Part shown: in pieces, positions 1 to 64,000 of the stretch
Layout of the letters: every line of letters begins with the position of its first letter
Numbering within the stretch: the first letter of the stretch is position 1
Virus record (IMG/VR): IMGVR_UViG_3300042888_002402
From: a virus
Strand: one strand, 5' to 3'
Length of the DNA stretch: 64,000 nucleotides
Notes under the pieces: generated by a model
Seen by the model: the letters and a program-made list of their open reading frames with translations, nothing else
What the model was told of the DNA's origin: nothing
Databases searched by the model: none
Position numbers and translations under genes: made by a program

Positions 1-1018
1 CCATATGACGGACTCGGGTTTCTTCTGTTCCTTGGTTGTTCTTAAGAACAATAAGATCATCAAACTGATGATGCCAAATAGGATAAAAAACAGTAGCACT
101 TGCATTACGAATACCTCCTTGACTGCATGAGCGTAGGTCGCCAAACCATTTCTTCAAGAAAGGTATCATACCTGTGTGCATAATCTCACCACCACGGATG
201 GGACTGCCCAGAGGACGTAGTCGTCCAATTTCCAAACCAATGCCGGCACGTTTGCTGGCATACTTGGCCATCATTTCCCCAGAGGCAAAAATAGAGTCGA
301 GATCGTCATCGCTACGAATAAGAACACAGCTACTAAACTGTTTGGTAGGAGTACCAAGGCCAGCAAGTACAGGAGTAGCAAGAGTAAAAAGACCATCACT
401 GGCGGCTTGATAATATTCTTTGATGTAACGCATTCTAGCCGAGTTAGGTTCTTCTTTATGGAACACAGTAGCAGCCGCAACCATGTATCGAATCTGTGGA
501 GTTTCATATGTCTGTTTAGTACTACGGTTCTTTACAAGATACTTTTCAATTAGTTGTTCAATAGCAGCATAGCTGTATAACTCATCCTTTGAATGATCAA
601 TCATATCATCCATGCGGTTCCAGTCATCTTCGGTGTACCACTCTAACAATTCAGGCGTGTACAATCCAGTGGCCACATTAGTCTTTACAATTTCGTACAG
701 GTGGGGAGGCTCGTAACTACCATATACATCTTTACGCAACATGCTCAAACGTTGTTTACCAGCTACAAATTGATAGTTGGTATGTCCTACGTCTGGATTT
801 TGTTCTACATCAATTAGATCAACAATGGCTCTCAGCGTGATCCCATCTATTTCTGTGGTTGTGATGCCATCATAAAAATGCAATTGAGCCTTGATTTCAA
901 TCATGCTCTGACTGACATCTGCTGTACCTTTACATATTTTATCTACTTGTGCTTGCCATTTTTCTATCATCAATGGCTCTCTTTGGCCGTTTCTTTTAAC
1001 TACGGATATTTGTGTCAT
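1..1018 (-). CDS. nrdA: Ribonucleotide reductase class Ia alpha subunit, N-terminal part (runs off window start; absent from ORF track)
   Basis: Manual translation from ATG at 1018: MTQISVVKRNGQRE (ATP cone)...YETPQ...TLATPVLAGLGTPTKQFSSCVLI...SKRAGIG...CSQGGIRNASA; open to position 1. Confidence 0.95.
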   Translation of the reverse strand, partial: MTQISVVKRNGQREPLMIEKWQAQVDKICKGTADVSQSMIEIKAQLHFYDGITTTEIDGITLRAIVDLIDVEQNPDVGHTNYQFVAGKQRLSMLRKDVYGSYEPPHLYEIVKTNVATGLYTPELLEWYTEDDWNRMDDMIDHSKDELYSYAAIEQLIEKYLVKNRSTKQTYETPQIRYMVAAATVFHKEEPNSARMRYIKEYYQAASDGLFTLATPVLAGLGTPTKQFSSCVLIRSDDDLDSIFASGEMMAKYASKRAGIGLEIGRLRPLGSPIRGGEIMHTGMIPFLKKWFGDLRSCSQGGIRNASATVFYPIWHHQFDDLIVLKNNQGTEETRVRHM

Positions 1019-1035
1019 CTTACTCTCATTTGTTG

Positions 1036-1461
1036 TTATAGATACCGGGTCTGTATCTGTTTTTGAGTTAATTGCCTTTTAACTTTTACCTCTAGGTTGG
1101 TATTTACGATAATGTTTCTTTCCCAATTCAGTATATATTTTGTTTGAGTCAACCGGACTAAATTATGCCCCTGTTCTGTCAAAACTAGCTCTGCAGACAT
1201 TAAATCTTCACGTTCTAGTAAAGTTACAGTATACAGGATTCCAAGCCCTCTTGCAATATCACAATAGATGTTGTCACTCAAAAGTTGCCAAGGATCTGGC
1301 CATTCCGCAACATCATCCCAGTGCAGATGATAAGCATGCCATGGCGTGGAAAACCACCAATCATTGATGGCCAAGAGTGCAGATTCTTGTGGTAATGATG
1401 CCGCTTGAGTTCTAAGCGTAGACCAAGATTCAAGTCGGTCTGCAAATGCAGTGGGCCACAT
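1036..1461 (-). CDS. Hypothetical protein, transglutaminase-like (BTLCP/LapG-like) fold candidate
   Basis: WPDPWQLL...YCDIA...GHNLV...YILN parallels the BTLCP pattern WATP.E.L...DCEDYA...HMVL...LVLDN; TGATG overlap with upstream gene. Confidence 0.5.
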   Translation of the reverse strand: MWPTAFADRLESWSTLRTQAASLPQESALLAINDWWFSTPWHAYHLHWDDVAEWPDPWQLLSDNIYCDIARGLGILYTVTLLEREDLMSAELVLTEQGHNLVRLTQTKYILNWERNIIVNTNLEVKVKRQLTQKQIQTRYL

Positions 1462-3089
1462 CAGGCCAAATGTGTGATAGAATAAGTCATGGATCCATTC
1501 TGTCCATTGTTACTGGATGTGTATGACAAGCTGGCAGTGTTTGTAGACTGCGAAACGGTCAATGTCACGCCACTACCAGGAGCACCTTGTGTACTTGTGC
1601 CCTGATATGTTCCAACATTCTCTACAAAATCTTCAGTAAAAGTAAGACTTCCGGCACCACTGGCAGCGGCCACCACAATGGTGCCAGTACGATAGCTAGT
1701 GTTTCTTACTATGGTATAGACAACACTAAAAGCCCGAGTAACATCTGTATTGACACTGAACACTGTGGCAGTGGTATCATTGATAATATCAACAATTTTG
1801 CCAGTTTCTATAACATAGGTTCCCAGTGCCAGTTGGGTGCCATTGGTTATGGCAATACTGGTTTGATCATTTAATTGTATTCTTTCAACAATGGCAGCAT
1901 ATTGATCTTCTCGAGCAAACATGTCGCTTATACTGATATTATTGGCATTTTGAATATCAATAATAACTGTGTAAGGATTTGTGCCGCCTTGAAAGTGATT
2001 GCCAACATCATAAAAAATATTTTGGCCAGATGCATTTAAACTAGCATATTCGCCAAATATAATTCCCTCGCCATAGATCAAGTCAAATGTATTGCTGGTT
2101 ATCTTTACTCCATTGGGACTGCCCAACACCGGAGGTGCACCTGTGCCTAGTAGTATGCCTTGATATAGTTTATAAAACAAACTATTAACAACAGTAACAC
2201 CTTCTATTTGTTGATCGGTATTGATACCCCATACTGCACCACTGAATGTGCATCCGTCAAATACAATTTGACTGGATATTGTAGTTGTGGTACTGGCAAA
2301 CTCCACACAAGAAGTTGCAGGAGCAGCTGTAACTAAATCAACAACAGTTAATGGAGCACTGAATCCAACATTTTGAAATCTACAATTTACTGCGTCTTGT
2401 ACTAAAAATACCGACGTTGTAAGATCAACATTTTGAAACCCCATGTTTGAAATGTTTATGTATTGAGGAGTAGTTGCACCATTACTACCTATGTTGGCAC
2501 CTGTTTGTTGTAAACTATCAGCAGTACGAGCAACATATGCGGTCAATGTACTATCATCACCGTTGTCCATTGCTATAACACTGCTGTTGATTCCTTCACC
2601 GTATAACATGGCATACGGAGGTATGTTGATACTACTGGTAACACGATATACTCCAGCTGGAAAAAATAAACTGCGTCTGATTTGAGGATTAACTTCTCTA
2701 CAGTAAAGTTGATACAAAGCCCGGTTTATAGCATCGGTGTCGTCAGCAATTCCATCACCCACTGCACCAAAGTCTCGTACTGTGGCAAATTGATCAAACC
2801 AGTTTTGTAAACTTTGTGTCACTGGCGTGCCCGGAGTAGGACCAGTTTGCACTATATATCCGGCTGCAGCACCTTCGTAAGTGTAAGCAGTAGGAATCAC
2901 TAAAATATCACTGAATTCGGTGAGAATTTCAGTGTTACCAATCACCGGTGCACCTTCTTCTAGTGTGCCATTACCAATGTACAGTTGTCTGGTATCTGTG
3001 CTCCAGCCAAGTTCAGCACCCGCTAGTTGGGGTAAATCTATTTGCAACCCTTTGCGGTTGGTAATTTGGGATATCTGTACAATGGCCAC
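1461..3089 (-). CDS. Tail spike/fibre with Mtd_N-like head and pectate-lyase-3 beta-helix
   Basis: LAGAELGWSTDTRQLYIGNG; TVRDFGAVGDGIADDTDAINRA...FFPAGVY; late box at 3114-3119. Confidence 0.8.
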   Translation of the reverse strand: MAIVQISQITNRKGLQIDLPQLAGAELGWSTDTRQLYIGNGTLEEGAPVIGNTEILTEFSDILVIPTAYTYEGAAAGYIVQTGPTPGTPVTQSLQNWFDQFATVRDFGAVGDGIADDTDAINRALYQLYCREVNPQIRRSLFFPAGVYRVTSSINIPPYAMLYGEGINSSVIAMDNGDDSTLTAYVARTADSLQQTGANIGSNGATTPQYINISNMGFQNVDLTTSVFLVQDAVNCRFQNVGFSAPLTVVDLVTAAPATSCVEFASTTTTISSQIVFDGCTFSGAVWGINTDQQIEGVTVVNSLFYKLYQGILLGTGAPPVLGSPNGVKITSNTFDLIYGEGIIFGEYASLNASGQNIFYDVGNHFQGGTNPYTVIIDIQNANNISISDMFAREDQYAAIVERIQLNDQTSIAITNGTQLALGTYVIETGKIVDIINDTTATVFSVNTDVTRAFSVVYTIVRNTSYRTGTIVVAAASGAGSLTFTEDFVENVGTYQGTSTQGAPGSGVTLTVSQSTNTASLSYTSSNNGQNGSMTYSITHLA

Positions 3090-3116
3090 TTTATCGTCCT
3101 TGAATCTATCTAGTAT

Positions 3117-3812
3117 TTAGTTAGCCAAATAGTATAACTCTAATCTGCGCCACCACTGATCAGCCCAATGGTCAAAGTCTTTTGATTCCAACACAAACTC
3201 CTGATACACAGGAATACCGTCATCCCCTGGTTTTACACACATCAGAACCACGCCCTTGCGTATGTTGGTGCCATAAACTTCGTTGTGGGCCAGTGCATAA
3301 GCTGTGAGTTGTAGATAGTAATCTTCAATCCATTCTTGTTTTTTAGGCTTGTTGGTTTGCTTGTAATCCAATATGCTTTCTTCGCCTAGATGTATACCTA
3401 CTCCATCTGTGGTTCCGGCGTACAAGCTTGGAAAATACAATGGTATTTCTACTCCCCAGATTTCGCTGACTTTTGACAGTCCTTGATCTACGACACACTG
3501 GGCCATTTTGTGACTGTCCCAGCCGTAAGGATTACTTCCACGGTCTGGCATTGCACCTTCTTTGATATAGCGTTCAAGATAAGTGTGCATGCGAGTGCCG
3601 CGATTGGCAGCTTCTGTAGTGATAGCTTGGGCACGGTCTACACCCACACGCCGACGCCACTCGTTAAGAGCTTGTTTTTTTTCTTCTGGCTTGGTTTTTT
3701 CTAATACAGTTGTAACACTAGGTACTTTACGTCCGTCGGGAGTAGCATATAATCTCTTTCCGTCTACTGATTCTCTTGACAGTGCGTGATATTTAAATTT
3801 TTGTGTGTACAT
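3117..3812 (-). CDS. PD-(D/E)XK exonuclease (Cas4/MGME1-like)
   Basis: PSVTTVL, RGTRMH, E...YAGTTD...ILDYKQ, YYLQLTAYA. Confidence 0.85.
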   Translation of the reverse strand: MYTQKFKYHALSRESVDGKRLYATPDGRKVPSVTTVLEKTKPEEKKQALNEWRRRVGVDRAQAITTEAANRGTRMHTYLERYIKEGAMPDRGSNPYGWDSHKMAQCVVDQGLSKVSEIWGVEIPLYFPSLYAGTTDGVGIHLGEESILDYKQTNKPKKQEWIEDYYLQLTAYALAHNEVYGTNIRKGVVLMCVKPGDDGIPVYQEFVLESKDFDHWADQWWRRLELYYLAN

Positions 3813-4491
3813 TGTGATATTTGTTTAAAAACATATTTGCCATTTCTTTGTGTGAAATTGGACCAGGATGGTTGTCTCGACCTTGATCTAGCGTTAAGGG
3901 AAAATCTTCAATATCATATTCTACTATGTTGTATTTGTAAATTTGACCTAATAAACTAACCATCAACTTATTTCTTTGCTTAATATTAAAAAAATTAACA
4001 TCAGTCAACATCAATGGTGAAAATCCATCATTGATAGTGCTTCTAATAGTTTGTACACGGTCTTCATGATATATTTCATATCTCCATGGAATTGGCCATA
4101 AAATAAAAACCAATTTAACATTGATCAAATCTTTAATATTTGCCAAAATCCTTGGCACAGAGTCTCCAGATGTTCCTTCTACTCCTAAATTATAAACATT
4201 GTAATTTAAAAAATGTTTTGACAATATACCTGGCCAGGCTTGCTCAGAGTTTACACCAATACCTTCGGTAAAACTGCAACCTAAACATAGAACGGCAGGA
4301 TCAGTAAAATTAAATTCGTTGGTACGATATCCATAACTGTTGTATTTGTAAATAACAGAATCTTTGCTATAGCTGGCTTTGGGGTTTTTAATAAAATTTT
4401 CTTCAGAGTCAGAATCACTCCAATTCAAAGTCAAATTGCTTTTTCCTGGCCTAATAGGTATAAACTTGTTGTCATTCCAATGATTCTTCAT
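3793..4491 (-). CDS. SGNH/GDSL-hydrolase-like protein
   Basis: LGCSFTEG (block I), NLGVEG (II), DNHPG (V); start chosen by alignment with adjacent paralog. Confidence 0.7.
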   Translation of the reverse strand: MKNHWNDNKFIPIRPGKSNLTLNWSDSDSEENFIKNPKASYSKDSVIYKYNSYGYRTNEFNFTDPAVLCLGCSFTEGIGVNSEQAWPGILSKHFLNYNVYNLGVEGTSGDSVPRILANIKDLINVKLVFILWPIPWRYEIYHEDRVQTIRSTINDGFSPLMLTDVNFFNIKQRNKLMVSLLGQIYKYNIVEYDIEDFPLTLDQGRDNHPGPISHKEMANMFLNKYHNVHTKI

Positions 4492-4517
4492 GATGTTTAT
4501 TTTCAATAATATGTAAA

Positions 4518-5270
4518 TTAATTTGTCAATGCCAAATTATACTTTTCTATAAATAATCTTGCTAGGTCTTTGTGCCAGCCTGGACCCGGATGTATATCTC
4601 TGCCTTTATCATGTACTTTAATCGGAGGCATATCATGTAAGTTTGACATATTGCCATTGGATCCACTGTTATATTCTACCACTCGATACTTGTACATTAT
4701 TTTAAGCAAATCTACAATAGCTTTATTTTTTTGTCTTAAATTATAAAAATTAATATCAGTGATTCCTTCCATTGGGTATGTGGTTTCATTTGAAAAATTA
4801 CCATCAGCCCATTGAGGCAATACATGATCAACAGTTACATCGCCATAAAGTTCGTACCTAAATATGCTGGGCCAAAGTATAAACACTGTTGCAGTGTTTA
4901 ATAAATTTCCTATGTTGTATAAAGTTCGTGCCACGTAGTCACCCGAAGTGCCGCCATGCCCAAAATTATAAACCCGATGATCTGGAAACGCCTGTTCTAT
5001 ATATGCTGGCCACGACTCTTCATAATTCACGCCCACACCTTCAGTAAAACTACATCCGATACAAATTATACTGGGTTTTGAACAAGTTAAATCAATTTCT
5101 TGTGACCTATATCCATTGCTGTTGTATCGATAAATTATTGATTCTTTGGTGTATCCAGGTTTAGTATTTTTTTTAAACATTGTCTCGTTGTCGGATCCAG
5201 ACCAATGCGTGACAAGATTTGCTCGTTCTGATATGGTGGGTAGGCTGTTATGTTGCCAATAATTATTCAT
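4518..5270 (-). CDS. SGNH/GDSL-hydrolase-like protein, tandem paralog
   Basis: IGCSFTEG, NFGHGG, DIHPG; shares YNS.GYR and FILWP with 3793-4491. Confidence 0.7.
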   Translation of the reverse strand: MNNYWQHNSLPTISERANLVTHWSGSDNETMFKKNTKPGYTKESIIYRYNSNGYRSQEIDLTCSKPSIICIGCSFTEGVGVNYEESWPAYIEQAFPDHRVYNFGHGGTSGDYVARTLYNIGNLLNTATVFILWPSIFRYELYGDVTVDHVLPQWADGNFSNETTYPMEGITDINFYNLRQKNKAIVDLLKIMYKYRVVEYNSGSNGNMSNLHDMPPIKVHDKGRDIHPGPGWHKDLARLFIEKYNLALTN

Positions 5271-5274
5271 CTAT

Positions 5275-5598
5275 CTATACTCTAAAACTTTCTCCGCAAC
5301 CGCAACGGTCGCGCTCATTGGGATTGTTGAATTCAAAACCTTCATTTAGGCCTTGGCGTACATAATCCACTGTGATATTTTTAAGATAAACTTGGTGTTT
5401 TAAATCAACCAGTGCTACAAATCCTTCTTGTGCATAGTTAATTGTACAGTTGTCTGGGATATACTCTTTGACATATTCTAACACATAAGCAAGCCCAGAG
5501 CAACCTGTAGTTCGTACACCAAGACGAATGCCAGCATAATTTTTGGCTGTGACAAGTTTTTGTATTTTGTTTCGAGCAGTATCAGTGAACGATATCAT
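5275..5598 (-). CDS. iscA: Fe-S cluster carrier IscA/HesB
   Basis: RLGVRTTGCSGLAY, F.NPN..CGCGESF. Confidence 0.95.
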   Translation of the reverse strand: MISFTDTARNKIQKLVTAKNYAGIRLGVRTTGCSGLAYVLEYVKEYIPDNCTINYAQEGFVALVDLKHQVYLKNITVDYVRQGLNEGFEFNNPNERDRCGCGESFRV

Positions 5599-5974
5599 GC
5601 TTTTTGCGGTAATCATCTACCGCGGCCTTGATGGCATCTTCTGCCAAGATACTGCAATGGATCTTTACGGGGGGTAAGGCCAATTCTTCAGCGATGTCGG
5701 AGTTTTTAATTGATCCGGCTTGGTCGATGTGCATGCCTTTGACCCATTCTGTAATGAGGCTCGAGCTCGCAATAGCCGATCCGCAGCCATACGTTTTAAA
5801 TTTTGCATCTGTAATAATACCTGTATCATGATCAACCTTTATCTGTAATTTCATCACATCACCGCAAGCAGGTGCGCCAACCATACCAGTACCAATGTCT
5901 GTATCGGTCTTGTCAAAAGATCCAACATTCCTGGGATTTTCATAGTGATCAACCACTTTGTCAGAATAAGCCAT
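5582..5974 (-). CDS. iscU: Fe-S scaffold IscU
   Basis: MAYSDKVVDHYENPRNVG, APACGDVM, GCGSAIASSS, LPPVKIHCS. Confidence 0.97.
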   Translation of the reverse strand: MAYSDKVVDHYENPRNVGSFDKTDTDIGTGMVGAPACGDVMKLQIKVDHDTGIITDAKFKTYGCGSAIASSSLITEWVKGMHIDQAGSIKNSDIAEELALPPVKIHCSILAEDAIKAAVDDYRKKHDIVH

Positions 5975-6288
5975 TACTGTGTACAAGTCCTTGTGCGTGT
6001 GATTGTACCATCTGGATTTTGTGTTTCAGTCCAGACTGTGCAATTTTGCTGTTGTTGAACAATCACTGGCTGAGGTCGTACAATCACAGTTTCGGTCTGT
6101 GTCATTGGACGATTGGCAATAGCTGCACCGACTACCCCACCAATGATCAATGGTGCAATCCATCCACTATTACTACCACCATAGTACATTGCATGCCCGT
6201 GATGTCTGTATCCACTGTAATATCCATGCGGGCCTGCCAACACAGTTCCAGATACAGTGAGTAATAATATTGCTAGAAACTTTTTCAT
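5974..6288 (-). CDS. Small exported protein with signal peptide and glycine-rich hydrophobic segment
   Basis: MKKFLAILLLTVSGTVLA; IIGGVVGAAIA; TAATG overlap with iscU. Confidence 0.6.
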   Translation of the reverse strand: MKKFLAILLLTVSGTVLAGPHGYYSGYRHHGHAMYYGGSNSGWIAPLIIGGVVGAAIANRPMTQTETVIVRPQPVIVQQQQNCTVWTETQNPDGTITRTRTCTQ

Positions 6289-6328
6289 GACTTTTCCTTG
6301 GTTATAATAATATAACGTATTAGACGAG

Positions 6329-6362
6329 TATTTAGTATACTGCCTTTTAAGAAATAAGTCAA
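6329..6362 (-). promoter_or_regulatory. Sigma70 promoter plus T4-type late box driving the exported protein-iscU-iscA operon
   Basis: TTGACT-17-TATACT (6362-6334) and TAAATA (6334-6329). Confidence 0.75.
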
Positions 6363-6372
6363 CCTATTTGAT

Positions 6373-6726
6373 TTATTTCATGCCGCGACGCATGGCCTTT
6401 TTGGCATTTTGATCCACTATATCTTGTGCTTGATCAACTGACATATTAGAATCAGGTGATTCTTCGTTACCAAGAAAACGGATCACACCCGAATTTGGAT
6501 CCAGTGGTTCCAAAATGTTACTCAAAGGTTCTTGATTAATCAAATCACCTAAGTTTTGCGTAGTAACATTGACACCCATGCTTTTGGCTATGTCGATAAA
6601 TGCTGCTTGACTGATTTCTTTTTTGGCAGATTCGTCTCCGGCACGACTGCTCAAGAACATACTGATAGCCGCTAATTTTTTTGCATTAGCGGCCACAGGA
6701 TCTTCGGCAAATTCACGAATTTTCAT
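6373..6726 (-). CDS. Hypothetical (putative head-associated) protein
   Basis: 117 aa, N-terminus MKIREF; TAATG coupling. Confidence 0.7.
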   Translation of the reverse strand: MKIREFAEDPVAANAKKLAAISMFLSSRAGDESAKKEISQAAFIDIAKSMGVNVTTQNLGDLINQEPLSNILEPLDPNSGVIRFLGNEESPDSNMSVDQAQDIVDQNAKKAMRRGMK

Positions 6727-7670
6727 TATCTGCGACCACGACCCAACGAAGCTGAAGCTGGTCTTGCGGCAGGTTCCATGTCATCGATGTCTGGCAATTC
6801 GTCAGCAGGATTCATCTCAGCTGGAGGAGCTTCAGCTCCCATCCCAGCATCCATGCTATCCTGACCTGGAACCATTGGAGCCTGTCCGGTTACTACGCCA
6901 AGTGCCTGTTCTAGTTGTTGCTTGGCACCTTGCAAGTTTTGCAATAATCCGGCCAGTGCAGCAGTGGCATCTGTGTTGAACTGCATGGCTTGATCAACAC
7001 CAACTTGATCTCTAATCTGTTGCACCAGTGCAGGCAGGTCTTTGAACTGCATACTGCTGATCTCTTCGCTCATCTTTTGAACTTGATCAACCATGTCTTG
7101 GCTGGCCAACACAACCTGAGCTTGTTGGATTTCGCTTTCACGCAGTGTGCGATACAAATTACGACGCAGACGATTTTCCATTTGATTCTGTGGCATCATG
7201 GCCACTGAAGCAACCATTTGTTGTTCGTCAGGATTTAAATTTTGCCCGGCAGCAGCTTTTTTCATTGCAGCCTGTTGCTTGGGATCTTTGATTGAGGAAA
7301 TCTTTTTAGCGGCAGCAGCAGCTTGAGCACTGGCCACTGCAGGATTTACCGGCGGCATGCCAGACGTTGATTGTGCTTGATTTTGATTGGCGCCAGCAGT
7401 TGATCCAATTGCCACGGTAGCAACTTCACGCAGTTTGGTTTGTAAGCCTTGTTCCATCATTACTAATTTTAAATAGGATGGATTTTGCTCGCTGTAATGA
7501 AACTCAGGTTGGCGACGGTGTTCCGTAATCAGCGACCGCACACGACCAAGCATGTGTCGAGCTTGTGAGCGAGTTAGTTGATCAAAACCAACTTGTCCGC
7601 CAAAGTAACTTTCCATTACTTTAGCGACTTGTTTTGTTTGTTGTGGCGCGGCCAGTTCTTGCAGTTTCAT
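6726..7670 (-). CDS. Hypothetical Gln/Ala-rich protein (prohead core/scaffold-like candidate)
   Basis: 314 aa, MKLQE start, internal LRE sites, late box 7694-7699. Confidence 0.65.
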   Translation of the reverse strand: MKLQELAAPQQTKQVAKVMESYFGGQVGFDQLTRSQARHMLGRVRSLITEHRRQPEFHYSEQNPSYLKLVMMEQGLQTKLREVATVAIGSTAGANQNQAQSTSGMPPVNPAVASAQAAAAAKKISSIKDPKQQAAMKKAAAGQNLNPDEQQMVASVAMMPQNQMENRLRRNLYRTLRESEIQQAQVVLASQDMVDQVQKMSEEISSMQFKDLPALVQQIRDQVGVDQAMQFNTDATAALAGLLQNLQGAKQQLEQALGVVTGQAPMVPGQDSMDAGMGAEAPPAEMNPADELPDIDDMEPAARPASASLGRGRR

Positions 7671-8118
7671 TTATGAATCCTCGTTGTTGTCTATATTTAG
7701 CCCAATTTACACATTTGGTAAGTTCTATTTCTAGTACTTTTTTATATATGATTTTGGTTTCTAATTTGGTGCTGATATCTTCTCGAAATTGAGCTCGTTT
7801 GCTGCGATCAGCCACTGCAGATCTAACAAAAATATCATTTTTTAATAATTCTAATTTACGATCTATTGTCAATAATTCTTGTGCTAGTGTGTAATTACTG
7901 TATTTGTCAGCTATACACCAACTCAATGCAGTGCGAGTACTTGAAAATACTCCCACTTCTTGATTGCTGTGGTATACTTGATAACCTGGCTTCAATGGAA
8001 TTATTTTGTATTTTCCAAAAAGTTCGTAATCGCCCTGTTCGTTTTGCCAAACAAGATTGGATTCCAAGTTTTTAAACTCGGCCACAAGCATGCGTTCAAA
8101 TTCTGTATCTTTGATCAT
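7621..8118 (-). CDS. Hypothetical protein
   Basis: 165-aa ORF in co-oriented coupled run. Confidence 0.7.
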   Translation of the reverse strand: MIKDTEFERMLVAEFKNLESNLVWQNEQGDYELFGKYKIIPLKPGYQVYHSNQEVGVFSSTRTALSWCIADKYSNYTLAQELLTIDRKLELLKNDIFVRSAVADRSKRAQFREDISTKLETKIIYKKVLEIELTKCVNWAKYRQQRGFINETARTGRATTNKTSR

Positions 8119-8381
8119 TATTTAAACACATAGTTTGATAACAGCCATCCTATTGTGGCTACGAGAAAACCAATAACACCTATGCCCCATCCCAGCAATT
8201 GATCTGTGCGTTTATCAGCCATTTTTTCAACAAGAGTGTGCACTTCGACTATCATGGATCTAAGTCCAGATATCTTGTCTTCAACCACACATAATTTTGT
8301 TTCGAGTGCATTGTATCTTTCAGCACATAATTCTACGTGTGCTTCCAAGCTTTTCTTTTCAATGTCAGTTGGTTCTACCAT
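8118..8381 (-). CDS. Coiled-coil protein with one C-terminal TM helix (XhlA/holin-like topology)
   Basis: LLGWGIGVIGFLVATIGWLL; late box 8400-8405. Confidence 0.55.
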   Translation of the reverse strand: MVEPTDIEKKSLEAHVELCAERYNALETKLCVVEDKISGLRSMIVEVHTLVEKMADKRTDQLLGWGIGVIGFLVATIGWLLSNYVFK

Positions 8382-8394
8382 GATTTTCCCCGTA

Positions 8395-8817
8395 TCAATT
8401 ATTTATAGGAATAAGTTCAAACCAAATGTTTTGATCAACTCCAGCAGTTACCAGCACAGACGTCATATTTTCTCGATTGCCAAGATCCACTATCATAGGA
8501 ACCCCTTCTGAATCTGTTCGCAACAACAAGGTAGGATCTGAGCTGTCGCCAAATACTCCGCCGGTTTCTGTTTCAAATTCAAATGTCCAAACATAATTTT
8601 CTTGCTGAGGATCGGTCAAATCAAACATCTGTGTGCGCATGGATATAATTTGAGTTATAGTTTCCCAATTTCTTTGTTGGTTCCTTGCCCAATTCCAGGC
8701 TTTGTAATCAGTGATCATTTGCCCAGTGCGATCACGAAATGGTATCCGTGCAGATTTTGCATGTCCTGTAACACCAGTGGCAGTTATATCAAAAAATGTT
8801 CTACAGATAAATCGCAT
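8395..8817 (-). CDS. Hypothetical protein
   Basis: 140-aa ORF. Confidence 0.7.
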   Translation of the reverse strand: MRFICRTFFDITATGVTGHAKSARIPFRDRTGQMITDYKAWNWARNQQRNWETITQIISMRTQMFDLTDPQQENYVWTFEFETETGGVFGDSSDPTLLLRTDSEGVPMIVDLGNRENMTSVLVTAGVDQNIWFELIPINN

Positions 8818-8828
8818 GTAATCAGCGA

Positions 8829-9077
8829 TCAGCTTTTACTGAGATGGTAGATAACTTTGACTTGTTCTAGTGCAGCTTGAATAGCAGGATTTGTTTCGGC
8901 AGCTTTGCGAATACTACCCCAAAGTTTATCTTCTTCCAGTTGTACTACTAGATCTCGAGCCCGAGGACTTTGACTATGTAATTGTCTTTGAGTTGATCCA
9001 TGCTCTCTTACATACACTGTTTCGCCACCGTCAGGCGACTCGTATATAACTGCTTCAGTAATTTTGTTGACTATCAT
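8829..9077 (-). CDS. Hypothetical protein
   Basis: IYESPDGGETVYVR; ATG 8 nt after late box 9086-9091. Confidence 0.7.
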   Translation of the reverse strand: MIVNKITEAVIYESPDGGETVYVREHGSTQRQLHSQSPRARDLVVQLEEDKLWGSIRKAAETNPAIQAALEQVKVIYHLSKS

Positions 9078-9097
9078 AATATGTGTATTTAACGCCA

Positions 9098-9130
9098 ACA
9101 AAAAACCCCAGGTTTTATTCTGGGGTTTGT
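9098..9130 (-). terminator. Intrinsic terminator
   Basis: AAACCCCAG-8-CTGGGGTTT followed by further T's. Confidence 0.85.
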
Positions 9131-9149
9131 TTAGAATAGTATTAAACTA

Positions 9150-9563
9150 TTATTGTGTGGTAAACAATGCAAAAGCATTGCCACTTACCCAACCAATGTT
9201 CAATCCGCCAGTGGCATTGGCACCCTGAGCTGCAGCCAAAACAGTTGCTACATTGGCAGCACCTGTTGGGTACAGAGCCAAGTTCAATGTATTAGCTGAT
9301 GCTGTAGGTGATACCTGGTACATAGCAATAGTTGTGGTCTGCTGAATTGCAGTCAATGTATTAGAAATGTATCCGTTTGCATTACCTGCACCAGATGCTG
9401 TCAATGCTGAATTAGCATAGAGACTGAAAAAGTCTAATTTTGGACCTTGAAAGTTTGTGACTGGTTGAGCAGCCAAGTTAGCAGTTTGTGCAACTGGACC
9501 GTTTAATGTGTCTGTTGCAAATACCGGTTGTGCGCCACCGGAAACGATTGTGATAAAAGCCAT
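9150..9563 (-). CDS. Probable abundant virion structural protein
   Basis: Ala/Thr/Gly-rich 137 aa; late box 9604-9609, 5' hairpin AGGCG-GAA-CGCCT, SD AAGGAG, own terminator. Confidence 0.65.
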   Translation of the reverse strand: MAFITIVSGGAQPVFATDTLNGPVAQTANLAAQPVTNFQGPKLDFFSLYANSALTASGAGNANGYISNTLTAIQQTTTIAMYQVSPTASANTLNLALYPTGAANVATVLAAAQGANATGGLNIGWVSGNAFALFTTQ

Positions 9564-9632
9564 TTGAAAATCTCCTTAGTATGTAGGCGTTCCGCCTTAC
9601 ACTTATTTATCTTTTGGCGATAAAATTATGGG

Positions 9633-11558
9633 TTAGGAGATCAAATCTGGATTGTTTATTCGACGATTGTCGCGACTAAACTTAAATCTATTCACTGCTT
9701 TGGCAGTGCCAGCTGGAGTAGAAAATACCCAACCTTCTTGCCCTGGGTGTTGTAGATCCAACTTGGCTTGCAAATCTTCTTTGATATTGTGTAGCAATAA
9801 AAACGCAGTGAATGCTGCACTCATTCCAGAACTATTGCTTCGTGGACTGCTGAGATATTCCACAATATTGTTGTATTTGCGAGCCGAAACTTTACCTTTC
9901 AAATATGTGCCAAACCCTGGCAGCAATGTAGCAGGATCAAATCTCACAACAGATTCGTCACCAACCAAACTGTTGATATAATCAACACAAAGTTTAGGCA
10001 AGTCTGTGATTTCTAATGCACGAAGTTCGGCAGGATTAAACAAACCATCAATGTCCGAACTGTATGTGGCCAGCAATGCTTTTAAAGATTTAATATATGT
10101 AGATTCTGGTCGAACTGGCTCTTTGGCTGTCACTGGTTCAATTAACAACAGACCAGGAACTTTTCTTAGTTTATCAAATTCTGTTTGAGTCAGTGCTTGT
10201 TTTGGTGCGCCAACTTCGGGATAGTATGTATGAACTGCAACACCAACATCGGTGCCTTGGATTCGCTGACCTACGTCACTGGCAGCTGGAATACGGTATT
10301 CAATGGTGTTGGGTGTAAATTCGTAGTTGCCGGCCACCAATGGTGGTTGAGTCATATACAACAAATCACCGTGTATAAATCCGCGAAAGTTTTTGGGCAC
10401 TGCGGCTTCAAGCAAGGGCCACAATGTTTGGTATATAGGAACTAATTCTTCTGTGCGTGTGGCCGCATTGCCTTTGGCACGTGCAGTTGCATCACGTTGT
10501 GCCATTTGATTTGCCAAAGCCTGAGGGCTCGTAAACAATCCATTGTAGCCTTTGGCTCCAAATCCTGCAACATCAGTCAGTATAAACTGTCCACTGGCAT
10601 CACGTCCAAATATAATGGCTGGTTTTCCGTCCCATTTGATTGTGGTTGTTTTGGTATCTTCGCTCACATGCTTGATAATGGCCAATGCTTCTTTCACGCC
10701 ACGTGTGCCTTTACGAAACACAAGATCTTCAAGATGTTCAATGCCTTTGGCTTTGCCCCCAACATTGGCAGTATCTGCAGATTCAACCAATGGTCGCATG
10801 CCTTGATTCACAATACGATCTCTCAAGCGAGCTAAAAAGTTTGTGTCAGACTCGCCGCGTGTTTCAAAAAATGGTACACCTTGTCTAGCAAAGTGTTCTC
10901 TGGCATCTGCTAGTTTAGCATCACGTTTGGGATCCGTGGCCAAGGCCTGTATGATGGTTTCTACACTGTACAAATCATCTCTGGTGGCTCGGTTGTTTAG
11001 CAATAACTTAGCCACTTTATCGGGGTCATCTGTGATAATTTGGTCTGTGGCACGATCAGCAATGCCAGCAATTTGATTCAGCTTGTAACCCATGCTCTTG
11101 GCCATGGAGTTCATTAGAACGTTACGATCAACACCTTTGTATTCTGAATTGGCTGGCGCAGTCAGCACAAATTTTGACCATGGCACGTTCTTTAAAAACA
11201 TAAAGTCTGTTTGCACATGTCCATTGGCTGGATTACCAGCTATGGGCGTTTTAAAATGCACTGCAACGCCTGTTTTCTTCACATAGTCTTCGGGTTTGAA
11301 ACCATGACTTTGTACCCATTGTCCAAGCCTTGTTGTCAATTGTTCTTTGGTTACTCGGTTGGCATCAACTGCAACATCCAAGTCCCCCGATGTGGGCTTT
11401 AATCCTGTGCTGCCCAGTGTGTTGTTTTGTAAATCAAGACCTGGCAACATCATGTCTAACCAAGCAAGTGTAGGTTTAACATCAGTTTGATTGATACGTT
11501 GTGTAAGGGCACGGCCGTCGCCGTCTTTGAATATATTGCCACCTTCGAATATGTTCAT
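9633..11558 (-). CDS. Fusion: Pol-beta-like nucleotidyltransferase domain plus KxDG ligase-like (DUF6267-type) domain
   Basis: LGSTG...SGDLDVAV...VQTDF; HLEDLV...TIKWDGKPAIIFG...IHGDLLY...EGWV...AKAVNR. Confidence 0.7.
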   Translation of the reverse strand: MNIFEGGNIFKDGDGRALTQRINQTDVKPTLAWLDMMLPGLDLQNNTLGSTGLKPTSGDLDVAVDANRVTKEQLTTRLGQWVQSHGFKPEDYVKKTGVAVHFKTPIAGNPANGHVQTDFMFLKNVPWSKFVLTAPANSEYKGVDRNVLMNSMAKSMGYKLNQIAGIADRATDQIITDDPDKVAKLLLNNRATRDDLYSVETIIQALATDPKRDAKLADAREHFARQGVPFFETRGESDTNFLARLRDRIVNQGMRPLVESADTANVGGKAKGIEHLEDLVFRKGTRGVKEALAIIKHVSEDTKTTTIKWDGKPAIIFGRDASGQFILTDVAGFGAKGYNGLFTSPQALANQMAQRDATARAKGNAATRTEELVPIYQTLWPLLEAAVPKNFRGFIHGDLLYMTQPPLVAGNYEFTPNTIEYRIPAASDVGQRIQGTDVGVAVHTYYPEVGAPKQALTQTEFDKLRKVPGLLLIEPVTAKEPVRPESTYIKSLKALLATYSSDIDGLFNPAELRALEITDLPKLCVDYINSLVGDESVVRFDPATLLPGFGTYLKGKVSARKYNNIVEYLSSPRSNSSGMSAAFTAFLLLHNIKEDLQAKLDLQHPGQEGWVFSTPAGTAKAVNRFKFSRDNRRINNPDLIS

Positions 11559-12607
11559 CGCGGTCTAAACCCCATGGCTATCAGTAATGCATCAACTTGC
11601 CCATTCCCGGTGGGGTTAAATTCTCTTGGTGCTCTTGTTGATGTTCTCAAAGCTTGGCCTGCGGCCGATAATTTAGGAGCACTCAAATCAAAAGGTGCCA
11701 ATGCTTTTAATATATCTGGGTTGGTAGAATTATCTGTAGGGCTAAGAGTAACTCTGGTTCCTGGATTTTTGTTTTTGGTTTGTTGACCAATTGCTTGTAC
11801 ACCAGCAGTGGCCAGTTGAGCATATTTTGCAATTGCCTGGTCTTGTTGAACTGTGCCTTGAGTCTGTACAATGATATCCAGCAAGTTTGACAATTGAGCA
11901 CCAATGCCGGGCAACCGTCGAACATCGTCCATGGTAATCTGTTCATAGGTAGTAGGATCTTTGGTTGCAAACTTTGCATCAGACCAATCAACAAATGCTT
12001 GCCTGTATGCATCCACTTGTCTTGCATCTTCTGTGACTGGAGCATTGCCATGCTGAGCCATATAGCTTTTAACAATAGATGCATTTTTTGGGTCGTTGGG
12101 ATCTATTTGTTTACCGCCTATATATATCGGCGGCATAACTGGATTGGTTGCTGCCGCTGGACCCGCACCGGGTGCGGCTGGTGCTGAAGGAGCTGCTTGT
12201 ACTGCACCTGCTTCGGCTTTTTTCCAGGCTGCAGTTACGGAATTGGCCCATTGGTTAATACCAGGATTTTGTTCAATTTGCTTTAGTTTGTCTTCCCATT
12301 TGTCGCTGGGTTTTTGATACTGTGTTCCAAATCCTTTTTTCTCCATGCTTTGTGCTACTCCAGCAGCAGATCCAGCATAGTCACCGGTCATTCGTTGCAG
12401 TGCTCCGGGCATGGCGCCATGTGCTTGTTTATTAAGATCCATGATCTTGTTGCCAGCTTGAGCAAGTTTAGTATTGGTGTATTTGTTTGCTTGGCCAATT
12501 TTGTCTATGGCAGGACCCACTGCACCTTTGACTGCACTGCTGGCGGATTTTAGTTTGTCCATAAATCCTTCATTCAATGACGTTTGTGTTAGTTCATGTA
12601 TTTGCAT
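11555..12607 (-). CDS. Hypothetical (putative head-internal) protein
   Basis: MQIHELTQTSLNEG start; Ala/Lys-rich. Confidence 0.7.
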   Translation of the reverse strand: MQIHELTQTSLNEGFMDKLKSASSAVKGAVGPAIDKIGQANKYTNTKLAQAGNKIMDLNKQAHGAMPGALQRMTGDYAGSAAGVAQSMEKKGFGTQYQKPSDKWEDKLKQIEQNPGINQWANSVTAAWKKAEAGAVQAAPSAPAAPGAGPAAATNPVMPPIYIGGKQIDPNDPKNASIVKSYMAQHGNAPVTEDARQVDAYRQAFVDWSDAKFATKDPTTYEQITMDDVRRLPGIGAQLSNLLDIIVQTQGTVQQDQAIAKYAQLATAGVQAIGQQTKNKNPGTRVTLSPTDNSTNPDILKALAPFDLSAPKLSAAGQALRTSTRAPREFNPTGNGQVDALLIAMGFRPR

Positions 12608-12842
12608 CTGTACGCCTTACTGTGCGAGTAAATTTGTCAGGATCTCTGAGTCGAATTGCATTGATCAATTTACGTTGCAGATTATCTGCTTGTTCCGGAG
12701 TGTAGCTAGCTTCTATTTGTTCTAGTAGTCTTATGGCACTGGCAATAATGTTGGCGGCGCGACTTTCTATAACATGACGCTGATCGCGTTCTGCATATAG
12801 ACTATCTAACTCTTCTAATAAACTCCGTGTTTTCTTTTGCAT
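12594..12842 (-). CDS. Hypothetical protein
   Basis: 82 aa; late box 12864-12869. Confidence 0.7.
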   Translation of the reverse strand: MQKKTRSLLEELDSLYAERDQRHVIESRAANIIASAIRLLEQIEASYTPEQADNLQRKLINAIRLRDPDKFTRTVRRTDANT

Positions 12843-12907
12843 TTTGGCTCAGAACCTTTGAAGTATTTATTTTAAAAAAAAGATTGTTAGTGTTGTATGA
12901 CTAGATA

Positions 12908-14311
12908 TCATGATTGTTTAATTTGCCCCAACAGTTGTTTGAGTTTAGCACTGTTTACATCTGCAGTGACCTTACTGATTTCGCCTGTATCTTGATTTAC
13001 AGATTCAGTCACACGACTTTGTGTTTTAATACTATCATATATACTGGGTTTTTTAACAAATCCTCCGGAAGATTCATCAGCTGATTCACCAGAGTCTGTA
13101 ATTCGCATGGTTTCAATATTGTATTCTAAATCAATTTTTTGACCTACTCCGGTACTACTACGACTTTTCATACATTGTATTTGATAACGCCCACGTTCTT
13201 TCATTGCGCGACTTGTAAAAATGCCAAACACATTGTCTGCAGTATTGATTTTAGATATACCACCCGAAATATGACTGTGATCAAATTCAACTTCTTCAAC
13301 TGCTGATCGATTCAACTGACTGGCAGTGACAAACAACACATTGAGTTCTTTGGCCAAGTTGCGTAGTTCTTCACTCACATACTTGTCCTTGACAAACAAA
13401 TCATTAGGACTAACCTTGGCACTGACCGGCATCAACAAATCCAAATAATCAACCATGACAAAGTCCACACGCAGTCCTGTTTGTATCTGGACTTCTTTAA
13501 TATAACTTCTGATATCATTGATGTTGCTTTGTGCTGGCAGTGCTTTGACTCTGTACTGCCCGGACTTTTTGGCCATCATTTTGACTTTGAGTTCTGTGGT
13601 ATCAATGTCTCGACGAATTTCTTTAGTGCCCATGTTGGTCAACATGGCATCTGTTCTTAGTGCACATAGATCTTCACTTAGCTCTAAACTGATGTAAACT
13701 CCGCTGAGTCCTTGTTGCAACCAGTTCAATGCCATATTCATCATCACAAGACTTTTACCAGATCCAGAGCCGCCGGCAAAGATGTTCAATTCACCACGAC
13801 TAAATCCACCATACAACAGTCGATCCATTTGAGGCCACCCTGTACTGACTTGGCCGCCTGAATTAAAATATCTATTGATACGCAGTGCAGGGTCATCGAA
13901 ATAGTCTATGCCCATGTCTTTGGTCAGACTGATCTGCACTGCATCTTTAATTAGTTTTTCTACAGGGTCATAGTCACCTTTTTCTAACAAGTCTGCTGAC
14001 TTTAAAATTGCTCGTTCTAGTTCTTGCCTACGAGTAAAACTTTCAAACTCCTGCATGAACCATTCAAAGTGGCCTTCGTTCAGATCTGGAATAGTATTCA
14101 GCTTAACACCTGTACTGGCACCAATCTGTTCCACAGTTGGTAGCGTCTTATACTGATCACTGTGGGTAGCAATAAACTCGGCAGCCGATCTTAAACTTCG
14201 ATCAAAATTCTCAGGATTGTAGATGTTTTGCACACGTATATAGCTACTTGCATCTTGCAGCATCATTTCTAAAAACAATCGTTGAACTTCAAGTCCGTAT
14301 TCTTTTAACAA
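12908..14311 (-). CDS. gp41: Replicative DnaB-like helicase
   Basis: AGGSGSGKS, VYISLE, VMVDYLDL, TASQLNR, KSR. Confidence 0.93.
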   Translation of the reverse strand: MLKEYGLEVQRLFLEMMLQDASSYIRVQNIYNPENFDRSLRSAAEFIATHSDQYKTLPTVEQIGASTGVKLNTIPDLNEGHFEWFMQEFESFTRRQELERAILKSADLLEKGDYDPVEKLIKDAVQISLTKDMGIDYFDDPALRINRYFNSGGQVSTGWPQMDRLLYGGFSRGELNIFAGGSGSGKSLVMMNMALNWLQQGLSGVYISLELSEDLCALRTDAMLTNMGTKEIRRDIDTTELKVKMMAKKSGQYRVKALPAQSNINDIRSYIKEVQIQTGLRVDFVMVDYLDLLMPVSAKVSPNDLFVKDKYVSEELRNLAKELNVLFVTASQLNRSAVEEVEFDHSHISGGISKINTADNVFGIFTSRAMKERGRYQIQCMKSRSSTGVGQKIDLEYNIETMRITDSGESADESSGGFVKKPSIYDSIKTQSRVTESVNQDTGEISKVTADVNSAKLKQLLGQIKQS

Positions 14312-15423
14312 TTTAATTCCTTATAATATTTTCCTACTGCCAAACTGGTTCTCCAGTTAGTATTTCTTCTATTATCAATTTTATCTAACATTGATGTCCA
14401 GTTATTATCTTCATTGATCGTCAGTGTATTTTTAATATAATTACCTATTCCGGATAGTTCCGGAATAGATCCTAAATGATCTATTATATGATTTTTTACA
14501 GCAATTGGCAAAAATTTAATATTAAAATTATTAGCCAATTGCCAGCAAAAATCGGATTTATCGCCTTCTCTATTTGTTTGTAAATTTTCACTGAACCAAT
14601 GCCACACATCGAGTGTTTCAAAGATATTATAACATCCAACTGTCATATTAACTCCAAACATAACATTTCCAGGTAAACTTTTTTTCATTGCCATAATGTT
14701 ATCACTTACAGATTTCCAATTACCCGGCCATCTTACATATTCAAATGCTAGCTCAGTTGCATCGATGCTGAAAAATAGTTTAACTAACTTAGCACCACTC
14801 CATAAATCTATTATTTTATCACTGGGCATAACAGTACCATTGGTATTGTAACTTATAAATGTATTTTTTAATACACCTTGATCTTTTAATTTTTCTAATA
14901 ACTTAATTTGATCATTGTTTAACAATGGTTCTCCACCATTGAAGTGTATTTTTTGTATATTTGTAAAATCTAATCTATCTAAAAAACTATTTGACTTTTG
15001 AAACTTTCTTCCTATGTTAATCAATTCAGTCTGTGTATAGTTTAACTCGGTTGCCCATAGACTACTATTTTCTGGACCGCACATAATACAGGCAAGATTA
15101 CATGCCCATGTTGCACTATGATCAATGCATGCTAACTCTACCAAATCAGATGGTGGAAGATTGTAAAATTCAATAGCACTTTGTCGGCGACTTTTGTGTC
15201 CAATTGCTTCCGCATCCCAACACCGAGAACATTCCAACGGTTTTACTCCACGAGCAAACTCAGATCGAAGATGTGTTAAATGAGGGCTTTTATAAAAATC
15301 AAAAGTATCAACTGCTTCAATTTTTGAAACTGCCTGACAGCACGGTGCAACACTGATATCATTGTCGTTAACTCGATCTATATATATGCTACGATAAATT
15401 TCAGGACACCAATTATGACTCAT
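14305..15423 (-). CDS. Radical SAM protein with N-terminal SPASM/twitch-like Cys cluster
   Basis: CNLACIMC, FNGGEP, YNTNG, FSID; N-terminal C...CC...CxxC. Confidence 0.9.
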   Translation of the reverse strand: MSHNWCPEIYRSIYIDRVNDNDISVAPCCQAVSKIEAVDTFDFYKSPHLTHLRSEFARGVKPLECSRCWDAEAIGHKSRRQSAIEFYNLPPSDLVELACIDHSATWACNLACIMCGPENSSLWATELNYTQTELINIGRKFQKSNSFLDRLDFTNIQKIHFNGGEPLLNNDQIKLLEKLKDQGVLKNTFISYNTNGTVMPSDKIIDLWSGAKLVKLFFSIDATELAFEYVRWPGNWKSVSDNIMAMKKSLPGNVMFGVNMTVGCYNIFETLDVWHWFSENLQTNREGDKSDFCWQLANNFNIKFLPIAVKNHIIDHLGSIPELSGIGNYIKNTLTINEDNNWTSMLDKIDNRRNTNWRTSLAVGKYYKELNC

Positions 15424-16124
15424 AATATACCGGCATTTCTAAGATGATGTATACATTCATTGGTAAATGCTGATTGTATAATGTCATCGTCAACATGAAA
15501 ATACGGCCGAGGTTGATGGCATTGATGGTTCCAAAGATTTATTTTTAAGGCCTGCGAACTGTATTCATTGATATGATTTTTTATAAAGTTTTTATTGACA
15601 ATTGATGAATAATCAACTTTATCCATACCGCCCAAGCTGTAACAAAAGGGTATATTTTGTTTTTCTAATAACTGAAAACAGTAGTGTATTAAGAAATAAT
15701 TTTTCATAACTTCAAATTCATCGGATATTACTGTGGTGTTCCAATTATTGATAAGTTTAGCCATGGATTCGTTACCTAATAATCTACTACTTGTAGTATA
15801 ACGATCGTTACTAAATTCCTTAACAGCCTCAACACTGACATCTTTAGGGTAATATATATTTTTATTTCGATCAATTTCGTGTCTATGTGTTGAAGTAAAT
15901 AACAATATCACAAAATCTGGATTAAATTGCAATCCTTGCAGTAGTTGTAGTACTATAAGAGCATTACTATCACCGCCGTGTGCTAAATTATGTAATTCAA
16001 ATACCGGAGGAGTTTGATTTAAAATCTTTTCGCTAAAGTGTAGGCCAGGAAAATCAGGATCAATTACTCCAAAACTGTCAGCACAAATTAATACTTGTTT
16101 TAATTCACTGTGTTTTTTTAACAA
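15420..16124 (-). CDS. SGNH-like protein
   Basis: CADSFG, NLAHGGDSN, C-terminal FH. Confidence 0.6.
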   Translation of the reverse strand: MLKKHSELKQVLICADSFGVIDPDFPGLHFSEKILNQTPPVFELHNLAHGGDSNALIVLQLLQGLQFNPDFVILLFTSTHRHEIDRNKNIYYPKDVSVEAVKEFSNDRYTTSSRLLGNESMAKLINNWNTTVISDEFEVMKNYFLIHYCFQLLEKQNIPFCYSLGGMDKVDYSSIVNKNFIKNHINEYSSQALKINLWNHQCHQPRPYFHVDDDIIQSAFTNECIHHLRNAGIL

Positions 16125-17073
16125 GTTGTCGTTTCCTTAGTTCTATTTTTAACTTGGTAGTTTCTCTTGCTTGAAATATAGTTATCATGGTTGCTAACTT
16201 TCCCATTTTAACCACTGCGTCATTTACATCTTTAATGCCATCAGGCCAGTCTGGAATACTAACTGCCCATCCCAATTCTACTGCTCGATCAACCAGTTCC
16301 ACACCGGCCGCATCATGATCCGGTACCACTGTGATATCTTTACCCAGGCTTCTTATCAGTCTTGCTTGTGCATCGTTTATGGTGTTATGCATCAGTGCTA
16401 GCCCACCAATACACAATGCATCAAATATGCCTTCCATGACCAACACATGTTGCCAGTTAGGCAGTTGTAAATCTGTGCCGAACACATACCCAGGTTGGCT
16501 GTGATTGATATATTTTGGACCAGAGCCACTTAACATTCTAGCACACCATCCAACCAGAGTGTCGTTATAGGTAAATGGAATAATCACATGATCACGTGTC
16601 CAGTGAACACCATCATGCTGCATTTGTACCATTATGGGATAATCCTCTGGTACACATCTTGATCTTATGTATGCCCAATATGCTGTGTGTTCTGGTGTTA
16701 GTAATTCCACATGCGGAGGAAAGTCTTCTTTTTCTTCAAATTTAATTTCACTCAATGCATTAAAGATCTGCTGACGTTCATCCAATATTCCTTCGATACT
16801 GCGGTGTTTTAAACTTTCTAAATTGAGTAGATCAATATCTCGTGCTGGAACATTTAACAATCCCAGTAGTTTGCGAGCCTTAAATCCCACAGTGCGGCCA
16901 AGAATAAAACTTGCGGTAAATTGACAATTGAAGCAATGATAGCTCCAACCTTTTTCACTGACTTTCAACCCACCTCTTTGCCGCTTGTCTGCACAACAGG
17001 GTGCATTAAAACTAATCCAACCACTGGGAGTAGATTTTCTTTTAACAGGCAAATAAGAAACCACATCAATCAT
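16105..17073 (-). CDS. gp61: DNA primase
   Basis: Zn finger (PCC...YHCFNC), PKY, TOPRIM EGIFDA, PDHD, KDVND. Confidence 0.9.
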   Translation of the reverse strand: MIDVVSYLPVKRKSTPSGWISFNAPCCADKRQRGGLKVSEKGWSYHCFNCQFTASFILGRTVGFKARKLLGLLNVPARDIDLLNLESLKHRSIEGILDERQQIFNALSEIKFEEKEDFPPHVELLTPEHTAYWAYIRSRCVPEDYPIMVQMQHDGVHWTRDHVIIPFTYNDTLVGWCARMLSGSGPKYINHSQPGYVFGTDLQLPNWQHVLVMEGIFDALCIGGLALMHNTINDAQARLIRSLGKDITVVPDHDAAGVELVDRAVELGWAVSIPDWPDGIKDVNDAVVKMGKLATMITIFQARETTKLKIELRKRQLVKKTQ

Positions 17074-17079
17074 GTAGTT

Positions 17080-17108
17080 ATTTTAACACATTTATCTCTG
17101 TAGATCAA
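17080..17108 (-). promoter_or_regulatory. Sigma70 promoter, leaderless start of primase
   Basis: TTGATC-17-TAAAAT, ATG 6 nt downstream. Confidence 0.7.
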
Positions 17109-17110
17109 CG

Positions 17111-18265
17111 TTATCGATAAAACAAATCAATCACGTAACCGGTACTGATAACAACCAGGGCACCTTGACCGCTTGGGGGCACTGGATAATAAGGAGTATT
17201 GATACCAGCATTTGGCACCAGCCAATATCCAGATCCGCCATTGGTCACTGTGATGCTGGCAACGCTGCCATTGCTGCCCAAAGTGGCCACTGCGGTAGCG
17301 CCAGCACCATCACCAATGATGTTAATTTTAGGCGGAGCCAAATAACCACTGCCAGCATTTTGCACTGTTATACTTTGTACTATTCCGTTTGCACATGTGG
17401 CATATGCTAGGGCTGGCACACCCGGTTGATCTGGTACAGCAAATATACTGTTGTTAAAACACAGTCTCAACAACGGGTACCATCCAATTATATTTAAATA
17501 AATGGTGCCTGTGCGATTGTAGTAGGTTGTACTTTCGGTGACATTATAAGGCACTGCTTGATAGTCTTGTGCGGCCTGTGCTTTGATTGTGCCTGTGTAC
17601 CCGTCCAAGGTCATTTGAATAGTGGTTATGGCATTTTGTGGTTTGATAAAACTGCTGTAGAATTCAGTATTTCGGAAACTATTAAAAAAGTTGGCACCAT
17701 TGGGATTACCGCCACCATAATACCAGTCGGCACCTGGATAGTTTTGAAAACTTGTGCCATCTGCGGAACCCTGCGCTGACAGTTTCACAGTGGGAATGGT
17801 CAAAGGAATACTGGGCACAAACTGTGGCAACACACTGTCTACCACATTCAATGGTGCCCTAGCACCAGATTGTGCATTTGTAAACACTGCTTCGGTTAGA
17901 TTTCCACTGGTTCGTGTAATGCTGTAAGTGGCCGGTTCTGCCAGCACTTCCAGTAATTCCGGACCGGTCAGTGTGACTTTGGCTCGGCCCAGTGGTGCAT
18001 TAAGTGTGACCATTGATTTTTCTATCAACAACTCAGTGCCTGCAGTATTGATCACACGGAACAGGAATGTGCTTCCAGTAATGTTGACGGGCTTTTGTTC
18101 TTGATTGATAAATTCAAACAACAGCACATTGTCAACGCCTTTGTTAATTGTTAATTGTTTTGCGTACACAGGGTCATACCTATAAGTGAAAGTTTCGCCG
18201 TCGGCAGTGTCTATCAATAATACTCTGGTAATTTGTTGATATAAATACGCCGTGGTTGAATACAT
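17111..18265 (-). CDS. Virion structural protein (baseplate/tail)
   Basis: Repeated V.SITV.N.GSGY motif; SD GGAG; late box 18281-18286. Confidence 0.7.
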   Translation of the reverse strand: MYSTTAYLYQQITRVLLIDTADGETFTYRYDPVYAKQLTINKGVDNVLLFEFINQEQKPVNITGSTFLFRVINTAGTELLIEKSMVTLNAPLGRAKVTLTGPELLEVLAEPATYSITRTSGNLTEAVFTNAQSGARAPLNVVDSVLPQFVPSIPLTIPTVKLSAQGSADGTSFQNYPGADWYYGGGNPNGANFFNSFRNTEFYSSFIKPQNAITTIQMTLDGYTGTIKAQAAQDYQAVPYNVTESTTYYNRTGTIYLNIIGWYPLLRLCFNNSIFAVPDQPGVPALAYATCANGIVQSITVQNAGSGYLAPPKINIIGDGAGATAVATLGSNGSVASITVTNGGSGYWLVPNAGINTPYYPVPPSGQGALVVISTGYVIDLFYR

Positions 18266-18285
18266 AAGGATCTCCAACAATATTT

Positions 18286-18663
18286 ATGGGCAATGACTTG
18301 TTTGCAAAATTAGCTGAAAAATATCCGTTTATAACGCTTTGCGTCTACGCCTCTACAGAATACGTGGGAATTGTGCAAAATCAAGATGATATAATAACAA
18401 CAATTTACGATTTTGGAAACATTATTGATATTGATCAAAAGCGGTTGTTTTTAGAACTTGCCAATGTTTGGTGGTGGGAAAGCAATCGCAGTATACCTAT
18501 TAATATTTTTTTAAAATCTGACTGGGATCCATTTAAAAGTTATTTGAAAACTTTTAGCAACAAAGATCTTACAATATTACACGGGCCTGTTTGTAGCCTA
18601 ATAGAAATGAGTCGACGCAAAACCAAACGCAAATCAATTACACTGGTTCGTCGGCTTGATTAA
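18286..18663 (+). CDS. Hypothetical protein
   Basis: WWWESNRSIPINIFL; late box 18242-18247. Confidence 0.7.
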   Translation: MGNDLFAKLAEKYPFITLCVYASTEYVGIVQNQDDIITTIYDFGNIIDIDQKRLFLELANVWWWESNRSIPINIFLKSDWDPFKSYLKTFSNKDLTILHGPVCSLIEMSRRKTKRKSITLVRRLD

Positions 18664-19216
18664 GCAAATTCATATGAAGTGCTACCAAAGCTGCATAGCT
18701 TAATGCATGAGATTTTTTAAAAGTGTATCCTCGGCTATCATCTCTGTTCCACACAGATTCAAACACTTCTTTCCAAGATTTATTTTGTAGGTGAGCTTTG
18801 CCCGGACGTATTATACTAATAAACGCTGCCATTCTGGGAATGCTGTCGGGTCGCATTGATTTTAACAATTCTGTGTAATTGCCCACATGTGCCAACTGAC
18901 CTGCCCATGATGAGTCTTGCCACAATCTATTCCACGGCGGTGTAGCCGCTAACATTTCTTTATAGTGTTCAGAATTTTTAATAAGCTGATACACACTCAT
19001 GTTTAAAAAATCAATTTTAAAATATCCACGTTGTTCTGCAGACTCATAATCAATGGCTGCACAATTATTAATAGGATCTCTTGGTATATCTGTGACATAA
19101 ATTCCAGAATTATGCCGCCTGGCTTGTCCTTGAACTATTTGTCGTGCAGGCGTGTGCTGAATTAATTTTAAAATTTGTTCTCGATCAGCAAAATCAATAT
19201 CAATATCTGCACTCAT
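18638..19216 (-). CDS. Minimal DNA polymerase III alpha (DnaE)-like catalytic domain
   Basis: DIDIDF, RHNSGIYV, KIDFL, IRPG, YTFKKSHALSYA within 192 aa. Confidence 0.85.
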   Translation of the reverse strand: MSADIDIDFADREQILKLIQHTPARQIVQGQARRHNSGIYVTDIPRDPINNCAAIDYESAEQRGYFKIDFLNMSVYQLIKNSEHYKEMLAATPPWNRLWQDSSWAGQLAHVGNYTELLKSMRPDSIPRMAAFISIIRPGKAHLQNKSWKEVFESVWNRDDSRGYTFKKSHALSYAALVALHMNLLNQADEPV

Positions 19217-20124
19217 TTAAAATAATTCCATTTAAGGGTTGCGTTAACATATGCTTCTTCCAGCAAATCTAATTCTGGTAATGTTACACTGCTATTTGTT
19301 AGTAGTTGTTCTACTAGACTATCACACTTGTGTTTTGAATTTTTATATGGTTGTCGAATTAAAAATTCTTCGTGTATTTTTACAATTCTATCTTGACAAT
19401 TATAACTTAGTTGTGCCCAGTCAGCAAGTTTTTTAATTTCTAGTAAGAATTGAGTTGTATTATAAAAACATGAAAAGGGAAATACATATACTTGTAACGA
19501 TTCACTGTATTTTACATCAAGCTGTCGAGCCATAAATCCCATCTTTGTTGGATTTTCAAAACCAATTTGAAAAAATTCTCGAAGGACCTTGCGTGGACAA
19601 TCAGGCAATTCAGATGACAATTCAAGTAATTTTAAATTATGTTGTGTTCTACATTCATCCTGAATCCATGTAGGTAATTTTTTAAAATCATCTAGGGTAT
19701 TGATATCTGGCCAAGATGAATCTTTAACTGCATGGTAACTTTGTCGTACTTGATTTACAAAAAAATTATCTATTAATGTGTCGAGTACCCATATGTAAGA
19801 TGAAGTGTTTAACTTATTGAATGTGTCTATTTCAAGTAAATTATTGTCAATATTCCAGCCACCTGCTCTTAATAAACTAATTTGTTGTAATTGTAATAAA
19901 TCAGTGGTATCGATTTGTATACTAACTATTTTGTCTGATACAAATGGTACATTGCTGTAAGAGTAATGATCCGCATAAAATATCTTTTGTGATTTATAAC
20001 GTTTGTTATGCGCCGCGCCAAGATTACTAAACGGTAATCCATCAACTGCTACTCCTGCTATGACATTGCATACAAATTCTAAATAATGTCCATGGGCACC
20101 ACCTTGAAAATCAACATGTATCAT
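19213..20124 (-). CDS. Hypothetical, possibly sulfotransferase-like, carrying the SWP module
   Basis: N-terminal DFQGGAHGHYL loop; SWP module 19651-19737. Confidence 0.5.
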   Translation of the reverse strand: MIHVDFQGGAHGHYLEFVCNVIAGVAVDGLPFSNLGAAHNKRYKSQKIFYADHYSYSNVPFVSDKIVSIQIDTTDLLQLQQISLLRAGGWNIDNNLLEIDTFNKLNTSSYIWVLDTLIDNFFVNQVRQSYHAVKDSSWPDINTLDDFKKLPTWIQDECRTQHNLKLLELSSELPDCPRKVLREFFQIGFENPTKMGFMARQLDVKYSESLQVYVFPFSCFYNTTQFLLEIKKLADWAQLSYNCQDRIVKIHEEFLIRQPYKNSKHKCDSLVEQLLTNSSVTLPELDLLEEAYVNATLKWNYFK

Positions 20125-20125
20125 A

Positions 20126-20800
20126 TCACCAACCTGCTTTCTGTAATATATCCTTGGTGTATTCTTGATCAGCTGGATAGTCTTGAAACTTTTTCATCCA
20201 AAAGTCAGAATCAACATATGGCCAAATCATAGCAATTTGTTCAGACGTCAGTTCTGACAAAAACTTTTGTCCAGACTCAGAATTATATATGACCCAAGGA
20301 CTTATACGTCCGCTAGCAATTGCATGGCATATGGCATTCGAATTACCATAACGTAAACAATCGTGTGTTGGGTTACCTGTTTGCTCTTGCCATGTAATGC
20401 CAAATTCAATGGCTCTAGACAATGCATCATTGATATTTTCCACACGCAAATAATCTAACAGATACTCTGTATATGTGCTGTCTCGGCACCAATGATCAAT
20501 TTTTTTATTTTGTTTAAGCACATACTCGATAAATCTAGCAGGATTTATTGCTCGAATATCCACACAATACCGTCCAAATTTTACAAATGCCTTGTAATAA
20601 GGACTATCAGCAAAATCATCAAATGTTTTTAACTTTGCCGAACCTTGGGTTAATTGATAAAATTTTAAGTATGCTTGTAATCCTAATTGAACGCCACGCT
20701 CTGATTGTTCCTGTCTTCGACGGCGTGGCTCACAACTATGTACCAAAAGACTGGTTTCTTTTATAAAATCTTTTTTACAATACTGGCATGCGTAGGTCAT
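20126..20800 (-). CDS. Hypothetical protein with N-terminal zinc finger
   Basis: YACQYCKKDF...HSC. Confidence 0.7.
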   Translation of the reverse strand: MTYACQYCKKDFIKETSLLVHSCEPRRRRQEQSERGVQLGLQAYLKFYQLTQGSAKLKTFDDFADSPYYKAFVKFGRYCVDIRAINPARFIEYVLKQNKKIDHWCRDSTYTEYLLDYLRVENINDALSRAIEFGITWQEQTGNPTHDCLRYGNSNAICHAIASGRISPWVIYNSESGQKFLSELTSEQIAMIWPYVDSDFWMKKFQDYPADQEYTKDILQKAGW

Positions 20801-21525
20801 TGGTTTATATGCGTATATAATATGTTGGCAATTTGTTTATGTCCGATTATGTTTGGATGATAATCATCTACTGTTACAGTAGAATTGGTTTGTTGGCAAA
20901 ACTGTATCATACTTGGACCAGGATTTAGTTTGATAAAATGTCTATTAAACTTATTTAATACTGTTGTTAGATACGAATTGTTAAAATCATTCATTGTCAA
21001 AAAATAAAAATCTATATTTCGATTTTCTAATAAAGTAAATAAAAATTCAACATAATTTGTAGTTAAATATTCTATTTGTTCAATTCCAATATTTTTTTCT
21101 ATATCTTTTATTATTTTATTAGATCGATTAAGATACGAATACGGTAGTAGGGTATGGTCCCAAGGTATATTTTTGTCGTCAACTCCAGGATGGTTGTACA
21201 AACAAGGCGCATCAAATCGTGCTGGGTCTGAAATATTTACAATTACGAGTGTGTCAGTTGAGTTATAGCCAAATCTATTTAAACATTCTAATATACTGTT
21301 TGCTATTAATATATTTCCATGGCCGGCAGCTGCAGTGTTAACTAAACTTTTAACATTTAGCTTTTGTGCTAAAAATCCAGCCCATGATTTACTGTGTTTT
21401 GGAATAAATTCTGTATCATATGCAAAACTACAACCGCCATCACTAGACAAAGATGGAGGTGATCCGCCAATTCCGTCGCTGGTAAAACTGCAGCCACTTA
21501 CAAGTAAATGTTTATATACTTTCAT
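20797..21525 (-). CDS. SGNH-like protein
   Basis: SGCSFT, NTAAAGHGN, DDYHPN. Confidence 0.7.
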   Translation of the reverse strand: MKVYKHLLVSGCSFTSDGIGGSPPSLSSDGGCSFAYDTEFIPKHSKSWAGFLAQKLNVKSLVNTAAAGHGNILIANSILECLNRFGYNSTDTLVIVNISDPARFDAPCLYNHPGVDDKNIPWDHTLLPYSYLNRSNKIIKDIEKNIGIEQIEYLTTNYVEFLFTLLENRNIDFYFLTMNDFNNSYLTTVLNKFNRHFIKLNPGPSMIQFCQQTNSTVTVDDYHPNIIGHKQIANILYTHINQ

Positions 21526-21980
21526 TTTATTTTTTCTTGGCCAAGTTCACGTAGATGTGCATCAATTTCTTTTTGTGTTGTTATTTTGCTTAGTAAGTCA
21601 GCATCCGACCCTTTGAGATTGGGAAATATGGTCATCAATTGTTTTTTCTTTGTACCAGCATTGGCTGCATTTTCGTCTTTTTTCTTGGGACTTATCCATT
21701 GATGGCGATGGGCACCCATGCCAGGGCTCACTGTGCTTGCACACAACCATTGCAATTGTGGATGACGATTAATAGCAAAAAAATGTTTGTTTAATCTTTC
21801 GTTGGTGCTGATCACGTAAAACTCTTGCAGGTCCCGAGATCCTTGTACACTGCTACCCCAACGTATCATTAAAAAATTACTAAACTTTTTCTTTTCTTCA
21901 TCGGTGAGATCAGTGTAAAAGTTTTGATTTTTTAAATCAAACTCACGCATTTCATTAGCAATGTTTAATTTATCACTCAT
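21522..21980 (-). CDS. Probable clamp-loader small subunit (gp62-like)
   Basis: KKFSNFLMIRWGS...QWI; size and replication context. Confidence 0.5.
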   Translation of the reverse strand: MSDKLNIANEMREFDLKNQNFYTDLTDEEKKKFSNFLMIRWGSSVQGSRDLQEFYVISTNERLNKHFFAINRHPQLQWLCASTVSPGMGAHRHQWISPKKKDENAANAGTKKKQLMTIFPNLKGSDADLLSKITTQKEIDAHLRELGQEKIK

Positions 21981-22480
21981 TACCATGCCTTGTTGTAATC
22001 CACGATTTCACAATTACGACTGATATCTTTTACAAAATAAACACATTCGGGTTTAGGACCATCTGTTAAGGGAACACACAACATTTGTCCGTTTTTTAAT
22101 TTAGGAGCATACCAGTTAACTTCTTGATACACATCTATAATTTCAATATCTGGAAAACTGGGTCTAAAACTGCTCAGCGGATTAAATTCAAATACCTTAA
22201 ACCCTCGATCATTTATGCTGGTTAACGGTAACACTTCCAGATCGCCCAAGTCGGGCTCACCAATTAGTATTTGCCAATCCATGGGCATTTTTATTCTATG
22301 TTCGCCTATACGTAGCACCAATGCAGGTGCATTAAAGCTTTCTAAAAATATCAGTGGTATATAATGATAGTCAGGATCTACAGGAGTTGAATTGTCTAAG
22401 ATTGCAAAACGCATATCTTCAATTTCTTCTGGAAGATGATCCAATTCATAATGTTCGTTGTCAAGGGTTAATATTCGCAT
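21980..22480 (-). CDS. Hypothetical protein (possible degenerate Hint fold)
   Basis: beta-rich 166 aa; leaderless ATG after promoter. Confidence 0.6.
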   Translation of the reverse strand: MRILTLDNEHYELDHLPEEIEDMRFAILDNSTPVDPDYHYIPLIFLESFNAPALVLRIGEHRIKMPMDWQILIGEPDLGDLEVLPLTSINDRGFKVFEFNPLSSFRPSFPDIEIIDVYQEVNWYAPKLKNGQMLCVPLTDGPKPECVYFVKDISRNCEIVDYNKAW

Positions 22481-22486
22481 GTGTTT

Positions 22487-22515
22487 ATTATACATGTTGC
22501 ATTGTAAAAATGCAA
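22487..22515 (-). promoter_or_regulatory. Sigma70 promoter, leaderless
   Basis: TTGCAT-17-TATAAT, ATG 6 nt downstream. Confidence 0.7.
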
Positions 22516-22519
22516 CCTT

Positions 22520-23977
22520 TCACTTCCATTCTAACTTTTCTTGTGTGAAAGGATAGTTAGCTTCCTTATAGAAAGTTTTTCTTTTGGTCAAATGACGTTT
22601 AGCAAATTTACAAGTACTGGTAATATCCCAAATTTCTACATGGTCCTTGTCTTCCGCTTTCCTAATACCTCGCCCAATAGATTGTATAACCCTGACAAAG
22701 CTTTTTCCGGGTTCCAGAAGAACCAGATTAAAAATCCTAGGAAGATTAATACCCACAGCGGCCACACCGTAAGTCGCCACAATAATCTTACCAGTGCTAG
22801 TTGCAATTTCATCATATTCACTTTGTCTATCTCCTGCTTTGGTTGATCCAGATACAAATACCGCATCATTTAATTGTGCTACTAATGCTTGGCCTGCTGC
22901 AATACGATCTACTAACACAAGAGTGTTTCCGGTTGTGTTAACTTGGCGCACAAGATTAGCAATTGTTTTGAGCCTATTTTCTTCTTCTAATAGATATTTT
23001 AATTCACTTTGATAATTGGTAAACTCTGCGTGATCAACCAGTTGAACGATGTTTACATGGCACTGTGCCAGTACACCACGGTCTTGCAATTCACTTGCAG
23101 CCAATTGGCTAATTACTGGTCCAATGCTTACCAAAAGACTTTGGCTTTCAAATTTTTCTTTGGGAATAGTTCCTGTTAGTCCCCAGCGAATTGGCACACG
23201 GCTCATCACGCCTGTCAGCAAAGTTTTTAATGCATCAGCTTTGGCCATGTGTACTTCGTCGACTATGACACATACAACTCCTTCCAAGAAGTCCCCAATA
23301 GATATGTTGGCGGTGGCATTTTTTGTATTCTTTAGCAGTACGTTTAAACTTTGCCAGGTACATATAGTGTGTGTTCGACCAAACTCTTTGCGATCTCCAA
23401 AAAATACACCAACATCTAATCCTAAATTTTTATAGTCAGCTTCGGTCTGTGTTACCAAACTCTTGTTAGGTACAATCACAATACTACGACCATGAGATTC
23501 GCAGCGTTGGCTCAATACCGCAGTCATGATTGTCTTTCCGGCTCCGGTGGCAACTTCTTGCAAGCACTGTGGATTGGCTAAAAAGTTGTTAACTATTTCA
23601 ACTTGATAATCTCTTAGTAACACTGGATCTCCGGCTCGAGGATGATTTTTTGGCCAAGTGTGCTGACTAAAACTGTTTTCTGCCACTTGCTCAAACTCAA
23701 ATGTAGTTTTATAATCTCTCTGATCATCTAACTCAATATCGTAATTGAAATCTTCAAGTATGGAAATAATTTCAGGCAGTAAGTTCACATATGTACTGCC
23801 GCCCATTTGGAAATAACTAACCTTGCCGTCCCAACGTCCCAACCGTACTGCGGGAAGATATCTTGCGTATGGCACATCGTATTTAAAAGTGTTAACCAAC
23901 TTTCGCCTGACATCAAGATCAAGTCCGTCGAGTTTGATATTGACTTCATCTTTAATTGTTATTATACAGTGTTTCAT
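22520..23977 (-). CDS. uvsW: UvsW-like SF2 helicase
   Basis: LRDYQ, ATGAGKT, DEVH, GLTGT, QSIGRGIR. Confidence 0.92.
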   Translation of the reverse strand: MKHCIITIKDEVNIKLDGLDLDVRRKLVNTFKYDVPYARYLPAVRLGRWDGKVSYFQMGGSTYVNLLPEIISILEDFNYDIELDDQRDYKTTFEFEQVAENSFSQHTWPKNHPRAGDPVLLRDYQVEIVNNFLANPQCLQEVATGAGKTIMTAVLSQRCESHGRSIVIVPNKSLVTQTEADYKNLGLDVGVFFGDRKEFGRTHTICTWQSLNVLLKNTKNATANISIGDFLEGVVCVIVDEVHMAKADALKTLLTGVMSRVPIRWGLTGTIPKEKFESQSLLVSIGPVISQLAASELQDRGVLAQCHVNIVQLVDHAEFTNYQSELKYLLEEENRLKTIANLVRQVNTTGNTLVLVDRIAAGQALVAQLNDAVFVSGSTKAGDRQSEYDEIATSTGKIIVATYGVAAVGINLPRIFNLVLLEPGKSFVRVIQSIGRGIRKAEDKDHVEIWDITSTCKFAKRHLTKRKTFYKEANYPFTQEKLEWK

Positions 23978-24834
23978 TGTAGATATACTTTATTTACACA
24001 TTGTCTTTGTTGGATTTGATCAAGTAATTGTTCTTTATCAAATTGAGTGACTAATTCGGCCACTGGAAATTGCAATGGCAGTAGTCTTGTATCATTAAAT
24101 GCAGTAATACCGTACTGATTAAAAAATTTACGATGCGTATTGTAATAGGATGACATGCTGTTTAAATCAGGAATTTTTTCGTAAAATTTAACATTGAAAT
24201 CTGCACTGTAAAAATTAAAAGGCTTGAAAGCATTGTCTGATATGTAAGTGTCATTGTCCTTGGCAAGGTCTTCAAGAGTCTTTCCTATTTCAACATAGTT
24301 CAAGCACACAGATCCCCAAGCAGGACTAACAACACCATGGAGTTTCATCATGTCCAGTGGTAAGGTCTTTATCTTAGGCATACCAAACCATGTGCATACA
24401 AATCTTGGCAGGTTGTTTTGGCTTGCAGTTTCACATCTATGCACTGCTATGTTAAGATCTGCAAGTGCTTGCCTAACAGAGCCCGGTGCTTGATTCCAAT
24501 ACTCAGTATCCTGTTGATCCAATAATCCATGATACTGTTCAAAGATATTGTGTAGATAATTTAAACAATCTTGATCATACACATTAGTAAACGGTCTATG
24601 TACAATCAGCTGGTGTGCATTAATAGTATCAATACACCTGGTTATCATGTTAGTTGCAACTGTTATTTCTTCCGCTTGACTGTTAAACCCGTAGAATCTC
24701 TTGGGATTGTCAAGTGTGTAGGATTGTCGAGATTGCATACGCTCAATCCAAAGTTCGGTTATAGGAGAATCAAGCAATCGAAACTTTAAATCAAAGTTAT
24801 CATGCCCTAACTCAATGTGTAATGTTGAAAACAT
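23974..24834 (-). CDS. Hypothetical protein
   Basis: LNYLHNIFE, LNIAVHRCE, LNYVEIGK; start placed after promoter 24841-24869. Confidence 0.7.
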   Translation of the reverse strand: MFSTLHIELGHDNFDLKFRLLDSPITELWIERMQSRQSYTLDNPKRFYGFNSQAEEITVATNMITRCIDTINAHQLIVHRPFTNVYDQDCLNYLHNIFEQYHGLLDQQDTEYWNQAPGSVRQALADLNIAVHRCETASQNNLPRFVCTWFGMPKIKTLPLDMMKLHGVVSPAWGSVCLNYVEIGKTLEDLAKDNDTYISDNAFKPFNFYSADFNVKFYEKIPDLNSMSSYYNTHRKFFNQYGITAFNDTRLLPLQFPVAELVTQFDKEQLLDQIQQRQCVNKVYLQ

Positions 24835-24840
24835 AGTGCA

Positions 24841-24869
24841 AGTATATACTATATTTTTATAAATGTCAA
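24841..24869 (-). promoter_or_regulatory. Sigma70 promoter, leaderless
   Basis: TTGACA-17-TATACT, ATG 6 nt downstream; -35 overlaps the T tract of the terminator. Confidence 0.8.
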
Positions 24870-24894
24870 AAAAACAGGCACCAAAGTGCCTGTT
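24868..24894 (-). terminator. Intrinsic terminator
   Basis: AACAGGCAC-TTTG-GTGCCTGTT + T tract. Confidence 0.85.
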
Positions 24895-24935
24895 ATAAAC
24901 GAACTGTATGTCTACAGTCCGGGAGCTAACTTTGA

Positions 24936-25967
24936 TCACGCATTCTTCATGCAAGTTGTCTCTGCCATGAGTCTCCATTTTGCTGGAAAGCTCTTGACTA
25001 AATCTGCAATCTTCAGCGCCATACGCAGGCTCATCTCACGCAGACGAGTTTGATTGGTGTTCATAAAGTCAATGATGTCGTCTTGCTGGTACTCGTTAAA
25101 GTCATAGTCCTGGAACAACACACCATCTTTGGCAATTTGTTTGATACGCAAGATTTTGTCACGCATAGTGTCCAATGTCAAGTCTAGATAGTGGCAACGA
25201 CTTTGCAATGCATCCAGGTGGTCACGCAATTTTTGCGACTTCATTTGATCAAACTTCAAGTTGGTAATAAAGATAACGCTGCCTTTGAACTCAAAACTGT
25301 CTGGGATGCCTTCGCGGCGCAGAGTGCTAGACTCCGACAACCAACTAATTTTACGTTTCTTACCCGAGTCCAAGGCACCCTTGAGCAAGTTAAGAGCAAC
25401 ATCGTCCAGCAAAATGCTGTCACAGTCATCAAACACTAGAACACAATTGGCGTCAGAATATTTGTACAGAGTTTGGTACAAGCCAATTGGGGTTGCACTG
25501 CCTTTGACAACTTCGGCACGTAGGCGCTTGCCGGCAATCTTGTCAAATAAACAGGCCTTTTCAACTTCTTGCTCTACACCAAAGCTCTTGCCAACGCCGG
25601 GCGGGCCCGACACAATCATGGCACGGATGTCACCAGCAGTAGCCGCTTTGGTCATCTCTGTTAGAATTTCAAAGCGTTCTCTAATACGAGTCATTGCTTC
25701 TTCTTCTGTTTCGATTGCCTTAGTAGGCGTTTTAGATGTGACAAGCTCTAGCATGCTCTCTCCTTGAGTTACGAACTCATAGTCCTGAGTTCCGGTTACG
25801 TTAACACGAATAGTTTCTGGCATGTTTGGAAATGTGCCACCATTTTTGACTTTGACAAAACTGTTTTTACCAGTTGTTGTAATTTGCTCTACTAGCTCAA
25901 AACACATGCCTGCAACACTTTTGTTGCGGTAAGTTCCTGACAAAACACGAATATGACTGTTAGACAT
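24936..25967 (-). CDS. P-loop/AAA-like ATPase
   Basis: GPPGVGKS, LVFDDCD, IFITN, ALQSR; SD AAAGGGG. Confidence 0.85.
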   Translation of the reverse strand: MSNSHIRVLSGTYRNKSVAGMCFELVEQITTTGKNSFVKVKNGGTFPNMPETIRVNVTGTQDYEFVTQGESMLELVTSKTPTKAIETEEEAMTRIRERFEILTEMTKAATAGDIRAMIVSGPPGVGKSFGVEQEVEKACLFDKIAGKRLRAEVVKGSATPIGLYQTLYKYSDANCVLVFDDCDSILLDDVALNLLKGALDSGKKRKISWLSESSTLRREGIPDSFEFKGSVIFITNLKFDQMKSQKLRDHLDALQSRCHYLDLTLDTMRDKILRIKQIAKDGVLFQDYDFNEYQQDDIIDFMNTNQTRLREMSLRMALKIADLVKSFPAKWRLMAETTCMKNA

Positions 25968-25996
25968 AATAGCCCCTTTTTTTAGTTTATACAAGT

Positions 25997-26025
25997 ATTA
26001 TAACAAAATACGATTTTTGTGTCAA
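25997..26025 (-). promoter_or_regulatory. Perfect sigma70 promoter P1
   Basis: TTGACA-17-TATAAT. Confidence 0.9.
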
Positions 26026-26081
26026 ACTGCGGTGTTGTCTTTGTGCAACATTGCTTGATCTTGTTGTTTTTTACTGTTCAT
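26022..26081 (-). CDS. 19-aa leaderless micro-ORF (MNSKKQQDQAMLHKDNTAV)
   Basis: ATG 6 nt after the P2 -10; TGA lies in the P1 -35 box. Confidence 0.35.
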   Translation of the reverse strand: MNSKKQQDQAMLHKDNTAV

Positions 26082-26087
26082 GCTGTT

Positions 26088-26116
26088 ATTATAGCAAAAC
26101 GGCTATTTTTGGTCAA
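26088..26116 (-). promoter_or_regulatory. Sigma70 promoter P2
   Basis: TTGACC-17-TATAAT, extended -10 TG. Confidence 0.85.
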
Positions 26117-26256
26117 CCTTGCAGATCTTGCCCTTTGTGCTTGATGTTGCGTTTATACAACACTTGATTTTGCTGGGTTTTAGGACGAAAAGGCAAGTCG
26201 CGATCAAACAACACACGATGTGCTCTGGGTTGTGGGTTACGATTGGATGTTTTCAT
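26113..26256 (-). CDS. 47-aa basic protein, ArfA-like (not in ORF track)
   Basis: MKTSNRNPQPRAHRVLFDRDLPFRPKTQQNQVLYKRNIKHKGQDLQG; FR...N...YxRxxKH pattern. Confidence 0.55.
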   Translation of the reverse strand: MKTSNRNPQPRAHRVLFDRDLPFRPKTQQNQVLYKRNIKHKGQDLQG

Positions 26257-26265
26257 AGTGCAGTA

Positions 26266-26294
26266 ATTGTACAGAAAACAGTGTTTTTGGTCAA
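26266..26294 (-). promoter_or_regulatory. Sigma70 promoter P3
   Basis: TTGACC-17-TACAAT. Confidence 0.8.
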
Positions 26295-26301
26295 CCTCAT
26301 G

Positions 26302-26327
26302 AAAAACCCTACAATTTGTAGGGTTTT
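26302..26327 (-). terminator. Intrinsic (probably bidirectional) terminator
   Basis: AAAACCCTACA-3-TGTAGGGTTTT. Confidence 0.8.
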
Positions 26328-26415
26328 GTGTGTATGTTAGGTCAAAATTTTACAATCAACATCTACCATAGTTATGAGTTGAGCAGGATCACTTGGCCGG
26401 GATATTTTCAAACTT

Positions 26416-26985
26416 TCAAGGCAGATATGGTCGCGATGAATCAGGATATGCAACTTGTCCAGGGCTGATGTTAAAATTACATGTAATATTGCTGCCAGCA
26501 GGAACTATCCAATGACATATTCCTTTAGATAAAAAGGGCTGGGTGACTCCGTCGATTGCAACATTACTACGTACATCCGGAGTTCCATCTGAATTGGTCG
26601 GGTAACCAACATAAGCGTTTTCAAATTCATGATGTGACGGGGTTCCTACATTTCCACAATCATCACCAAAGTTCCGACGGCACATCTCCTCGTGATCCTT
26701 TTGATAATTACTCTTGATGTCACCTAAAAGCACTCCGTGTCCGCCTGTTACAGTTATCTTCATTGGCAAGCTTCCTGCAAAATCAGTATGAATATCTGCA
26801 AGTGCAGCCGTTTCTGCTAACACAGTGTATTGGTAGTCATCAGCTACAGGCACTTGAACAATAGGAGCATCAACTGAAGGAACAATACCATTATAAATTG
26901 TGTTTCCATTTAGCTCAATATTGAGTGTAACGTTGGTTCCAAAGGCTGTGCCCATGAATCTAAGACTTCTATCTTCTGTTGCCAT
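26416..26985 (-). CDS. Hypothetical late protein
   Basis: SD AGGAG; late box 27005-27010. Confidence 0.7.
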   Translation of the reverse strand: MATEDRSLRFMGTAFGTNVTLNIELNGNTIYNGIVPSVDAPIVQVPVADDYQYTVLAETAALADIHTDFAGSLPMKITVTGGHGVLLGDIKSNYQKDHEEMCRRNFGDDCGNVGTPSHHEFENAYVGYPTNSDGTPDVRSNVAIDGVTQPFLSKGICHWIVPAGSNITCNFNISPGQVAYPDSSRPYLP

Positions 26986-27010
26986 ATGTAATATCTCCTA
27001 CAGTTATTTA

Positions 27011-27751
27011 TCATTGCCAATGCTGAACTATCAAAGGATCTGATATTTTGTCAGGTTTTGGATTTCCATGAAAAATCAACACACTGGTATCATAATGAAT
27101 TTGTGTGCCGGTAGAGGGAATCCGGTGTGTTTTACCAGTGAAATCGTATCCACCATCAAGTGCTTGCCAACGCCAGCTTTTAATTCTATTTGCATCAAGT
27201 AATCTGCGTTCTGATTGTGCAATTGTGTCTGTGATAAAATCTTGATCACCGTGGTATTTTTGTAACAAAGATTTAAAATTTTGTTGGCAAAATACAGTCC
27301 AAACGTGTTGAAATTTACTGGTATCCCACCACATGATGCTGGAATTAACTCCATAATGTGTGGGTCGCCAAAGATACTTAAAATCTCGTATGGCCCAGAA
27401 ATATTCCAAAGACGATTGCACAATCCAGTCAATGTTTTGCAAAATAACAGTATCAAGGTCAAAATACAACAAAGGGCCAGCATGATGCTCGGCGTTGAAC
27501 AACTGCATTTTGTACCACCAGTTGCGTTTGTGCCCCATGTCTCCCCAGTTGGTCAGTGCATGTTTGATCATGGGTGCAGGTACTGGTCGATCAGCTTCTG
27601 TGTATACATGTAATCTAATGCCTGCACTGAGGTGTCGGTTCAACATACTGTACAAACGTTCCACATATGTCCATGAATATGCGTCCCCGTAGATAACGCA
27701 GGCACAATCAATTGGGCCATTCACAGTGCTGATCTTATTCTTTTTAGCCAT
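27011..27751 (-). CDS. GT-A glycosyltransferase (GT8-like)
   Basis: WWYKMQLF, YFDLD, NSSIM, GDQDFI, FHGNPKP. Confidence 0.85.
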   Translation of the reverse strand: MAKKNKISTVNGPIDCACVIYGDAYSWTYVERLYSMLNRHLSAGIRLHVYTEADRPVPAPMIKHALTNWGDMGHKRNWWYKMQLFNAEHHAGPLLYFDLDTVILQNIDWIVQSSLEYFWAIRDFKYLWRPTHYGVNSSIMWWDTSKFQHVWTVFCQQNFKSLLQKYHGDQDFITDTIAQSERRLLDANRIKSWRWQALDGGYDFTGKTHRIPSTGTQIHYDTSVLIFHGNPKPDKISDPLIVQHWQ

Positions 27752-28566
27752 AATCCTTGTTGTATTTCTGGTATGGTATACTCAGTGTGACAAATTTCCG
27801 TTAGCCACTGATATCTATCAACATCATAGGGTGCTTCTAAATCTGCAAGTTTTATACCCACTGGATATGCAAGACTTGTTGAGTCAACAATGGGTCTACT
27901 GCCAGAAATAGCTGCTTGTATACCAGGACCACTGTTGTAGTTAACAACTGCATGACAGTCAAAATGCATGTTAAAACTGTCGTAGGTGTTGGCCAATGGC
28001 ATAGGAGTTTCTATCACTGTGTTTGGTAACAATTTTGAAGTATCTAATTTAGATCGAGGATGTGGTCGAACTCGAATTGGGCGGTCAGACACTGCACGTA
28101 TTTGATCAATTTGTTTGTTGACCCAGGATTCAATGCTGTCAAGCGCAGACACTTGTAAACTGTTGCGGTGTTGTGCAGCTATTAATATTTCCGGGCTATG
28201 ACCAACCAGCTGTGCCAAACTGATTCCTAGTTTTTTAGGACGGTCTAGATCAAGATCTGTTTGATGTCCGTAATATCCCTCAGCAGTGATGTTGTTTACG
28301 GCAATTTTCCAAGTTTGCCCACGGTACAATGCACCAACATCTATCACAATCACTGGACGTCCGGAATCACGATAGTGTTCATACACCTGCTGATTGCTGG
28401 CCATGCGCCCGTGCCAAAGCACAGACCAGATTACCGCCGCATCTGATGTCCAAGAGTTTTCTTCAGTCTGAATTCCTGCCGACTGTAAACAATCTAGTAC
28501 AGCATTCAAAACTGGCTTGGAATTGTTGGCCGATTGGGAACTAAAATAGGCCACTGTCTTGATCAC
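27721..28566 (-). CDS. KpsS/KpsC-like (capsule-biosynthesis) glycosyltransferase
   Basis: IRVRPHP, VVNYNSGPGIQAAISG. Confidence 0.65.
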   Translation of the reverse strand: MIKTVAYFSSQSANNSKPVLNAVLDCLQSAGIQTEENSWTSDAAVIWSVLWHGRMASNQQVYEHYRDSGRPVIVIDVGALYRGQTWKIAVNNITAEGYYGHQTDLDLDRPKKLGISLAQLVGHSPEILIAAQHRNSLQVSALDSIESWVNKQIDQIRAVSDRPIRVRPHPRSKLDTSKLLPNTVIETPMPLANTYDSFNMHFDCHAVVNYNSGPGIQAAISGSRPIVDSTSLAYPVGIKLADLEAPYDVDRYQWLTEICHTEYTIPEIQQGLWLKRIRSAL

Positions 28567-28577
28567 TAAATACCCCT

Positions 28578-29393
28578 ATGAAATATACTGTAATTACCAC
28601 GTTTCATGACCAGGGGTTAAAACAATATGGTCAGAGAATGATTGATACCTTTGAGCAGCATTGGCCTAGAGAAGTTGACTTGATTGTTTATGCAGAAAAC
28701 TGCAGACCACTTAGCAGTAAATCTAATGTGCAGATCATAGACCTACTGGAGACCAGCACAGATCTCCAACAATTTGTTGAACGGCACAAAAATAATCCAT
28801 TGGCACATGGGCAATCAACTCCTGACAAACAAGTTGATCCAAAAAAACAATTTCGTTGGGATGCAGTTAGGTTTGCTTACAAAGTATTCAGCGTAGCACT
28901 GGCAGCCAGCACAGTCAAAACTGATTGGCTTGTGTGGTTAGATGCTGATACTCTCACACACTCACCAGTGCCAATCAGTGGATTAAGTGCGCTATGTCCT
29001 GCTGATTCAATGATTGGCTATTTGGGACGCAGTGAAACGTATCATTCTGAATGCGGATGGGTTGCTTATAATTTAAACAATCCTCAGACCCAACAATTTA
29101 TCAAAGATTTTGTTGACATGTACAACAAAGATGAAATTTTCAAACTAGACGAATGGCACGACAGTTATGTTTGGGATGTTGTACGTCGGAGGTATTGTGG
29201 AACAAATAAATTTTATAATTTAAATACTGTTCCAAATACCCGAGGACTAGCAGGGCACCCTTTTATAAATTCTGCGTTGGGTCTGTACATGGATCATGTC
29301 AAAGGAAAAAGAAAAAACAAAGGTTCTAGTTTTAGTCATGAAATTTTAACACATCATGATCACCCTTATTGGAAAAAAGTTTTAGGAAAGTAA
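28578..29393 (+). CDS. GT-A glycosyltransferase
   Basis: RFAYKVF, WLDAD, EWHDSYVWD, DHVKG; late box 28567-28572. Confidence 0.8.
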   Translation: MKYTVITTFHDQGLKQYGQRMIDTFEQHWPREVDLIVYAENCRPLSSKSNVQIIDLLETSTDLQQFVERHKNNPLAHGQSTPDKQVDPKKQFRWDAVRFAYKVFSVALAASTVKTDWLVWLDADTLTHSPVPISGLSALCPADSMIGYLGRSETYHSECGWVAYNLNNPQTQQFIKDFVDMYNKDEIFKLDEWHDSYVWDVVRRRYCGTNKFYNLNTVPNTRGLAGHPFINSALGLYMDHVKGKRKNKGSSFSHEILTHHDHPYWKKVLGK

Positions 29394-29397
29394 AAAT

Positions 29398-30060
29398 ATG
29401 TTTGAATCTCATGGTTGGTGGTTTCCAGATTATGAAACCCATTTCCCAAAAATGTTGGGTAAAAATATTGCCAAAGGTGGACCAGCTGAATATCAGCAAA
29501 AAGTCAGACATCGCAGTTTGGGCTACACTGTCAGACGTAATTTGGCCCTAGACATAGGTGCCAATGTGGGCTTGTGGAGTCGAGAGCTTTGTGAAAATTT
29601 TGCACAGGTCATTGCATTTGAGCCTGTTCCAGATTTTCGAGATTGCTTGGCCAAAAATGTGCCTGTTGAGAATTTGACACTTAGTACATTTGCACTGGGC
29701 GCCGAATGTACCACAGTGGACATGATTATAACTGAAGGCAACACAGGCCACTCGCATGTGGATCCTGAAAGTGTAGGACACGGAGTTGTCAACATGCTGA
29801 CCCTGGATCGGTTTATAGAAGAATATAAACTGCCCACAGTTGACTATATCAAAATTGACTGTGAGGGATATGAACTACGAGTATTAGAAGGTGCTGAACA
29901 AACAATCCGGCGAGACTTTCCTATTGTTGTGCTAGAGCAAAAACCTCATCCGGCCTATAGCAAAGAGTACGGACAGTTTGCCGCTATTGAATTGCTACAA
30001 AGTTGGGGTATGCGGTGTGTGGATCAAGTCAAAGATGATTGGATCATGGGATGGAACTAG
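29398..30060 (+). CDS. FkbM-family methyltransferase
   Basis: DIGANVG, FEP, IKIDCEGYE. Confidence 0.9.
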   Translation: MFESHGWWFPDYETHFPKMLGKNIAKGGPAEYQQKVRHRSLGYTVRRNLALDIGANVGLWSRELCENFAQVIAFEPVPDFRDCLAKNVPVENLTLSTFALGAECTTVDMIITEGNTGHSHVDPESVGHGVVNMLTLDRFIEEYKLPTVDYIKIDCEGYELRVLEGAEQTIRRDFPIVVLEQKPHPAYSKEYGQFAAIELLQSWGMRCVDQVKDDWIMGWN

Positions 30061-30686
30061 ACACAACTGACAACATTGATAAGGGTGCCAAAGATTCTGC
30101 GGCATGGGCTGTTAAATGGACCAAGGATAGATATATTGCCAAACATCGAGCAAGTTTTGAAATAGTTGATGCTTATCTTAATCAACCAGTGGGAAAATTG
30201 TTAGATATTGGGTGTGGCTTTGCTTGGCAAAGCCGATGGTTTAATGAAAAATACGGTACAGAGCTTTGGTTGTTGGATGGAGACGCTAGTACCAACGCTA
30301 CCAAATCTGAAACTGCCAGTTATGGCAACTGGAATACAGATCCCGACCAATTAAAATTTTATCACACATTTGATTTTTTAAATTCAAAACTACAAGAACT
30401 AGGCACAAAGAACTATCAACTGATTGATGCAAACAGCATCAACATACCTAGTGATGTCAAGTTTGATGTTATCACATCGTGGCTCAGTTGCGGGCATCAC
30501 TATCCTGTAAAAACTTATATAGAATTGATGAAAAAACATTCACATGAAAACACTAGAATTATTTTAGACATCAGATGCAAGGGCACGGCCACAAACTACA
30601 TTGGTGTAGATGGATTTGAAGTTGTAAATGTTGTGTCCAACGCAGGTGGCAAAAAACGTGCTACAGTGGAGATAAAGTTGTTATGA
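30051..30686 (+). CDS. Class I SAM methyltransferase
   Basis: LLDIGCG, FDVITSWLSCGHHYP. Confidence 0.8.
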   Translation: MELDTTDNIDKGAKDSAAWAVKWTKDRYIAKHRASFEIVDAYLNQPVGKLLDIGCGFAWQSRWFNEKYGTELWLLDGDASTNATKSETASYGNWNTDPDQLKFYHTFDFLNSKLQELGTKNYQLIDANSINIPSDVKFDVITSWLSCGHHYPVKTYIELMKKHSHENTRIILDIRCKGTATNYIGVDGFEVVNVVSNAGGKKRATVEIKLL

Positions 30687-31354
30687 GTCCGTATTATTTA
30701 GAGTCAGTTCAGCAAGGCACAGAGTTCCAAAAAAACAACAAAAGCTGGGCTGGCTACGATGTGGTCAAGTATCAAAAGAAAATCAAAGATCTAGTTGTTC
30801 GATACAATGCTAAAACTATCTTGGATTATGGCTGTGGCAAAGGGTCACAGTACAAAGAGCCGTTGCCGTATGGCAGTAGACCTGGTGATGATATTCCACA
30901 AGACCAATGGCAAACATTTGATGAGTATTTGGGAGTCAAAGTATATTGCTATGATCCTTGTGTGGAAGGGTTTACAGAACTACCTCCTGCAGGTACAAAA
31001 TTTGATGGTGTCATTTGCACACAGGTATTGAACAGCATACCCGATGATGACATGCCATGGGTGCGTGATTTGCTAGAAGGTTATGCAACAAAGTTTTGTT
31101 TTGTTGGTCTAAACTTTCAACGCGAAGCCAAAGGCAAAAAAACCATGTATGATCCTGAATACTTTAGACTGCCCAGGACTAGAGAGTTCTTCAGCAATCA
31201 CTTTACTGATTGGTCTGGTAGTGATTTGTTTTGGTGGTGGAAAGACCGCTTGCACTATCCCAGTTGGATAGACGATCAACTGAATGGTACTTGGAAAGAT
31301 GTTCCTAGTACATGGACTGACAAGTACAAATATGTAGAGGTAAACCACAGATGA
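30683..31354 (+). CDS. Class I SAM methyltransferase
   Basis: LDYGCGKG, YDP, FDGVICTQVL. Confidence 0.85.
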   Translation: MSPYYLESVQQGTEFQKNNKSWAGYDVVKYQKKIKDLVVRYNAKTILDYGCGKGSQYKEPLPYGSRPGDDIPQDQWQTFDEYLGVKVYCYDPCVEGFTELPPAGTKFDGVICTQVLNSIPDDDMPWVRDLLEGYATKFCFVGLNFQREAKGKKTMYDPEYFRLPRTREFFSNHFTDWSGSDLFWWWKDRLHYPSWIDDQLNGTWKDVPSTWTDKYKYVEVNHR

Positions 31355-31908
31355 TTATAGATCCTGAATATCAAGCACAATTGGCTGCTATGCATAGCAA
31401 AGGGCAATTTGTTAGAGGTAGCAAAATTTTTGGCAGTATACAACCATTCCTCACACAGTACCAACTCACCAGTGTATTAGACTTTGGATGTGGACACGGT
31501 GCGCTAATGGCCAGCATACAGGAAACATACCCCGACATGCGTGTGGAAGGATACGATCCCGGTAATCCTGCGCACAATCGAGTTCCAAAACGATCATTTG
31601 ATGCTGTGATCAGTGCAGATGTGCTTGAACACATTGAACCCAACCACTTGGCTGAAACATTACGCATGATCAGCGACAAAATGATTGTTGCTGGATGGTT
31701 CAGAATTGCCTGTTATCCTGCAAAGAAACATCTACCTGATGGACGTAATGCTCACTTGATTGTGGAGTCACCGGTATGGTGGCGTGAACAGTTGCTTGCC
31801 AACATGGATATCACTATTGTGTCAGAAGAGATCTCTGTGTTTGACAAAAGCCACAAGTGGCCCGACGTTGTGGGACACAACTACGATGTTGTGGTAGAAG
31901 TCAAATAA
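31351..31908 (+). CDS. Class I SAM methyltransferase
   Basis: LDFGCGHG, YDP, DVLEHIEP. Confidence 0.88.
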   Translation: MIIDPEYQAQLAAMHSKGQFVRGSKIFGSIQPFLTQYQLTSVLDFGCGHGALMASIQETYPDMRVEGYDPGNPAHNRVPKRSFDAVISADVLEHIEPNHLAETLRMISDKMIVAGWFRIACYPAKKHLPDGRNAHLIVESPVWWREQLLANMDITIVSEEISVFDKSHKWPDVVGHNYDVVVEVK

Positions 31909-32825
31909 GGCTGAAACTTTTGCCAGATGCGTCCTGCCTGTGCATCTGCGTCCGACCAGTGTGCGGCGGCCAGGTCATACAACCATTGCTCTCGAGCAAA
32001 TACAGCAGGTGATTCAATTTGAGCAATATCTTGATTGGCCACTGCCCAGGCCACACAACTCACATCATCCGCAAACACAGGTATGCCGGCACACACAGCC
32101 GCTACACTAGCACTGCTGTTGAAGAATACTGCGGCATGGGCACCAGTTAGATTGTCTACCAAGCGAGTGTTTACAGGATCAGATACCACAATGCTGGTAG
32201 TATCGTTGTTTTGTCTTTTGTGCCACTTGTGAAAATCATCCGGTCTATAATCACCTGGGTGAGGACGTATCATGATCTGGCGTTGAGTGTGTTGTCGAAT
32301 TTGTCGAATTTTTTCATTGAGCCATTCCATGGGATCTAATGCTTTCATAGAAAAGCCGCCATCACGTTGCATACAAATCAAGACATGTCCTTGAGAATTT
32401 GATTGTGACAATTTTAATTCAATGTGGAGTGCTTGTTGAATTTCGTTCCACTTGGCGCTGTCACTGTTGTGATTGGCGTATTCGGACCGATCATAAAACG
32501 GTCCATTTAAACTGTAGCGTAGATACCTACTGTCTTGATCCGTATACTTCCAGCAACTGGCATCTATACACATGGTCTGCAGTCCACGCCTGCGTTGCTC
32601 TACTATGATTTGTTTGCGTAAGGCAATATTACGCCCGCCTGTATTGGTAGTTGCCCAGCCCAACATCACTGCCAGGCGACTGGGTGTGTAAACGTAATCG
32701 TGCTCCACATGTACTTGGCCTCCAGAACTGGCGACTCCTGTGGCAAAACTTTCTAAGCATTGAGTCTTGCGTGTGTGCTTTTTTACATTGGCCACACTGG
32801 AAATGTAAACAACACAATCAATCAT
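31881..32825 (-). CDS. KpsS/KpsC-like glycosyltransferase
   Basis: CMQRDGG, IRPHPG, FNSSASVAAVCAGIPVF. Confidence 0.65.
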   Translation of the reverse strand: MIDCVVYISSVANVKKHTRKTQCLESFATGVASSGGQVHVEHDYVYTPSRLAVMLGWATTNTGGRNIALRKQIIVEQRRRGLQTMCIDASCWKYTDQDSRYLRYSLNGPFYDRSEYANHNSDSAKWNEIQQALHIELKLSQSNSQGHVLICMQRDGGFSMKALDPMEWLNEKIRQIRQHTQRQIMIRPHPGDYRPDDFHKWHKRQNNDTTSIVVSDPVNTRLVDNLTGAHAAVFFNSSASVAAVCAGIPVFADDVSCVAWAVANQDIAQIESPAVFAREQWLYDLAAAHWSDADAQAGRIWQKFQPYLTSTTTS

Positions 32826-33819
32826 TGTTTAGTATGCGCCAGGCAGTGCCGTTGCGCATTTCCACTTCTGTAAATTGACAGTATGCCATGTGTCGTGCCC
32901 ATGCTTCCACTTCCTCTATGCTAGGAACACGTGGATTTTCTATAGCATCAAGACTTTGACTGCACAACGGTGCCGCGGCATTGGGACCTAGTGTGATAGC
33001 AGGTTTGCCGTGCAACAGTGCTTCACCTGCGGCAATACTGGAAAATGTAACTAAACAATGTACATCTTGATCTAACGCCATTTCCATAGTGTTATCAATC
33101 ATTCTGGTACTACGATTTTGTTTGGTTCTTATAACAACTGGCCTATCGGTGTATTTTTTAATTTCTTCTTGTACATTAGTCAACCAATCTTCAAGTATAA
33201 TATCATAATTGTTTAACAGTTTTTGACTAGGCGGAGCAATAAGAATATTTGTCCCTCGACGCATTTTCCGTGGTCTAGCGTTGGTTTTTTCTAGTCGGTC
33301 CCAAGGACGTTCAATAATTGGTCCGAACCATTGCACATCATTTTTGGTAATTCTGTGATATAGTTTTCTCTTACCGTTACCAAAGTATCCGGTGTCAATG
33401 TAGTAGAAATCTCTTCCTGCGGCTCGGCAGGCATCCATTTGTTTGTGTTTGGTAATGCCACGCAACACCACAGCAGTTTCTGTGTGTTCTTCTTGGGCCC
33501 AGGTGCTGATTTGGCCGCCAGCACCTTGTACAAAACTTTGTAATATAGGATCGTACATGTGTCCTTTTCTTTTGTATCTGTATTCGCTATCAATACTCAC
33601 AATGTTGTTGATCGGCAATGCTGCCAGTTTTTCACTCAACGTTTGTAGTGTAATACCGTAAATAGATCCTGCTGGATCTACTCGATATTTTACTATGTTG
33701 TTAAATATTTCCCGTATCTCAGGAACCACCTGATCTAACTCATGCGGTTCGGGCGGAGCAGGAGGTTCAGGGGGTGGTGGGGGAATATATGATGATTCGT
33801 CTTCCTGTTCCCAGATCAT
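32818..33819 (-). CDS. KpsS/KpsC-like glycosyltransferase with Pro-rich N-terminus
   Basis: IDTGYF, VTFSSIAAGEALLHGKP; PPPPPEPPAPPEP. Confidence 0.6.
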   Translation of the reverse strand: MIWEQEDESSYIPPPPPEPPAPPEPHELDQVVPEIREIFNNIVKYRVDPAGSIYGITLQTLSEKLAALPINNIVSIDSEYRYKRKGHMYDPILQSFVQGAGGQISTWAQEEHTETAVVLRGITKHKQMDACRAAGRDFYYIDTGYFGNGKRKLYHRITKNDVQWFGPIIERPWDRLEKTNARPRKMRRGTNILIAPPSQKLLNNYDIILEDWLTNVQEEIKKYTDRPVVIRTKQNRSTRMIDNTMEMALDQDVHCLVTFSSIAAGEALLHGKPAITLGPNAAAPLCSQSLDAIENPRVPSIEEVEAWARHMAYCQFTEVEMRNGTAWRILNND

Positions 33820-34502
33820 TCTATTGACCTTTGCTGACAGTATTCAGTTAGTATGCGTTCTCTGTGCCATTCATCGCCTTGTGGTGTTGTAGCAAACTCA
33901 TGAAAACAGGGTGTGCCTAGTGTATAGTGTAATAGCTTGGCATCTTTGTTAACACCATATTCATCAGGCAACCAGTTCCACTCAGGAGGCAGTTCACCTA
34001 TGCGGCTGTCATCTAACCACGAGAAGCGGTGGAGCTCACTGCCGGTGGCGTGTTGGACGAACTGGGGAGTAAGTTTCCTGTTAGGAAAACTATTACAATT
34101 CCACAGAATAACACTACTCCAATTTTTTCGAGGATAGTCTTCATTTGGTGCTCCTAGATATTTTACAGGCATGCGTGTTTTGTAATCATGTTTGACTACC
34201 ATGACATCATTATAGGGATTCTGCAATTCCCATAACTTCACAATGTCATCGCGTACAATCATGTCACCATCAATGAAGATAGCCCAGCCTGTGTATTCTT
34301 GCAGGTGTGGTACTAAGAAGCGTGTGTAGATAAAATGATTGCTGCCATCTGTGTGTGTTTCTTCATAGTCACGAAACAGGTTCAATGCCACAGGAATAAT
34401 AGCCACAGGTTTTGATGCATGCCGTATGATCGAGTTGGCACAGGTGTGAAAAGCAATGGCTTCTCTTGGGTCGTACCCAACATAAACTGGTATGGCTTTC
34501 AT
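33816..34502 (-). CDS. GT-A glycosyltransferase (GT8/CDI-like)
   Basis: VGYDPRE, RFLVP, FIDGDM, YPRKNWSS, HYTLGTP. Confidence 0.88.
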   Translation of the reverse strand: MKAIPVYVGYDPREAIAFHTCANSIIRHASKPVAIIPVALNLFRDYEETHTDGSNHFIYTRFLVPHLQEYTGWAIFIDGDMIVRDDIVKLWELQNPYNDVMVVKHDYKTRMPVKYLGAPNEDYPRKNWSSVILWNCNSFPNRKLTPQFVQHATGSELHRFSWLDDSRIGELPPEWNWLPDEYGVNKDAKLLHYTLGTPCFHEFATTPQGDEWHRERILTEYCQQRSIE

Positions 34503-35263
34503 TGGCGTTCAATGTCCTCTTCAACACAGTTTTCACCGTATTGAATTTCAATCAGCTTGAGAGGATGATCAGTTTCATTGCACAGCATGTGCCACTGGTT
34601 TTTGGCGATCCAAATATAGTCATGCACAGCAAAATGCCCAACAAGATCGTGGTCACTAGAATTGTCTAGGGTGTACACTGCGGCTTCGCCTTCGGCTACA
34701 AACCAAAACTCAGCACGTTTGTCGTGGCGTTGCATGCTTAAACATGTTTTGGGTGCTACAGTTAATTCTTTGAGTTTGGTGTTAGGACCAACTTCGTGCA
34801 ACACACGGTAGTAGCCCCAGACACGGCCAGTCTTGGGTTTCTTCCAGTCTTCAAGTATCCAGCTACTGCTGTTGGCTTTGTTTTCGCCTCCCACACCAAA
34901 TACAAAACTCAGTCTGGGATCGGCAATCTTCATCTCGGGAATATTTTCTTGCGTTCGATCACCACCATTGGCAAAAATAATTTCATCATTGGGGAATAGT
35001 TTCAAGGTCTCTTGAATGAACGTGCTACAACTGTTGTCTGGATCATCTGCTATCATCACAGTCATGTCAACCATTTTTAAGTTTCTAATGATACCATCAC
35101 GTTCCTGGATAGGCATAAATGGTCGACCCTTTTTGCGAGTAAGCCATGCGTCGGAATTGAGACCAACTATGAGTTTATCTCCTAATTTTTTTGCTGATTC
35201 AAAATAGGCAATGTGGCCTGAGTGGATGGGGTCAAAGCCGCCTGTTACTAGTACTATTTTCAT
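34499..35263 (-). CDS. Cytidylyltransferase fused to mannose-6-phosphate-isomerase-type cupin
   Basis: GGFDPIHSGH, GLNSD, NSSS; WGYY...LSMQRH..RAEFW...IEIQYG. Confidence 0.9.
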   Translation of the reverse strand: MKIVLVTGGFDPIHSGHIAYFESAKKLGDKLIVGLNSDAWLTRKKGRPFMPIQERDGIIRNLKMVDMTVMIADDPDNSCSTFIQETLKLFPNDEIIFANGGDRTQENIPEMKIADPRLSFVFGVGGENKANSSSWILEDWKKPKTGRVWGYYRVLHEVGPNTKLKELTVAPKTCLSMQRHDKRAEFWFVAEGEAAVYTLDNSSDHDLVGHFAVHDYIWIAKNQWHMLCNETDHPLKLIEIQYGENCVEEDIERQ

Positions 35264-35293
35264 GACAATATTTAATGTTATTGTCAATCCAAG

Positions 35294-36055
35294 TTATAAT
35301 TTCCCCATCCAGGTCAGGCTATGATCAAGCCAAGGCACAATTAAATCTTGTTGGCGTAAATATCCATGTGCGTTGATACTTTTGGCTGCGCTTGCTGGCA
35401 GAATATTGCTTTCTGCTAAATCGTACCACGAAGTTTTACGTGGATCTCGTGGTTCTTGTTCGCTTTTGTATACCACTGCATGTATACAAGGATCTTGTGG
35501 AGTTTCTCGAAAAAATCCTGACGCACAATCCCATCCTGTTATGGCCAACATATGCATGAGACTCACCATGGTATGATGGTAGTAACATCCACTGGATTGC
35601 GTGTATGCCAATTGCCTATGATGCACTGTTATGGTTTTTGGCACAATCAATACCAACATCCCACCATCGCTGGTGATATTTCTCCATTTGATCAATGTGC
35701 CAATGGGATCGATACAGTATTGAAAAGCATCATGGCACCAAAGTACATCATAGTTTTTGTGTTTTGTAGGATGAATTTTGTCTTCGAAGTCTGTGCATTG
35801 ATAGGTAGCATTGGAATATTTTTTTGCCACTAGCAAGCTTTCAGCTTGATCTACTCCCACACATTCAATATTCAATGGTCGAGGAGTTTCATCTCTGGTA
35901 GTAGCACCAGCCCACCATGCTAGATCTAGACCAGCACCACAACCTAAATCCACCAAGGTACCAATGCTTTCCATGTAATCATCATACTCATACAATGACA
36001 TAAGAGTTTGTAGACTATGAGCATGACTCAGCTCTGGTGTTGCAAAAGTAATCAT
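35294..36055 (-). CDS. Class I SAM methyltransferase
   Basis: VDLGCGAG, YDVLWCHD. Confidence 0.8.
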   Translation of the reverse strand: MITFATPELSHAHSLQTLMSLYEYDDYMESIGTLVDLGCGAGLDLAWWAGATTRDETPRPLNIECVGVDQAESLLVAKKYSNATYQCTDFEDKIHPTKHKNYDVLWCHDAFQYCIDPIGTLIKWRNITSDGGMLVLIVPKTITVHHRQLAYTQSSGCYYHHTMVSLMHMLAITGWDCASGFFRETPQDPCIHAVVYKSEQEPRDPRKTSWYDLAESNILPASAAKSINAHGYLRQQDLIVPWLDHSLTWMGKL

Positions 36056-36504
36056 ATTTGTATATCTTCCATGCCTGCAGCTCGTAATCGTACTATATGC
36101 CCAAGCATGAAATTTTTAGATTCCATGGCTTTCATAATACCCAAATAACGATTGCGAAGCAATGCCACTTCGTTTATTATTGTTTCAAAGTCAATGACTT
36201 CGTCCTCACCATCTACATATTTTTCAGCATCTCTGCTGGTCAATGCACGAGCGTATCCTTCTAGATACTTCTGAAAATGCCTGCGACGAATTTTACGTAG
36301 TTGTATATTGAGATAGTTCAATACCGCTTCTATTTCTTGAAGTTGATTAAATCTATGCTCAGTGATGCCAGGCAGTGCGGATATATTTTTTTCCACTACG
36401 CCGCCTATACGACAATCTTGTTTAGACAAGTCAAGTTCATGTTCATAATGTGCAATAAAATCTGGTATTGCTCCGAGATCTGATACCACACGACTGTACC
36501 ACAT
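36052..36504 (-). CDS. uvsY: UvsY-like recombination mediator
   Basis: Helical, LTSRDAEKYVDGE; downstream of uvsX. Confidence 0.7.
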   Translation of the reverse strand: MWYSRVVSDLGAIPDFIAHYEHELDLSKQDCRIGGVVEKNISALPGITEHRFNQLQEIEAVLNYLNIQLRKIRRRHFQKYLEGYARALTSRDAEKYVDGEDEVIDFETIINEVALLRNRYLGIMKAMESKNFMLGHIVRLRAAGMEDIQI

Positions 36505-36764
36505 CAGTCTTCCCAATCGTGATCAATTTCTTCATCTTCGTCGAGCTCTTCTTCATCTTCGGCATAATCTTTATCGTTGTCAAGGTATACAGTTAGTGCT
36601 CGTTTGATATCGCTATCACTTTTAAATGCGGCACGGATATCTTCTATATCACTGTCGTGATCAATCAAGATTGATACAATGGTTTCAGCAGCTTCGGCTC
36701 GATCCACTGTGTTAACATATCTTTTAAGCTCGCTCCAAATCTCGCTAGCAACTGTTTCGGTCAT
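36504..36764 (-). CDS. Hypothetical acidic protein
   Basis: 86 aa, acidic tail. Confidence 0.7.
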   Translation of the reverse strand: MTETVASEIWSELKRYVNTVDRAEAAETIVSILIDHDSDIEDIRAAFKSDSDIKRALTVYLDNDKDYAEDEEELDEDEEIDHDWED

Positions 36765-36874
36765 TCTTCATCTCCTTTGATATTAATCATGCTATCAACT
36801 GCTTCTGTTTGGTCAGCAGTGCTGATATGTCGTTTGAGTTCTTGATATATTTTGTTTACAAAATCTATTGTCAT
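36761..36874 (-). pseudogene. 37-aa truncated paralog of the downstream 86-aa gene
   Basis: MTIDFVNKIYQELKRHISTADQTEAVDSMINI vs MTETVASEIWSELKRYVNTVDRAEAAETIVSI; SD AAGGAG. Confidence 0.6.
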
Positions 36875-36875
36875 G

Positions 36876-37421
36876 TTACTCCTTATGTTTTTTTAAAAAA
36901 TTATCGTAAGTTTTTTGTCTACGTACTACTACATCTTTATAATGATTTTTAGACCAATAAGTGTAGTAGTCTGTGGTTAACAGATACTTATGACCTTGTA
37001 ATACTGGGTCTAGTTGGTTAAGAAATACTGCAAAATAGTTTCCTTGATTAAACAGTCCAGGATAGAGGCTTTGAGTATTAACTGCCGCGCCCGACTGAAT
37101 AAAGTAGCCCTGTGACATAATTTCTTGATTCAATTTATCAATCATTTTTGTAAGTCCAAGTGTCCAACAAGCCCTAGGAGGCATAATCATAATACAAATG
37201 TCATGGTCTGGACCAGCTATGGTTTCTGTTACCGTTGACTGTATAAATTCTTTGATACTACCAGATTCGTATACTTTAACTGCCACTGTTCCTTTGAGTC
37301 TAGCGGCCTTAGCAAATGGGCACACTGGAAATTTGTAGTCGTAGAATTTATGCTCAACTTCAATGTAGTTTTTTAACCATTCCCAAATGTCGTGTTCAAT
37401 TTGTTTAGTTAGTTCCGTCAT
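36876..37421 (-). CDS. DUF1415-like hypothetical protein
   Basis: W...PVCPFAK motif. Confidence 0.5.
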   Translation of the reverse strand: MTELTKQIEHDIWEWLKNYIEVEHKFYDYKFPVCPFAKAARLKGTVAVKVYESGSIKEFIQSTVTETIAGPDHDICIMIMPPRACWTLGLTKMIDKLNQEIMSQGYFIQSGAAVNTQSLYPGLFNQGNYFAVFLNQLDPVLQGHKYLLTTDYYTYWSKNHYKDVVVRRQKTYDNFLKKHKE

Positions 37422-38100
37422 TGATATTCCTAAAAACATACATTGTCAACCCACCGTTTAACGTATTAAATATATTTGTCACATTAACACAACGATTATG
37501 CAAAGATGGGTAAACAGTTAATAATTTGTAACCTTGCCAGGCCTGTAAAAACTTGCCGTGTGTAAATGTAGTCTCAAACGGATTACATTCTTGATCTAGT
37601 TGTAATCGGCGATTGTGATAATTAGTCCGTAAAATTCTCTGAACAATTTTTCCAACTGTGTTATAGATACTTACAATTATAACACCGTTGTCTGCCAACA
37701 GCAATTTTATTTTTTCAATGGCATGTGACCAGTCCGGCACATGTGTAAGAAAACTTTGAGCAATGATAACATCATATTTTTTCTCTGTGTTAAAAATAAA
37801 AAAGTTTTCTTTAACAAACTCAACATTGTCAATTGAGTAGTTGCTGGCAATGTCTCTGGCAATGTCTACTCCTGCGGAAAAATCAATGCCAGTAAATTTG
37901 CTTTGATAGTTTAAAGCAAGAGAGTTAGTTATAAATCCAGTGCCGCACCCGACATCCAGGATACGTTGCCCGTGATCTATGTATTGGTCAATCAAGCTGA
38001 TATATTTGTTATTAGTTGCTTTACCTGTGCCCAAGAGTTCATAGCGACCCGGAAAAGGGTTTGTGTCATAAAACTGCTGTATTGATTGCTCTAGATTCAT
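37405..38100 (-). CDS. Class I SAM methyltransferase
   Basis: FYDTNPFP, LDVGCGTG, GIDFS, YDVII. Confidence 0.88.
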   Translation of the reverse strand: MNLEQSIQQFYDTNPFPGRYELLGTGKATNNKYISLIDQYIDHGQRILDVGCGTGFITNSLALNYQSKFTGIDFSAGVDIARDIASNYSIDNVEFVKENFFIFNTEKKYDVIIAQSFLTHVPDWSHAIEKIKLLLADNGVIIVSIYNTVGKIVQRILRTNYHNRRLQLDQECNPFETTFTHGKFLQAWQGYKLLTVYPSLHNRCVNVTNIFNTLNGGLTMYVFRNINDGTN

Positions 38101-39005
38101 CGGTAAATGTAAGGATCTTGATCCTTAAGCAATCGTGAACGCTTTTTCTCTTGAAAAAAATCTGCTATTCTCTGTAGCCAAACAGCAACCAGGCTAGGTT
38201 CCGCCTCAAGAAACTGATTACTAATAGACCGCGCCCATTGTTCAGATCCTTCAACTGTTAAGTGATTATTGTCAGGGAGTAGTAGACCTCTTTCAAAGCC
38301 ATACTCAAATGGTGTTCGGGCAATATAATTTCTCCAATTTATTCTGCCAAACAATCTATGCTCCTTAGGTAGCCTGCCAAAACTTTTATATCCCTTACCA
38401 AATGGATTTTTGTCAAAGGTAAATCGATATGGAATTTTGTGGTGGTCTAAAAAATCGCAACAAGAAACAACATGATTAAGTGTTAGTTCTTCGTGATAAG
38501 CACGATTGTTCATATACTGTATCATGGCAAAGTTTTGTATCCTGCCTTCAACGGACAAAGGATTATACCAAAGCAGATCAGCATTATAACATTCTTGTTG
38601 TATATCAATCGGCAGATTTATAAAATCATCTACTGTTTCGATATTAGGCCAACTTTCAGCACGAATATTTTTATAGCTGTCACACAGTTCAGTAAACTTG
38701 TTTCCGTCAGAAAACCAGTATCCAACATTGTTGATTACGCCATAATATTTTTGTTGTTCGAATAACGACTTTGTGGTGTCAGTAAGAGGCAATTGAAGAT
38801 CACCGAACGATAAATTGCTCCATACAATAACAACAAAGTCTGGCTGGTCAGATAAATCAATGGTGTTTACAACCGAATCAGATATAAATTTATTACCAGC
38901 GCCGCTTCGAGCTAGATTAATAACATCATGCTCGGGGAAAATTTGTTTGATCCAGTTTTGGCCTTCGACATAACTGCCGCCAGTTATTAAAATCTTTTTA
39001 GACAT
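38097..39005 (-). CDS. SGNH-like protein carrying the SWP module
   Basis: TGGSYV, NLARSGAGN, DNNHL; module 38589-38675. Confidence 0.65.
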   Translation of the reverse strand: MSKKILITGGSYVEGQNWIKQIFPEHDVINLARSGAGNKFISDSVVNTIDLSDQPDFVVIVWSNLSFGDLQLPLTDTTKSLFEQQKYYGVINNVGYWFSDGNKFTELCDSYKNIRAESWPNIETVDDFINLPIDIQQECYNADLLWYNPLSVEGRIQNFAMIQYMNNRAYHEELTLNHVVSCCDFLDHHKIPYRFTFDKNPFGKGYKSFGRLPKEHRLFGRINWRNYIARTPFEYGFERGLLLPDNNHLTVEGSEQWARSISNQFLEAEPSLVAVWLQRIADFFQEKKRSRLLKDQDPYIYR

Positions 39006-40063
39006 TACTCTTCGGCGGGCTCTTCTTCAGTACTTACTGTTTCTTTCTGATTAGCAAAATCAGACATTACTTTGTCTAAACATTCATCATCATTGCGTTC
39101 CCATCCCTTGCGGAACTTCTTGATAATTTCACCATCACTGGTAGTAAACACAAGACTGTTGCCTTCTTTCTTGAGCAGACCTTTTTTCTCAATTAAATCA
39201 GTCAAGCCAGAATACGGACTCATTCCGGTTTCATAAGGAATTTTAACCTGTACGCCTTCAAATGGTTTAGCGTAGCGTGTTTTCATTACCTTACATGCGG
39301 CACGAATACCCATGACATCAGTAATTTTGTTGCCATCCTCATCTTCTTTGAGCTTGAGTTTTTTCATAGCAACAACAATTGAGCTTGCATAAACGAACCC
39401 TTGTCCACCGCTGATTTTGTCATCTGGATCAAACATGTCTTGACTAGCATATGTGTGATTGGTACAAACCAGCCCTACATTATAACTACCAAACATGTTT
39501 ACACAGTTACGAACTAGACTGGTCAGTGCTTTGGGTTTACGACCCATGTCGCCTTTCATATCTCCAGCGTCAAATTGATTAACGTCGGTCGGAGTAAGCA
39601 ACATGCCCAATGAGTCAATTACAAACAACACCTTAGGGCGTTCGCCATCTGGTAATGATTTATAATCACTCATGAATGTAGAAATAGTCTTTGCTACATC
39701 ATCAATCATGGCCATTGATAGTTTTAACAACTTGCTATCACCAGTGTCAACACCAAGATCATGCAACCATTTTTCATCTAGTGCATTCTCCGAGTCAATC
39801 AGCACCACATAAATGCCTTGCTCCTGTGCGTTCTTAATGATGTTGCCGGAACAGATGTAGCTTTTGCCCGCGCCAGATTCACCAGCAAAAACCGTGACCT
39901 TGCCCAGTGGCACCCCTCTGTTAAAGTCTCCAGAGATTAGATAGTTCAATGCATAGTTGCCTGTTGAGATCCAATCTGTAGGATCATTGAAACCAATTGA
40001 CAGTCCGTCAATGCTTTTTGTAATTTCCTTGCGGAATTTTGATACGTCGAATGGTTTTCCCAT
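39005..40063 (-). CDS. uvsX: RecA-like recombinase UvsX
   Basis: ISTGNYALN, AGESGAGKS, IDSE, IDSLG, TNHTY, SGG. Confidence 0.95.
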   Translation of the reverse strand: MGKPFDVSKFRKEITKSIDGLSIGFNDPTDWISTGNYALNYLISGDFNRGVPLGKVTVFAGESGAGKSYICSGNIIKNAQEQGIYVVLIDSENALDEKWLHDLGVDTGDSKLLKLSMAMIDDVAKTISTFMSDYKSLPDGERPKVLFVIDSLGMLLTPTDVNQFDAGDMKGDMGRKPKALTSLVRNCVNMFGSYNVGLVCTNHTYASQDMFDPDDKISGGQGFVYASSIVVAMKKLKLKEDEDGNKITDVMGIRAACKVMKTRYAKPFEGVQVKIPYETGMSPYSGLTDLIEKKGLLKKEGNSLVFTTSDGEIIKKFRKGWERNDDECLDKVMSDFANQKETVSTEEEPAEE

Positions 40064-40075
40064 GTTATTTCCTTG

Positions 40076-40246
40076 TTAACAAATTAATTTATATATTGAC
40101 ATAAAATTATATTATTTTTTTTTATGTAATCTGATCCGATTAGTTGATCCGGTAGATCTTGTATGGCAGCAATATAATATTCTATACTATGCATTTTACA
40201 GTATTCAATTAACATTGTCAATGCTCTTAGATGTTCTTTGGCTAAT
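40076..40246 (-). pseudogene. Possible remnant of an SGNH-like gene
   Basis: Frame LAKEHLRALTMLIEYCKMHSIEYYIAAIQD resembles the helix-strand segment of the SGNH paralogs. Confidence 0.3.
40193..40221 (-). promoter_or_regulatory. Sigma70 promoter upstream of uvsX
   Basis: TTGACA-17-TAAAAT. Confidence 0.7.
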
Positions 40247-40259
40247 TAACAAATGTTGG

Positions 40260-41213
40260 TTAGTCATGTTTTTTTAAAACCTCCAAGTATCGGTTACTAA
40301 AGTAATGATCATAATTATACTCAATTGTATCTTGTTCTATTAGATATAAATCATGCCATTCAGCAGGTGTTAAATGACTAAATTTTGAAATCATAGTTAT
40401 TAGCTCAACCAACCGTTCAACAGGATTTTTTATACTGTCAAATCTGTAGTCAAACAGTTTAGTGTATCGTTTAAATCCATGATATTTTTCTACATGAGCA
40501 TGCCATCCAGGTTGGGCGTATGCCAAAAACAGGCCACGTGTTACTATACTGTATAAGAATTTTTCTGTTACAAATGGATAATAGCTAGTTGCCGCAGTTT
40601 CGCTAACAATATGCAAAAAACTTTCAGTTAATTTTGATTCTAAATTATGAATATTTTGATTGTGTTCAAATCTTACATGTCCAAAACTATTTGTAGATTG
40701 AAAAAATTCTTCAGAATGTTCATTAACAAAAAATTTAAGGTAAAAGTTATCTTGGTCGTTAACATAATCAGTTATGTGACCATTTAACATATTTTTTGTG
40801 TAAGAAAAATTTTTACTACAATAATTGTTATTAAAATATCCAAATTTTGACAATATAGAAACTAATAATTTTCTACTTACGTGTGGCGACCCGTTAAAAC
40901 TGCAAATAAAATTTTTGTAGTTTAATGTTGGATGGATGGTGTAATTAACAAAATGTTTGAAATTTAATCTATTTTGAAATTCTGCGTAATTTTTGATGTT
41001 AAGAGTATTGTAGTGTGATAATTTCAAAAAATCAATTTGATATTGTGTGTAAATTTGATTTTTACATTTATTTTTGAGAAATACGTCTAGTAATCGATTT
41101 TTAAAGTTTGCATCAAATCCGCCAAGATGATCAAATAGTATCAAGGGTTCGTCTTGAGTAAACACAAGAGTTCCATTTACTAAGTCCAGATAGTGCTGTG
41201 TTGTAATTTCCAT
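40260..41213 (-). CDS. GT10-like (GT-B) hypothetical glycosyltransferase
   Basis: IVSET...FVTEKF...FDYRFD. Confidence 0.55.
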   Translation of the reverse strand: MEITTQHYLDLVNGTLVFTQDEPLILFDHLGGFDANFKNRLLDVFLKNKCKNQIYTQYQIDFLKLSHYNTLNIKNYAEFQNRLNFKHFVNYTIHPTLNYKNFICSFNGSPHVSRKLLVSILSKFGYFNNNYCSKNFSYTKNMLNGHITDYVNDQDNFYLKFFVNEHSEEFFQSTNSFGHVRFEHNQNIHNLESKLTESFLHIVSETAATSYYPFVTEKFLYSIVTRGLFLAYAQPGWHAHVEKYHGFKRYTKLFDYRFDSIKNPVERLVELITMISKFSHLTPAEWHDLYLIEQDTIEYNYDHYFSNRYLEVLKKHD

Positions 41214-41214
41214 A

Positions 41215-41943
41215 CTAAATTATAGGCATTAAATAATTATCTACATACCATGCATGTGCATCTGCATCTGGATAGTGGGGATTAAAAAACTTAAATTTTT
41301 GTTCAATTGACAAATTAATAAATCCTCTACAATCAGCATCACGTACAAATTTAGTTAAATTTATTTTGTTGTAAAGGGCAAAATTAAAATCTTTTACACC
41401 ATCGTCGTGATATTGAATAAGATTAGTAATTGGATAAGAATTACACATAATATAATTTGCACCGATACTATCAAGATAATACTGCGCAGATAGTATGGTA
41501 GCCCAAGCTGAATTAACATGCATAGACTGATTATAAAAATATTTATAGTATTGATTTTTGTATCCTCGTGGCACTGCACCATTGATATACCAACCATGTT
41601 GATTGTTATATTGATTATTGTAGTCTACAAATTGTGCCTTGTACCCATCTAACCAACTTGCAAATTCTATATCGTTTTGCAGGTGCGGAACAGCAGAATT
41701 AACATAAAGATCGAGTCTATCAGCTGATGGCCACATTATAATACATAAAGTATCAGGATTATTAACAAAAGAAGTATATAATTTTTGAATAATATATGTG
41801 TATCCAGCTCCTCTTTCTGCAAAATTATAAAGTTTGCAACCGAGTTGGTTACTCAATAAATCAGCCCAGGTATCAATGTAATTGTCTTTGGTCAGACTAC
41901 ACCCGTAGACAAATAAATTTTGATATCTGGGCTGTACTGTCAT
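41215..41943 (-). CDS. SGNH-like protein
   Basis: YGCSLT, NFAERGAG, IMWP, PHYP. Confidence 0.65.
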   Translation of the reverse strand: MTVQPRYQNLFVYGCSLTKDNYIDTWADLLSNQLGCKLYNFAERGAGYTYIIQKLYTSFVNNPDTLCIIMWPSADRLDLYVNSAVPHLQNDIEFASWLDGYKAQFVDYNNQYNNQHGWYINGAVPRGYKNQYYKYFYNQSMHVNSAWATILSAQYYLDSIGANYIMCNSYPITNLIQYHDDGVKDFNFALYNKINLTKFVRDADCRGFINLSIEQKFKFFNPHYPDADAHAWYVDNYLMPII

Positions 41944-41950
41944 TCAATGA

Positions 41951-42937
41951 TTATTGTTTTTGTCTTGCACGAATCATGGCCAAAATGTCTTCGGCTTTCT
42001 GTGCTGGCTTAGCTGCTGCTACTGGTGCAACGGGTGCTGGCACATCATCCTCGTCATCAAAGTTTGATACTACCACAGTTGGTGCTACTGCTGTAATTTC
42101 ATGCACGTCGCCGTGCCCATCAACAGTCAATGCGGGTGCGCCTGCTGGTGCTTGCACACCTGCTGGTCGGAAATACTGACCCCAACGGGTGGTGTCGTAT
42201 GCTTGTCCATCTACTGATGCTTCAAACATTTCTTTGATTACTTTTAACTCAACATCAGTTGGTTTCTTTGGCAAGAATGTTGAAAGATCAAACAGGCCAT
42301 GTTTTTCTATTGCAGCCTGTTCTGCTTCTGTGAGTGCAGATTCTTTACGGGCCCACTTGGAACTGTTGTAGTCAGCAAATCCACCTTTGGCTGTTTTAGT
42401 GATGCGGAAGTCTAGGCCTTTCAACAAGTCTGTTGGCAATTCTTCCAGCTCAGGATCCATCAATGCACCTTTGATCAAGGTAAAAATTTGTGGACCAATG
42501 ATAAATCTACGAATAGGGTTCTCAGGAGTCTTGTCTTCGTTGATGGGATTTTCACGTACAAAACCTTGGAAAATATAACTGCGTTTTTTCCAGTATTTAC
42601 GACCCATGTCTTCAAGACTCTTGTCCTTGAACCATGTGCGAACTTCTGCCAGTACTGGGCACGGATCGCCCCACATTTCAACACAAGGAACTTGTACAAA
42701 TACTTGTTTGGATTCCATTTCTCCTTTGACGCCATTGAATGGCAGTCGAATCATGGCTCGTTCGGCCCAGAAAAATGTGTTTTTTGTGTTTGCATCTGGA
42801 AGGAAGCGTAAGGTAGCTGATTGTCCTTCTTCCATGTTCCAGTGTGGGTAAATTGAATTGTCTCCCCCACCTTGTGATTGAGAACCTTTGTTCTCGCTTG
42901 CTGCCAGTCTTGCTCTAATGTCTGCTAATGATGCCAT
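41951..42937 (-). CDS. gp32: Single-stranded DNA-binding protein
   Basis: LRFLP, C...CP, YWKKRSY, GLDFRI, ADYNSSKW, acidic linker. Confidence 0.92.
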   Translation of the reverse strand: MASLADIRARLAASENKGSQSQGGGDNSIYPHWNMEEGQSATLRFLPDANTKNTFFWAERAMIRLPFNGVKGEMESKQVFVQVPCVEMWGDPCPVLAEVRTWFKDKSLEDMGRKYWKKRSYIFQGFVRENPINEDKTPENPIRRFIIGPQIFTLIKGALMDPELEELPTDLLKGLDFRITKTAKGGFADYNSSKWARKESALTEAEQAAIEKHGLFDLSTFLPKKPTDVELKVIKEMFEASVDGQAYDTTRWGQYFRPAGVQAPAGAPALTVDGHGDVHEITAVAPTVVVSNFDDEDDVPAPVAPVAAAKPAQKAEDILAMIRARQKQ

Positions 42938-42941
42938 ATTA

Positions 42942-42999
42942 TGTTGCCTTTCTAAAGTTTTTAATATGTTGCCTATCAATGATAGTGTTTTTGTTGCCT
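42942..42999 (-). repeat. Three AGGCAACA direct repeats at exact 25-nt period in the gp32 leader
   Basis: tgttgcct at 42942, 42967, 42992. Confidence 0.9.
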
Positions 43000-43010
43000 G
43001 TGATACCAAT

Positions 43011-43072
43011 AAAAAAGCGTATACACATGTTAGTAGTATATACGCTTTGTTTATCAGCGTCAAGAGTATTTA
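43011..43072 (-). promoter_or_regulatory. gp32 control region: late box, sigma70 promoter and overlapping terminator-like hairpin
   Basis: TAAATA 43067-72; TTGACG-17-TATACT 43063-43035; 13-bp stem 43014-43048 + T tract. Confidence 0.75.
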
Positions 43073-43095
43073 TGACGCGGTTGTTCTAATTAGAT

Positions 43096-45162
43096 TTATC
43101 GGATCATAAATCCAGCCAGTTGTTGCATACGTACCAGACCAAGATCTGGTAACTGTACATTTTCCAAAGTCGGTACTATGCCGGGTACTGCTGATTGAAC
43201 TGGTGCTCCCCAACATTCTTGAATACCATGAACTGGACACATTTGTCCAGCTTCGGTCATATTGCATGCACCATCATCTTGTAATAAGTCTACCAATGGG
43301 TTACTCATTCCGCCATCTACATTATGTGCTGCATCGTCTTCCATGGCAGTGGGAATTGGGTTAGGTCCGTATCCTTCTTCTGAAGCATAGTCCATGGCAC
43401 TTTCACGCTCAATTCCGTAGTCTTCATCTGGCATGCCTGGACTATTAAATCCGTGTCCTTCTATGCCTAGGTCAGCGCCAAATCGATCTCCTATCCACTC
43501 ATACGGATCTCCGTCGCGAGCTTTTTTTGTACCATACGGCATGTCATCAAAATAGTAATCATACAACACATCATATAGCGCATCAGTTAATTCGCCAGTG
43601 GTTTTGAAATCTTTGACATCGCGCTTGAATGTATTAAGGATATGCTGGAATGTGTTGCCATTTTCGTCTAGCATGACATTTTCATTTACCTGCATGCCAG
43701 CGTGTTTGAGTATAGTTTTCAATGATGCACTTGCATCTTCTCTTACTGACTCATCATGGTCCAATTGATCAGCAAAATGCGCTAAGGCTGCGCTTTGACT
43801 ACCTGTAGGTGATTTAGCATTGGCATCCACTGCAGGTCCTTCGTTGACTGCTTGATCACCTTGTTCAACGTCGCTGGGATTGATTGGATCCGGGGGATTC
43901 ATTTCGTAATCTGCATCTATGTCTAGACGATTTACTACCTCGGCTATGTCAGGATGATCACTGAGTTCTTGCATACGCAAAAATACCAATTCACGGCAGT
44001 CAGCATTGGCGTCACGATCAGCAAGATTGTGCAATTGATCAAACAACTCATCATCGCCCAACAAGTCGTATAGTTCCTCTGTGGCATTGGTAGCATCAGC
44101 ACCCACTGGCAATTCAGATTGCATGAGTTCAATCAGTTTGTCTTGTTTTTCGGGAGTGTCAGGTACTGACCATGTTCCTTCTACCAGGCGATTTGCCCAG
44201 GCTTCAAATATGTTTGCTTCTTTCATAGCTTGTCCTTGTTGTTGTATACGTGCCAGTAATGGTAATGCTGCTTCAATTCTTGAATCAATACTTTGTGTTA
44301 CAAATAAATTTTTTAATCCTTCGATGACCACATCCTGTTCAGTGATTTCAGCAGGTTGCCATGATTCAAAATAGTTTGTGTAGCCTGAGCCTGCGCTGAG
44401 ACCTTTTAATACCCGTTGTAGATTTTCGTAGTAGGTATTGGTTTCTTCTACCAGTTGTCCGGTATCACCTTCAAATATTTGTCCGTGATTGGCACGACGG
44501 AAACGGCTCAATACATTGAGTTCTTCTACTATGCCCACAATATGTTGTCCACGTGGATCATACGGTTTGCCGCCTTGGCGCACATGTTCCACCATGGCAC
44601 GACCACCTGACAATTTGGTAAATGGCAATTTAAAACGTTCGCCTTCGGCAGTTTCAATATATAAACTTTCCACATAACGGAAACGTGCGTCATTTTCACC
44701 CAATGGACGTTTGTGCTTGACCATGAGTCTGGCTTCGGTTGCTGGCCCTAACCAACTGGTGGTACGATTTCCGGACCAAGATTCAAACAGACCTTCTTTG
44801 ATTGCGGCCTGGCCTTGCATACTATAACGCAACCTATTGATATTTTTTATGCCAAAGCTCATGTGATTTCTAATGGAAAAGTCTTTGAGCTGTTCCAAGA
44901 ACTGAAACCAACTTTGTTTGTCTTCGTTTTCCATGGTGCGGCCAACATTGTCTGCACAAAATACAGTTAATTCTCCGTCGTCGCCTAACAGTATCACAAT
45001 AGTGCCATAGTCTTTACCAGACTCTGCTCGAAATTCAAAACTAAACATTTCTGCTTCAGAAGGGTCCGAGGCAGGCTTACCACGAATATCCAACATGTTG
45101 GGATCAAAGTCTCTGCTGGTCAATAGATCAAACAGTTTAAGTGCGGCATTTTGCTGTGACAT
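43096..45162 (-). CDS. Large hypothetical virion (head) protein
   Basis: 688 aa; late box 45170-45175; many [LIVM]xE sites. Confidence 0.7.
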   Translation of the reverse strand: MSQQNAALKLFDLLTSRDFDPNMLDIRGKPASDPSEAEMFSFEFRAESGKDYGTIVILLGDDGELTVFCADNVGRTMENEDKQSWFQFLEQLKDFSIRNHMSFGIKNINRLRYSMQGQAAIKEGLFESWSGNRTTSWLGPATEARLMVKHKRPLGENDARFRYVESLYIETAEGERFKLPFTKLSGGRAMVEHVRQGGKPYDPRGQHIVGIVEELNVLSRFRRANHGQIFEGDTGQLVEETNTYYENLQRVLKGLSAGSGYTNYFESWQPAEITEQDVVIEGLKNLFVTQSIDSRIEAALPLLARIQQQGQAMKEANIFEAWANRLVEGTWSVPDTPEKQDKLIELMQSELPVGADATNATEELYDLLGDDELFDQLHNLADRDANADCRELVFLRMQELSDHPDIAEVVNRLDIDADYEMNPPDPINPSDVEQGDQAVNEGPAVDANAKSPTGSQSAALAHFADQLDHDESVREDASASLKTILKHAGMQVNENVMLDENGNTFQHILNTFKRDVKDFKTTGELTDALYDVLYDYYFDDMPYGTKKARDGDPYEWIGDRFGADLGIEGHGFNSPGMPDEDYGIERESAMDYASEEGYGPNPIPTAMEDDAAHNVDGGMSNPLVDLLQDDGACNMTEAGQMCPVHGIQECWGAPVQSAVPGIVPTLENVQLPDLGLVRMQQLAGFMIR

Positions 45163-45179
45163 AGTAGTTTATTTAGTCG

Positions 45180-46745
45180 TTATCGTCTGGCACTGATAAA
45201 GGGCATGGGTGCAATAATAACATCACCGTGATCGCGCATTTGACTGTCCATTTCTGTGTGATATGTTTGTAGCAGCTGCATCATGCGCACTGCCAACAAT
45301 GCAGCCATGACCAAATCGTCAGTTTCTCCGGGTTTGGCAGCGTAACTTACTCCGTGTGCTACAAATGTTTTTAATTCTGAAACTAAAGGTATACTTCTGA
45401 TTTTCATGCGCCCAGATTCTATTAGAGTTTTAAATTTATTACAAGCCGCCAATTTGGGTTTTTGTGTGGTATTAAACCCTTTGCGATATCTGCGTCCAGA
45501 ACTTCCACTGTTAGGATCACTTAGGAAATATCCTTCGATATTTTCCTCGCCGTACTCTGCAATGGAAATCAAGGCTGCTTCCCCAATGGTGTTGTTTTCA
45601 ATACTGTAATATACTTTTTGTGGATCTTTTACAACTTCATTGATGTGCTTGCATATGTCAGCTAGGATTCTAACCTGTTCTGGAATTGGCGTTCTATTGT
45701 GGCGCCACTCACCAATTTGTTCTGTGGTGTTGGCTTCAAATATTTGTATGGCAGCAGGATCACCACCTGTACCCAAACTAGGATCCAGTGCTACAACATA
45801 GATTCGGTCTGCCCGGGGTTTTTGATACCAACGCACTTGTCCAGTACGATATGCAGGCTCAATGCCATATAATTCAATTAGTTTAGTAGGTGCTATCAGA
45901 GTCTCATCATTGATGATAAATTCGCAGTCCATCTCTCGACGGAAACGATCCTCGCCTAGTTGCGCTCGTTGTTCTTCAGCCCACTTTTTGTCGCGATCTG
46001 GATGTTCATTCCAGTAACTACGATATGCTTTGAATCCATTAATACCTACTACTGTAGGATTGCCGTAGGAATCTTCGCAACGATTGGCACCTTTCCACAG
46101 TAGCGCAAATTGATCTTCGTCCGAGTTTGGAGTTGATGTAATAATTGCTTTACCACCAGTGGCCAGTGTGGGCGATATGGACGTCCAGAATTCTTTGGCA
46201 ATACCTGGTCGCACAAACGCAAACTCATCTGCGTATAGCAGTGATATACTCATACCACGACCGGTATTTTCTGTAGTTGTTGCGCTTACTATACGACTTC
46301 CATTTTCAAAATCCAAGTTACCTTTGTTGTAACTGGTACACCCTGCACGAATATGATCCGGGCACAGTTCATATGCATAACGTATGCGTTGCATTATCTC
46401 TTGTGATCCTGTGTACTTGTGCGCAGCAATTAAAATTGTACTGTCTGGCACAAACATAGCATACCACAACAAATACCCTGCAGCCGATGTTGACTTGCCG
46501 GTTTGTCGCGGCATCATTGATATCGAAAATCTATGATTATGATAGGTTTCAATCAATCGTTCTTGGTACTCAAACGGATGATACAACATTTTTCCTTTGG
46601 TGGGATGTTGTATGTGAAAATAATTGTCCATAAAATACATAGGCCCTGTGACAGGATCTGCACATTTTATAAATTCTTCTAACTGTGTCTCATTGTAACT
46701 ATGCCGCTTATGAGGTGCTTTGACTAGTACTGCTTCTGCGGCCAT
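45180..46745 (-). CDS. gp17: Terminase large subunit
   Basis: PRQTGKS, YADEFAF, ITSTPN, ALDPSLG, DDLVMA. Confidence 0.95.
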   Translation of the reverse strand: MAAEAVLVKAPHKRHSYNETQLEEFIKCADPVTGPMYFMDNYFHIQHPTKGKMLYHPFEYQERLIETYHNHRFSISMMPRQTGKSTSAAGYLLWYAMFVPDSTILIAAHKYTGSQEIMQRIRYAYELCPDHIRAGCTSYNKGNLDFENGSRIVSATTTENTGRGMSISLLYADEFAFVRPGIAKEFWTSISPTLATGGKAIITSTPNSDEDQFALLWKGANRCEDSYGNPTVVGINGFKAYRSYWNEHPDRDKKWAEEQRAQLGEDRFRREMDCEFIINDETLIAPTKLIELYGIEPAYRTGQVRWYQKPRADRIYVVALDPSLGTGGDPAAIQIFEANTTEQIGEWRHNRTPIPEQVRILADICKHINEVVKDPQKVYYSIENNTIGEAALISIAEYGEENIEGYFLSDPNSGSSGRRYRKGFNTTQKPKLAACNKFKTLIESGRMKIRSIPLVSELKTFVAHGVSYAAKPGETDDLVMAALLAVRMMQLLQTYHTEMDSQMRDHGDVIIAPMPFISARR

Positions 46746-47893
46746 AGCAGCTCTCCAAATTCTGGCCATAGTTTGGCAAATTTTCCAACGGCATCTGGAT
46801 GGTATTTGTTTTCAATATCATCAACAAATGTTTTTAATTTATCTAACTGTGTTGAATCAGGCAGATCTTTGGTATTAAAGGTTGCAAGGGCAGTGTCAAA
46901 AAAATCTTGATCATGTTGGTCTACATCGAAATTATCGTACATCAGTTGAATTTCTTTTGCGACCAACATGGCAATTTCTTTTCCGTAATTTCTAGGATCT
47001 AATTCTATAGGACCGTTAAGATTTTGCCATTTAATCACCAATCCGCGATCCTGAGCAAATTTTTTAAATTTACACAAATTAGTTGCGTTGTATAAATTAT
47101 AAACTGCGTGTATGCCGCCCCAGTGCCCATTATTTTTTATCAATGACTGCACAAGATCAAGATTGTACAACATCAAATTCCAATCTGCGCCGTATCTTAC
47201 GTATTCAAATTGCTCACCAATGTTGTCAAAACTGAGTGACCAACTGACACGTTGTCGCTGGCTAAGTTTTTTAAATATTCGATTATTTTCAAGTGGATTG
47301 CTGAGATTTGTAATTATTGTTACAATACAATCTGGTGGGATGACATCGAGTAGTCGGTCATTCTCTGGCAGTAACAAAGGTTCGCCGCCAACCAAGGCCA
47401 CTTCTTTTATTTTATCGTAGTGTTTTTCAATAAAATTACATACATCGACATAATAATGTCTTAGTTTTGTGTTATTGTTGATAGAGATTTTTTTTATCCC
47501 TGCCCATTTTGAACTTTCAATTGGACCACAATAGTTACAACTTAAATTGCAGGTGTTATTCCATCGCACATCAACAATTACCGGATAATCATATTCAAGA
47601 CTGGCCTGTGACGTATCAAAATTTTCATTTGCCCTATTATGCCATGCTCGCTCGCTCTCGCTGCCGTGTTTCTCTCTTGTTACACAACCTGCACAATATC
47701 GAGGATGCGGAATGCCTTGTTTTAGACTTTCACGTATTTCTTTAAGTTTATCTCCATTGAGAATTTCTTCTATGCCTTGAGAATTAAGATTGCCCAACAT
47801 GTTGGGATTACCGGCACAGCAAGTTTTAACATTACCGGTAGTATTGATATGCAGGCCACGCCAGGGAGCGGCACAATAGAATTTATCAGTCAT
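46724..47893 (-). CDS. Radical SAM protein with N-terminal SPASM/twitch-like domain
   Basis: CAAPW...CC...CAGC; CNLSCNYC; GGEP. Confidence 0.92.
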   Translation of the reverse strand: MTDKFYCAAPWRGLHINTTGNVKTCCAGNPNMLGNLNSQGIEEILNGDKLKEIRESLKQGIPHPRYCAGCVTREKHGSESERAWHNRANENFDTSQASLEYDYPVIVDVRWNNTCNLSCNYCGPIESSKWAGIKKISINNNTKLRHYYVDVCNFIEKHYDKIKEVALVGGEPLLLPENDRLLDVIPPDCIVTIITNLSNPLENNRIFKKLSQRQRVSWSLSFDNIGEQFEYVRYGADWNLMLYNLDLVQSLIKNNGHWGGIHAVYNLYNATNLCKFKKFAQDRGLVIKWQNLNGPIELDPRNYGKEIAMLVAKEIQLMYDNFDVDQHDQDFFDTALATFNTKDLPDSTQLDKLKTFVDDIENKYHPDAVGKFAKLWPEFGELLWPQKQY

Positions 47894-47911
47894 GCCTTAT
47901 TTAAAGGCAAA

Positions 47912-48349
47912 TCAGTTACACCAAGAAGTTTTGGCTTCACCGTAATATTCACGAGCAAAACCGTTGGCAATCAACATGCCACGTAGGCTTTGACCGTTCA
48001 ACAGTACGTCGCCCAGCACACGTCCGCCATACTTGTCCCAGTCCATCAGCACAATCTGTCGTTTTTGTGCATTGGCAATGGCTTGCTTGGTAAAGGCAGA
48101 TGCTGCTTCACCACGCTGTGCTTCACTAGCACACTGGGCACGGTGTCCTTTTTCAGGAGTATCAACTCCAAACACACGAACACTGAGTTCTTGTTTGAGT
48201 GGTGCAGGAAGCCAAGTGGCTTGGATACCCACTGTGTCACCGTCGATTACTCTAGTGATCACAGCGTCATAAACAACACCAGGTTTTTGTTTGGGTTGTG
48301 CTAGTGCCAAGCAAGGCACAAGTGCTAAAAGAATTAAGAGTTTTTTCAT
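47912..48349 (-). CDS. Thermonuclease (SNase) with signal peptide
   Basis: VIDGDT, RVFGVDTPE, DKYGGRVL. Confidence 0.92.
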   Translation of the reverse strand: MKKLLILLALVPCLALAQPKQKPGVVYDAVITRVIDGDTVGIQATWLPAPLKQELSVRVFGVDTPEKGHRAQCASEAQRGEAASAFTKQAIANAQKRQIVLMDWDKYGGRVLGDVLLNGQSLRGMLIANGFAREYYGEAKTSWCN

Positions 48350-48360
48350 AATAATATCTG

Positions 48361-48639
48361 TTAAGTGTAGTACACAATTTCGCCAGTGGTAGGATTGTAG
48401 GCTAATTGTAAAAATCCTACAGGCAATCCTGCAACACCACCGTTGGTAATACCGGCAGCAATCTGTGTCAGTGCACCCAAACTATTGCCAATAAACACTT
48501 GATCAGTAGTTTGATCAACTACTAGTTCTCCTGGTCTGGCATTGCCGTTGTAATTTTCTATTGTTACTTGTGCATTGTCTTTCATCACTGCACGGCTGAT
48601 GCCAGTTATATCACTGTATGGTGGTGGTGGATTGGCCAT
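48361..48639 (-). CDS. Small virion protein candidate
   Basis: GELVVDQTTDQVFIGN, YNPTTGEI (fibre-type motifs). Confidence 0.55.
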   Translation of the reverse strand: MANPPPPYSDITGISRAVMKDNAQVTIENYNGNARPGELVVDQTTDQVFIGNSLGALTQIAAGITNGGVAGLPVGFLQLAYNPTTGEIVYYT

Positions 48640-49026
48640 TTATCGAGGGTAACCTTTGAATGCCTTTACAGGACTTTTTGTTTCTACAGATGCAGGTTCA
48701 GTGCTATCAGAAGTTGACACTAGTCGTTTGCCACCAGGGGTGTTGGTCATTGCCAATGCTTGATCGATCACTTGTGCTATGCTGGAATTCATCCCAGCAA
48801 CCACACCGTGTTCGCCAAATGTCGTCTCTGCTGACCATTCGGGAAAAGCATGATTGAGACCATCTGTGCCGGCGTCGCTACGGGCTCTGGCCATTGCCAA
48901 GCCAAATCTATAGTTGTCGTAAGGGTCAGCAGCACTGAGTCCAGGAATCACATAAGTGTAGTGCATGGGATTGGCCTGCTCTGGCGGCAGATTTTTTTGT
49001 TCGCCCAGGAATTCACAGGCTCTCAT
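48640..49026 (-). CDS. Hypothetical protein (paralog A)
   Basis: MRACEFLGE...SPVKAFKGYPR. Confidence 0.7.
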   Translation of the reverse strand: MRACEFLGEQKNLPPEQANPMHYTYVIPGLSAADPYDNYRFGLAMARARSDAGTDGLNHAFPEWSAETTFGEHGVVAGMNSSIAQVIDQALAMTNTPGGKRLVSTSDSTEPASVETKSPVKAFKGYPR

Positions 49027-49394
49027 CTGGGGTATCCTTGGAATGATTGCACTGGGCTTGTGGTGTTGGTTGATTTGACTTCCTCACTGTCCATGTCACC
49101 CTTGTTTAAATCTTTATATTCTAATCCAGCAGCTTTGTATGCTAAAATCAGCATATCTTGTTCTTCTTGGGTGTAAGGGTGTGCTGTGTTGTGTTTGCCT
49201 ACCCAACTTTCGGCATCCATTTCTATTGGATTTACTCCATCACTACTTGCCACGGCCATCATCAAACGATTTAAATCATATAGCCTATCATAAGTGTCTA
49301 TTTTTTTTGAAAAAATATTTAAACCGCGAGTTGACTGTTGACGCCGATGGCCAATTTTTCCCAGGGCTTCTGCAACAAACTCTGTGGCTCGCAC
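49023..49394 (-). CDS. Hypothetical protein (paralog B)
   Basis: MRATEFVAE...SPVQSFQGYPR. Confidence 0.7.
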   Translation of the reverse strand: MRATEFVAEALGKIGHRRQQSTRGLNIFSKKIDTYDRLYDLNRLMMAVASSDGVNPIEMDAESWVGKHNTAHPYTQEEQDMLILAYKAAGLEYKDLNKGDMDSEEVKSTNTTSPVQSFQGYPR

Positions 49395-49396
49395 AA

Positions 49397-49687
49397 TTAC
49401 TGTCCAGCGGCGTTGTAAACACCTTGTTGGGCCGAGCTGGCTGTGCCCAGTTCTAATGCTGTAAACGGGCCTCCAACAATGGTTACTTTGTTGCCAGCGC
49501 CTGAGTATGTTTGATACACAGTGTTAGAAGGAATATTAACTGGAACTGTGTATAAATTACCCACGGCAGCCGCTGTGCCCAGTGCAGTTGCATACACCTG
49601 TAATGTTACTGCATTAGCAGTTGTAGTAATTTCCAACTTGTCAGTGTACACTGTTGTGTTACTCAGTGTTGTATATACATTAGCCAT
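49397..49687 (-). CDS. Small structural protein candidate
   Basis: Thr/Ala-rich 96 aa; SD AAGGA. Confidence 0.6.
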   Translation of the reverse strand: MANVYTTLSNTTVYTDKLEITTTANAVTLQVYATALGTAAAVGNLYTVPVNIPSNTVYQTYSGAGNKVTIVGGPFTALELGTASSAQQGVYNAAGQ

Positions 49688-49702
49688 TTTATTTTCCTTT
49701 GT

Positions 49703-50221
49703 TTACCACGCACGGCATGACCAATATCGTGCCTTGGTTCTAGGACCTGGGTTGTCACAATTATGTCTTGCTCTAAAACTTTTTCTACGGCCCGGACTAG
49801 ACTTTTTAATTCGCATGTTGGGATCGCCAAAGTTAACTTTTTTAATGTTTCCAGTGGCAGGATCTTTAACATACACTTTGGATTTCTTTACATCGCCAGC
49901 CATGGGCTTGCCCAACGGCACTTCACGTCCGTGATACTTGGCTTCATCCATGTCGTCTTCGCCCATGCTACCACCGTAGCCCATTGTTTCCAACACAACA
50001 TCTTCAGTTAAATCTTCTAGAGGATCTACAAGTTGTTGCCATTCGTCCAACACTGTGATGATTTTGTCAGTGGCTGCCAACAGTATTCCATCTTCAGATG
50101 ATTCAAGAATATAAGTTTCAATCAGTGTGCCATTGGCCAGCTCAAACGCAAAGTCATCGCCGGCAGCCGGCGTGTTCAGCCATTGCTCACTTTCAGAGAT
50201 GTATTCGCGAAATGATTTCAT
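49703..50221 (-). CDS. Basic C-terminal domain protein (DUF6321/DUF5754-like) with CTS-like N-terminus
   Basis: MKSFREYISE; VNFGDPNM...RRKSFRARHNC...ARYWSC. Confidence 0.7.
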   Translation of the reverse strand: MKSFREYISESEQWLNTPAAGDDFAFELANGTLIETYILESSEDGILLAATDKIITVLDEWQQLVDPLEDLTEDVVLETMGYGGSMGEDDMDEAKYHGREVPLGKPMAGDVKKSKVYVKDPATGNIKKVNFGDPNMRIKKSSPGRRKSFRARHNCDNPGPRTKARYWSCRAW

Positions 50222-52389
50222 GATGCTTTGTATGCGTTGAATAATTTAAACAAGCTACGCTCTAGTGTAACATTCTCTTCCATGGTGCTGGTGCGTTGAC
50301 GTTGACCAGCAATTACAGGAATAGTTGTTTGACCAGTGGACTTGGGACCGTTTAGTCCACCTGAATATTGCATGGCATTGGGACTTGACTCTGCATTAGT
50401 AGGCCAATCAGGAGCATTTTCAGAAGCATTTTCAGAAACATTTTCATCAGAACCGCATGTTGGGCAAGCTGCTTCTGGTTCTTTATGCATGCCAGCCAAT
50501 CTTAGCAATTGTGCCAAGTTTTCAGCTTCTTCTCCGTCTGCACTGACTGTGATAGATTTGTTTCCGTCGGAATTTACATTTACGCTGACATTCATGCCTT
50601 CGGTAATCATACGTTCGACTTGACTATTGATGCCTTCATAAACACCTTTGCCAAAACTCATGCCGCCCGACTTGGCCTTGCCACTGGGGGCAGCAGTTGC
50701 AACAGATCCAGAAGTTGTTGTTTCTTCAACTTCTTCTTTTTTCCCGCTGACTTTTTCTGGCAAGCCTTTTTGTTTGGTGCTGGCAAAATCTTCAGCGTCT
50801 TTTTTCTTCATAGTTTTAGCAACTTTACCAACTTCTTTTGAAGTGGCTTTTTCGCCTTTTTGTGTGGCATGAACCATGCCCATAAAACGTTGTTGCTTTT
50901 TGCTTACTGCTTTTTCATCCAGCTCTTCGCTGTCATCTTGATCTGTTTGATTCTGCATGTAGTCGTCCACTGCAGTCATCATGCCTTCGATCTTGGCCAA
51001 CTTGGCTTGTACCCATTCTGGCAAGTTGTCGTTGTCGCCTAGTATTTTTTCCAAGGCTTGTGCATGACGCACAATAGTCTTGATATCGTCTTTGGCCATT
51101 TCGCCTTCTTGATCATATTCACCACGATCTACAATATCGTCTTCACCTTCTTTGACGCGGCCGCCTTTGTGTTTATAGGCCTTGGCAGTCACACGCTCGG
51201 GTTTCTTCTCTGGACCTGCTGGCCGACCTTTTCTTTTTGGCATTCCGTCATCGGCTTTTTTATCATCATCATGGTCACGCGATCTAGCATGGTGGCGCAG
51301 ACCTGTTTTAGTTTTTTCAATTTCACCACCTGTGGAACTGCGCTTGCGCTCGCCAGTTTTCATACCTGAGGTGCTATGGGCACGGTCTTTGACATCTTTC
51401 ATCATGTCATCCCAACCTTCTTCCATTTCACCACGGCGTTTGTTCTTGACATGACCTACAGCAGATCTCATTGCATCTGCTGCAACATCACCTAACATTT
51501 CGTCAACTTCTTTTTTGGCACCAGCGATTTTATCAGCAAAGGTAATTTTGTTTGCAGGTGGTGCCAGCTTGGCAAACTTCTTTAGTTGTGGGGCGTTTAA
51601 TTTTTCGCCCAATCCTGTTGTATCAGCTTCTTTGACAGGATATTGTTTGCCACCTACATTAATTTTTTCACCAGGTTGAATCCCGTCAGCTTTGGCCTTG
51701 CGAACTGCATTGCCAAATGCATTACCTTCGTCGGTCATGCCCTGACTCTCATCATACTTGTCATACTTGTTGCGAATGTTGCTCATGGTTTTGTCACTGG
51801 CATGCTCACGGCCAGCTTTTTGCAAGGCCTTCATACCTTCATCGCCATATTTCTTTTTACCAATGGCTGCTTGGAAGGCACTTTCTTCCATACTGCCGTC
51901 TGAATTAATTTTATGCATGGCGGCACTTTGTTGTGCGTTAGCATACCTTTGACCTCTTTCTGGATACATCGGGTCTTTTCCATAAAATTCTCGCTGTTTT
52001 TTAACTTCTTTGTTCATTATTCCTTTGTGCGCATCAATCGCTGCCTGGCGGTCCGCTGGATTGTTAGTGATGTTTGCTTTTAGTCCTTTTGCCTTGGCGC
52101 CAACAGTTGCCATAGTATCATTAAATTTGTCAAACCCTTTGGCCAATGCACTACCCAGGCCTTCGTCTACGGACTCTTCTTCAACTTGGCCTTTGGCTCG
52201 CATTTTTGCCAACTGTGCACCAGCAATACGAGCACCTTTTTCACCACCGCCAGTTTTTTTGGCCAAGGCTGCAAAACCTGTTGTGGCATTGTTGTGCTTG
52301 CCCATGTCGCGCTCGTTCAGTTGCTCAGATTCTGGTTTAGCACGAATGCCGTCAAGTTTTTTATTTAAATCGTAGAAAAAATTGTCCAT
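50218..52389 (-). CDS. 723-aa modular head protein (apparent polyprotein; includes a DUF3008-like module)
   Basis: Basic modules separated by [LVM]xE sites; KAVSKKQQRFMG...FASTKQKGLPEKV. Confidence 0.7.
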   Translation of the reverse strand: MDNFFYDLNKKLDGIRAKPESEQLNERDMGKHNNATTGFAALAKKTGGGEKGARIAGAQLAKMRAKGQVEEESVDEGLGSALAKGFDKFNDTMATVGAKAKGLKANITNNPADRQAAIDAHKGIMNKEVKKQREFYGKDPMYPERGQRYANAQQSAAMHKINSDGSMEESAFQAAIGKKKYGDEGMKALQKAGREHASDKTMSNIRNKYDKYDESQGMTDEGNAFGNAVRKAKADGIQPGEKINVGGKQYPVKEADTTGLGEKLNAPQLKKFAKLAPPANKITFADKIAGAKKEVDEMLGDVAADAMRSAVGHVKNKRRGEMEEGWDDMMKDVKDRAHSTSGMKTGERKRSSTGGEIEKTKTGLRHHARSRDHDDDKKADDGMPKRKGRPAGPEKKPERVTAKAYKHKGGRVKEGEDDIVDRGEYDQEGEMAKDDIKTIVRHAQALEKILGDNDNLPEWVQAKLAKIEGMMTAVDDYMQNQTDQDDSEELDEKAVSKKQQRFMGMVHATQKGEKATSKEVGKVAKTMKKKDAEDFASTKQKGLPEKVSGKKEEVEETTTSGSVATAAPSGKAKSGGMSFGKGVYEGINSQVERMITEGMNVSVNVNSDGNKSITVSADGEEAENLAQLLRLAGMHKEPEAACPTCGSDENVSENASENAPDWPTNAESSPNAMQYSGGLNGPKSTGQTTIPVIAGQRQRTSTMEENVTLERSLFKLFNAYKAS

Positions 52390-52393
52390 TTCA

Positions 52394-53002
52394 TTATCCT
52401 CTTGGTTGTGCGCCAGTGGCTGGCTTGGGTGATCGCTTCATTGTGGTCATTGGGCTCTTAACGCCCTGTGGCAAATCATTTGTTGTTTGTGCTTTTGGTG
52501 TTTTGCCGCCAGCTACAGTAAAATCACTGCGATAAGCATTTTTTAACACTGCGTGATCGTAAGGACCGGTGGCATAGTCTTTGTATAGGGCTTTTTGTTC
52601 TTTGTCTGGAGCAGGGTAATCTGTATCAGTCAACAAGTCTTTGTTTTCTGCTTCAATTTTTTCACGCTCTGTGTCTATGGAATTTTCATATGCGGCAGTC
52701 AACATAATCACACGGTTAGGATCAAATCCCAAGATCTGTGCCAGTTGTTTGATCTGTGGCTCAATGGCAGGATATCGAAATTCTACATCAACACTGGTAA
52801 CACGGTCATTTGCAAATGCAGGAAAATCAGCTGGTTTTAATTGCACTGGTGTAATTTTTGGTGCAGAAACTTGAACAATATCAAACTGTTGCATTTTTTC
52901 TTCAAGATTTTTCAAGAAGTCTGGAGGTGTTTCACCTACCATTTTAATGCGATAGTGATAGGTTCTTTGACTTTCCGCTAGATATTCTTTGAACTGTTTC
53001 AT
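52394..53002 (-). CDS. Hypothetical head protein with CTS-like N-terminus
   Basis: MKQFKEYLAE; late box 53020-53025. Confidence 0.7.
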   Translation of the reverse strand: MKQFKEYLAESQRTYHYRIKMVGETPPDFLKNLEEKMQQFDIVQVSAPKITPVQLKPADFPAFANDRVTSVDVEFRYPAIEPQIKQLAQILGFDPNRVIMLTAAYENSIDTEREKIEAENKDLLTDTDYPAPDKEQKALYKDYATGPYDHAVLKNAYRSDFTVAGGKTPKAQTTNDLPQGVKSPMTTMKRSPKPATGAQPRG

Positions 53003-53022
53003 AATAATTCCCTATATGATAT

Positions 53023-53502
53023 TTATGCGTCTTTGGTCTTTTGGTCTCTATTACCAATTAACCGTTCCAGCAAATCGTTACGACTGAGTATTTGTCCGTG
53101 TGCAGTTTCCACTGCGGTTTCTTCCTCACGACCCTGATCCAGCTTGACTTTTTTAAGTTGTAGATCAATCATTTTTAATTTTTTGTTTAATTTGGCAGTC
53201 TTGGCTGTCAGTGCATGTCCTAACATTTGGCTGGCCACTGCAAATATTTCTGCTGAATACCTTGAGTCCACATTGAATCCTAGATCCATTAGGTTATCAA
53301 ATGTATCAGTTGCTTTGGTAGCCAGTGCATCCATTTCTTCATCGCTGGCATCTAGATTACGCACTGCAGGTAGTGCTGCATCGATCTTATCAATGGTATT
53401 GTCTATGTCTGTTATGGCTGACTGCGTTTGTTCAACAGTGGGTGTTTCTTCTGTAGTCGGATCAGAAGGCGGTAAATCAAATAATTCTTCAAGTTTTCTC
53501 AT
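53023..53502 (-). CDS. Probable terminase small subunit
   Basis: Helical coiled coil, C-terminal SRNDLL as in gp16-like proteins; late box 53508-53513. Confidence 0.55.
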   Translation of the reverse strand: MRKLEELFDLPPSDPTTEETPTVEQTQSAITDIDNTIDKIDAALPAVRNLDASDEEMDALATKATDTFDNLMDLGFNVDSRYSAEIFAVASQMLGHALTAKTAKLNKKLKMIDLQLKKVKLDQGREEETAVETAHGQILSRNDLLERLIGNRDQKTKDA

Positions 53503-53529
53503 ACCCATATTTACCGTGAGAATTGGCGC

Positions 53530-53967
53530 TTATCTTTTCTTAGCACCTTGATGGAACATGTCATCTTCGGTTATTACGCGAAACACAAGACCGTTTCGTC
53601 TACACCATTTGGTAGCTTGATCCCATTTGGCATAGTTTAGTGCCACAACCGCACGATCCCTAGCAGATGCTTTGCTTTCTAGTACGCTTTGTTTTTTGGG
53701 TTTAATCTCAATTACTTCAGCTTTCACAATATTATCTTTGGTGCGGTAGGTGATCAAAAAATCTGGAATATAAATGCTTTGCTTGCCTGTGATGGGATTG
53801 CGATATGGTATTGATATACTTTCACTAGCCCATTGTAATATGCTGTCATTGGTGTCTAGGAAATGCATAAAACTCATTTCCCACCCTGATCTAAATCTTG
53901 GAGTATTTTTACCCACATACTTGTTGGGATTTTGTACTTGATATGTACCTTGGCGGTAATTGGCCAT
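53530..53967 (-). CDS. gp4: Head completion nuclease (gp4/TnsA-like)
   Basis: NPNKYVG, RSGWE, WASE, YIPDF, EIKP, NYAKW. Confidence 0.9.
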   Translation of the reverse strand: MANYRQGTYQVQNPNKYVGKNTPRFRSGWEMSFMHFLDTNDSILQWASESISIPYRNPITGKQSIYIPDFLITYRTKDNIVKAEVIEIKPKKQSVLESKASARDRAVVALNYAKWDQATKWCRRNGLVFRVITEDDMFHQGAKKR

Positions 53968-53972
53968 GTTGG

Positions 53973-54341
53973 TCAGGCCTGTATATTTCTAGCCACGTAG
54001 TAGTTGGGAATACTAGGAACATTGATACCTAGCAGTGTGGCAGGACTTCTAAGACCATTGAGATAATAACTCAAAGTCAGTGTCAATTGAGGCTGGCTTT
54101 GTCCTTGTATTTGTTGCAACAGCGTCAGCACAGGAATTTTTGATTGTTCAGCAACTCTGAACAATGTCACTGTGAAATTGGCTGCTGCGTCAGCAGTGCT
54201 GAACACACTGCGAAAATAACTATTGACCACATCATACTCATCCGCTGGCACATCTTGTGAAAAACTGTAAAAACTGTCAAACACCCGCACTGATAAATCA
54301 GTGTTGGTATTGATTGCGTTAACTGTGCCCATGATTATCAT
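53973..54341 (-). CDS. Hypothetical protein
   Basis: 122-aa ORF in structural operon. Confidence 0.65.
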   Translation of the reverse strand: MIIMGTVNAINTNTDLSVRVFDSFYSFSQDVPADEYDVVNSYFRSVFSTADAAANFTVTLFRVAEQSKIPVLTLLQQIQGQSQPQLTLTLSYYLNGLRSPATLLGINVPSIPNYYVARNIQA

Positions 54342-55564
54342 GCACCTCCTGGGCCGCCCGGATTATTTGGATCAATACTTAAATTTGTTGTTTGTCCGTA
54401 CTCTCCTGTCACTGGAATAGGTGGCAATGGAAAAAATGCGCCGCCACCTGAATTTTGTATTTGTTGGATTTGTCCAGGCAAACTGCCTTGCGCTATGCTT
54501 TGAGCGTTGTTGTATGCAGTTGTTGATACTCTACTAGGACCACGTTGATATGTGTTGATGTTGACTCCGGCAGTTTGCACTGCACCTCTGACATTTTGTG
54601 AACCATTGAACCCTGATTGGACCGCTTGTAAATCTTGAACATAACCAGTTGTTGCAACAGTGCCGCCTTGTAAAAATACAGTATTGGTGGAACCTGCTCG
54701 TGCAATAGAACTAGGTGTGGTATCATAATGTGCTGGATCAGCAAAACCAAGAACATTGTTGCTGGGAGTCTGACCGCCCACTGCGCCAGAATAATATTTC
54801 ACTGTTTCGTAGCGTATGCTCATTGTGTGTTGTACTGTGCCGTTGCCTTGGCTGTAGTCATATGTGTCATGCTGCCATCCAGTGATTATTGGATTGATCA
54901 ACGTGTATTGTGCAAACTGTTTGTTGGCAAGACCATATATGGTTATGTCATTAAAAAATGGTGGCTTGCTGGCTGTGGTACTAGCAGTGCTCTGGCTTGA
55001 ATTGTTATAGGTCTCGCCTATGTATCCCCAATCACTGACAGCCCGTGCGCTATTGTAGATATCACTGGTGTTATAACCAAAGCCATTGACATTGGTAGCA
55101 GATTGACCAGAGGTGCCGGGTTGGTTTGGTACATTGTTGTAGCCTTGACTGGGGTCAGCATAATAATAGCTGTAGTAGTTGTACCACATTGTTCTAATTA
55201 AATCGCTGGTATCATCGTGAAACGTCAATGTTACAGGATCATAATTGATTTTGGTCTGTACTAGCCGCTTGCGGTTGTACTGATTCATAACATCAACTTC
55301 AAATGTGTAACTGGGCAATTGAGCAGTTTTAACTAGTACACTGACACTTGAAGAATTACCAGTACCAAATAAATTACTTAACGCAGGTATGCCTGCAGTG
55401 TTGATGTTAAAATAAACATGGAATAGATATTTGAGCCTGGGTGTCAGTGCATAGTTATTGGTCCTAAAGACCTTTGACGCATGTCTATAATCTTTAAGAC
55501 CAGAAATACCATTTACAGCCTGGCCAGCGGCGAATCCTTGAAGCAGGTTTTCAGCAAAACCCAC
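54338..55564 (-). CDS. Tail-tube-related baseplate protein (gp54-like)
   Basis: VKTAQLPSY, NQYNRKR, YDPVTLTFHDD; follows tube gene. Confidence 0.7.
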   Translation of the reverse strand: MGFAENLLQGFAAGQAVNGISGLKDYRHASKVFRTNNYALTPRLKYLFHVYFNINTAGIPALSNLFGTGNSSSVSVLVKTAQLPSYTFEVDVMNQYNRKRLVQTKINYDPVTLTFHDDTSDLIRTMWYNYYSYYYADPSQGYNNVPNQPGTSGQSATNVNGFGYNTSDIYNSARAVSDWGYIGETYNNSSQSTASTTASKPPFFNDITIYGLANKQFAQYTLINPIITGWQHDTYDYSQGNGTVQHTMSIRYETVKYYSGAVGGQTPSNNVLGFADPAHYDTTPSSIARAGSTNTVFLQGGTVATTGYVQDLQAVQSGFNGSQNVRGAVQTAGVNINTYQRGPSRVSTTAYNNAQSIAQGSLPGQIQQIQNSGGGAFFPLPPIPVTGEYGQTTNLSIDPNNPGGPGGA

Positions 55565-55569
55565 TTTTT

Positions 55570-56199
55570 TTAGCCGCCTATGCTGGTAGCAACGTCGCCA
55601 TTGGTTCTAAGAATCGGAATACCAACGCCACCACCACCGCTAGGCCCTTGGATTGCATTGTCATATCTGATTGTTAAACTAATTGTGGCTGCTTCATTTG
55701 AGCCATAATTGAAATCGTTATAGTTAACAGTTTGAAGATAGCATCCCAACAATTGCCACGACTCTAACGCTATTGGTGCGTTAACACCATTGCCACCATC
55801 AAGCACTTCAAAAAAGGTTAAGAATTTATAATCAATACCAGAAGCCGCAGAACTCATTTCTGCAAAATCCAATTGTTTCTGCAGTTGCTCACCAATTAAC
55901 TGACTGACTGCACCATCTGCACTATCACGTATGTTGCATGTAACGTCAGCCCAGCTGTATTTTCCAGCTAATTTAATAGTACTGTTATATACAGGAAGAT
56001 CAATATTTTCAAAAGTTACATTGGGTCTTGTAAAATCTACAACTTGTTTGGTAAGATCTGTAGTGAACCCGCCTACGCCAAGATTCTGAAATGAGACTCT
56101 GAATCTATATTTCAGCTTGGGCATTATCAAGCCCTGTGTTGGACTGCTCTGGTCGTTGGCCAGAGGCACTGTCATTTTTGTTAGTGATGATGTAGCCAT
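55570..56199 (-). CDS. gp19: Tail tube protein
   Basis: PKLKYRFRV, AGKYSW, WQLLGCY, LTIRYDNA; follows sheath. Confidence 0.88.
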   Translation of the reverse strand: MATSSLTKMTVPLANDQSSPTQGLIMPKLKYRFRVSFQNLGVGGFTTDLTKQVVDFTRPNVTFENIDLPVYNSTIKLAGKYSWADVTCNIRDSADGAVSQLIGEQLQKQLDFAEMSSAASGIDYKFLTFFEVLDGGNGVNAPIALESWQLLGCYLQTVNYNDFNYGSNEAATISLTIRYDNAIQGPSGGGGVGIPILRTNGDVATSIGG

Positions 56200-56233
56200 T
56201 TGTGTTCTATCTCCTGATACGTTTATTTATGGT

Positions 56234-56264
56234 AAAAAGGTCGGGTAAATTTTACCCGACTTTC
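56234..56264 (-). terminator. Intrinsic terminator after sheath gene
   Basis: GTCGGGTAAA/TTTACCCGAC + T tract; late box 56224-56229 follows. Confidence 0.8.
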
Positions 56265-59200
56265 TTAGGCTGTTGTTTGTGCAGCAATGGTTCCTGTGTT
56301 TTGTATGCGCAATGGTATGTAGATAAACTCAATTGCTTTGACTGGTTCAATTGCAATATCCACGTATAACTCATTGCGGTCAATTGTAGCAGGAGTATTG
56401 TTAGAAAGATCGCACACAACCAAGTAGTCATAGATACCACGTTTGTTCACAAGATCAATCATCAAACTGGTCACTGAGTTAGTAATTTGTGCACGAGTGA
56501 TTGAATCATTGGGTTCAAACAAGTAATTGTTACCAATTAGTTGCAATCTGCCGCGCAAATAAGCTACTAAACGTGCTACGTTAATGCGGTCTAATGCAGT
56601 TGTAGTTGCTTGCAGTGTGAGATTACCAAAGTTAGTAATACCAACGCCTGGTATAAATGTAATTGGATTAATATCATTTTGATATAGCGTATCGCGCAGT
56701 CCTTGATTTATAGTATTGCGTGTATACTCACCAGTTGTGGCATCAATGAATCCTAGGCTAAACGCATTGTCTACAACTCCACGTCGTGTGCCAGCAGGTG
56801 CCAACCACGGATAGCTCACACTATCACTACGGATAATTGTGCGTACCATCATGTGACTAGGTGGTTGCACCACTGAATTTCCACTAAGGTCAGTTGTTTG
56901 GCAACTAGGATAAAACGTTGCCGCATATGAGTCATTGGTTGTTAATCCGTCGCCTGCAGGAATTCCAAGTCCATTGTTGTTTGTGGCCCATGTAACAACA
57001 TCGGTTGGACTTAGTCGCAAAGGAGTATCAACCACCACAAATCCAGTGTCATTACGATCATTGTTAAGTGCAACCATGTTTGATGCCAGCTCTGGATACT
57101 GAGGGCATGCAATCAAATTGAACACATTTTGATTTTCACGTATTGTGGTATTTGAATCAATGCCGGCTTTGAGTGCTTGTACAATCATTGCTCGTTGTGC
57201 TTGGCGTCCCATATAAGGGGATCCATCTATACGCAACCCACTAGCAGTCAGCCAAGTGCTGGTCACTGTTGGTAATGTGTCAGGTGGTGGATATGAAGTG
57301 GCATTGAAATAATTGGCTTCAAATTGTTTTACGTTGTATCCGGATCTGCGTGTGTTAAACAACAATATGCCCTGTGGATACAGTGCAGGGTCAGGTGCAT
57401 CTAGATCCAAATAATCACTGGTTAACAAACTAACAATGCTAGGAATTGGATCAGTGACTGGATCTGTGGTTCCGTTTGGCGCCCATCGTGCATCAGCAAA
57501 TAACACACCGTTTTCTGTTGTTTGATCAGCATTACTGAGTGTAACCCATTGATCTTGACCGTCAACATCTTGCCAACGATTAATCAATGGATAATTTTCT
57601 AAATCACTGGTATCGATCCACAAATCACCATATACCAATGGACTAGCAGATGAATTGTTTTGGGTTGTCGGTGCAGTAGGGCTAAACTGTGGCCCAGTGG
57701 CATTGGTTTGACTTAGGTCATATCCACGCACGTCTGGATTGGCATTTTGATATCCTACCCACACACCATTATCACTGATCATGATATCAGCCTGATCTAT
57801 GGCAGAATAATACCATAGTTGACCAGATGCTGGATCTTGATTTGGTGCACTGTTACTAGCAGTGTAAGTGAAGGTTGTAGATCCTACCCAGTTGCTGAGT
57901 ATTAAACTATTAGTTGTAACATCCAGAGATCTAACACCAACACAAGCAGTCGAAAACCCTGCAGTGGCCACTGGGGTTCCAGTAACATTGGCAAGAATGA
58001 TGTCACCTCCGGTACTGTGAGTAAACACCAATGCTCCACTGCTGTTAATTGATGCACTAACATATGGTACAGCTGCGGCACTGACTGCGCTGACAAAATC
58101 TGTAGCGGTAGTACCTAGTAGTGTGACAAGAGCCGGTGGTGATGTTAAAGAAGCAGTGCCAGGCTGTGTGGCCCTTATTGAAAAACTATTACCAGAAACA
58201 AACGGACCAGGTGTTGTATCGGTACCAGTAATTATTGTAGGGCCTGTGGCGTATCTTTCAAGTATTAAAAATCCAGATGTGCCGCCGTTGCCAGATAATT
58301 CTGTATAATAAGGATTAACTTCTGCATAGGTACTGCCAGCTGGAATATTTGTGCCGCCGCCAGATGGATCTAGTGCATATATTGCAGCGGCATCATTGTA
58401 GTACACAGGACATGCTTGTTGTACAAATGTTCCCAGTGTTGAATTGTAACGTTTCATAACAATGTTAGTACCCAAATTTACATTGTTGGTTTTTTGCCAT
58501 ACAGATCCAGTTGGTTCTGGTTGCGGTGCAGTGGATCTCCAGTTTGGTGCAGTGTAATTTGGGCTGGCAAGATACGCAGGTGCAAAATATGTAGTTGCAA
58601 CAATGCCCAAATTGGCCAACACTGTGCCTGTACTAGCAGTGATGTTAACTATACCTGTGCCTTCGGTACTGCCATCGCTTGTGGCTGTGCTGTTGGCATA
58701 CAATTCTAATTTTCCACCAATATGAGCAGAATAAACACCTGTTATAGCTGCAGTGTTGATAGCATTAGACAAACCTTCAACTGTGTTATTAGGGCTAACA
58801 GGAACAGTGACAACTGTGCCATTGATAGTTATTGTATTACCAGCAGTCAATGAGGTAGGCGCTAGTGTGCCTTGCACAGTTGGCCATGCAGTTTTCCAAT
58901 CATCACTGCCAATCAACACCCAGGTGTTATTGAAATCACTGAGTTCAGTTGCACTGGTTTGAGCACTGGTAGGACCGCCACGTTTGTAGTAGCCAGGCAA
59001 TGTTGTGCTGGTTGCGGTAACTGCATATTGACCAATGCTGCCAAAACTTTGTAATGGCACAGTGGAACCGGTTTCAAGATTAGCAGTATCAGTAATAACC
59101 AATGGTACTTGATTGGTAAATGCACCAGTAACCTGATTCCATTCAAAAATACCCCATGCAGTGTTTGCAGTATCTAGCCAGTAAGTATTATTAGGAGGAC

Positions 59201-59585
59201 TACCAACTGGTCTAGTTAATGTAGCAGTCAACTGTGATAGATCAATGTCTACACGTTGTACGTAGCATCTATTAGATATACCAAGGGCCGAATACGCAGC
59301 CAATAAGCCGTATTCGTTAAGTTCGTAGCCATTGATTGGTGTTCCTGCTGCAGTGTTATAAAAGAACGGAACCCCAAAAGTAGATAACAAATCTCGTTGA
59401 CTTGTAATCAAGAATGTTTGATTAACAGTTGCTGCAGTTGTGCCTACTGCTATGCCAGTTCCAGCACCTGATATCTTATTTGACGCAGTGGCCAACAAAA
59501 TATAAGGAACAGAATTGGTTGCAGCTGGTATGTAATTACTTTGATCAATTACTGTAACTTGTACGCCGGGGGATAATAGAGCCAT
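56265..59585 (-). CDS. gp18: Tail sheath protein (enlarged)
   Basis: LLSPGVQV, PWLAPAGTRRG, INPI, RINVARL, LFEPND, IEPVKAIEFI. Confidence 0.95.
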   Translation of the reverse strand: MALLSPGVQVTVIDQSNYIPAATNSVPYILLATASNKISGAGTGIAVGTTAATVNQTFLITSQRDLLSTFGVPFFYNTAAGTPINGYELNEYGLLAAYSALGISNRCYVQRVDIDLSQLTATLTRPVGSPPNNTYWLDTANTAWGIFEWNQVTGAFTNQVPLVITDTANLETGSTVPLQSFGSIGQYAVTATSTTLPGYYKRGGPTSAQTSATELSDFNNTWVLIGSDDWKTAWPTVQGTLAPTSLTAGNTITINGTVVTVPVSPNNTVEGLSNAINTAAITGVYSAHIGGKLELYANSTATSDGSTEGTGIVNITASTGTVLANLGIVATTYFAPAYLASPNYTAPNWRSTAPQPEPTGSVWQKTNNVNLGTNIVMKRYNSTLGTFVQQACPVYYNDAAAIYALDPSGGGTNIPAGSTYAEVNPYYTELSGNGGTSGFLILERYATGPTIITGTDTTPGPFVSGNSFSIRATQPGTASLTSPPALVTLLGTTATDFVSAVSAAAVPYVSASINSSGALVFTHSTGGDIILANVTGTPVATAGFSTACVGVRSLDVTTNSLILSNWVGSTTFTYTASNSAPNQDPASGQLWYYSAIDQADIMISDNGVWVGYQNANPDVRGYDLSQTNATGPQFSPTAPTTQNNSSASPLVYGDLWIDTSDLENYPLINRWQDVDGQDQWVTLSNADQTTENGVLFADARWAPNGTTDPVTDPIPSIVSLLTSDYLDLDAPDPALYPQGILLFNTRRSGYNVKQFEANYFNATSYPPPDTLPTVTSTWLTASGLRIDGSPYMGRQAQRAMIVQALKAGIDSNTTIRENQNVFNLIACPQYPELASNMVALNNDRNDTGFVVVDTPLRLSPTDVVTWATNNNGLGIPAGDGLTTNDSYAATFYPSCQTTDLSGNSVVQPPSHMMVRTIIRSDSVSYPWLAPAGTRRGVVDNAFSLGFIDATTGEYTRNTINQGLRDTLYQNDINPITFIPGVGITNFGNLTLQATTTALDRINVARLVAYLRGRLQLIGNNYLFEPNDSITRAQITNSVTSLMIDLVNKRGIYDYLVVCDLSNNTPATIDRNELYVDIAIEPVKAIEFIYIPLRIQNTGTIAAQTTA

Positions 59586-59610
59586 GACAAAATCCTTTTT
59601 TCAATATAGA

Positions 59611-59676
59611 TATTTAGTAAAGATTGAAAAAAGAGCAGGTGTAAGAGTCCCTACTAGTAGGTTTTGCGTATAAATA
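59611..59676. promoter_or_regulatory. Divergent T4-type late promoters
   Basis: TAAATA minus 59611-16 and plus 59671-76; same box precedes about 23 genes in the window. Confidence 0.75.
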
Positions 59677-59681
59677 TCAGC

Positions 59682-60026
59682 ATGAGACCCATCTGTCAGA
59701 CATGTAATCAAAGACCCAGAGCCGTTGCGTACCATCGAAATGAGCAGGTACAATATCGTAAAATGTGTGAGTATTGTATTAAACGAAAACGGCGGGTTCC
59801 TGCTCCGACGGCTAGATGGAAATTAGCAGGGTATAAGAAAAAATCCACATGTGATCGGTGTGGATTTAGATCCAAATACACTGGTCAATTATTGGTGTAT
59901 CATATAGATGGAAATTTAAATAATAATACGTTGAGAAATTTAAAAACTATATGTTTAAACTGCACCGTTGACATTAAAAAAGCAGATCTACCTTGGACAC
60001 CTGGTGATCTTGAACCAGATTATTAA
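59682..60026 (+). CDS. Zn-binding HNH-like protein
   Basis: Four CxxC pairs; HIDGNLNNN...NL..ICLNC. Confidence 0.75.
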   Translation: MRPICQTCNQRPRAVAYHRNEQVQYRKMCEYCIKRKRRVPAPTARWKLAGYKKKSTCDRCGFRSKYTGQLLVYHIDGNLNNNTLRNLKTICLNCTVDIKKADLPWTPGDLEPDY

Positions 60027-60621
60027 TTTGAGAAAATAAATTATCTGTGGTAGAATTGTTGTCTACTGTAGCGTCAAACTCAGTTCCTATCCATGCAGTT
60101 TCACTGGCATGAATATTTTCTTTTTCTAACCAGCTGATAGCCGATGTGGATCCTTTATTTGCTTGTATAGCAATGTCATACCAGTGCGGTCTAATTCCTC
60201 GTTCTACACAAACTATAATACCGCCGGCATTTTTAATTGAGTTAACTTCGTTAGGAAAACGACAGTCACTGATAACAATATTGTCTTTACTATTTTGTAG
60301 TTTATGTTCTAAACTGGCAATCCAAATATCATCGTGAAATGCTTGTCGACAAACTTCTGTACCCCAGTATTGCAGGATCCAACGAGGAGTAAGATAAGGC
60401 ATATCAAGGCGTTTGGCCCACCATGAATCAACTTGTTCACGCCATTCTCGGGCTTGCGTAGTACGTCCTTCAAGCATGGTTCGGTCCCAGCCAAATACCT
60501 GGGCTACAGCATCTTTTAGACTGTTGGCAAAACTTTCTCTACAAAATTGATGTGCATCCACAAGGTAGTCAGCCACAGTATCTTTTCCACTTCCAATGAA
60601 TCCACACACGCCAATAATCAT
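59974..60621 (-). CDS. gp1: Deoxynucleoside monophosphate kinase
   Basis: GFIGSGKDT, TPRWILQYWGTE, ISDCRFPNE, HASE. Confidence 0.92.
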   Translation of the reverse strand: MIIGVCGFIGSGKDTVADYLVDAHQFCRESFANSLKDAVAQVFGWDRTMLEGRTTQAREWREQVDSWWAKRLDMPYLTPRWILQYWGTEVCRQAFHDDIWIASLEHKLQNSKDNIVISDCRFPNEVNSIKNAGGIIVCVERGIRPHWYDIAIQANKGSTSAISWLEKENIHASETAWIGTEFDATVDNNSTTDNLFSQINNLVQDHQVSKVDLLF

Positions 60622-60638
60622 ATCAATTCCTTTTAAAT

Positions 60639-61883
60639 TTAATTTTTAGTTTTATAATTAAAAACATTAATGCACTCTTGTTGAATCCAGTCTGGCAGAT
60701 TAACAAAATCATCTTCATTTAGGCAGTCTGGCCAACTGTCATCTTTTATTCTCTTATACCAATTGCACCATTGTGACTGGCTGGCACTATATGTCATTTC
60801 GTCTATTAATCTTATAACTTCTTCTATTTTACAATCTAAGGCATATTTGTCAATTAATTGTAGTAATCTATTAGAATTGTCTTGAGCCAATTCTAGCAGT
60901 CTTTGATAATTATACTCAACATCTTTTTCAATGTCATCTACATGATTATGCATATTGTCAATCCAATATTTGGTGTTGATCACAATTGCATCAAGCCTTT
61001 TTTCAGAAGACGCAATGTTATCGTAGTGCATTTTTGTGTAATTTTCAAATGTTTTAAATCCCATTTTTTTAAGTTTTTTTAATGTTCCTTTACTTGATGC
61101 CATTAAAAATGGGCGACGATTAATAATTGACAACCAAGTTTTTTCAGTTATCCACGGTGTAGATTTTTTAAAATTTGTTTCACTGATTACTTGAAACAAA
61201 CTGTTTTTATATAACTCAAGCTGATATGGAATGCCGCGGGGCACTGTCATACCAAATTTATGTAACATAGTTTCCATAGTTATACTATCTGGATTATTAC
61301 TATGGGTTAATAAAAATAAATTGTATTCATCATCCGAAAGCTCTTTTAAGAATTTTCGAGACCGTTGACGTGAATTATCATCGTTTACAAATAATGACCA
61401 AGTTGCATACGGCAACAAATTACGTTGTTTAAACTTATGAAGAAGACGAATTCTGTGTATTTTATATGGTTTTCCGGTCAAGAACAAAAATTTTTTATTA
61501 CTAGGATCCCAATTTAGTGCGACAGCAGATTCGTTATTAACTATTAATCTATAATAGGTCATTAATAAGAAAAAATCAACAAAAACTATTTCATCTACTA
61601 ATGATTTATCAATGATAGTTACTTGCTTTTGGTACCAAGAATTAATTATTAATAAAATTTTTGTTGTAGGATAATATTGTTTAATTAAATTAATTAATTT
61701 TATAAAATTTTCCTGCCAGGATTTTGTAGAGCTTGCTTCCCATAACTTAGTGAGCACCACACAATGATTAGGATATTTTATTAATGTGGCATGGACAGTA
61801 TTAAATAAATCTGTTACAGCCGTGAGATTTTTATCATATTGTAGCCTATCTATGTTACAAATAAAATGATTTTTAAAAATCAT
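60639..61883 (-). CDS. GT10-like hypothetical glycosyltransferase with C-terminal SWP module
   Basis: VISET...ITEKTW...PFL...GFKTF; module 60672-60758. Confidence 0.55.
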   Translation of the reverse strand: MIFKNHFICNIDRLQYDKNLTAVTDLFNTVHATLIKYPNHCVVLTKLWEASSTKSWQENFIKLINLIKQYYPTTKILLIINSWYQKQVTIIDKSLVDEIVFVDFFLLMTYYRLIVNNESAVALNWDPSNKKFLFLTGKPYKIHRIRLLHKFKQRNLLPYATWSLFVNDDNSRQRSRKFLKELSDDEYNLFLLTHSNNPDSITMETMLHKFGMTVPRGIPYQLELYKNSLFQVISETNFKKSTPWITEKTWLSIINRRPFLMASSKGTLKKLKKMGFKTFENYTKMHYDNIASSEKRLDAIVINTKYWIDNMHNHVDDIEKDVEYNYQRLLELAQDNSNRLLQLIDKYALDCKIEEVIRLIDEMTYSASQSQWCNWYKRIKDDSWPDCLNEDDFVNLPDWIQQECINVFNYKTKN

Positions 61884-62404
61884 ACTAATTCTTTTACTTT
61901 TAAATACTTAAGAGTGTCTTGTAAAAGATTAATTTGCCTTCTGCAATCTTCAAGAGCATGATGACTGGTTGCTGGTTTAGAAAGCCCGGGCCAGAGCCCA
62001 AACACAGTACGGCTATCTCGAACTGCATAAAATTGCCAAGGTACGGGTTTGCTATAACTCTTGTAAGCATGCTCTAAAATATTCATATCATATGTTGGCC
62101 CTTGCGCCCAAACACGCTTGCTTTGCCAGATTATTTTACCTAGCTCTTCCAGTGCTTGATCTAATGGAATACGATCATCTTCATTGAAGGCTTCTTCTCT
62201 AGCTGCAGTTGGTTGGGTAGCCCACCAATCTATTGTGCCTTGTTGTATGCTACGATTTTCTTGACTTTCGAGTGTGATACGAGCATAGTAATGCAAGTCA
62301 TAGTACCCTGTGCCCAAAGGATCAAAGCTTTGGGCTGCTATGGTAAGAATAGTAGTGTCAGGACCAGTTCCTAATCCTTCAATATCAATCATTAAATCTG
62401 CCAT
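61880..62404 (-). CDS. DEDDh 3'-5' exonuclease (DexA/RNase AS-like)
   Basis: LMIDIE, TIDWW, WAQG..YD, RDSRT, HHALEDC. Confidence 0.88.
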   Translation of the reverse strand: MADLMIDIEGLGTGPDTTILTIAAQSFDPLGTGYYDLHYYARITLESQENRSIQQGTIDWWATQPTAAREEAFNEDDRIPLDQALEELGKIIWQSKRVWAQGPTYDMNILEHAYKSYSKPVPWQFYAVRDSRTVFGLWPGLSKPATSHHALEDCRRQINLLQDTLKYLKVKELV

Positions 62405-62410
62405 ATGAGC

Positions 62411-62439
62411 AGTATAGCACAACCGCAATTAAAAGTCTA
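62411..62439 (-). promoter_or_regulatory. Sigma70 promoter, leaderless
   Basis: TAGACT-17-TATACT with extended TG; ATG 6 nt downstream. Confidence 0.7.
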
Positions 62440-62446
62440 ATTAATT

Positions 62447-63217
62447 TTATCCAATAACCCAAGTCAATGGTTGAGAACCATCCACATAGTTTTTAAGATC
62501 ATTGATACAGAATTCCATAATGGCTTTGCCTTCGGCTTTCATGGCAGCTCCATTTAGAGTACTTCCTCCTTGTGGGCCTGCAATTGTACCAAATTTTTCA
62601 CGTGCTTCACCAATGATCATTTTACAATTACCTAACATAAAATCACGTAACCATTGTGATATTTGTGGATCACTTAACAAGTTAAATTCAGGTTTATAAT
62701 TGTATGTCCAAAGTAGTACTGATTCGCCGGTTCCTTTGGGATCGCGAATTAGTTGTAGTTTTTTGGTCACGGGATTAAAAGTATAATTCATGTAAGCACC
62801 AAACATGCGGCCTGCCAATTCTACATACTGACTGTAAAAATCGTAGGTAGCTAGGCCGCCGGCTACATTAAAATTCATTAAGTAAACATTTAAACTTGCT
62901 TGACTAAACGGATCAAAATTACTTGCAAACGGTCCAGTTGAATCGCCAAATGTTCTACGAAAAATCTGTCTAACAGTCTGCACTTCTTGTGGTAGATCAT
63001 AGATGTTGACATCTTTAACCAGTTCCATAAAACTGTAGCTTTCTTCGTAGGCATTTTGTGCTCGTTGGCGGTAATTACCTATTGTAGAACGATATGCAGT
63101 TTCGTAATGTTCAGCATCTAATTCAAGATCAATGATGCCATCGCCCAATTGGTGACGTACATAGGTAAAAAGATTTTGTTTTAATGTGTCTAGCGATGAT
63201 TCTGTTTGAATGCCCAT
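62447..63217 (-). CDS. gp13: Neck protein
   Basis: LGDGIIDLEL, KF..I.GP.GGSTLNG, C-terminal WVIG; late box 63235-63240. Confidence 0.88.
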   Translation of the reverse strand: MGIQTESSLDTLKQNLFTYVRHQLGDGIIDLELDAEHYETAYRSTIGNYRQRAQNAYEESYSFMELVKDVNIYDLPQEVQTVRQIFRRTFGDSTGPFASNFDPFSQASLNVYLMNFNVAGGLATYDFYSQYVELAGRMFGAYMNYTFNPVTKKLQLIRDPKGTGESVLLWTYNYKPEFNLLSDPQISQWLRDFMLGNCKMIIGEAREKFGTIAGPQGGSTLNGAAMKAEGKAIMEFCINDLKNYVDGSQPLTWVIG

Positions 63218-63242
63218 TGGAACTCCAGTTTTTGTATTTATA

Positions 63243-64000
63243 TTAAAATACTGTGGTAGCTCCGCGTTTTTTACTTACTGCAAATAATTTGTTGTTTACA
63301 AACTTGGTTGGGCAAAATTTGCATTGCGGTATAACATCATCTATATGTGACAGAAAGTCTACACCGTTTTGATCAACTTCTTCTATGGTCAACGGCCTAT
63401 AACTGTTTAGTAATACTCTGTCTTCATCTGAAATATCCAACGCATGTTGTTGATCAAACTCAGGCATTAGCCCCACTGGCCCACACTTGTGCAATTTTCC
63501 ACGAATAAAGTGATAATTTTTGTACATGGCCATGCCACATACATCATGTGCTGCTTGAGGCAAGCTGTTGTGTAAGGTCAGTTTTCCTTGTGCATTTCTA
63601 TGTATATTTGCATTGTAAAAAGAATCGTACACCCAAACGTGAACATGCACTCCATTGCTGTCTTCAAACGCATAATCGGCCCCCCAAGTGGCAGATCCGC
63701 CAGAGCTGTTTAACGCATCTTTGCCAACCCATTTTTTCACTGGTCCTTGTAAGAACTTGTGTATCTCTTCAAAATATTTTTCTAATTCATTGGTATTGTG
63801 CACACTGACACCTATCCAATTGCCGCCTTGGTGTCTGTACTCGGCAATTGTATCATACAATCCAGCAACCTGGTTAAGCCTGGTTCCGTTTGTTAATAAC
63901 TGAACACGCTTGTTCCATAATCTGTTTAGCCCTCGAATCCAATCACAAACACTTGGATTCATCAACGGTTCGCCGCCCAACACAGTGATTTTTCGCAGGC
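63243..64000 (-). CDS. Radical SAM protein, C-terminal part (runs off window end)
   Basis: ITVLGGEP, LTNG, GKLHKC, QCKFCP; frame open to 64000. Confidence 0.8.
   Translation of the reverse strand, partial: LRKITVLGGEPLMNPSVCDWIRGLNRLWNKRVQLLTNGTRLNQVAGLYDTIAEYRHQGGNWIGVSVHNTNELEKYFEEIHKFLQGPVKKWVGKDALNSSGGSATWGADYAFEDSNGVHVHVWVYDSFYNANIHRNAQGKLTLHNSLPQAAHDVCGMAMYKNYHFIRGKLHKCGPVGLMPEFDQQHALDISDEDRVLLNSYRPLTIEEVDQNGVDFLSHIDDVIPQCKFCPTKFVNNKLFAVSKKRGATTVF

What the first reader, a model, noticed from the sequence alone, without database searches (positions are those of the whole stretch)
19651..60758. Ungapped 29-aa SWP module shared by three unrelated accessory enzymes
Seen: YHAVKDSSWPDINTLDDFKKLPTWIQDEC (19651-19737, internal in a sulfotransferase-like protein), YKNIRAESWPNIETVDDFINLPIDIQQEC (38589-38675, internal in an SGNH protein) and YKRIKDDSWPDCLNEDDFVNLPDWIQQEC (60672-60758, C-terminal in a GT10-like protein). 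Invariant residues are Y, SWP, DDF, LP, IQ and EC. Their paralogs in this window lack it, so it is an optional plug-in. I recognise no named family for it. Inference: a docking or address tag that assembles dispersed modifying enzymes on a shared scaffold or substrate, or a mobile mini-domain. Best candidate here for an undescribed system.
Basis: partly seen in the sequence, partly recalled or inferred. Interest (0 to 1): 0.8.

Follow-up and report, generated by a model that had tools for sequence, protein, structure and literature searches.

The report
New mini-domain shared by phage enzymes
Three unrelated enzymes of an uncultured freshwater jumbo phage carry the same roughly 41-residue three-helix mini-domain, which belongs to a large, unnamed, almost virus-only family that has been inserted into at least a dozen enzyme families and most likely acts as a portable binding tag.

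Summary
The three 29-aa blocks lie at exactly the stated coordinates, but on the minus strand, inside intact ORFs of 303, 302 and 414 aa. These ORFs resemble each other only in the block.

The block is the core of a module of about 41 aa: W-x3-Y-x2-[IV]-[KR]-D-x-S-W-P-[DE]-[CIV]-x4-[DE]-F-x2-L-P-x2-I-[QK]-x-E-C.
- A 3-sequence profile found 536 cluster representatives (E<=1e-3) among 1.84 billion proteins.
- The best 150 fall into at least 13 unrelated host families, including radical SAM, SAM methyltransferases, GDSL/SGNH, Asp/Arg hydroxylase, DUF6492, sulfotransferase-fold and 'TEK' glycosyltransferase-like proteins.
- The module sits at N-terminal, internal or C-terminal positions and is sometimes tandem.
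- Four families hold members with and without it, as a clean ~45-aa indel.
- It is common in IMG/VR jumbo myovirus contigs (1-5 dispersed copies per genome). The motif subtype searched was almost absent from 185,579 prokaryote genomes. It was not detected in cultured phages.
- Pfam, NCBIfam, PHROGs, PDB and the literature do not name it.
- Alone it folds as three helices.
- Weak likenesses to the ubiquitin-binding motif and the villin headpiece are below threshold.

The function is inferred, not shown. I favour a portable binding or docking tag. The scan had noted this module before only in an overlapping window of the same genome.

The parts
19213..20124 (-). Carrier 1 (P0002, 303 aa): sulfotransferase-fold protein of unknown function, with the module internal
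   Evidence: Intact ORF. The AF2 model has pLDDT 93. The top 20 VIA matches are all sulfotransferases, Z 6.5-8.4 with 150-187 aa aligned. The family has 457 clusters, all hypothetical. No Pfam, PHROG or NCBIfam match.
19627..19749 (-).
   Evidence: Six of the seven invariant columns of the whole P0002 family lie in the module: Y130, W138, P139, L150, E157 and C158. In the full-length model it forms the end of helix 111-133, a loop, and helices 144-148 and 152-161.
38097..39005 (-). Carrier 2 (P0003, 302 aa): SGNH-like hydrolase or acyltransferase, with the module internal
   Evidence: Intact ORF. The family alignment keeps S11, G37-N38 and D245-x-x-H248 invariant. No Pfam hit. The family is small: 8 clusters plus 2 distant representatives.
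38565..38687 (-). Module copy 2 (aa 107-147; core 38589-38675)
   Evidence: It is inserted between the N-terminal SGNH blocks and the DxxH block.
60639..61883 (-). Carrier 3 (P0004, 414 aa): glycosyltransferase-like protein with a 'SET...PW-TEKTW' motif, with the module C-terminal
   Evidence: Intact ORF. In the family alignment E235, E247 and K248 are invariant. There are 44 representatives in the family. No Pfam or PDB sequence hit.
60648..60770 (-). Module copy 3 (aa 372-412; core 60672-60758)
40260..41213 (-). In-window paralog of carrier 3 that lacks the module
   Evidence: BLASTP E 2e-6 to module-masked P0004. It falls in the same cluster as P0004 in the IMG/VR comparison, where 12 of 30 members carry the module.
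63243..63998 (-). Radical SAM gene (5' end outside the window) that lacks the module at the site where relatives carry it
   Evidence: The alignment shows a clean ~45-aa indel: three relatives carry the module, and three others plus this gene do not. Pfam Radical_SAM.
3793..5270 (-). Two GDSL-like paralogs (3793-4506, 4518-5270) without the module; two relatives in IMG/VR loci carry it internally
   Evidence: The cluster has 13 ORFs, 2 with the module. Weak GDSL_2 matches.
39005..43063 (-). Variable island between the UvsX-like gene (39005-40063) and the SSB gene (41951-43063); in relatives this slot holds module-bearing enzymes of different families
   Evidence: RecA Pfam hit. SSB PHROG hit E 1e-64. 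Locus maps of 12 relatives.

Best explanation
The shared block is the core of a previously unnamed module of about 41 residues that folds on its own. It consists of helix 1 (W-x3-Y-x2-[IV]-[KR]-D), a Ser-Trp-Pro loop, a short helix ([DE]-F-x2-L), a Leu-Pro turn and helix 3 (I-[QK]-x-E-C...). The module is acidic, with a mean net charge of about -4. It has been inserted many times, at termini or at domain boundaries, into unrelated tailoring enzymes of a clade of uncultured, largely freshwater jumbo myoviruses. These points are shown. The following is inferred. Because the same module is kept on interchangeable enzymes with different chemistries, it most likely works independently of catalysis as a portable binding tag. 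It would bring whichever enzyme carries it to one conserved partner, either a phage protein or the shared macromolecular substrate. New enzymes swapped into variable islands would then be plugged into the same pathway or site. I put about 0.95 on the claim that the domain is real and mobile, and about 0.45 on the docking function.
For: The module is real and conserved at the protein level. The family is large: 536 representatives at E<=1e-3 and 33 at E<=1e-10. With the module masked, the best 150 fall into at least 13 unrelated clusters, with the module N-terminal, internal or C-terminal and sometimes in tandem (P0005, P0006, P0024). Host domains include Radical_SAM, several SAM methyltransferases (among them the CmcI/TylF sugar O-methyltransferase type), Asp_Arg_Hydrox, DUF6492, GDSL, Amidohydro_2 and N_Twi_rSAM. 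Presence/absence polymorphism occurs within four families, and a clean ~45-aa indel is seen in one radical SAM family. A cultured-phage relative of a module-bearing rSAM matches only outside the module. Folded alone with 150 sequences, the module gives three helices at pLDDT 77.5. It is also confidently modelled within P0002. The module is the most conserved part of the P0002 family. Y11, W19, P20, L31, P32, I35 and E38 are each at least 93% conserved across all hosts. Jumbo viral genomes of 192-347 kb carry 1-5 dispersed copies. A complete 346,856-bp genome has five, on a P0002 ortholog, an Asp/Arg hydroxylase, a GDSL-like protein and two unknown proteins. In relatives, the slot between SSB and UvsX holds module-bearing enzymes of four different families. 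That pattern fits exchangeable enzymes that keep a common tag. Tandem copies and variable placement are typical of binding modules; this last point is general knowledge, not a test.
Against: No partner has been identified, and nothing here shows binding. The near-invariant residues (W, Y, F, L, I, two prolines and a K/R15-E38 pair) can all be explained by the folding needs of a very small domain. Modules from the same genome are no more alike than family-matched modules from different genomes: mean excess identity is 0.003 over 18 pairs. So there is no sign of co-evolution with a genome-specific partner, and any partner must be highly conserved across the clade. In the sulfotransferase-fold, SGNH and rSAM carriers the module sits where substrate-binding lids usually lie. 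This is an inference from established knowledge of those folds, and it also fits a substrate-recognition role.
Confidence: 0.45

Rival explanations
1. Substrate-recognition cap. The module is a portable lid that recognises a chemical handle common to the substrates of all carriers, for example a nucleotide-sugar or glycan moiety or a modified DNA base. It would form part of each active site rather than dock to a protein.
For: In P0002 the module lies in the helical cap region of a sulfotransferase-like fold and is modelled with high confidence as part of the whole protein. In P0003 it lies between the SGNH blocks. In the rSAM family it lies between the core and the Cys-rich C-terminal domain. 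The carriers are mostly sugar- or small-molecule-tailoring enzyme types. The lack of genome-specific co-variation fits an invariant ligand.
Against: The module also sits at the extreme N- or C-terminus of many families and occurs in tandem. That is hard to reconcile with a precise role in active-site architecture across unrelated folds. Members of the same families do without it. The module is small and acidic, with no recognisable ligand-binding motif.
Confidence: 0.22
2. Structural or solubility module without a shared partner. It would be a highly foldable acidic mini-domain that stabilises or solubilises enzymes, and it spreads because it is tolerated.
For: The conserved positions are mainly core-type residues and prolines, and C22 and C39 are freely replaced by I, V or L. 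There is no co-variation by genome. No partner was found.
Against: Between-family identity (36%) is almost as high as within-family identity (44%). The module is the most conserved part of the P0002 family. That implies stronger constraint than a passive tag would need. Restriction to one virus clade and to tailoring enzymes argues for a specific role.
Confidence: 0.15
3. Homotypic assembly. Modules on different enzymes bind one another and thereby build a multi-enzyme complex without a separate scaffold.
For: Several carriers occur per genome. Tandem copies occur within single proteins.
Against: Some genome records show only one detectable copy (G003, though that record is 64% complete). The uniformly negative charge disfavours self-association; this is an inference.
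Confidence: 0.08
4. Distant homolog of a eukaryotic-type helix-LeuPro-helix binding motif, either the ubiquitin-binding motif (UBM) of Pol iota/Rev1 or the villin headpiece. It would bind a beta-grasp (ubiquitin-like) or filament-forming partner.
For: The only PDB sequence hits of the module profile are the UBMs of DNA polymerase iota (2kwv, 2ktf; E 0.17-0.7), aligned on F-x2-L-P-x2-I-Q-x-E. The ubiquitin-contacting residues of UBM2, F, L, P, V/L and E at i, i+3, i+4, i+7 and i+10 (PMC8468184), have the same spacing as module F28, L31, P32, I35 and E38. There is a weak villin-headpiece Pfam hit at E 0.005.
Against: All scores are below threshold: 17.1 against 27 bits for VHP, and no UBM Pfam hit among the 150 members. 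Fold searches did not return UBM or headpiece structures. In the module these residues probably pack against the extra N-terminal helix and so would not be exposed; this is an inference.
Confidence: 0.05

Closest known systems
Ubiquitin-binding motif (UBM) of Y-family polymerases iota and Rev1
   Same: A short helix, Leu-Pro turn and helix. The pattern F-x2-L-P-x2-[IV]-x2-E has identical spacing. Both are acidic, occur in tandem in some proteins, and act (or here may act) as recruitment modules.
   Different: The profile match is only E 0.17. The module has an additional conserved N-terminal helix and a Ser-Trp-Pro loop that the UBM lacks. It occurs in phages of bacteria, where ubiquitin is not expected. 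No binding has been shown.
Villin headpiece (PF02209, HP35 subdomain)
   Same: A very small three-helix domain with an aromatic core, an 'F..LP.W.Q' segment and a C-terminal G-[aromatic] end. There is a weak Pfam hit at E 0.005.
   Different: The hit scores 17 bits against a gathering cut-off of 27. The headpiece is basic and binds F-actin, whereas the module is acidic. Neither Foldseek nor VIA listed a headpiece structure.
RiPP recognition element (RRE, PqqD-like) and dockerin-type or docking domains
   Same: The concept matches: one small portable domain is fused at variable positions to chemically unrelated tailoring enzymes (radical SAM, methyltransferases and others), so that all act on or at one common target. 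This is established knowledge of those systems.
   Different: There is no sequence or fold relation. The RRE is a winged helix of about 85 aa with beta strands, whereas the module is about 41 aa and all-helical. No leader peptide or cohesin-like partner has been identified.

Membership tests
UBM (ubiquitin-binding motif, Pol iota/Rev1 type) | Helix, Leu-Pro turn, helix of about 30 residues | tested here: met
   The AF2 model of the module has helix 25-29, L31-P32 and helix 33-42. The description of the UBM is taken from PMC8468184.
UBM (ubiquitin-binding motif, Pol iota/Rev1 type) | Statistically significant sequence or profile similarity | tested here: not met
   The best PDB profile hit is 2kwv at E 0.17 and 14.8 bits. 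No UBM Pfam hit was found for the three modules at E<=10, nor among the 150 members.
UBM (ubiquitin-binding motif, Pol iota/Rev1 type) | Binds ubiquitin through the F/L/P/V/E face | not testable with these tools
   The residue spacing matches, but no binding assay was possible and no ubiquitin-like partner was identified.
Villin headpiece (PF02209) | Pfam gathering score | tested here: not met
   17.1 bits against a cut-off of 27, for the P0002 module only. The other two copies gave no hit.
Villin headpiece (PF02209) | Structural superposition on a solved headpiece | tested here: inconclusive
   No headpiece was listed by Foldseek or by VIA wide. All matches for this 50-residue model had Z below 4.
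RiPP recognition element (PqqD-like RRE) | Winged helix-turn-helix of about 85 aa with a three-stranded sheet | tested here: not met
   The module is about 41 aa and all-helical. No PqqD Pfam hit was found.
Sulfotransferase fold (carrier P0002) | Overall fold similarity to PAPS-dependent sulfotransferases | tested here: met
   The top 20 VIA wide rows are all sulfotransferases, Z 6.5-8.4, with 150-187 of 303 residues aligned. The top Foldseek rows are also sulfotransferases, but at E of 0.04 or worse. The similarity is remote.
Sulfotransferase fold (carrier P0002) | PAPS-binding 5'-PSB and 3'-PB motifs; Pfam membership | tested here: not met
   No Sulfotransfer Pfam or NCBIfam hit. The N-terminal loop reads G-G-A-H-G-[HN]-Y rather than the canonical PKxGTTW; the canonical motif is from my own knowledge.
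SGNH/GDSL hydrolase (carrier P0003) | Catalytic Ser near the N-terminus, Gly/Asn oxyanion residues and a DxxH block | tested here: met
   S11, G37-N38 and D245/H248 are invariant in 11 sequences.
SGNH/GDSL hydrolase (carrier P0003) | Pfam or PDB sequence match | tested here: not met
   No Pfam hit at E<=1. No SGNH chain appeared in the PDB profile search.
GT10-type fucosyltransferase (carrier P0004) | Conserved acidic residue plus a 'TEK' nucleotide-sugar-binding motif | tested here: met
   E235, E247 and K248 are invariant in 39 sequences. The comparison with GT10 rests on my own knowledge of the family.
GT10-type fucosyltransferase (carrier P0004) | Pfam Glyco_transf_10 match or fold match | tested here: not met
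   No Pfam hit at E<=1. No PDB sequence hit.

The most novel reading that the evidence does not exclude
The module is a virus-specific address tag. It would be a docking code that lets a clade of jumbo phages exchange tailoring enzymes freely in variable islands, such as the SSB-UvsX slot, while every newcomer is delivered to the same conserved hub. The hub could be a replisome or recombination protein, or a virion or glycan-assembly scaffold. This would be a new way of organising phage modification pathways, and it would come with a ready handle for finding the pathway's target.
Probability: 0.3. Interest if true: 0.8.

Novelty: new variant of a known kind. Interest (0 to 1): 0.62.

Why it matters
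Promiscuous mini-domains that recur on chemically unrelated enzymes usually mark a shared target or assembly point. Examples are the RRE in RiPP pathways, dockerins in cellulosomes and the UBM in translesion synthesis. This module is abundant, with hundreds of 50%-identity clusters. It is nearly restricted to uncultured jumbo phages and has no name in any library searched. Defining it would annotate part of hundreds of 'hypothetical' phage proteins. It would also flag which accessory enzymes of these phages belong to one functional set. Finally, it would give an experimental bait of about 45 residues for finding what these phages modify and where.

Tried and rejected
- Plus-strand reading of the coordinates gives stops.
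- No whole genome is held for the window. An exact 51-nt look-up of the window in IMG/VR found nothing. The total copy number in this phage is therefore unknown.
- Cultured-phage collection (INPHARED): there was no DNA match for 9.3 kb of the window. tblastn with P0004, P0002 and a consensus-like module also found nothing.
I replaced it with a degenerate DNA pattern. That pattern covers only the WP[DE]C subtype, so the 'virus-restricted' statement holds for that subtype alone.
- Fold searches with the isolated module gave nothing usable: Foldseek PDB had nothing at E of 2.3 or better, VIA wide had a best Z of 3.8 with generic helical pieces, and the ESM Atlas shape search gave unrelated rows. 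The ESM Atlas feature search had no usable hit.
- PDB profile searches for the P0004 and P0003 families returned only chance hits.
- The complex prediction of two module copies returned 'no answer' (score 0.01). It counts neither for nor against self-association.
- A literature search for motif strings found only unrelated acronyms. A search on jumbo-phage papers found nothing that mentions the module.
- Test for genome-specific co-variation of modules: none was found, with a mean excess identity of 0.003 over 18 pairs.
- A Cys22-Cys39 disulfide or metal site is rejected, because each Cys is independently replaced by I, V or L.
- An EF-hand-like calcium loop was considered from the D-x-S-W-P-D spacing. 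I did not pursue it, because no EF-hand or dockerin Pfam hit appeared even at E<=10.
- No paralog of P0002 was found in the window.


Full report
**Observation**

The coordinates are right, but the strand is the minus strand. The plus strand gives stops. The reverse complement gives the three quoted peptides. They lie inside intact ORFs:
- 19213-20124 (P0002, 303 aa, block aa 130-158)
- 38097-39005 (P0003, 302 aa, block aa 111-139)
- 60639-61883 (P0004, 414 aa, block aa 376-404)

BLASTP between the carriers finds only this block, ungapped, at E 8e-8 to 2e-9. Nothing else is significant. An HMM of the three copies finds no further copy in any of the six frames of the window.

At the DNA level the copies are 57-64% identical. 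Third codon positions are 45-48% identical, and about half of the identical-residue codons are spelled differently. The copies are therefore old and are held by selection on the protein. They are not a recent duplication or a gene conversion.

**What the window is**

The window comes from a large myovirus.
- It has a 1106-aa tail sheath, a T4-type large terminase, DnaB-like and ResIII helicases, a Toprim primase and several radical SAM enzymes.
- It has a RecA/UvsX-like protein, methyltransferases, a GT8 fragment and a cytidylyltransferase fused to a mannose-6-phosphate-isomerase-like cupin.
- It has an SSB, a UvsY-like protein and a tail tube protein.

Its terminase is 52% identical to those of PA5oct-group jumbo phages. 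No cultured phage matches at the DNA level. The same phage occurs in JGI and ENA metagenome contigs. No whole genome is held for it.

**The module is a large, unnamed family**

A 43-column profile of the three copies was run against 1.84 billion representatives. It returned 536 proteins at E<=1e-3 and 33 at E<=1e-10. The extended consensus is W-x3-Y-x2-[IV]-[KR]-D-x-S-W-P-[DE]-[CIV]-x4-[DE]-F-x2-L-P-x2-I-[QK]-x-E-C-[I]-x-[VI]-[FH]-[GN]-[YFL]. Y11, W19, P20, L31, P32, I35 and E38 are each at least 93% conserved. The mean net charge is -3.9.

No library names it:
- Pfam gives nothing for the three carriers, for the isolated modules at E<=10, or as a common family among 150 members.
- NCBIfam and PHROGs give nothing.
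- The profile against PDB sequences gives only sub-threshold hits to the ubiquitin-binding motifs of DNA polymerase iota (E 0.17).
- One module gives a sub-threshold villin-headpiece hit (17 bits against a cut-off of 27).
- Literature searches found nothing.

**The module is mobile and optional**

With the module masked, the best 150 proteins fall into at least 13 clusters that are unrelated by BLAST:
- the P0004 family (44 members, module C-terminal)
- a radical SAM family (21 members, internal, three with two tandem copies)
- the P0002 family (20 members, internal)
- a SAM-methyltransferase family (15 members, near the N-terminus)
- several N-terminal and C-terminal families
- the small P0003 family

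Host domains include Radical_SAM, N_Twi_rSAM, many methyltransferase types including the CmcI/TylF-like sugar O-methyltransferase type, Asp_Arg_Hydrox, DUF6492, GDSL and Amidohydro_2.

In IMG/VR loci, four families contain members both with and without the module. One radical SAM family shows a clean indel of about 45 residues between well-aligned flanks. The window's own member of that family (63243-63998) is among those without the insert. A cultured jumbo phage (RsoM2USA) matches a module-bearing N_Twi_rSAM only from residue 59 onward, that is, without the module. Modules mostly track their host family: the nearest neighbour comes from the same family in 95 of 132 cases. Between-family identity (36%) is nevertheless close to within-family identity (44%). 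This points to old insertions followed by strong constraint.

**Distribution**

I searched with a degenerate DNA pattern for WP[DE]C-x4-[DE]F-x2-LP.
- In one genome each of 185,579 prokaryote species it gave 38 hits. Only two are real, and both lie on contigs of 2.5 kb or less in lake MAGs.
- Of the 117 viral loci, 95 share at least one other gene family with the window.

Five large records (192-347 kb) were searched whole. Four of them have a sheath of about 1100 aa like the window's. They carry 1-5 dispersed copies. A complete 346,856-bp genome carries five, on a P0002 ortholog, an Asp/Arg-hydroxylase-like protein, a GDSL-like protein and two unknown proteins.

In 12 relatives, the slot between SSB and UvsX holds module-bearing enzymes of four different families. 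In the window that slot holds the module-less GT-like paralog, and P0003 sits on the other side of UvsX.

**Structure**

Folded alone with 150 sequences, the module gives helix 2-14, a ten-residue loop carrying S-W-P, helix 25-29, the L-P turn and helix 33-42, at mean pLDDT 77.5. In full-length P0002 (pLDDT 93) the same elements appear as the end of helix 111-133, a loop, and helices 144-148 and 152-161.

Fold searches with the 50-residue model were uninformative. Cys22 and Cys39 are each independently replaced by I, V or L, so they are core positions and not a disulfide or metal site. K/R15 and E38 are almost always present together.

**The carriers**

- P0002: the top 20 VIA matches are all sulfotransferases, Z 6.5-8.4. 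This supports the fold label but not membership, because no Pfam hit was found and the nucleotide loop is atypical.
- P0003: its family keeps S11, G37-N38 and D245xxH248 invariant. This supports the SGNH label.
- P0004: its family keeps E235 and the E247-K248 'TEK' motif invariant. That fits a GT10-like enzyme only by motif, because no Pfam or PDB hit was found.

**Function (inferred)**

Several features are the hallmarks of a portable binding module:
- one small, autonomously folding, strongly constrained domain
- carriage on enzymes with unrelated chemistries
- placement at termini or domain boundaries
- occasional tandem copies
- optional presence within families
- restriction to one virus clade
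- retention on enzymes that are swapped in variable islands

I therefore favour a docking or recruitment tag for a conserved partner or shared macromolecular substrate.

The evidence has clear limits. No partner is known. The invariant residues can be explained by folding alone. Modules from one genome are no more alike than family-matched modules from other genomes, so any partner must be conserved across the clade. The internal positions also fit a substrate-lid role.

The F-x2-L-P-x2-I-x2-E spacing equals that of the ubiquitin-contacting residues of UBM2 (PMC8468184). This is a lead and does not establish membership. The single complex job, on two copies of the module, gave no verdict.

**Relation to earlier notes of the scan**

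An overlapping window of the same genome had noted two of the three copies (e1-5653877). That note agrees with what I found. Other notes on this genome describe large sugar-tailoring and possible virion-glycosylation clusters (e1-5653892, e1-5653876) and radical SAM enzymes with an N-terminal auxiliary domain (e1-5653894). These fit the types of carriers seen here, but I did not test them. The exception is the N-terminal SPASM hit in 46724-47893 and the N_Twi_rSAM match of one carrier.

**Verdict**

This is a real, abundant, unnamed and almost virus-only mini-domain that has been plugged into many tailoring enzymes. Its existence and mobility are well supported. Its role as an address tag is the best current inference, not a result.

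Noticed in passing
window 39005-43063 and loci L004, L006, L007, L018, L038, L066, L070, L073, L093: The slot between the SSB gene and the UvsX-like gene is a variable island. Across relatives it holds tailoring enzymes of different families (DUF6492, GT-like and two unknown), and at least one of them carries the module.
   Followed up: partly
window 46724-47893 and 14305-15423: These are radical SAM enzymes. The first has its SPASM/twitch-type Fe-S domain ahead of the radical SAM core (SPASM at aa 7-70, core at aa 113-254), which matches NCBIfam N_Twi_rSAM in relatives. Some relatives add the module at the N-terminus.
   Followed up: partly
L160 (JGI 3300042969 contig, 8620 bp): A radical SAM protein with two tandem modules lies on a contig that also encodes an RNA_pol_Rpb6-like protein and a rubrerythrin, with looser gene spacing. 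The module may therefore occur outside the jumbo-myovirus clade, possibly in viruses of eukaryotes.
   Followed up: no
window 53530-53967: A 145-aa ORF between tail genes matches the Tn7 TnsA-like N-terminal endonuclease domain (PF08722), according to the precomputed Pfam hit on the identical gene in L156.
   Followed up: no
window 50218-52389: In this 723-aa protein, residues of about 487-586 match five different PHROGs of unknown function. This looks like another small shared domain in virion-region proteins.
   Followed up: no
window 1461-3089 and 9633-11558: The first is a pectate-lyase-like (RHGA/epimerase) protein with an Mtd_N-like N-terminus, probably a fibre or spike depolymerase. The second is a 641-aa DUF6267 protein.
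   Followed up: no
window 59974-60621 and 61880-62428: Carrier 3 is flanked by a gene with a faint dNMP-kinase (DNMK) hit and by an Rv2179c-like exonuclease gene. Carriers 1 and 2 sit among replication and recombination genes. This raises the untested possibility that some of these enzymes act on DNA or nucleotides rather than on glycans.
   Followed up: no

Follow-up and report, generated by a model that had tools for sequence, protein, structure and literature searches.

A small basic peptide gene of an uncultured giant phage with family-level similarity to the ribosome-rescue factor ArfA

The 64,000-nucleotide stretch of viral DNA analysed here (hereafter the window; IMG/VR record IMGVR_UViG_3300042888_002402; 40% G+C) belongs to a large (giant) uncultured phage and encodes, on its minus strand, a basic peptide of 47 residues. 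At the level of its family, our comparisons support this peptide as a loop-less, tail-less, phage-borne and often leaderless relative of the ribosome-rescue factor ArfA. There is hardly any doubt that the open reading frame is a real gene, and on balance we favour the reading that its product acts as a constitutive, early rescue factor of the ArfA type that would depend on a release factor.

Results

A conserved coding sequence

The open reading frame (26113..26256, minus strand) runs from an ATG at 26256 to a TGA ending at 26113 and comprises 47 codons, specifying a DUF7230-related, ArfA-like peptide of 5.66 kDa with a pI of 11.4 (11 Lys/Arg and 3 Asp/Glu). The first-pass annotation had proposed an ArfA-like peptide at this position; the frame is present, and the string quoted there corresponds to residues 15-41. 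The DNA of the region found no match among 50,697 phage records. A word-indexed search for the peptide returned 18 close homologues of 48-54 residues with 55-94% identity, in which the R-A-H-R-V-L-F-D-R-D-L-P-F-R-P core and the later Y-x-R-x-x-K-H are invariant or nearly so, the core motif of the family being RAHRVLFDRDLPFRP and then Y-x-R-x-x-K-H. A profile of the close homologues recovered 146 clusters, all of 33-99 residues, at E<=1e-3 among 1.84 billion cluster representatives. Pairwise dN/dS among close relatives ranged from 0.09 to 0.48, and in the DNA alignment third positions vary within the frame while the promoter and the terminator stem are fixed. Because of the 18 homologues, the 146 clusters and this range of dN/dS, the frame must be regarded as more than a chance one.

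The frame is positioned between tandem promoters, its stop is simply the TGA within a TTGAC, and an adjacent 19-codon frame behind the second promoter shows no coding conservation, as would be expected of a chance ORF in a non-coding spacer or of a region acting as RNA. Such an explanation is nevertheless effectively refuted by the persistence of the protein across the clusters, by its invariant residues and synonymous-site variation, and by copies of the gene that were found without tandem promoters; an RNA element is further contradicted by the lack of any Rfam match and of any significant fold. All that Rfam offered for this region was a sub-threshold Phe_leader candidate (E 0.96), which was discarded.

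Promoters and a predicted leaderless start

Along the minus strand, a hairpin is followed by promoter P1, 9 nt, the peptide ORF, promoter P2, a 60-nt stretch, promoter P3, a Shine-Dalgarno leader and an AAA+ ATPase gene. The hairpin (26303..26327, minus strand), identified by folding, is followed by a U-run and resembles an intrinsic terminator closing the upstream unit, which contains a 189-aa gene (26416-26985). Its 11-bp stem has a folding energy of -13.4 kcal/mol (z -4.5; equalled by none of 200 shuffles), and the hairpin also occurs in loci L001, L002, L003 and L081, with a conserved stem and a variable loop. Promoter P1 (26266..26294, minus strand) is a near-consensus sigma-70 promoter with a -35 box TTGACC at 26294-26289, a 17-bp spacer and a -10 box TACAAT at 26271-26266. 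The second of the three tandem promoters, P2 (TTGACC-17-TATAAT; 26088..26116, minus strand), overlaps the stop codon of the peptide gene, and P3 (TTGACA-17-TATAAT; 25997..26025, minus strand) drives the AAA+ gene via an ordinary Shine-Dalgarno leader.

Only 9 nt separate the -10 box of P1 from the ATG, and no Shine-Dalgarno sequence lies there. From a -10 box ending so close to the start codon a transcript leader of 0-3 nt is predicted, which implies that the peptide mRNA would be leaderless. The arrangement of P1 is conserved in relatives of the peptide gene. Counting promoters with at least 10 of 12 consensus positions, we found one ending 6-9 nt before the ATG in 17 of 44 distinct family genes, in several divergent lineages. 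The remaining ORF starts of these loci had such a promoter in 13 of 820 cases; Fisher's test returned 3e-16, a value that is no clean probability since the loci are partly related. Other lineages of the family have an ordinary Shine-Dalgarno leader.

On leaderless mRNAs, initiation is carried out directly by 70S ribosomes, and we infer that such a start would suit a factor needed at the very onset of infection. The gene had been described at first pass as immediate-early, which is plausible given a terminator followed by a near-consensus promoter 9 nt before the ATG, although promoter quality is the sole basis of that label. In pelagiphage HTVC027P, gp30, which carries the Pfam ArfA domain, is highly expressed early according to the transcriptome (PMC12753301).

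The DNA around the gene has further features of its own. The stop codon of the peptide gene is a TGA lying within the -35 box TTGAC of the next promoter (window 26113-26118 and 26022-26025), and the same overlap of stop and -35 box is seen in an unrelated DUF7230 locus (L176:2653-2658); its occurrence at two unrelated loci suggests promoter-ORF-promoter cassettes packed end to end. The 19-codon frame behind P2 (26022-26081, minus strand) is not conserved as coding sequence, given that L001 has ATA for ATG and a 1-nt deletion. The stretch of about 60 nt that it spans (26022-26081) is conserved as DNA, including a small hairpin GTTGC ... GCAAC, and recurs in L002 and L081, which have an inserted 94-aa gene, downstream of a second copy of the promoter; the stretch may represent a conserved leader or a small RNA.

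Members of one clade (loci L109, L112, L113, L117, L137, L143, L145, L147, L156 and L162-L164) have no Shine-Dalgarno sequence and carry a conserved GTAAATA box that ends 7 nt before the ATG (approximately 14 to 8 nt before it). The box resembles the core of T4-type late promoters, and its conservation is ambiguous because the preceding gene has its stop codon within it. Should the box act as a promoter, the copies of this clade would likewise be leaderless, though expressed late.

The 3' end of the gene

The peptide ORF ends with an ordinary TGA after codon 47 and encodes no hydrophobic tail. No hairpin was found at or inside its 3' end, which folds no better than shuffles (z -1.15), and an arfA-style non-stop mRNA design was consequently rejected for this copy. 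With an ordinary stop, no tail and no 3' structure, the product is expected whenever the gene is transcribed, in agreement with the earlier proposal of a constitutive peptide that lacks the KGKGS loop and the regulatory tail, a three-residue gap being seen at GKG.

Structures at the 3' end were observed in two relatives with extra C-terminal residues. In L174:2625-2680, a hairpin of about 25 bp (-27.1 kcal/mol, z -2.9) takes in the final eleven codons together with the stop, which is in the loop. In L176:2598-2640, a Pfam-confirmed DUF7230 member, a 7-bp G+C-rich stem and a T-rich run are located inside the ORF, about nine codons before the stop; a simple terminator scan did not call this stem because its loop is too long. 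Both hairpins recall the non-stop mRNA design of arfA, and these two cases, which do not constitute a survey, fit the idea that some family members keep non-stop control and that this phage copy has lost it. A family member with a hydrophobic tail like that of ArfA is encoded at L171:2219-2395 (P0130), in a bacterial context beside Nramp, MarC and DUF2788 genes; the contig ends inside this ORF.

Similarity to ArfA

Searched singly, the peptide gave no match at E<=10 in Pfam, NCBIfam, the PDB or PHROGs, and it reaches neither the gathering threshold of Pfam ArfA (25.5 bits) nor that of DUF7230 (27 bits), for which the related G002 copy scores 13.7 bits. A tblastn search of the 50,697 phage records returned nothing, one further direct search only noise at E=3, and BLASTP against E. 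coli ArfA an E value of 0.46. The profile of the close subfamily (A1) found nothing in the PDB, and in hhalign this subfamily alone reached only 19% against ArfA, from which it follows that the connection to ArfA depends on more distant relatives. The Pfam ArfA model had no match in two related jumbo-phage records, and NCBIfam includes no model for the peptide family.

The link emerges with the family alignment (A2, 112 sequences). Its HMM, compared with 177,635 distinct PDB sequences, gave six matches at E<=10, all of them ArfA chains (best E 0.0055), in an alignment extending from F25 to approximately G49 with a single three-residue gap at G35-K36-G37 of KGKGS. When A2 was aligned by hhalign to 28 enterobacterial ArfAs, the probability was 90.3% (E 1.5e-6) over 38 columns, pairing phage residues 9-47 with ArfA 12-53; the real pair scored 34.3, compared with 9.5 for the reversed ArfA profile and 17.4 for the best of 60 column shuffles. 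Shuffled sequences likewise reached at most 7.6 bits, as against 19-29 bits for the real ones. The ArfA-likeness put forward at first pass, for which an HMM comparison had been proposed, therefore stands for the family profile, whereas no direct HMM test detects it in the single peptide. The E. coli ArfA string quoted at first pass is correct (translation of arfA, NC_000913.3), and the shared FR, N and Y-x-R-x-x-K-H as well as the absence of the GKG loop and the hydrophobic tail are all seen in the alignments.

Among the 112 relatives, 49 match DUF7230 (PF23876) at E<=10 (best E 1.8e-8) and another comparison, with Pfam ArfA, gives 8 matches, none of which reaches the threshold (best 20.3 bits), with 21 matching phrog_6310 and 20 matching phrog_2701. 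The ArfA of Pseudoalteromonas phage J2-1 (ATN93434.1, L169:383-535) scores 41.3 bits with Pfam ArfA (cut-off 25.5), 28.6 bits with DUF7230 (cut-off 27) and 29.4 bits on the A2 profile, its shuffles reaching at most 4.9. It combines an ArfA-type N-terminal half with a DUF7230-type C-terminal half lacking the GKG loop and, judged from its sequence, is a natural bridge between the families and the strongest single item for the ArfA link. Since J2-1 passes both thresholds, Pfam ArfA and DUF7230 overlap and probably belong together, and it is quite likely that the peptide family, DUF7230 and ArfA form one superfamily.

It might be argued that the likeness to ArfA is convergent or compositional and that we are dealing with a small basic protein of separate origin, for instance a nucleic-acid or RNA-polymerase binder. 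We judge this unlikely. The sequence is very short, with identities at only 10 of 38 aligned positions, it fails every direct search when used singly, and no ribosome or translation gene lies consistently nearby (tRNA genes occur at 4 of 47 loci and no neighbour is common across lineages), all of which would agree with a protein of that kind; the composition controls, however, fail to reproduce the similarity, whether the ArfA profile is reversed or shuffled or the sequences themselves are shuffled, and no other basic protein of the PDB is matched at E<=10. Moreover, J2-1 provides a continuous intermediate between the two Pfam models, and in some of the tailed relatives, as in arfA, a hairpin covers the 3' part of the ORF.

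Correspondence of residues and possible contact with RF2

The ten most conserved columns of the family, placed in the hhalign register, pair R11 (94%) with N14 of ArfA, H13 (90%) with I16, L16 (100%) with L19, F17 (92%) with L20, P22 (97%) with L24, F23 (91%) with F25, Y34 (88%) with Y39, R36 (100%) with R41, K39 (97%) with K44 and H40 (86%) with H45. Cryo-EM has placed ArfA residues 21-30 in the A site and residues 31-48 in the mRNA tunnel, which they fill; W319, in the switch loop of RF2, is bound by a hydrophobic patch made up of L19, L24 and F25, and ArfA cut at N47 is active while ArfA cut after M40 is dead (PMC5378476). In the alignment, the phage peptide spans every one of these ArfA segments. 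The residues of KGKGS are inessential for ArfA activity (PMC6299226).

The C-terminal tail of the family is long enough for the mRNA tunnel, the alignment extending to ArfA residue 53 with Y39, R41, K44 and H45 kept, and in this copy the tunnel tail is less basic than in ArfA (5 of 16 residues versus 9 of 18). Within the RF2-patch region, a half that is aligned by hhalign only, L16 corresponds to L19 and F23 to F25, but P22 takes the place of L24 and V15 that of A18. The larger Val15 thus stands at the position where a Thr substitution kills activation, the A18T variant of ArfA binding with no activation of RF2 (PMC5378476). ArfA has nothing equivalent to the first 10 residues or to the near-invariant R11 and H13, R-A-H replacing N-A-I of ArfA, and this N-terminal mismatch suggests that the RF2-activating minidomain, which in ArfA drives the opening of RF2, may be a different one here.

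These differences bear on the explanation that the peptide occupies the vacant mRNA tunnel or the decoding centre in the fashion of ArfA, with another outcome: it could be a competitive mimic of ArfA or SmpB that blocks host rescue or translation, it could park ribosomes, or it could recruit RF1 (cf. ArfT) or a phage protein. What the peptide has in common with ArfA are the tail motifs, whereas the N-terminal activating region differs (R-A-H for N-A-I and Val at A18); besides, ArfA A18T shows that RF2 can be bound without being activated (PMC5378476), and ArfT, which has a similar tail, uses RF1 or RF2 (PMC6299226). We nevertheless hold a different outcome to be improbable, in view of the hydrophobic residues aligned with the patch (L16, F17, P22 and F23), which are among the most conserved of the family and point to a conserved protein partner, not to mere occupation of the tunnel. 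A translation block by an early constitutive gene would also be costly to a phage that needs working ribosomes.

ArfA is disordered off the ribosome, and factors of its type lose activity once 3 or more mRNA nucleotides extend past the P site. A co-fold of the peptide with E. coli RF2, used as a stand-in for the release factor of the host, scored 0.41 against 0.00 for the best of three controls, and this score passes a mark that 58 of 80 solved complexes attain, as do 2 of 110 mismatched pairs; passes at 0.60 or less came from only 7 of those 80 and from both passing mismatches. At least 66% of contacts recur between runs, and the partner pLDDT is at least 51. The model gives weak support to a peptide-RF2 contact and, because ArfA-RF2 complexes have already been solved, its pass may reflect likeness or memory only.

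Comparison with known systems

ArfA (YhdL; Pfam PF03889; PDB 5MDV, 5MDW, 5H5U, 5U4I, 5MGP and 7OJ0) is found in E. coli and other proteobacteria. The phage product equals mature ArfA in size and is, like it, small and basic, and its family has a consensus F-[KR]-P-[KR]-V-E-K-[NS]-K-K ... Y-x-R-K-x-K-H that is collinear with ArfA F25-H45, while the hydrophobic L/F pair and the P-F of the family align with L19, L20, L24 and F25. Unlike ArfA, the peptide is sub-threshold in Pfam, a three-residue deletion removes GKG from KGKGS, the N-terminus M-K ... R-A-H stands in place of ArfA residues 1-14, and there is no hydrophobic C-terminal tail, in-frame hairpin or non-stop mRNA control; it is also phage-borne and has a leaderless promoter arrangement. 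Size and C-terminal motif are shared with DUF7230 (PF23876) and with the unannotated PHROGs 6310, 2701, 18092, 20887 and 37108, but neither the window peptide nor any near relative of it attains the cut-off of DUF7230. In the literature searched, DUF7230 is unmentioned and no experimental study of any DUF7230 member or of any phage ArfA was found.

Phage genes annotated as ArfA have been described in Citromicrobium phage RXM (gp10; PMC8953757) and in pelagiphage HTVC027P (gp30; PMC12753301). Phage J2-1 has an annotated copy as well, and tblastn added those of pf16, Arash and others. The phage ArfAs of J2-1, RXM, HTVC027P and pf16 resemble the window peptide in being phage-encoded, in their length of 50-60 residues and in their ordinary stop codons, and that of J2-1 also in having no GKG loop. 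In contrast, they keep an ArfA-type N-terminus and pass Pfam ArfA, and the window peptide does neither.

In Pseudomonas phage pf16, an unannotated ORF (L168:386-538, plus strand, corresponding to KU873925.1 131775-131927, minus strand) scores 72.2 bits with Pfam ArfA (cut-off 25.5); the record annotates instead a hypothetical protein, pf16_199, on the opposite strand and partly overlapping the ArfA ORF. In Salmonella phage Arash (OQ632216.1 57961-58074; H34), the feature named 'ribosomal protein L2' contains a stretch with 63% identity to residues 4-41 of E. coli ArfA and is probably a mis-annotated phage ArfA.

Other rescue factors are tiny and basic too. ArfT of Francisella and BrfA of Bacillus subtilis, which are independent factors, insert a positively charged tail into the vacant mRNA channel and bring in a release factor (PMC6299226, PMC6881298), ArfT accepting RF1 or RF2 despite a tail similar to that of ArfA (PMC6299226). 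No sequence relationship of the peptide to ArfT or BrfA was detected, and the two show that very different short peptides can perform rescue, with RF1 as well as RF2.

Genomic setting

Downstream of the peptide gene lies the AAA+ ATPase gene (24936..25967, minus strand; phrog_1250), which served as synteny anchor. Its best identity, 42%, is to PA5oct-type jumbo Pseudomonas phages, and its closest relatives are on IMG/VR contigs of up to 338 kb. The peptide gene adjoins the AAA+ gene in only 5 of the 80 loci that carry the latter, and for this reason the ATPase was rejected as a functional partner. In a 262-kb relative the peptide gene is located about 50 kb away from the AAA+ gene, a 338-kb, 97%-complete relative is without it, and one more distant family copy sits within a replication module. 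Copies of the family thus occur in both syntenic and non-syntenic contexts, and the peptide gene is an accessory, stand-alone module.

Clustering of neighbours across the family loci revealed no partner gene conserved between lineages, the recurrent neighbours coming from one clade together with an antisense shadow frame. No association of this subfamily with tRNA genes emerged, such genes being near only 4 of 47 loci. A tRNA-Met gene lies approximately 1.1-1.4 kb downstream of the family gene in L118, L128, L135 and L144, which represent two lineages only, and L144 has tRNA-Leu and tRNA-Arg genes shortly 3' of the family gene as well. When contigs were scanned with the close subfamily, a single match of 15 residues, in a Lachnospiraceae MAG, came up and was taken as chance.

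Discussion

The reading that we favour, that of an early ArfA-type rescue factor, would involve the following steps. Early in infection, the host RNA polymerase would transcribe the gene from the near-consensus sigma-70 promoter as a leaderless mRNA, which 70S ribosomes would translate directly. The C-terminal half of the peptide (approximately K26-K41, including Y34, R36, K39 and H40) would thread into the mRNA tunnel left empty in ribosomes that have stalled at the 3' ends of truncated messages, while L16, F17, P22 and F23 would present a surface like the L19/L24/F25 patch of ArfA. This hydrophobic surface would hold a release factor (RF2 in the case of ArfA) in its active form, so that the nascent chain would be released and the ribosome recycled. 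A normal stop codon and the absence of an internal hairpin suggest that the factor is made constitutively and not only under tmRNA saturation, and constitutive rescue would be of use to a phage that breaks down the mRNA of its host or encounters defences that cut mRNA.

A broader proposal, which we put forward tentatively and with more doubt than confidence, is that DUF7230 and its relatives, the present gene among them, are a large, mostly phage-borne branch of the ArfA superfamily devoted to constitutive, leaderless, immediate-early rescue that is independent of tmRNA control, possibly in hosts without ArfA. If this were true, ribosome rescue would be a common and unrecognised step of host takeover, or a counter to defences that cut mRNA.

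If the peptide does rescue ribosomes, then many phages, to judge from the 146 sequence clusters, would supply a release-factor-dependent rescue factor themselves, DUF7230 would cease to be a Pfam family of unknown function, and ArfA could dispense with both the KGKGS loop and the control linked to tmRNA. This would raise the testable question of whether phages need extra rescue on account of their own destruction of host mRNA or on account of the cutting of messages by defence nucleases. In addition, the recurrent leaderless arrangement may offer a small natural system for the production of a rescue factor under disturbed initiation.
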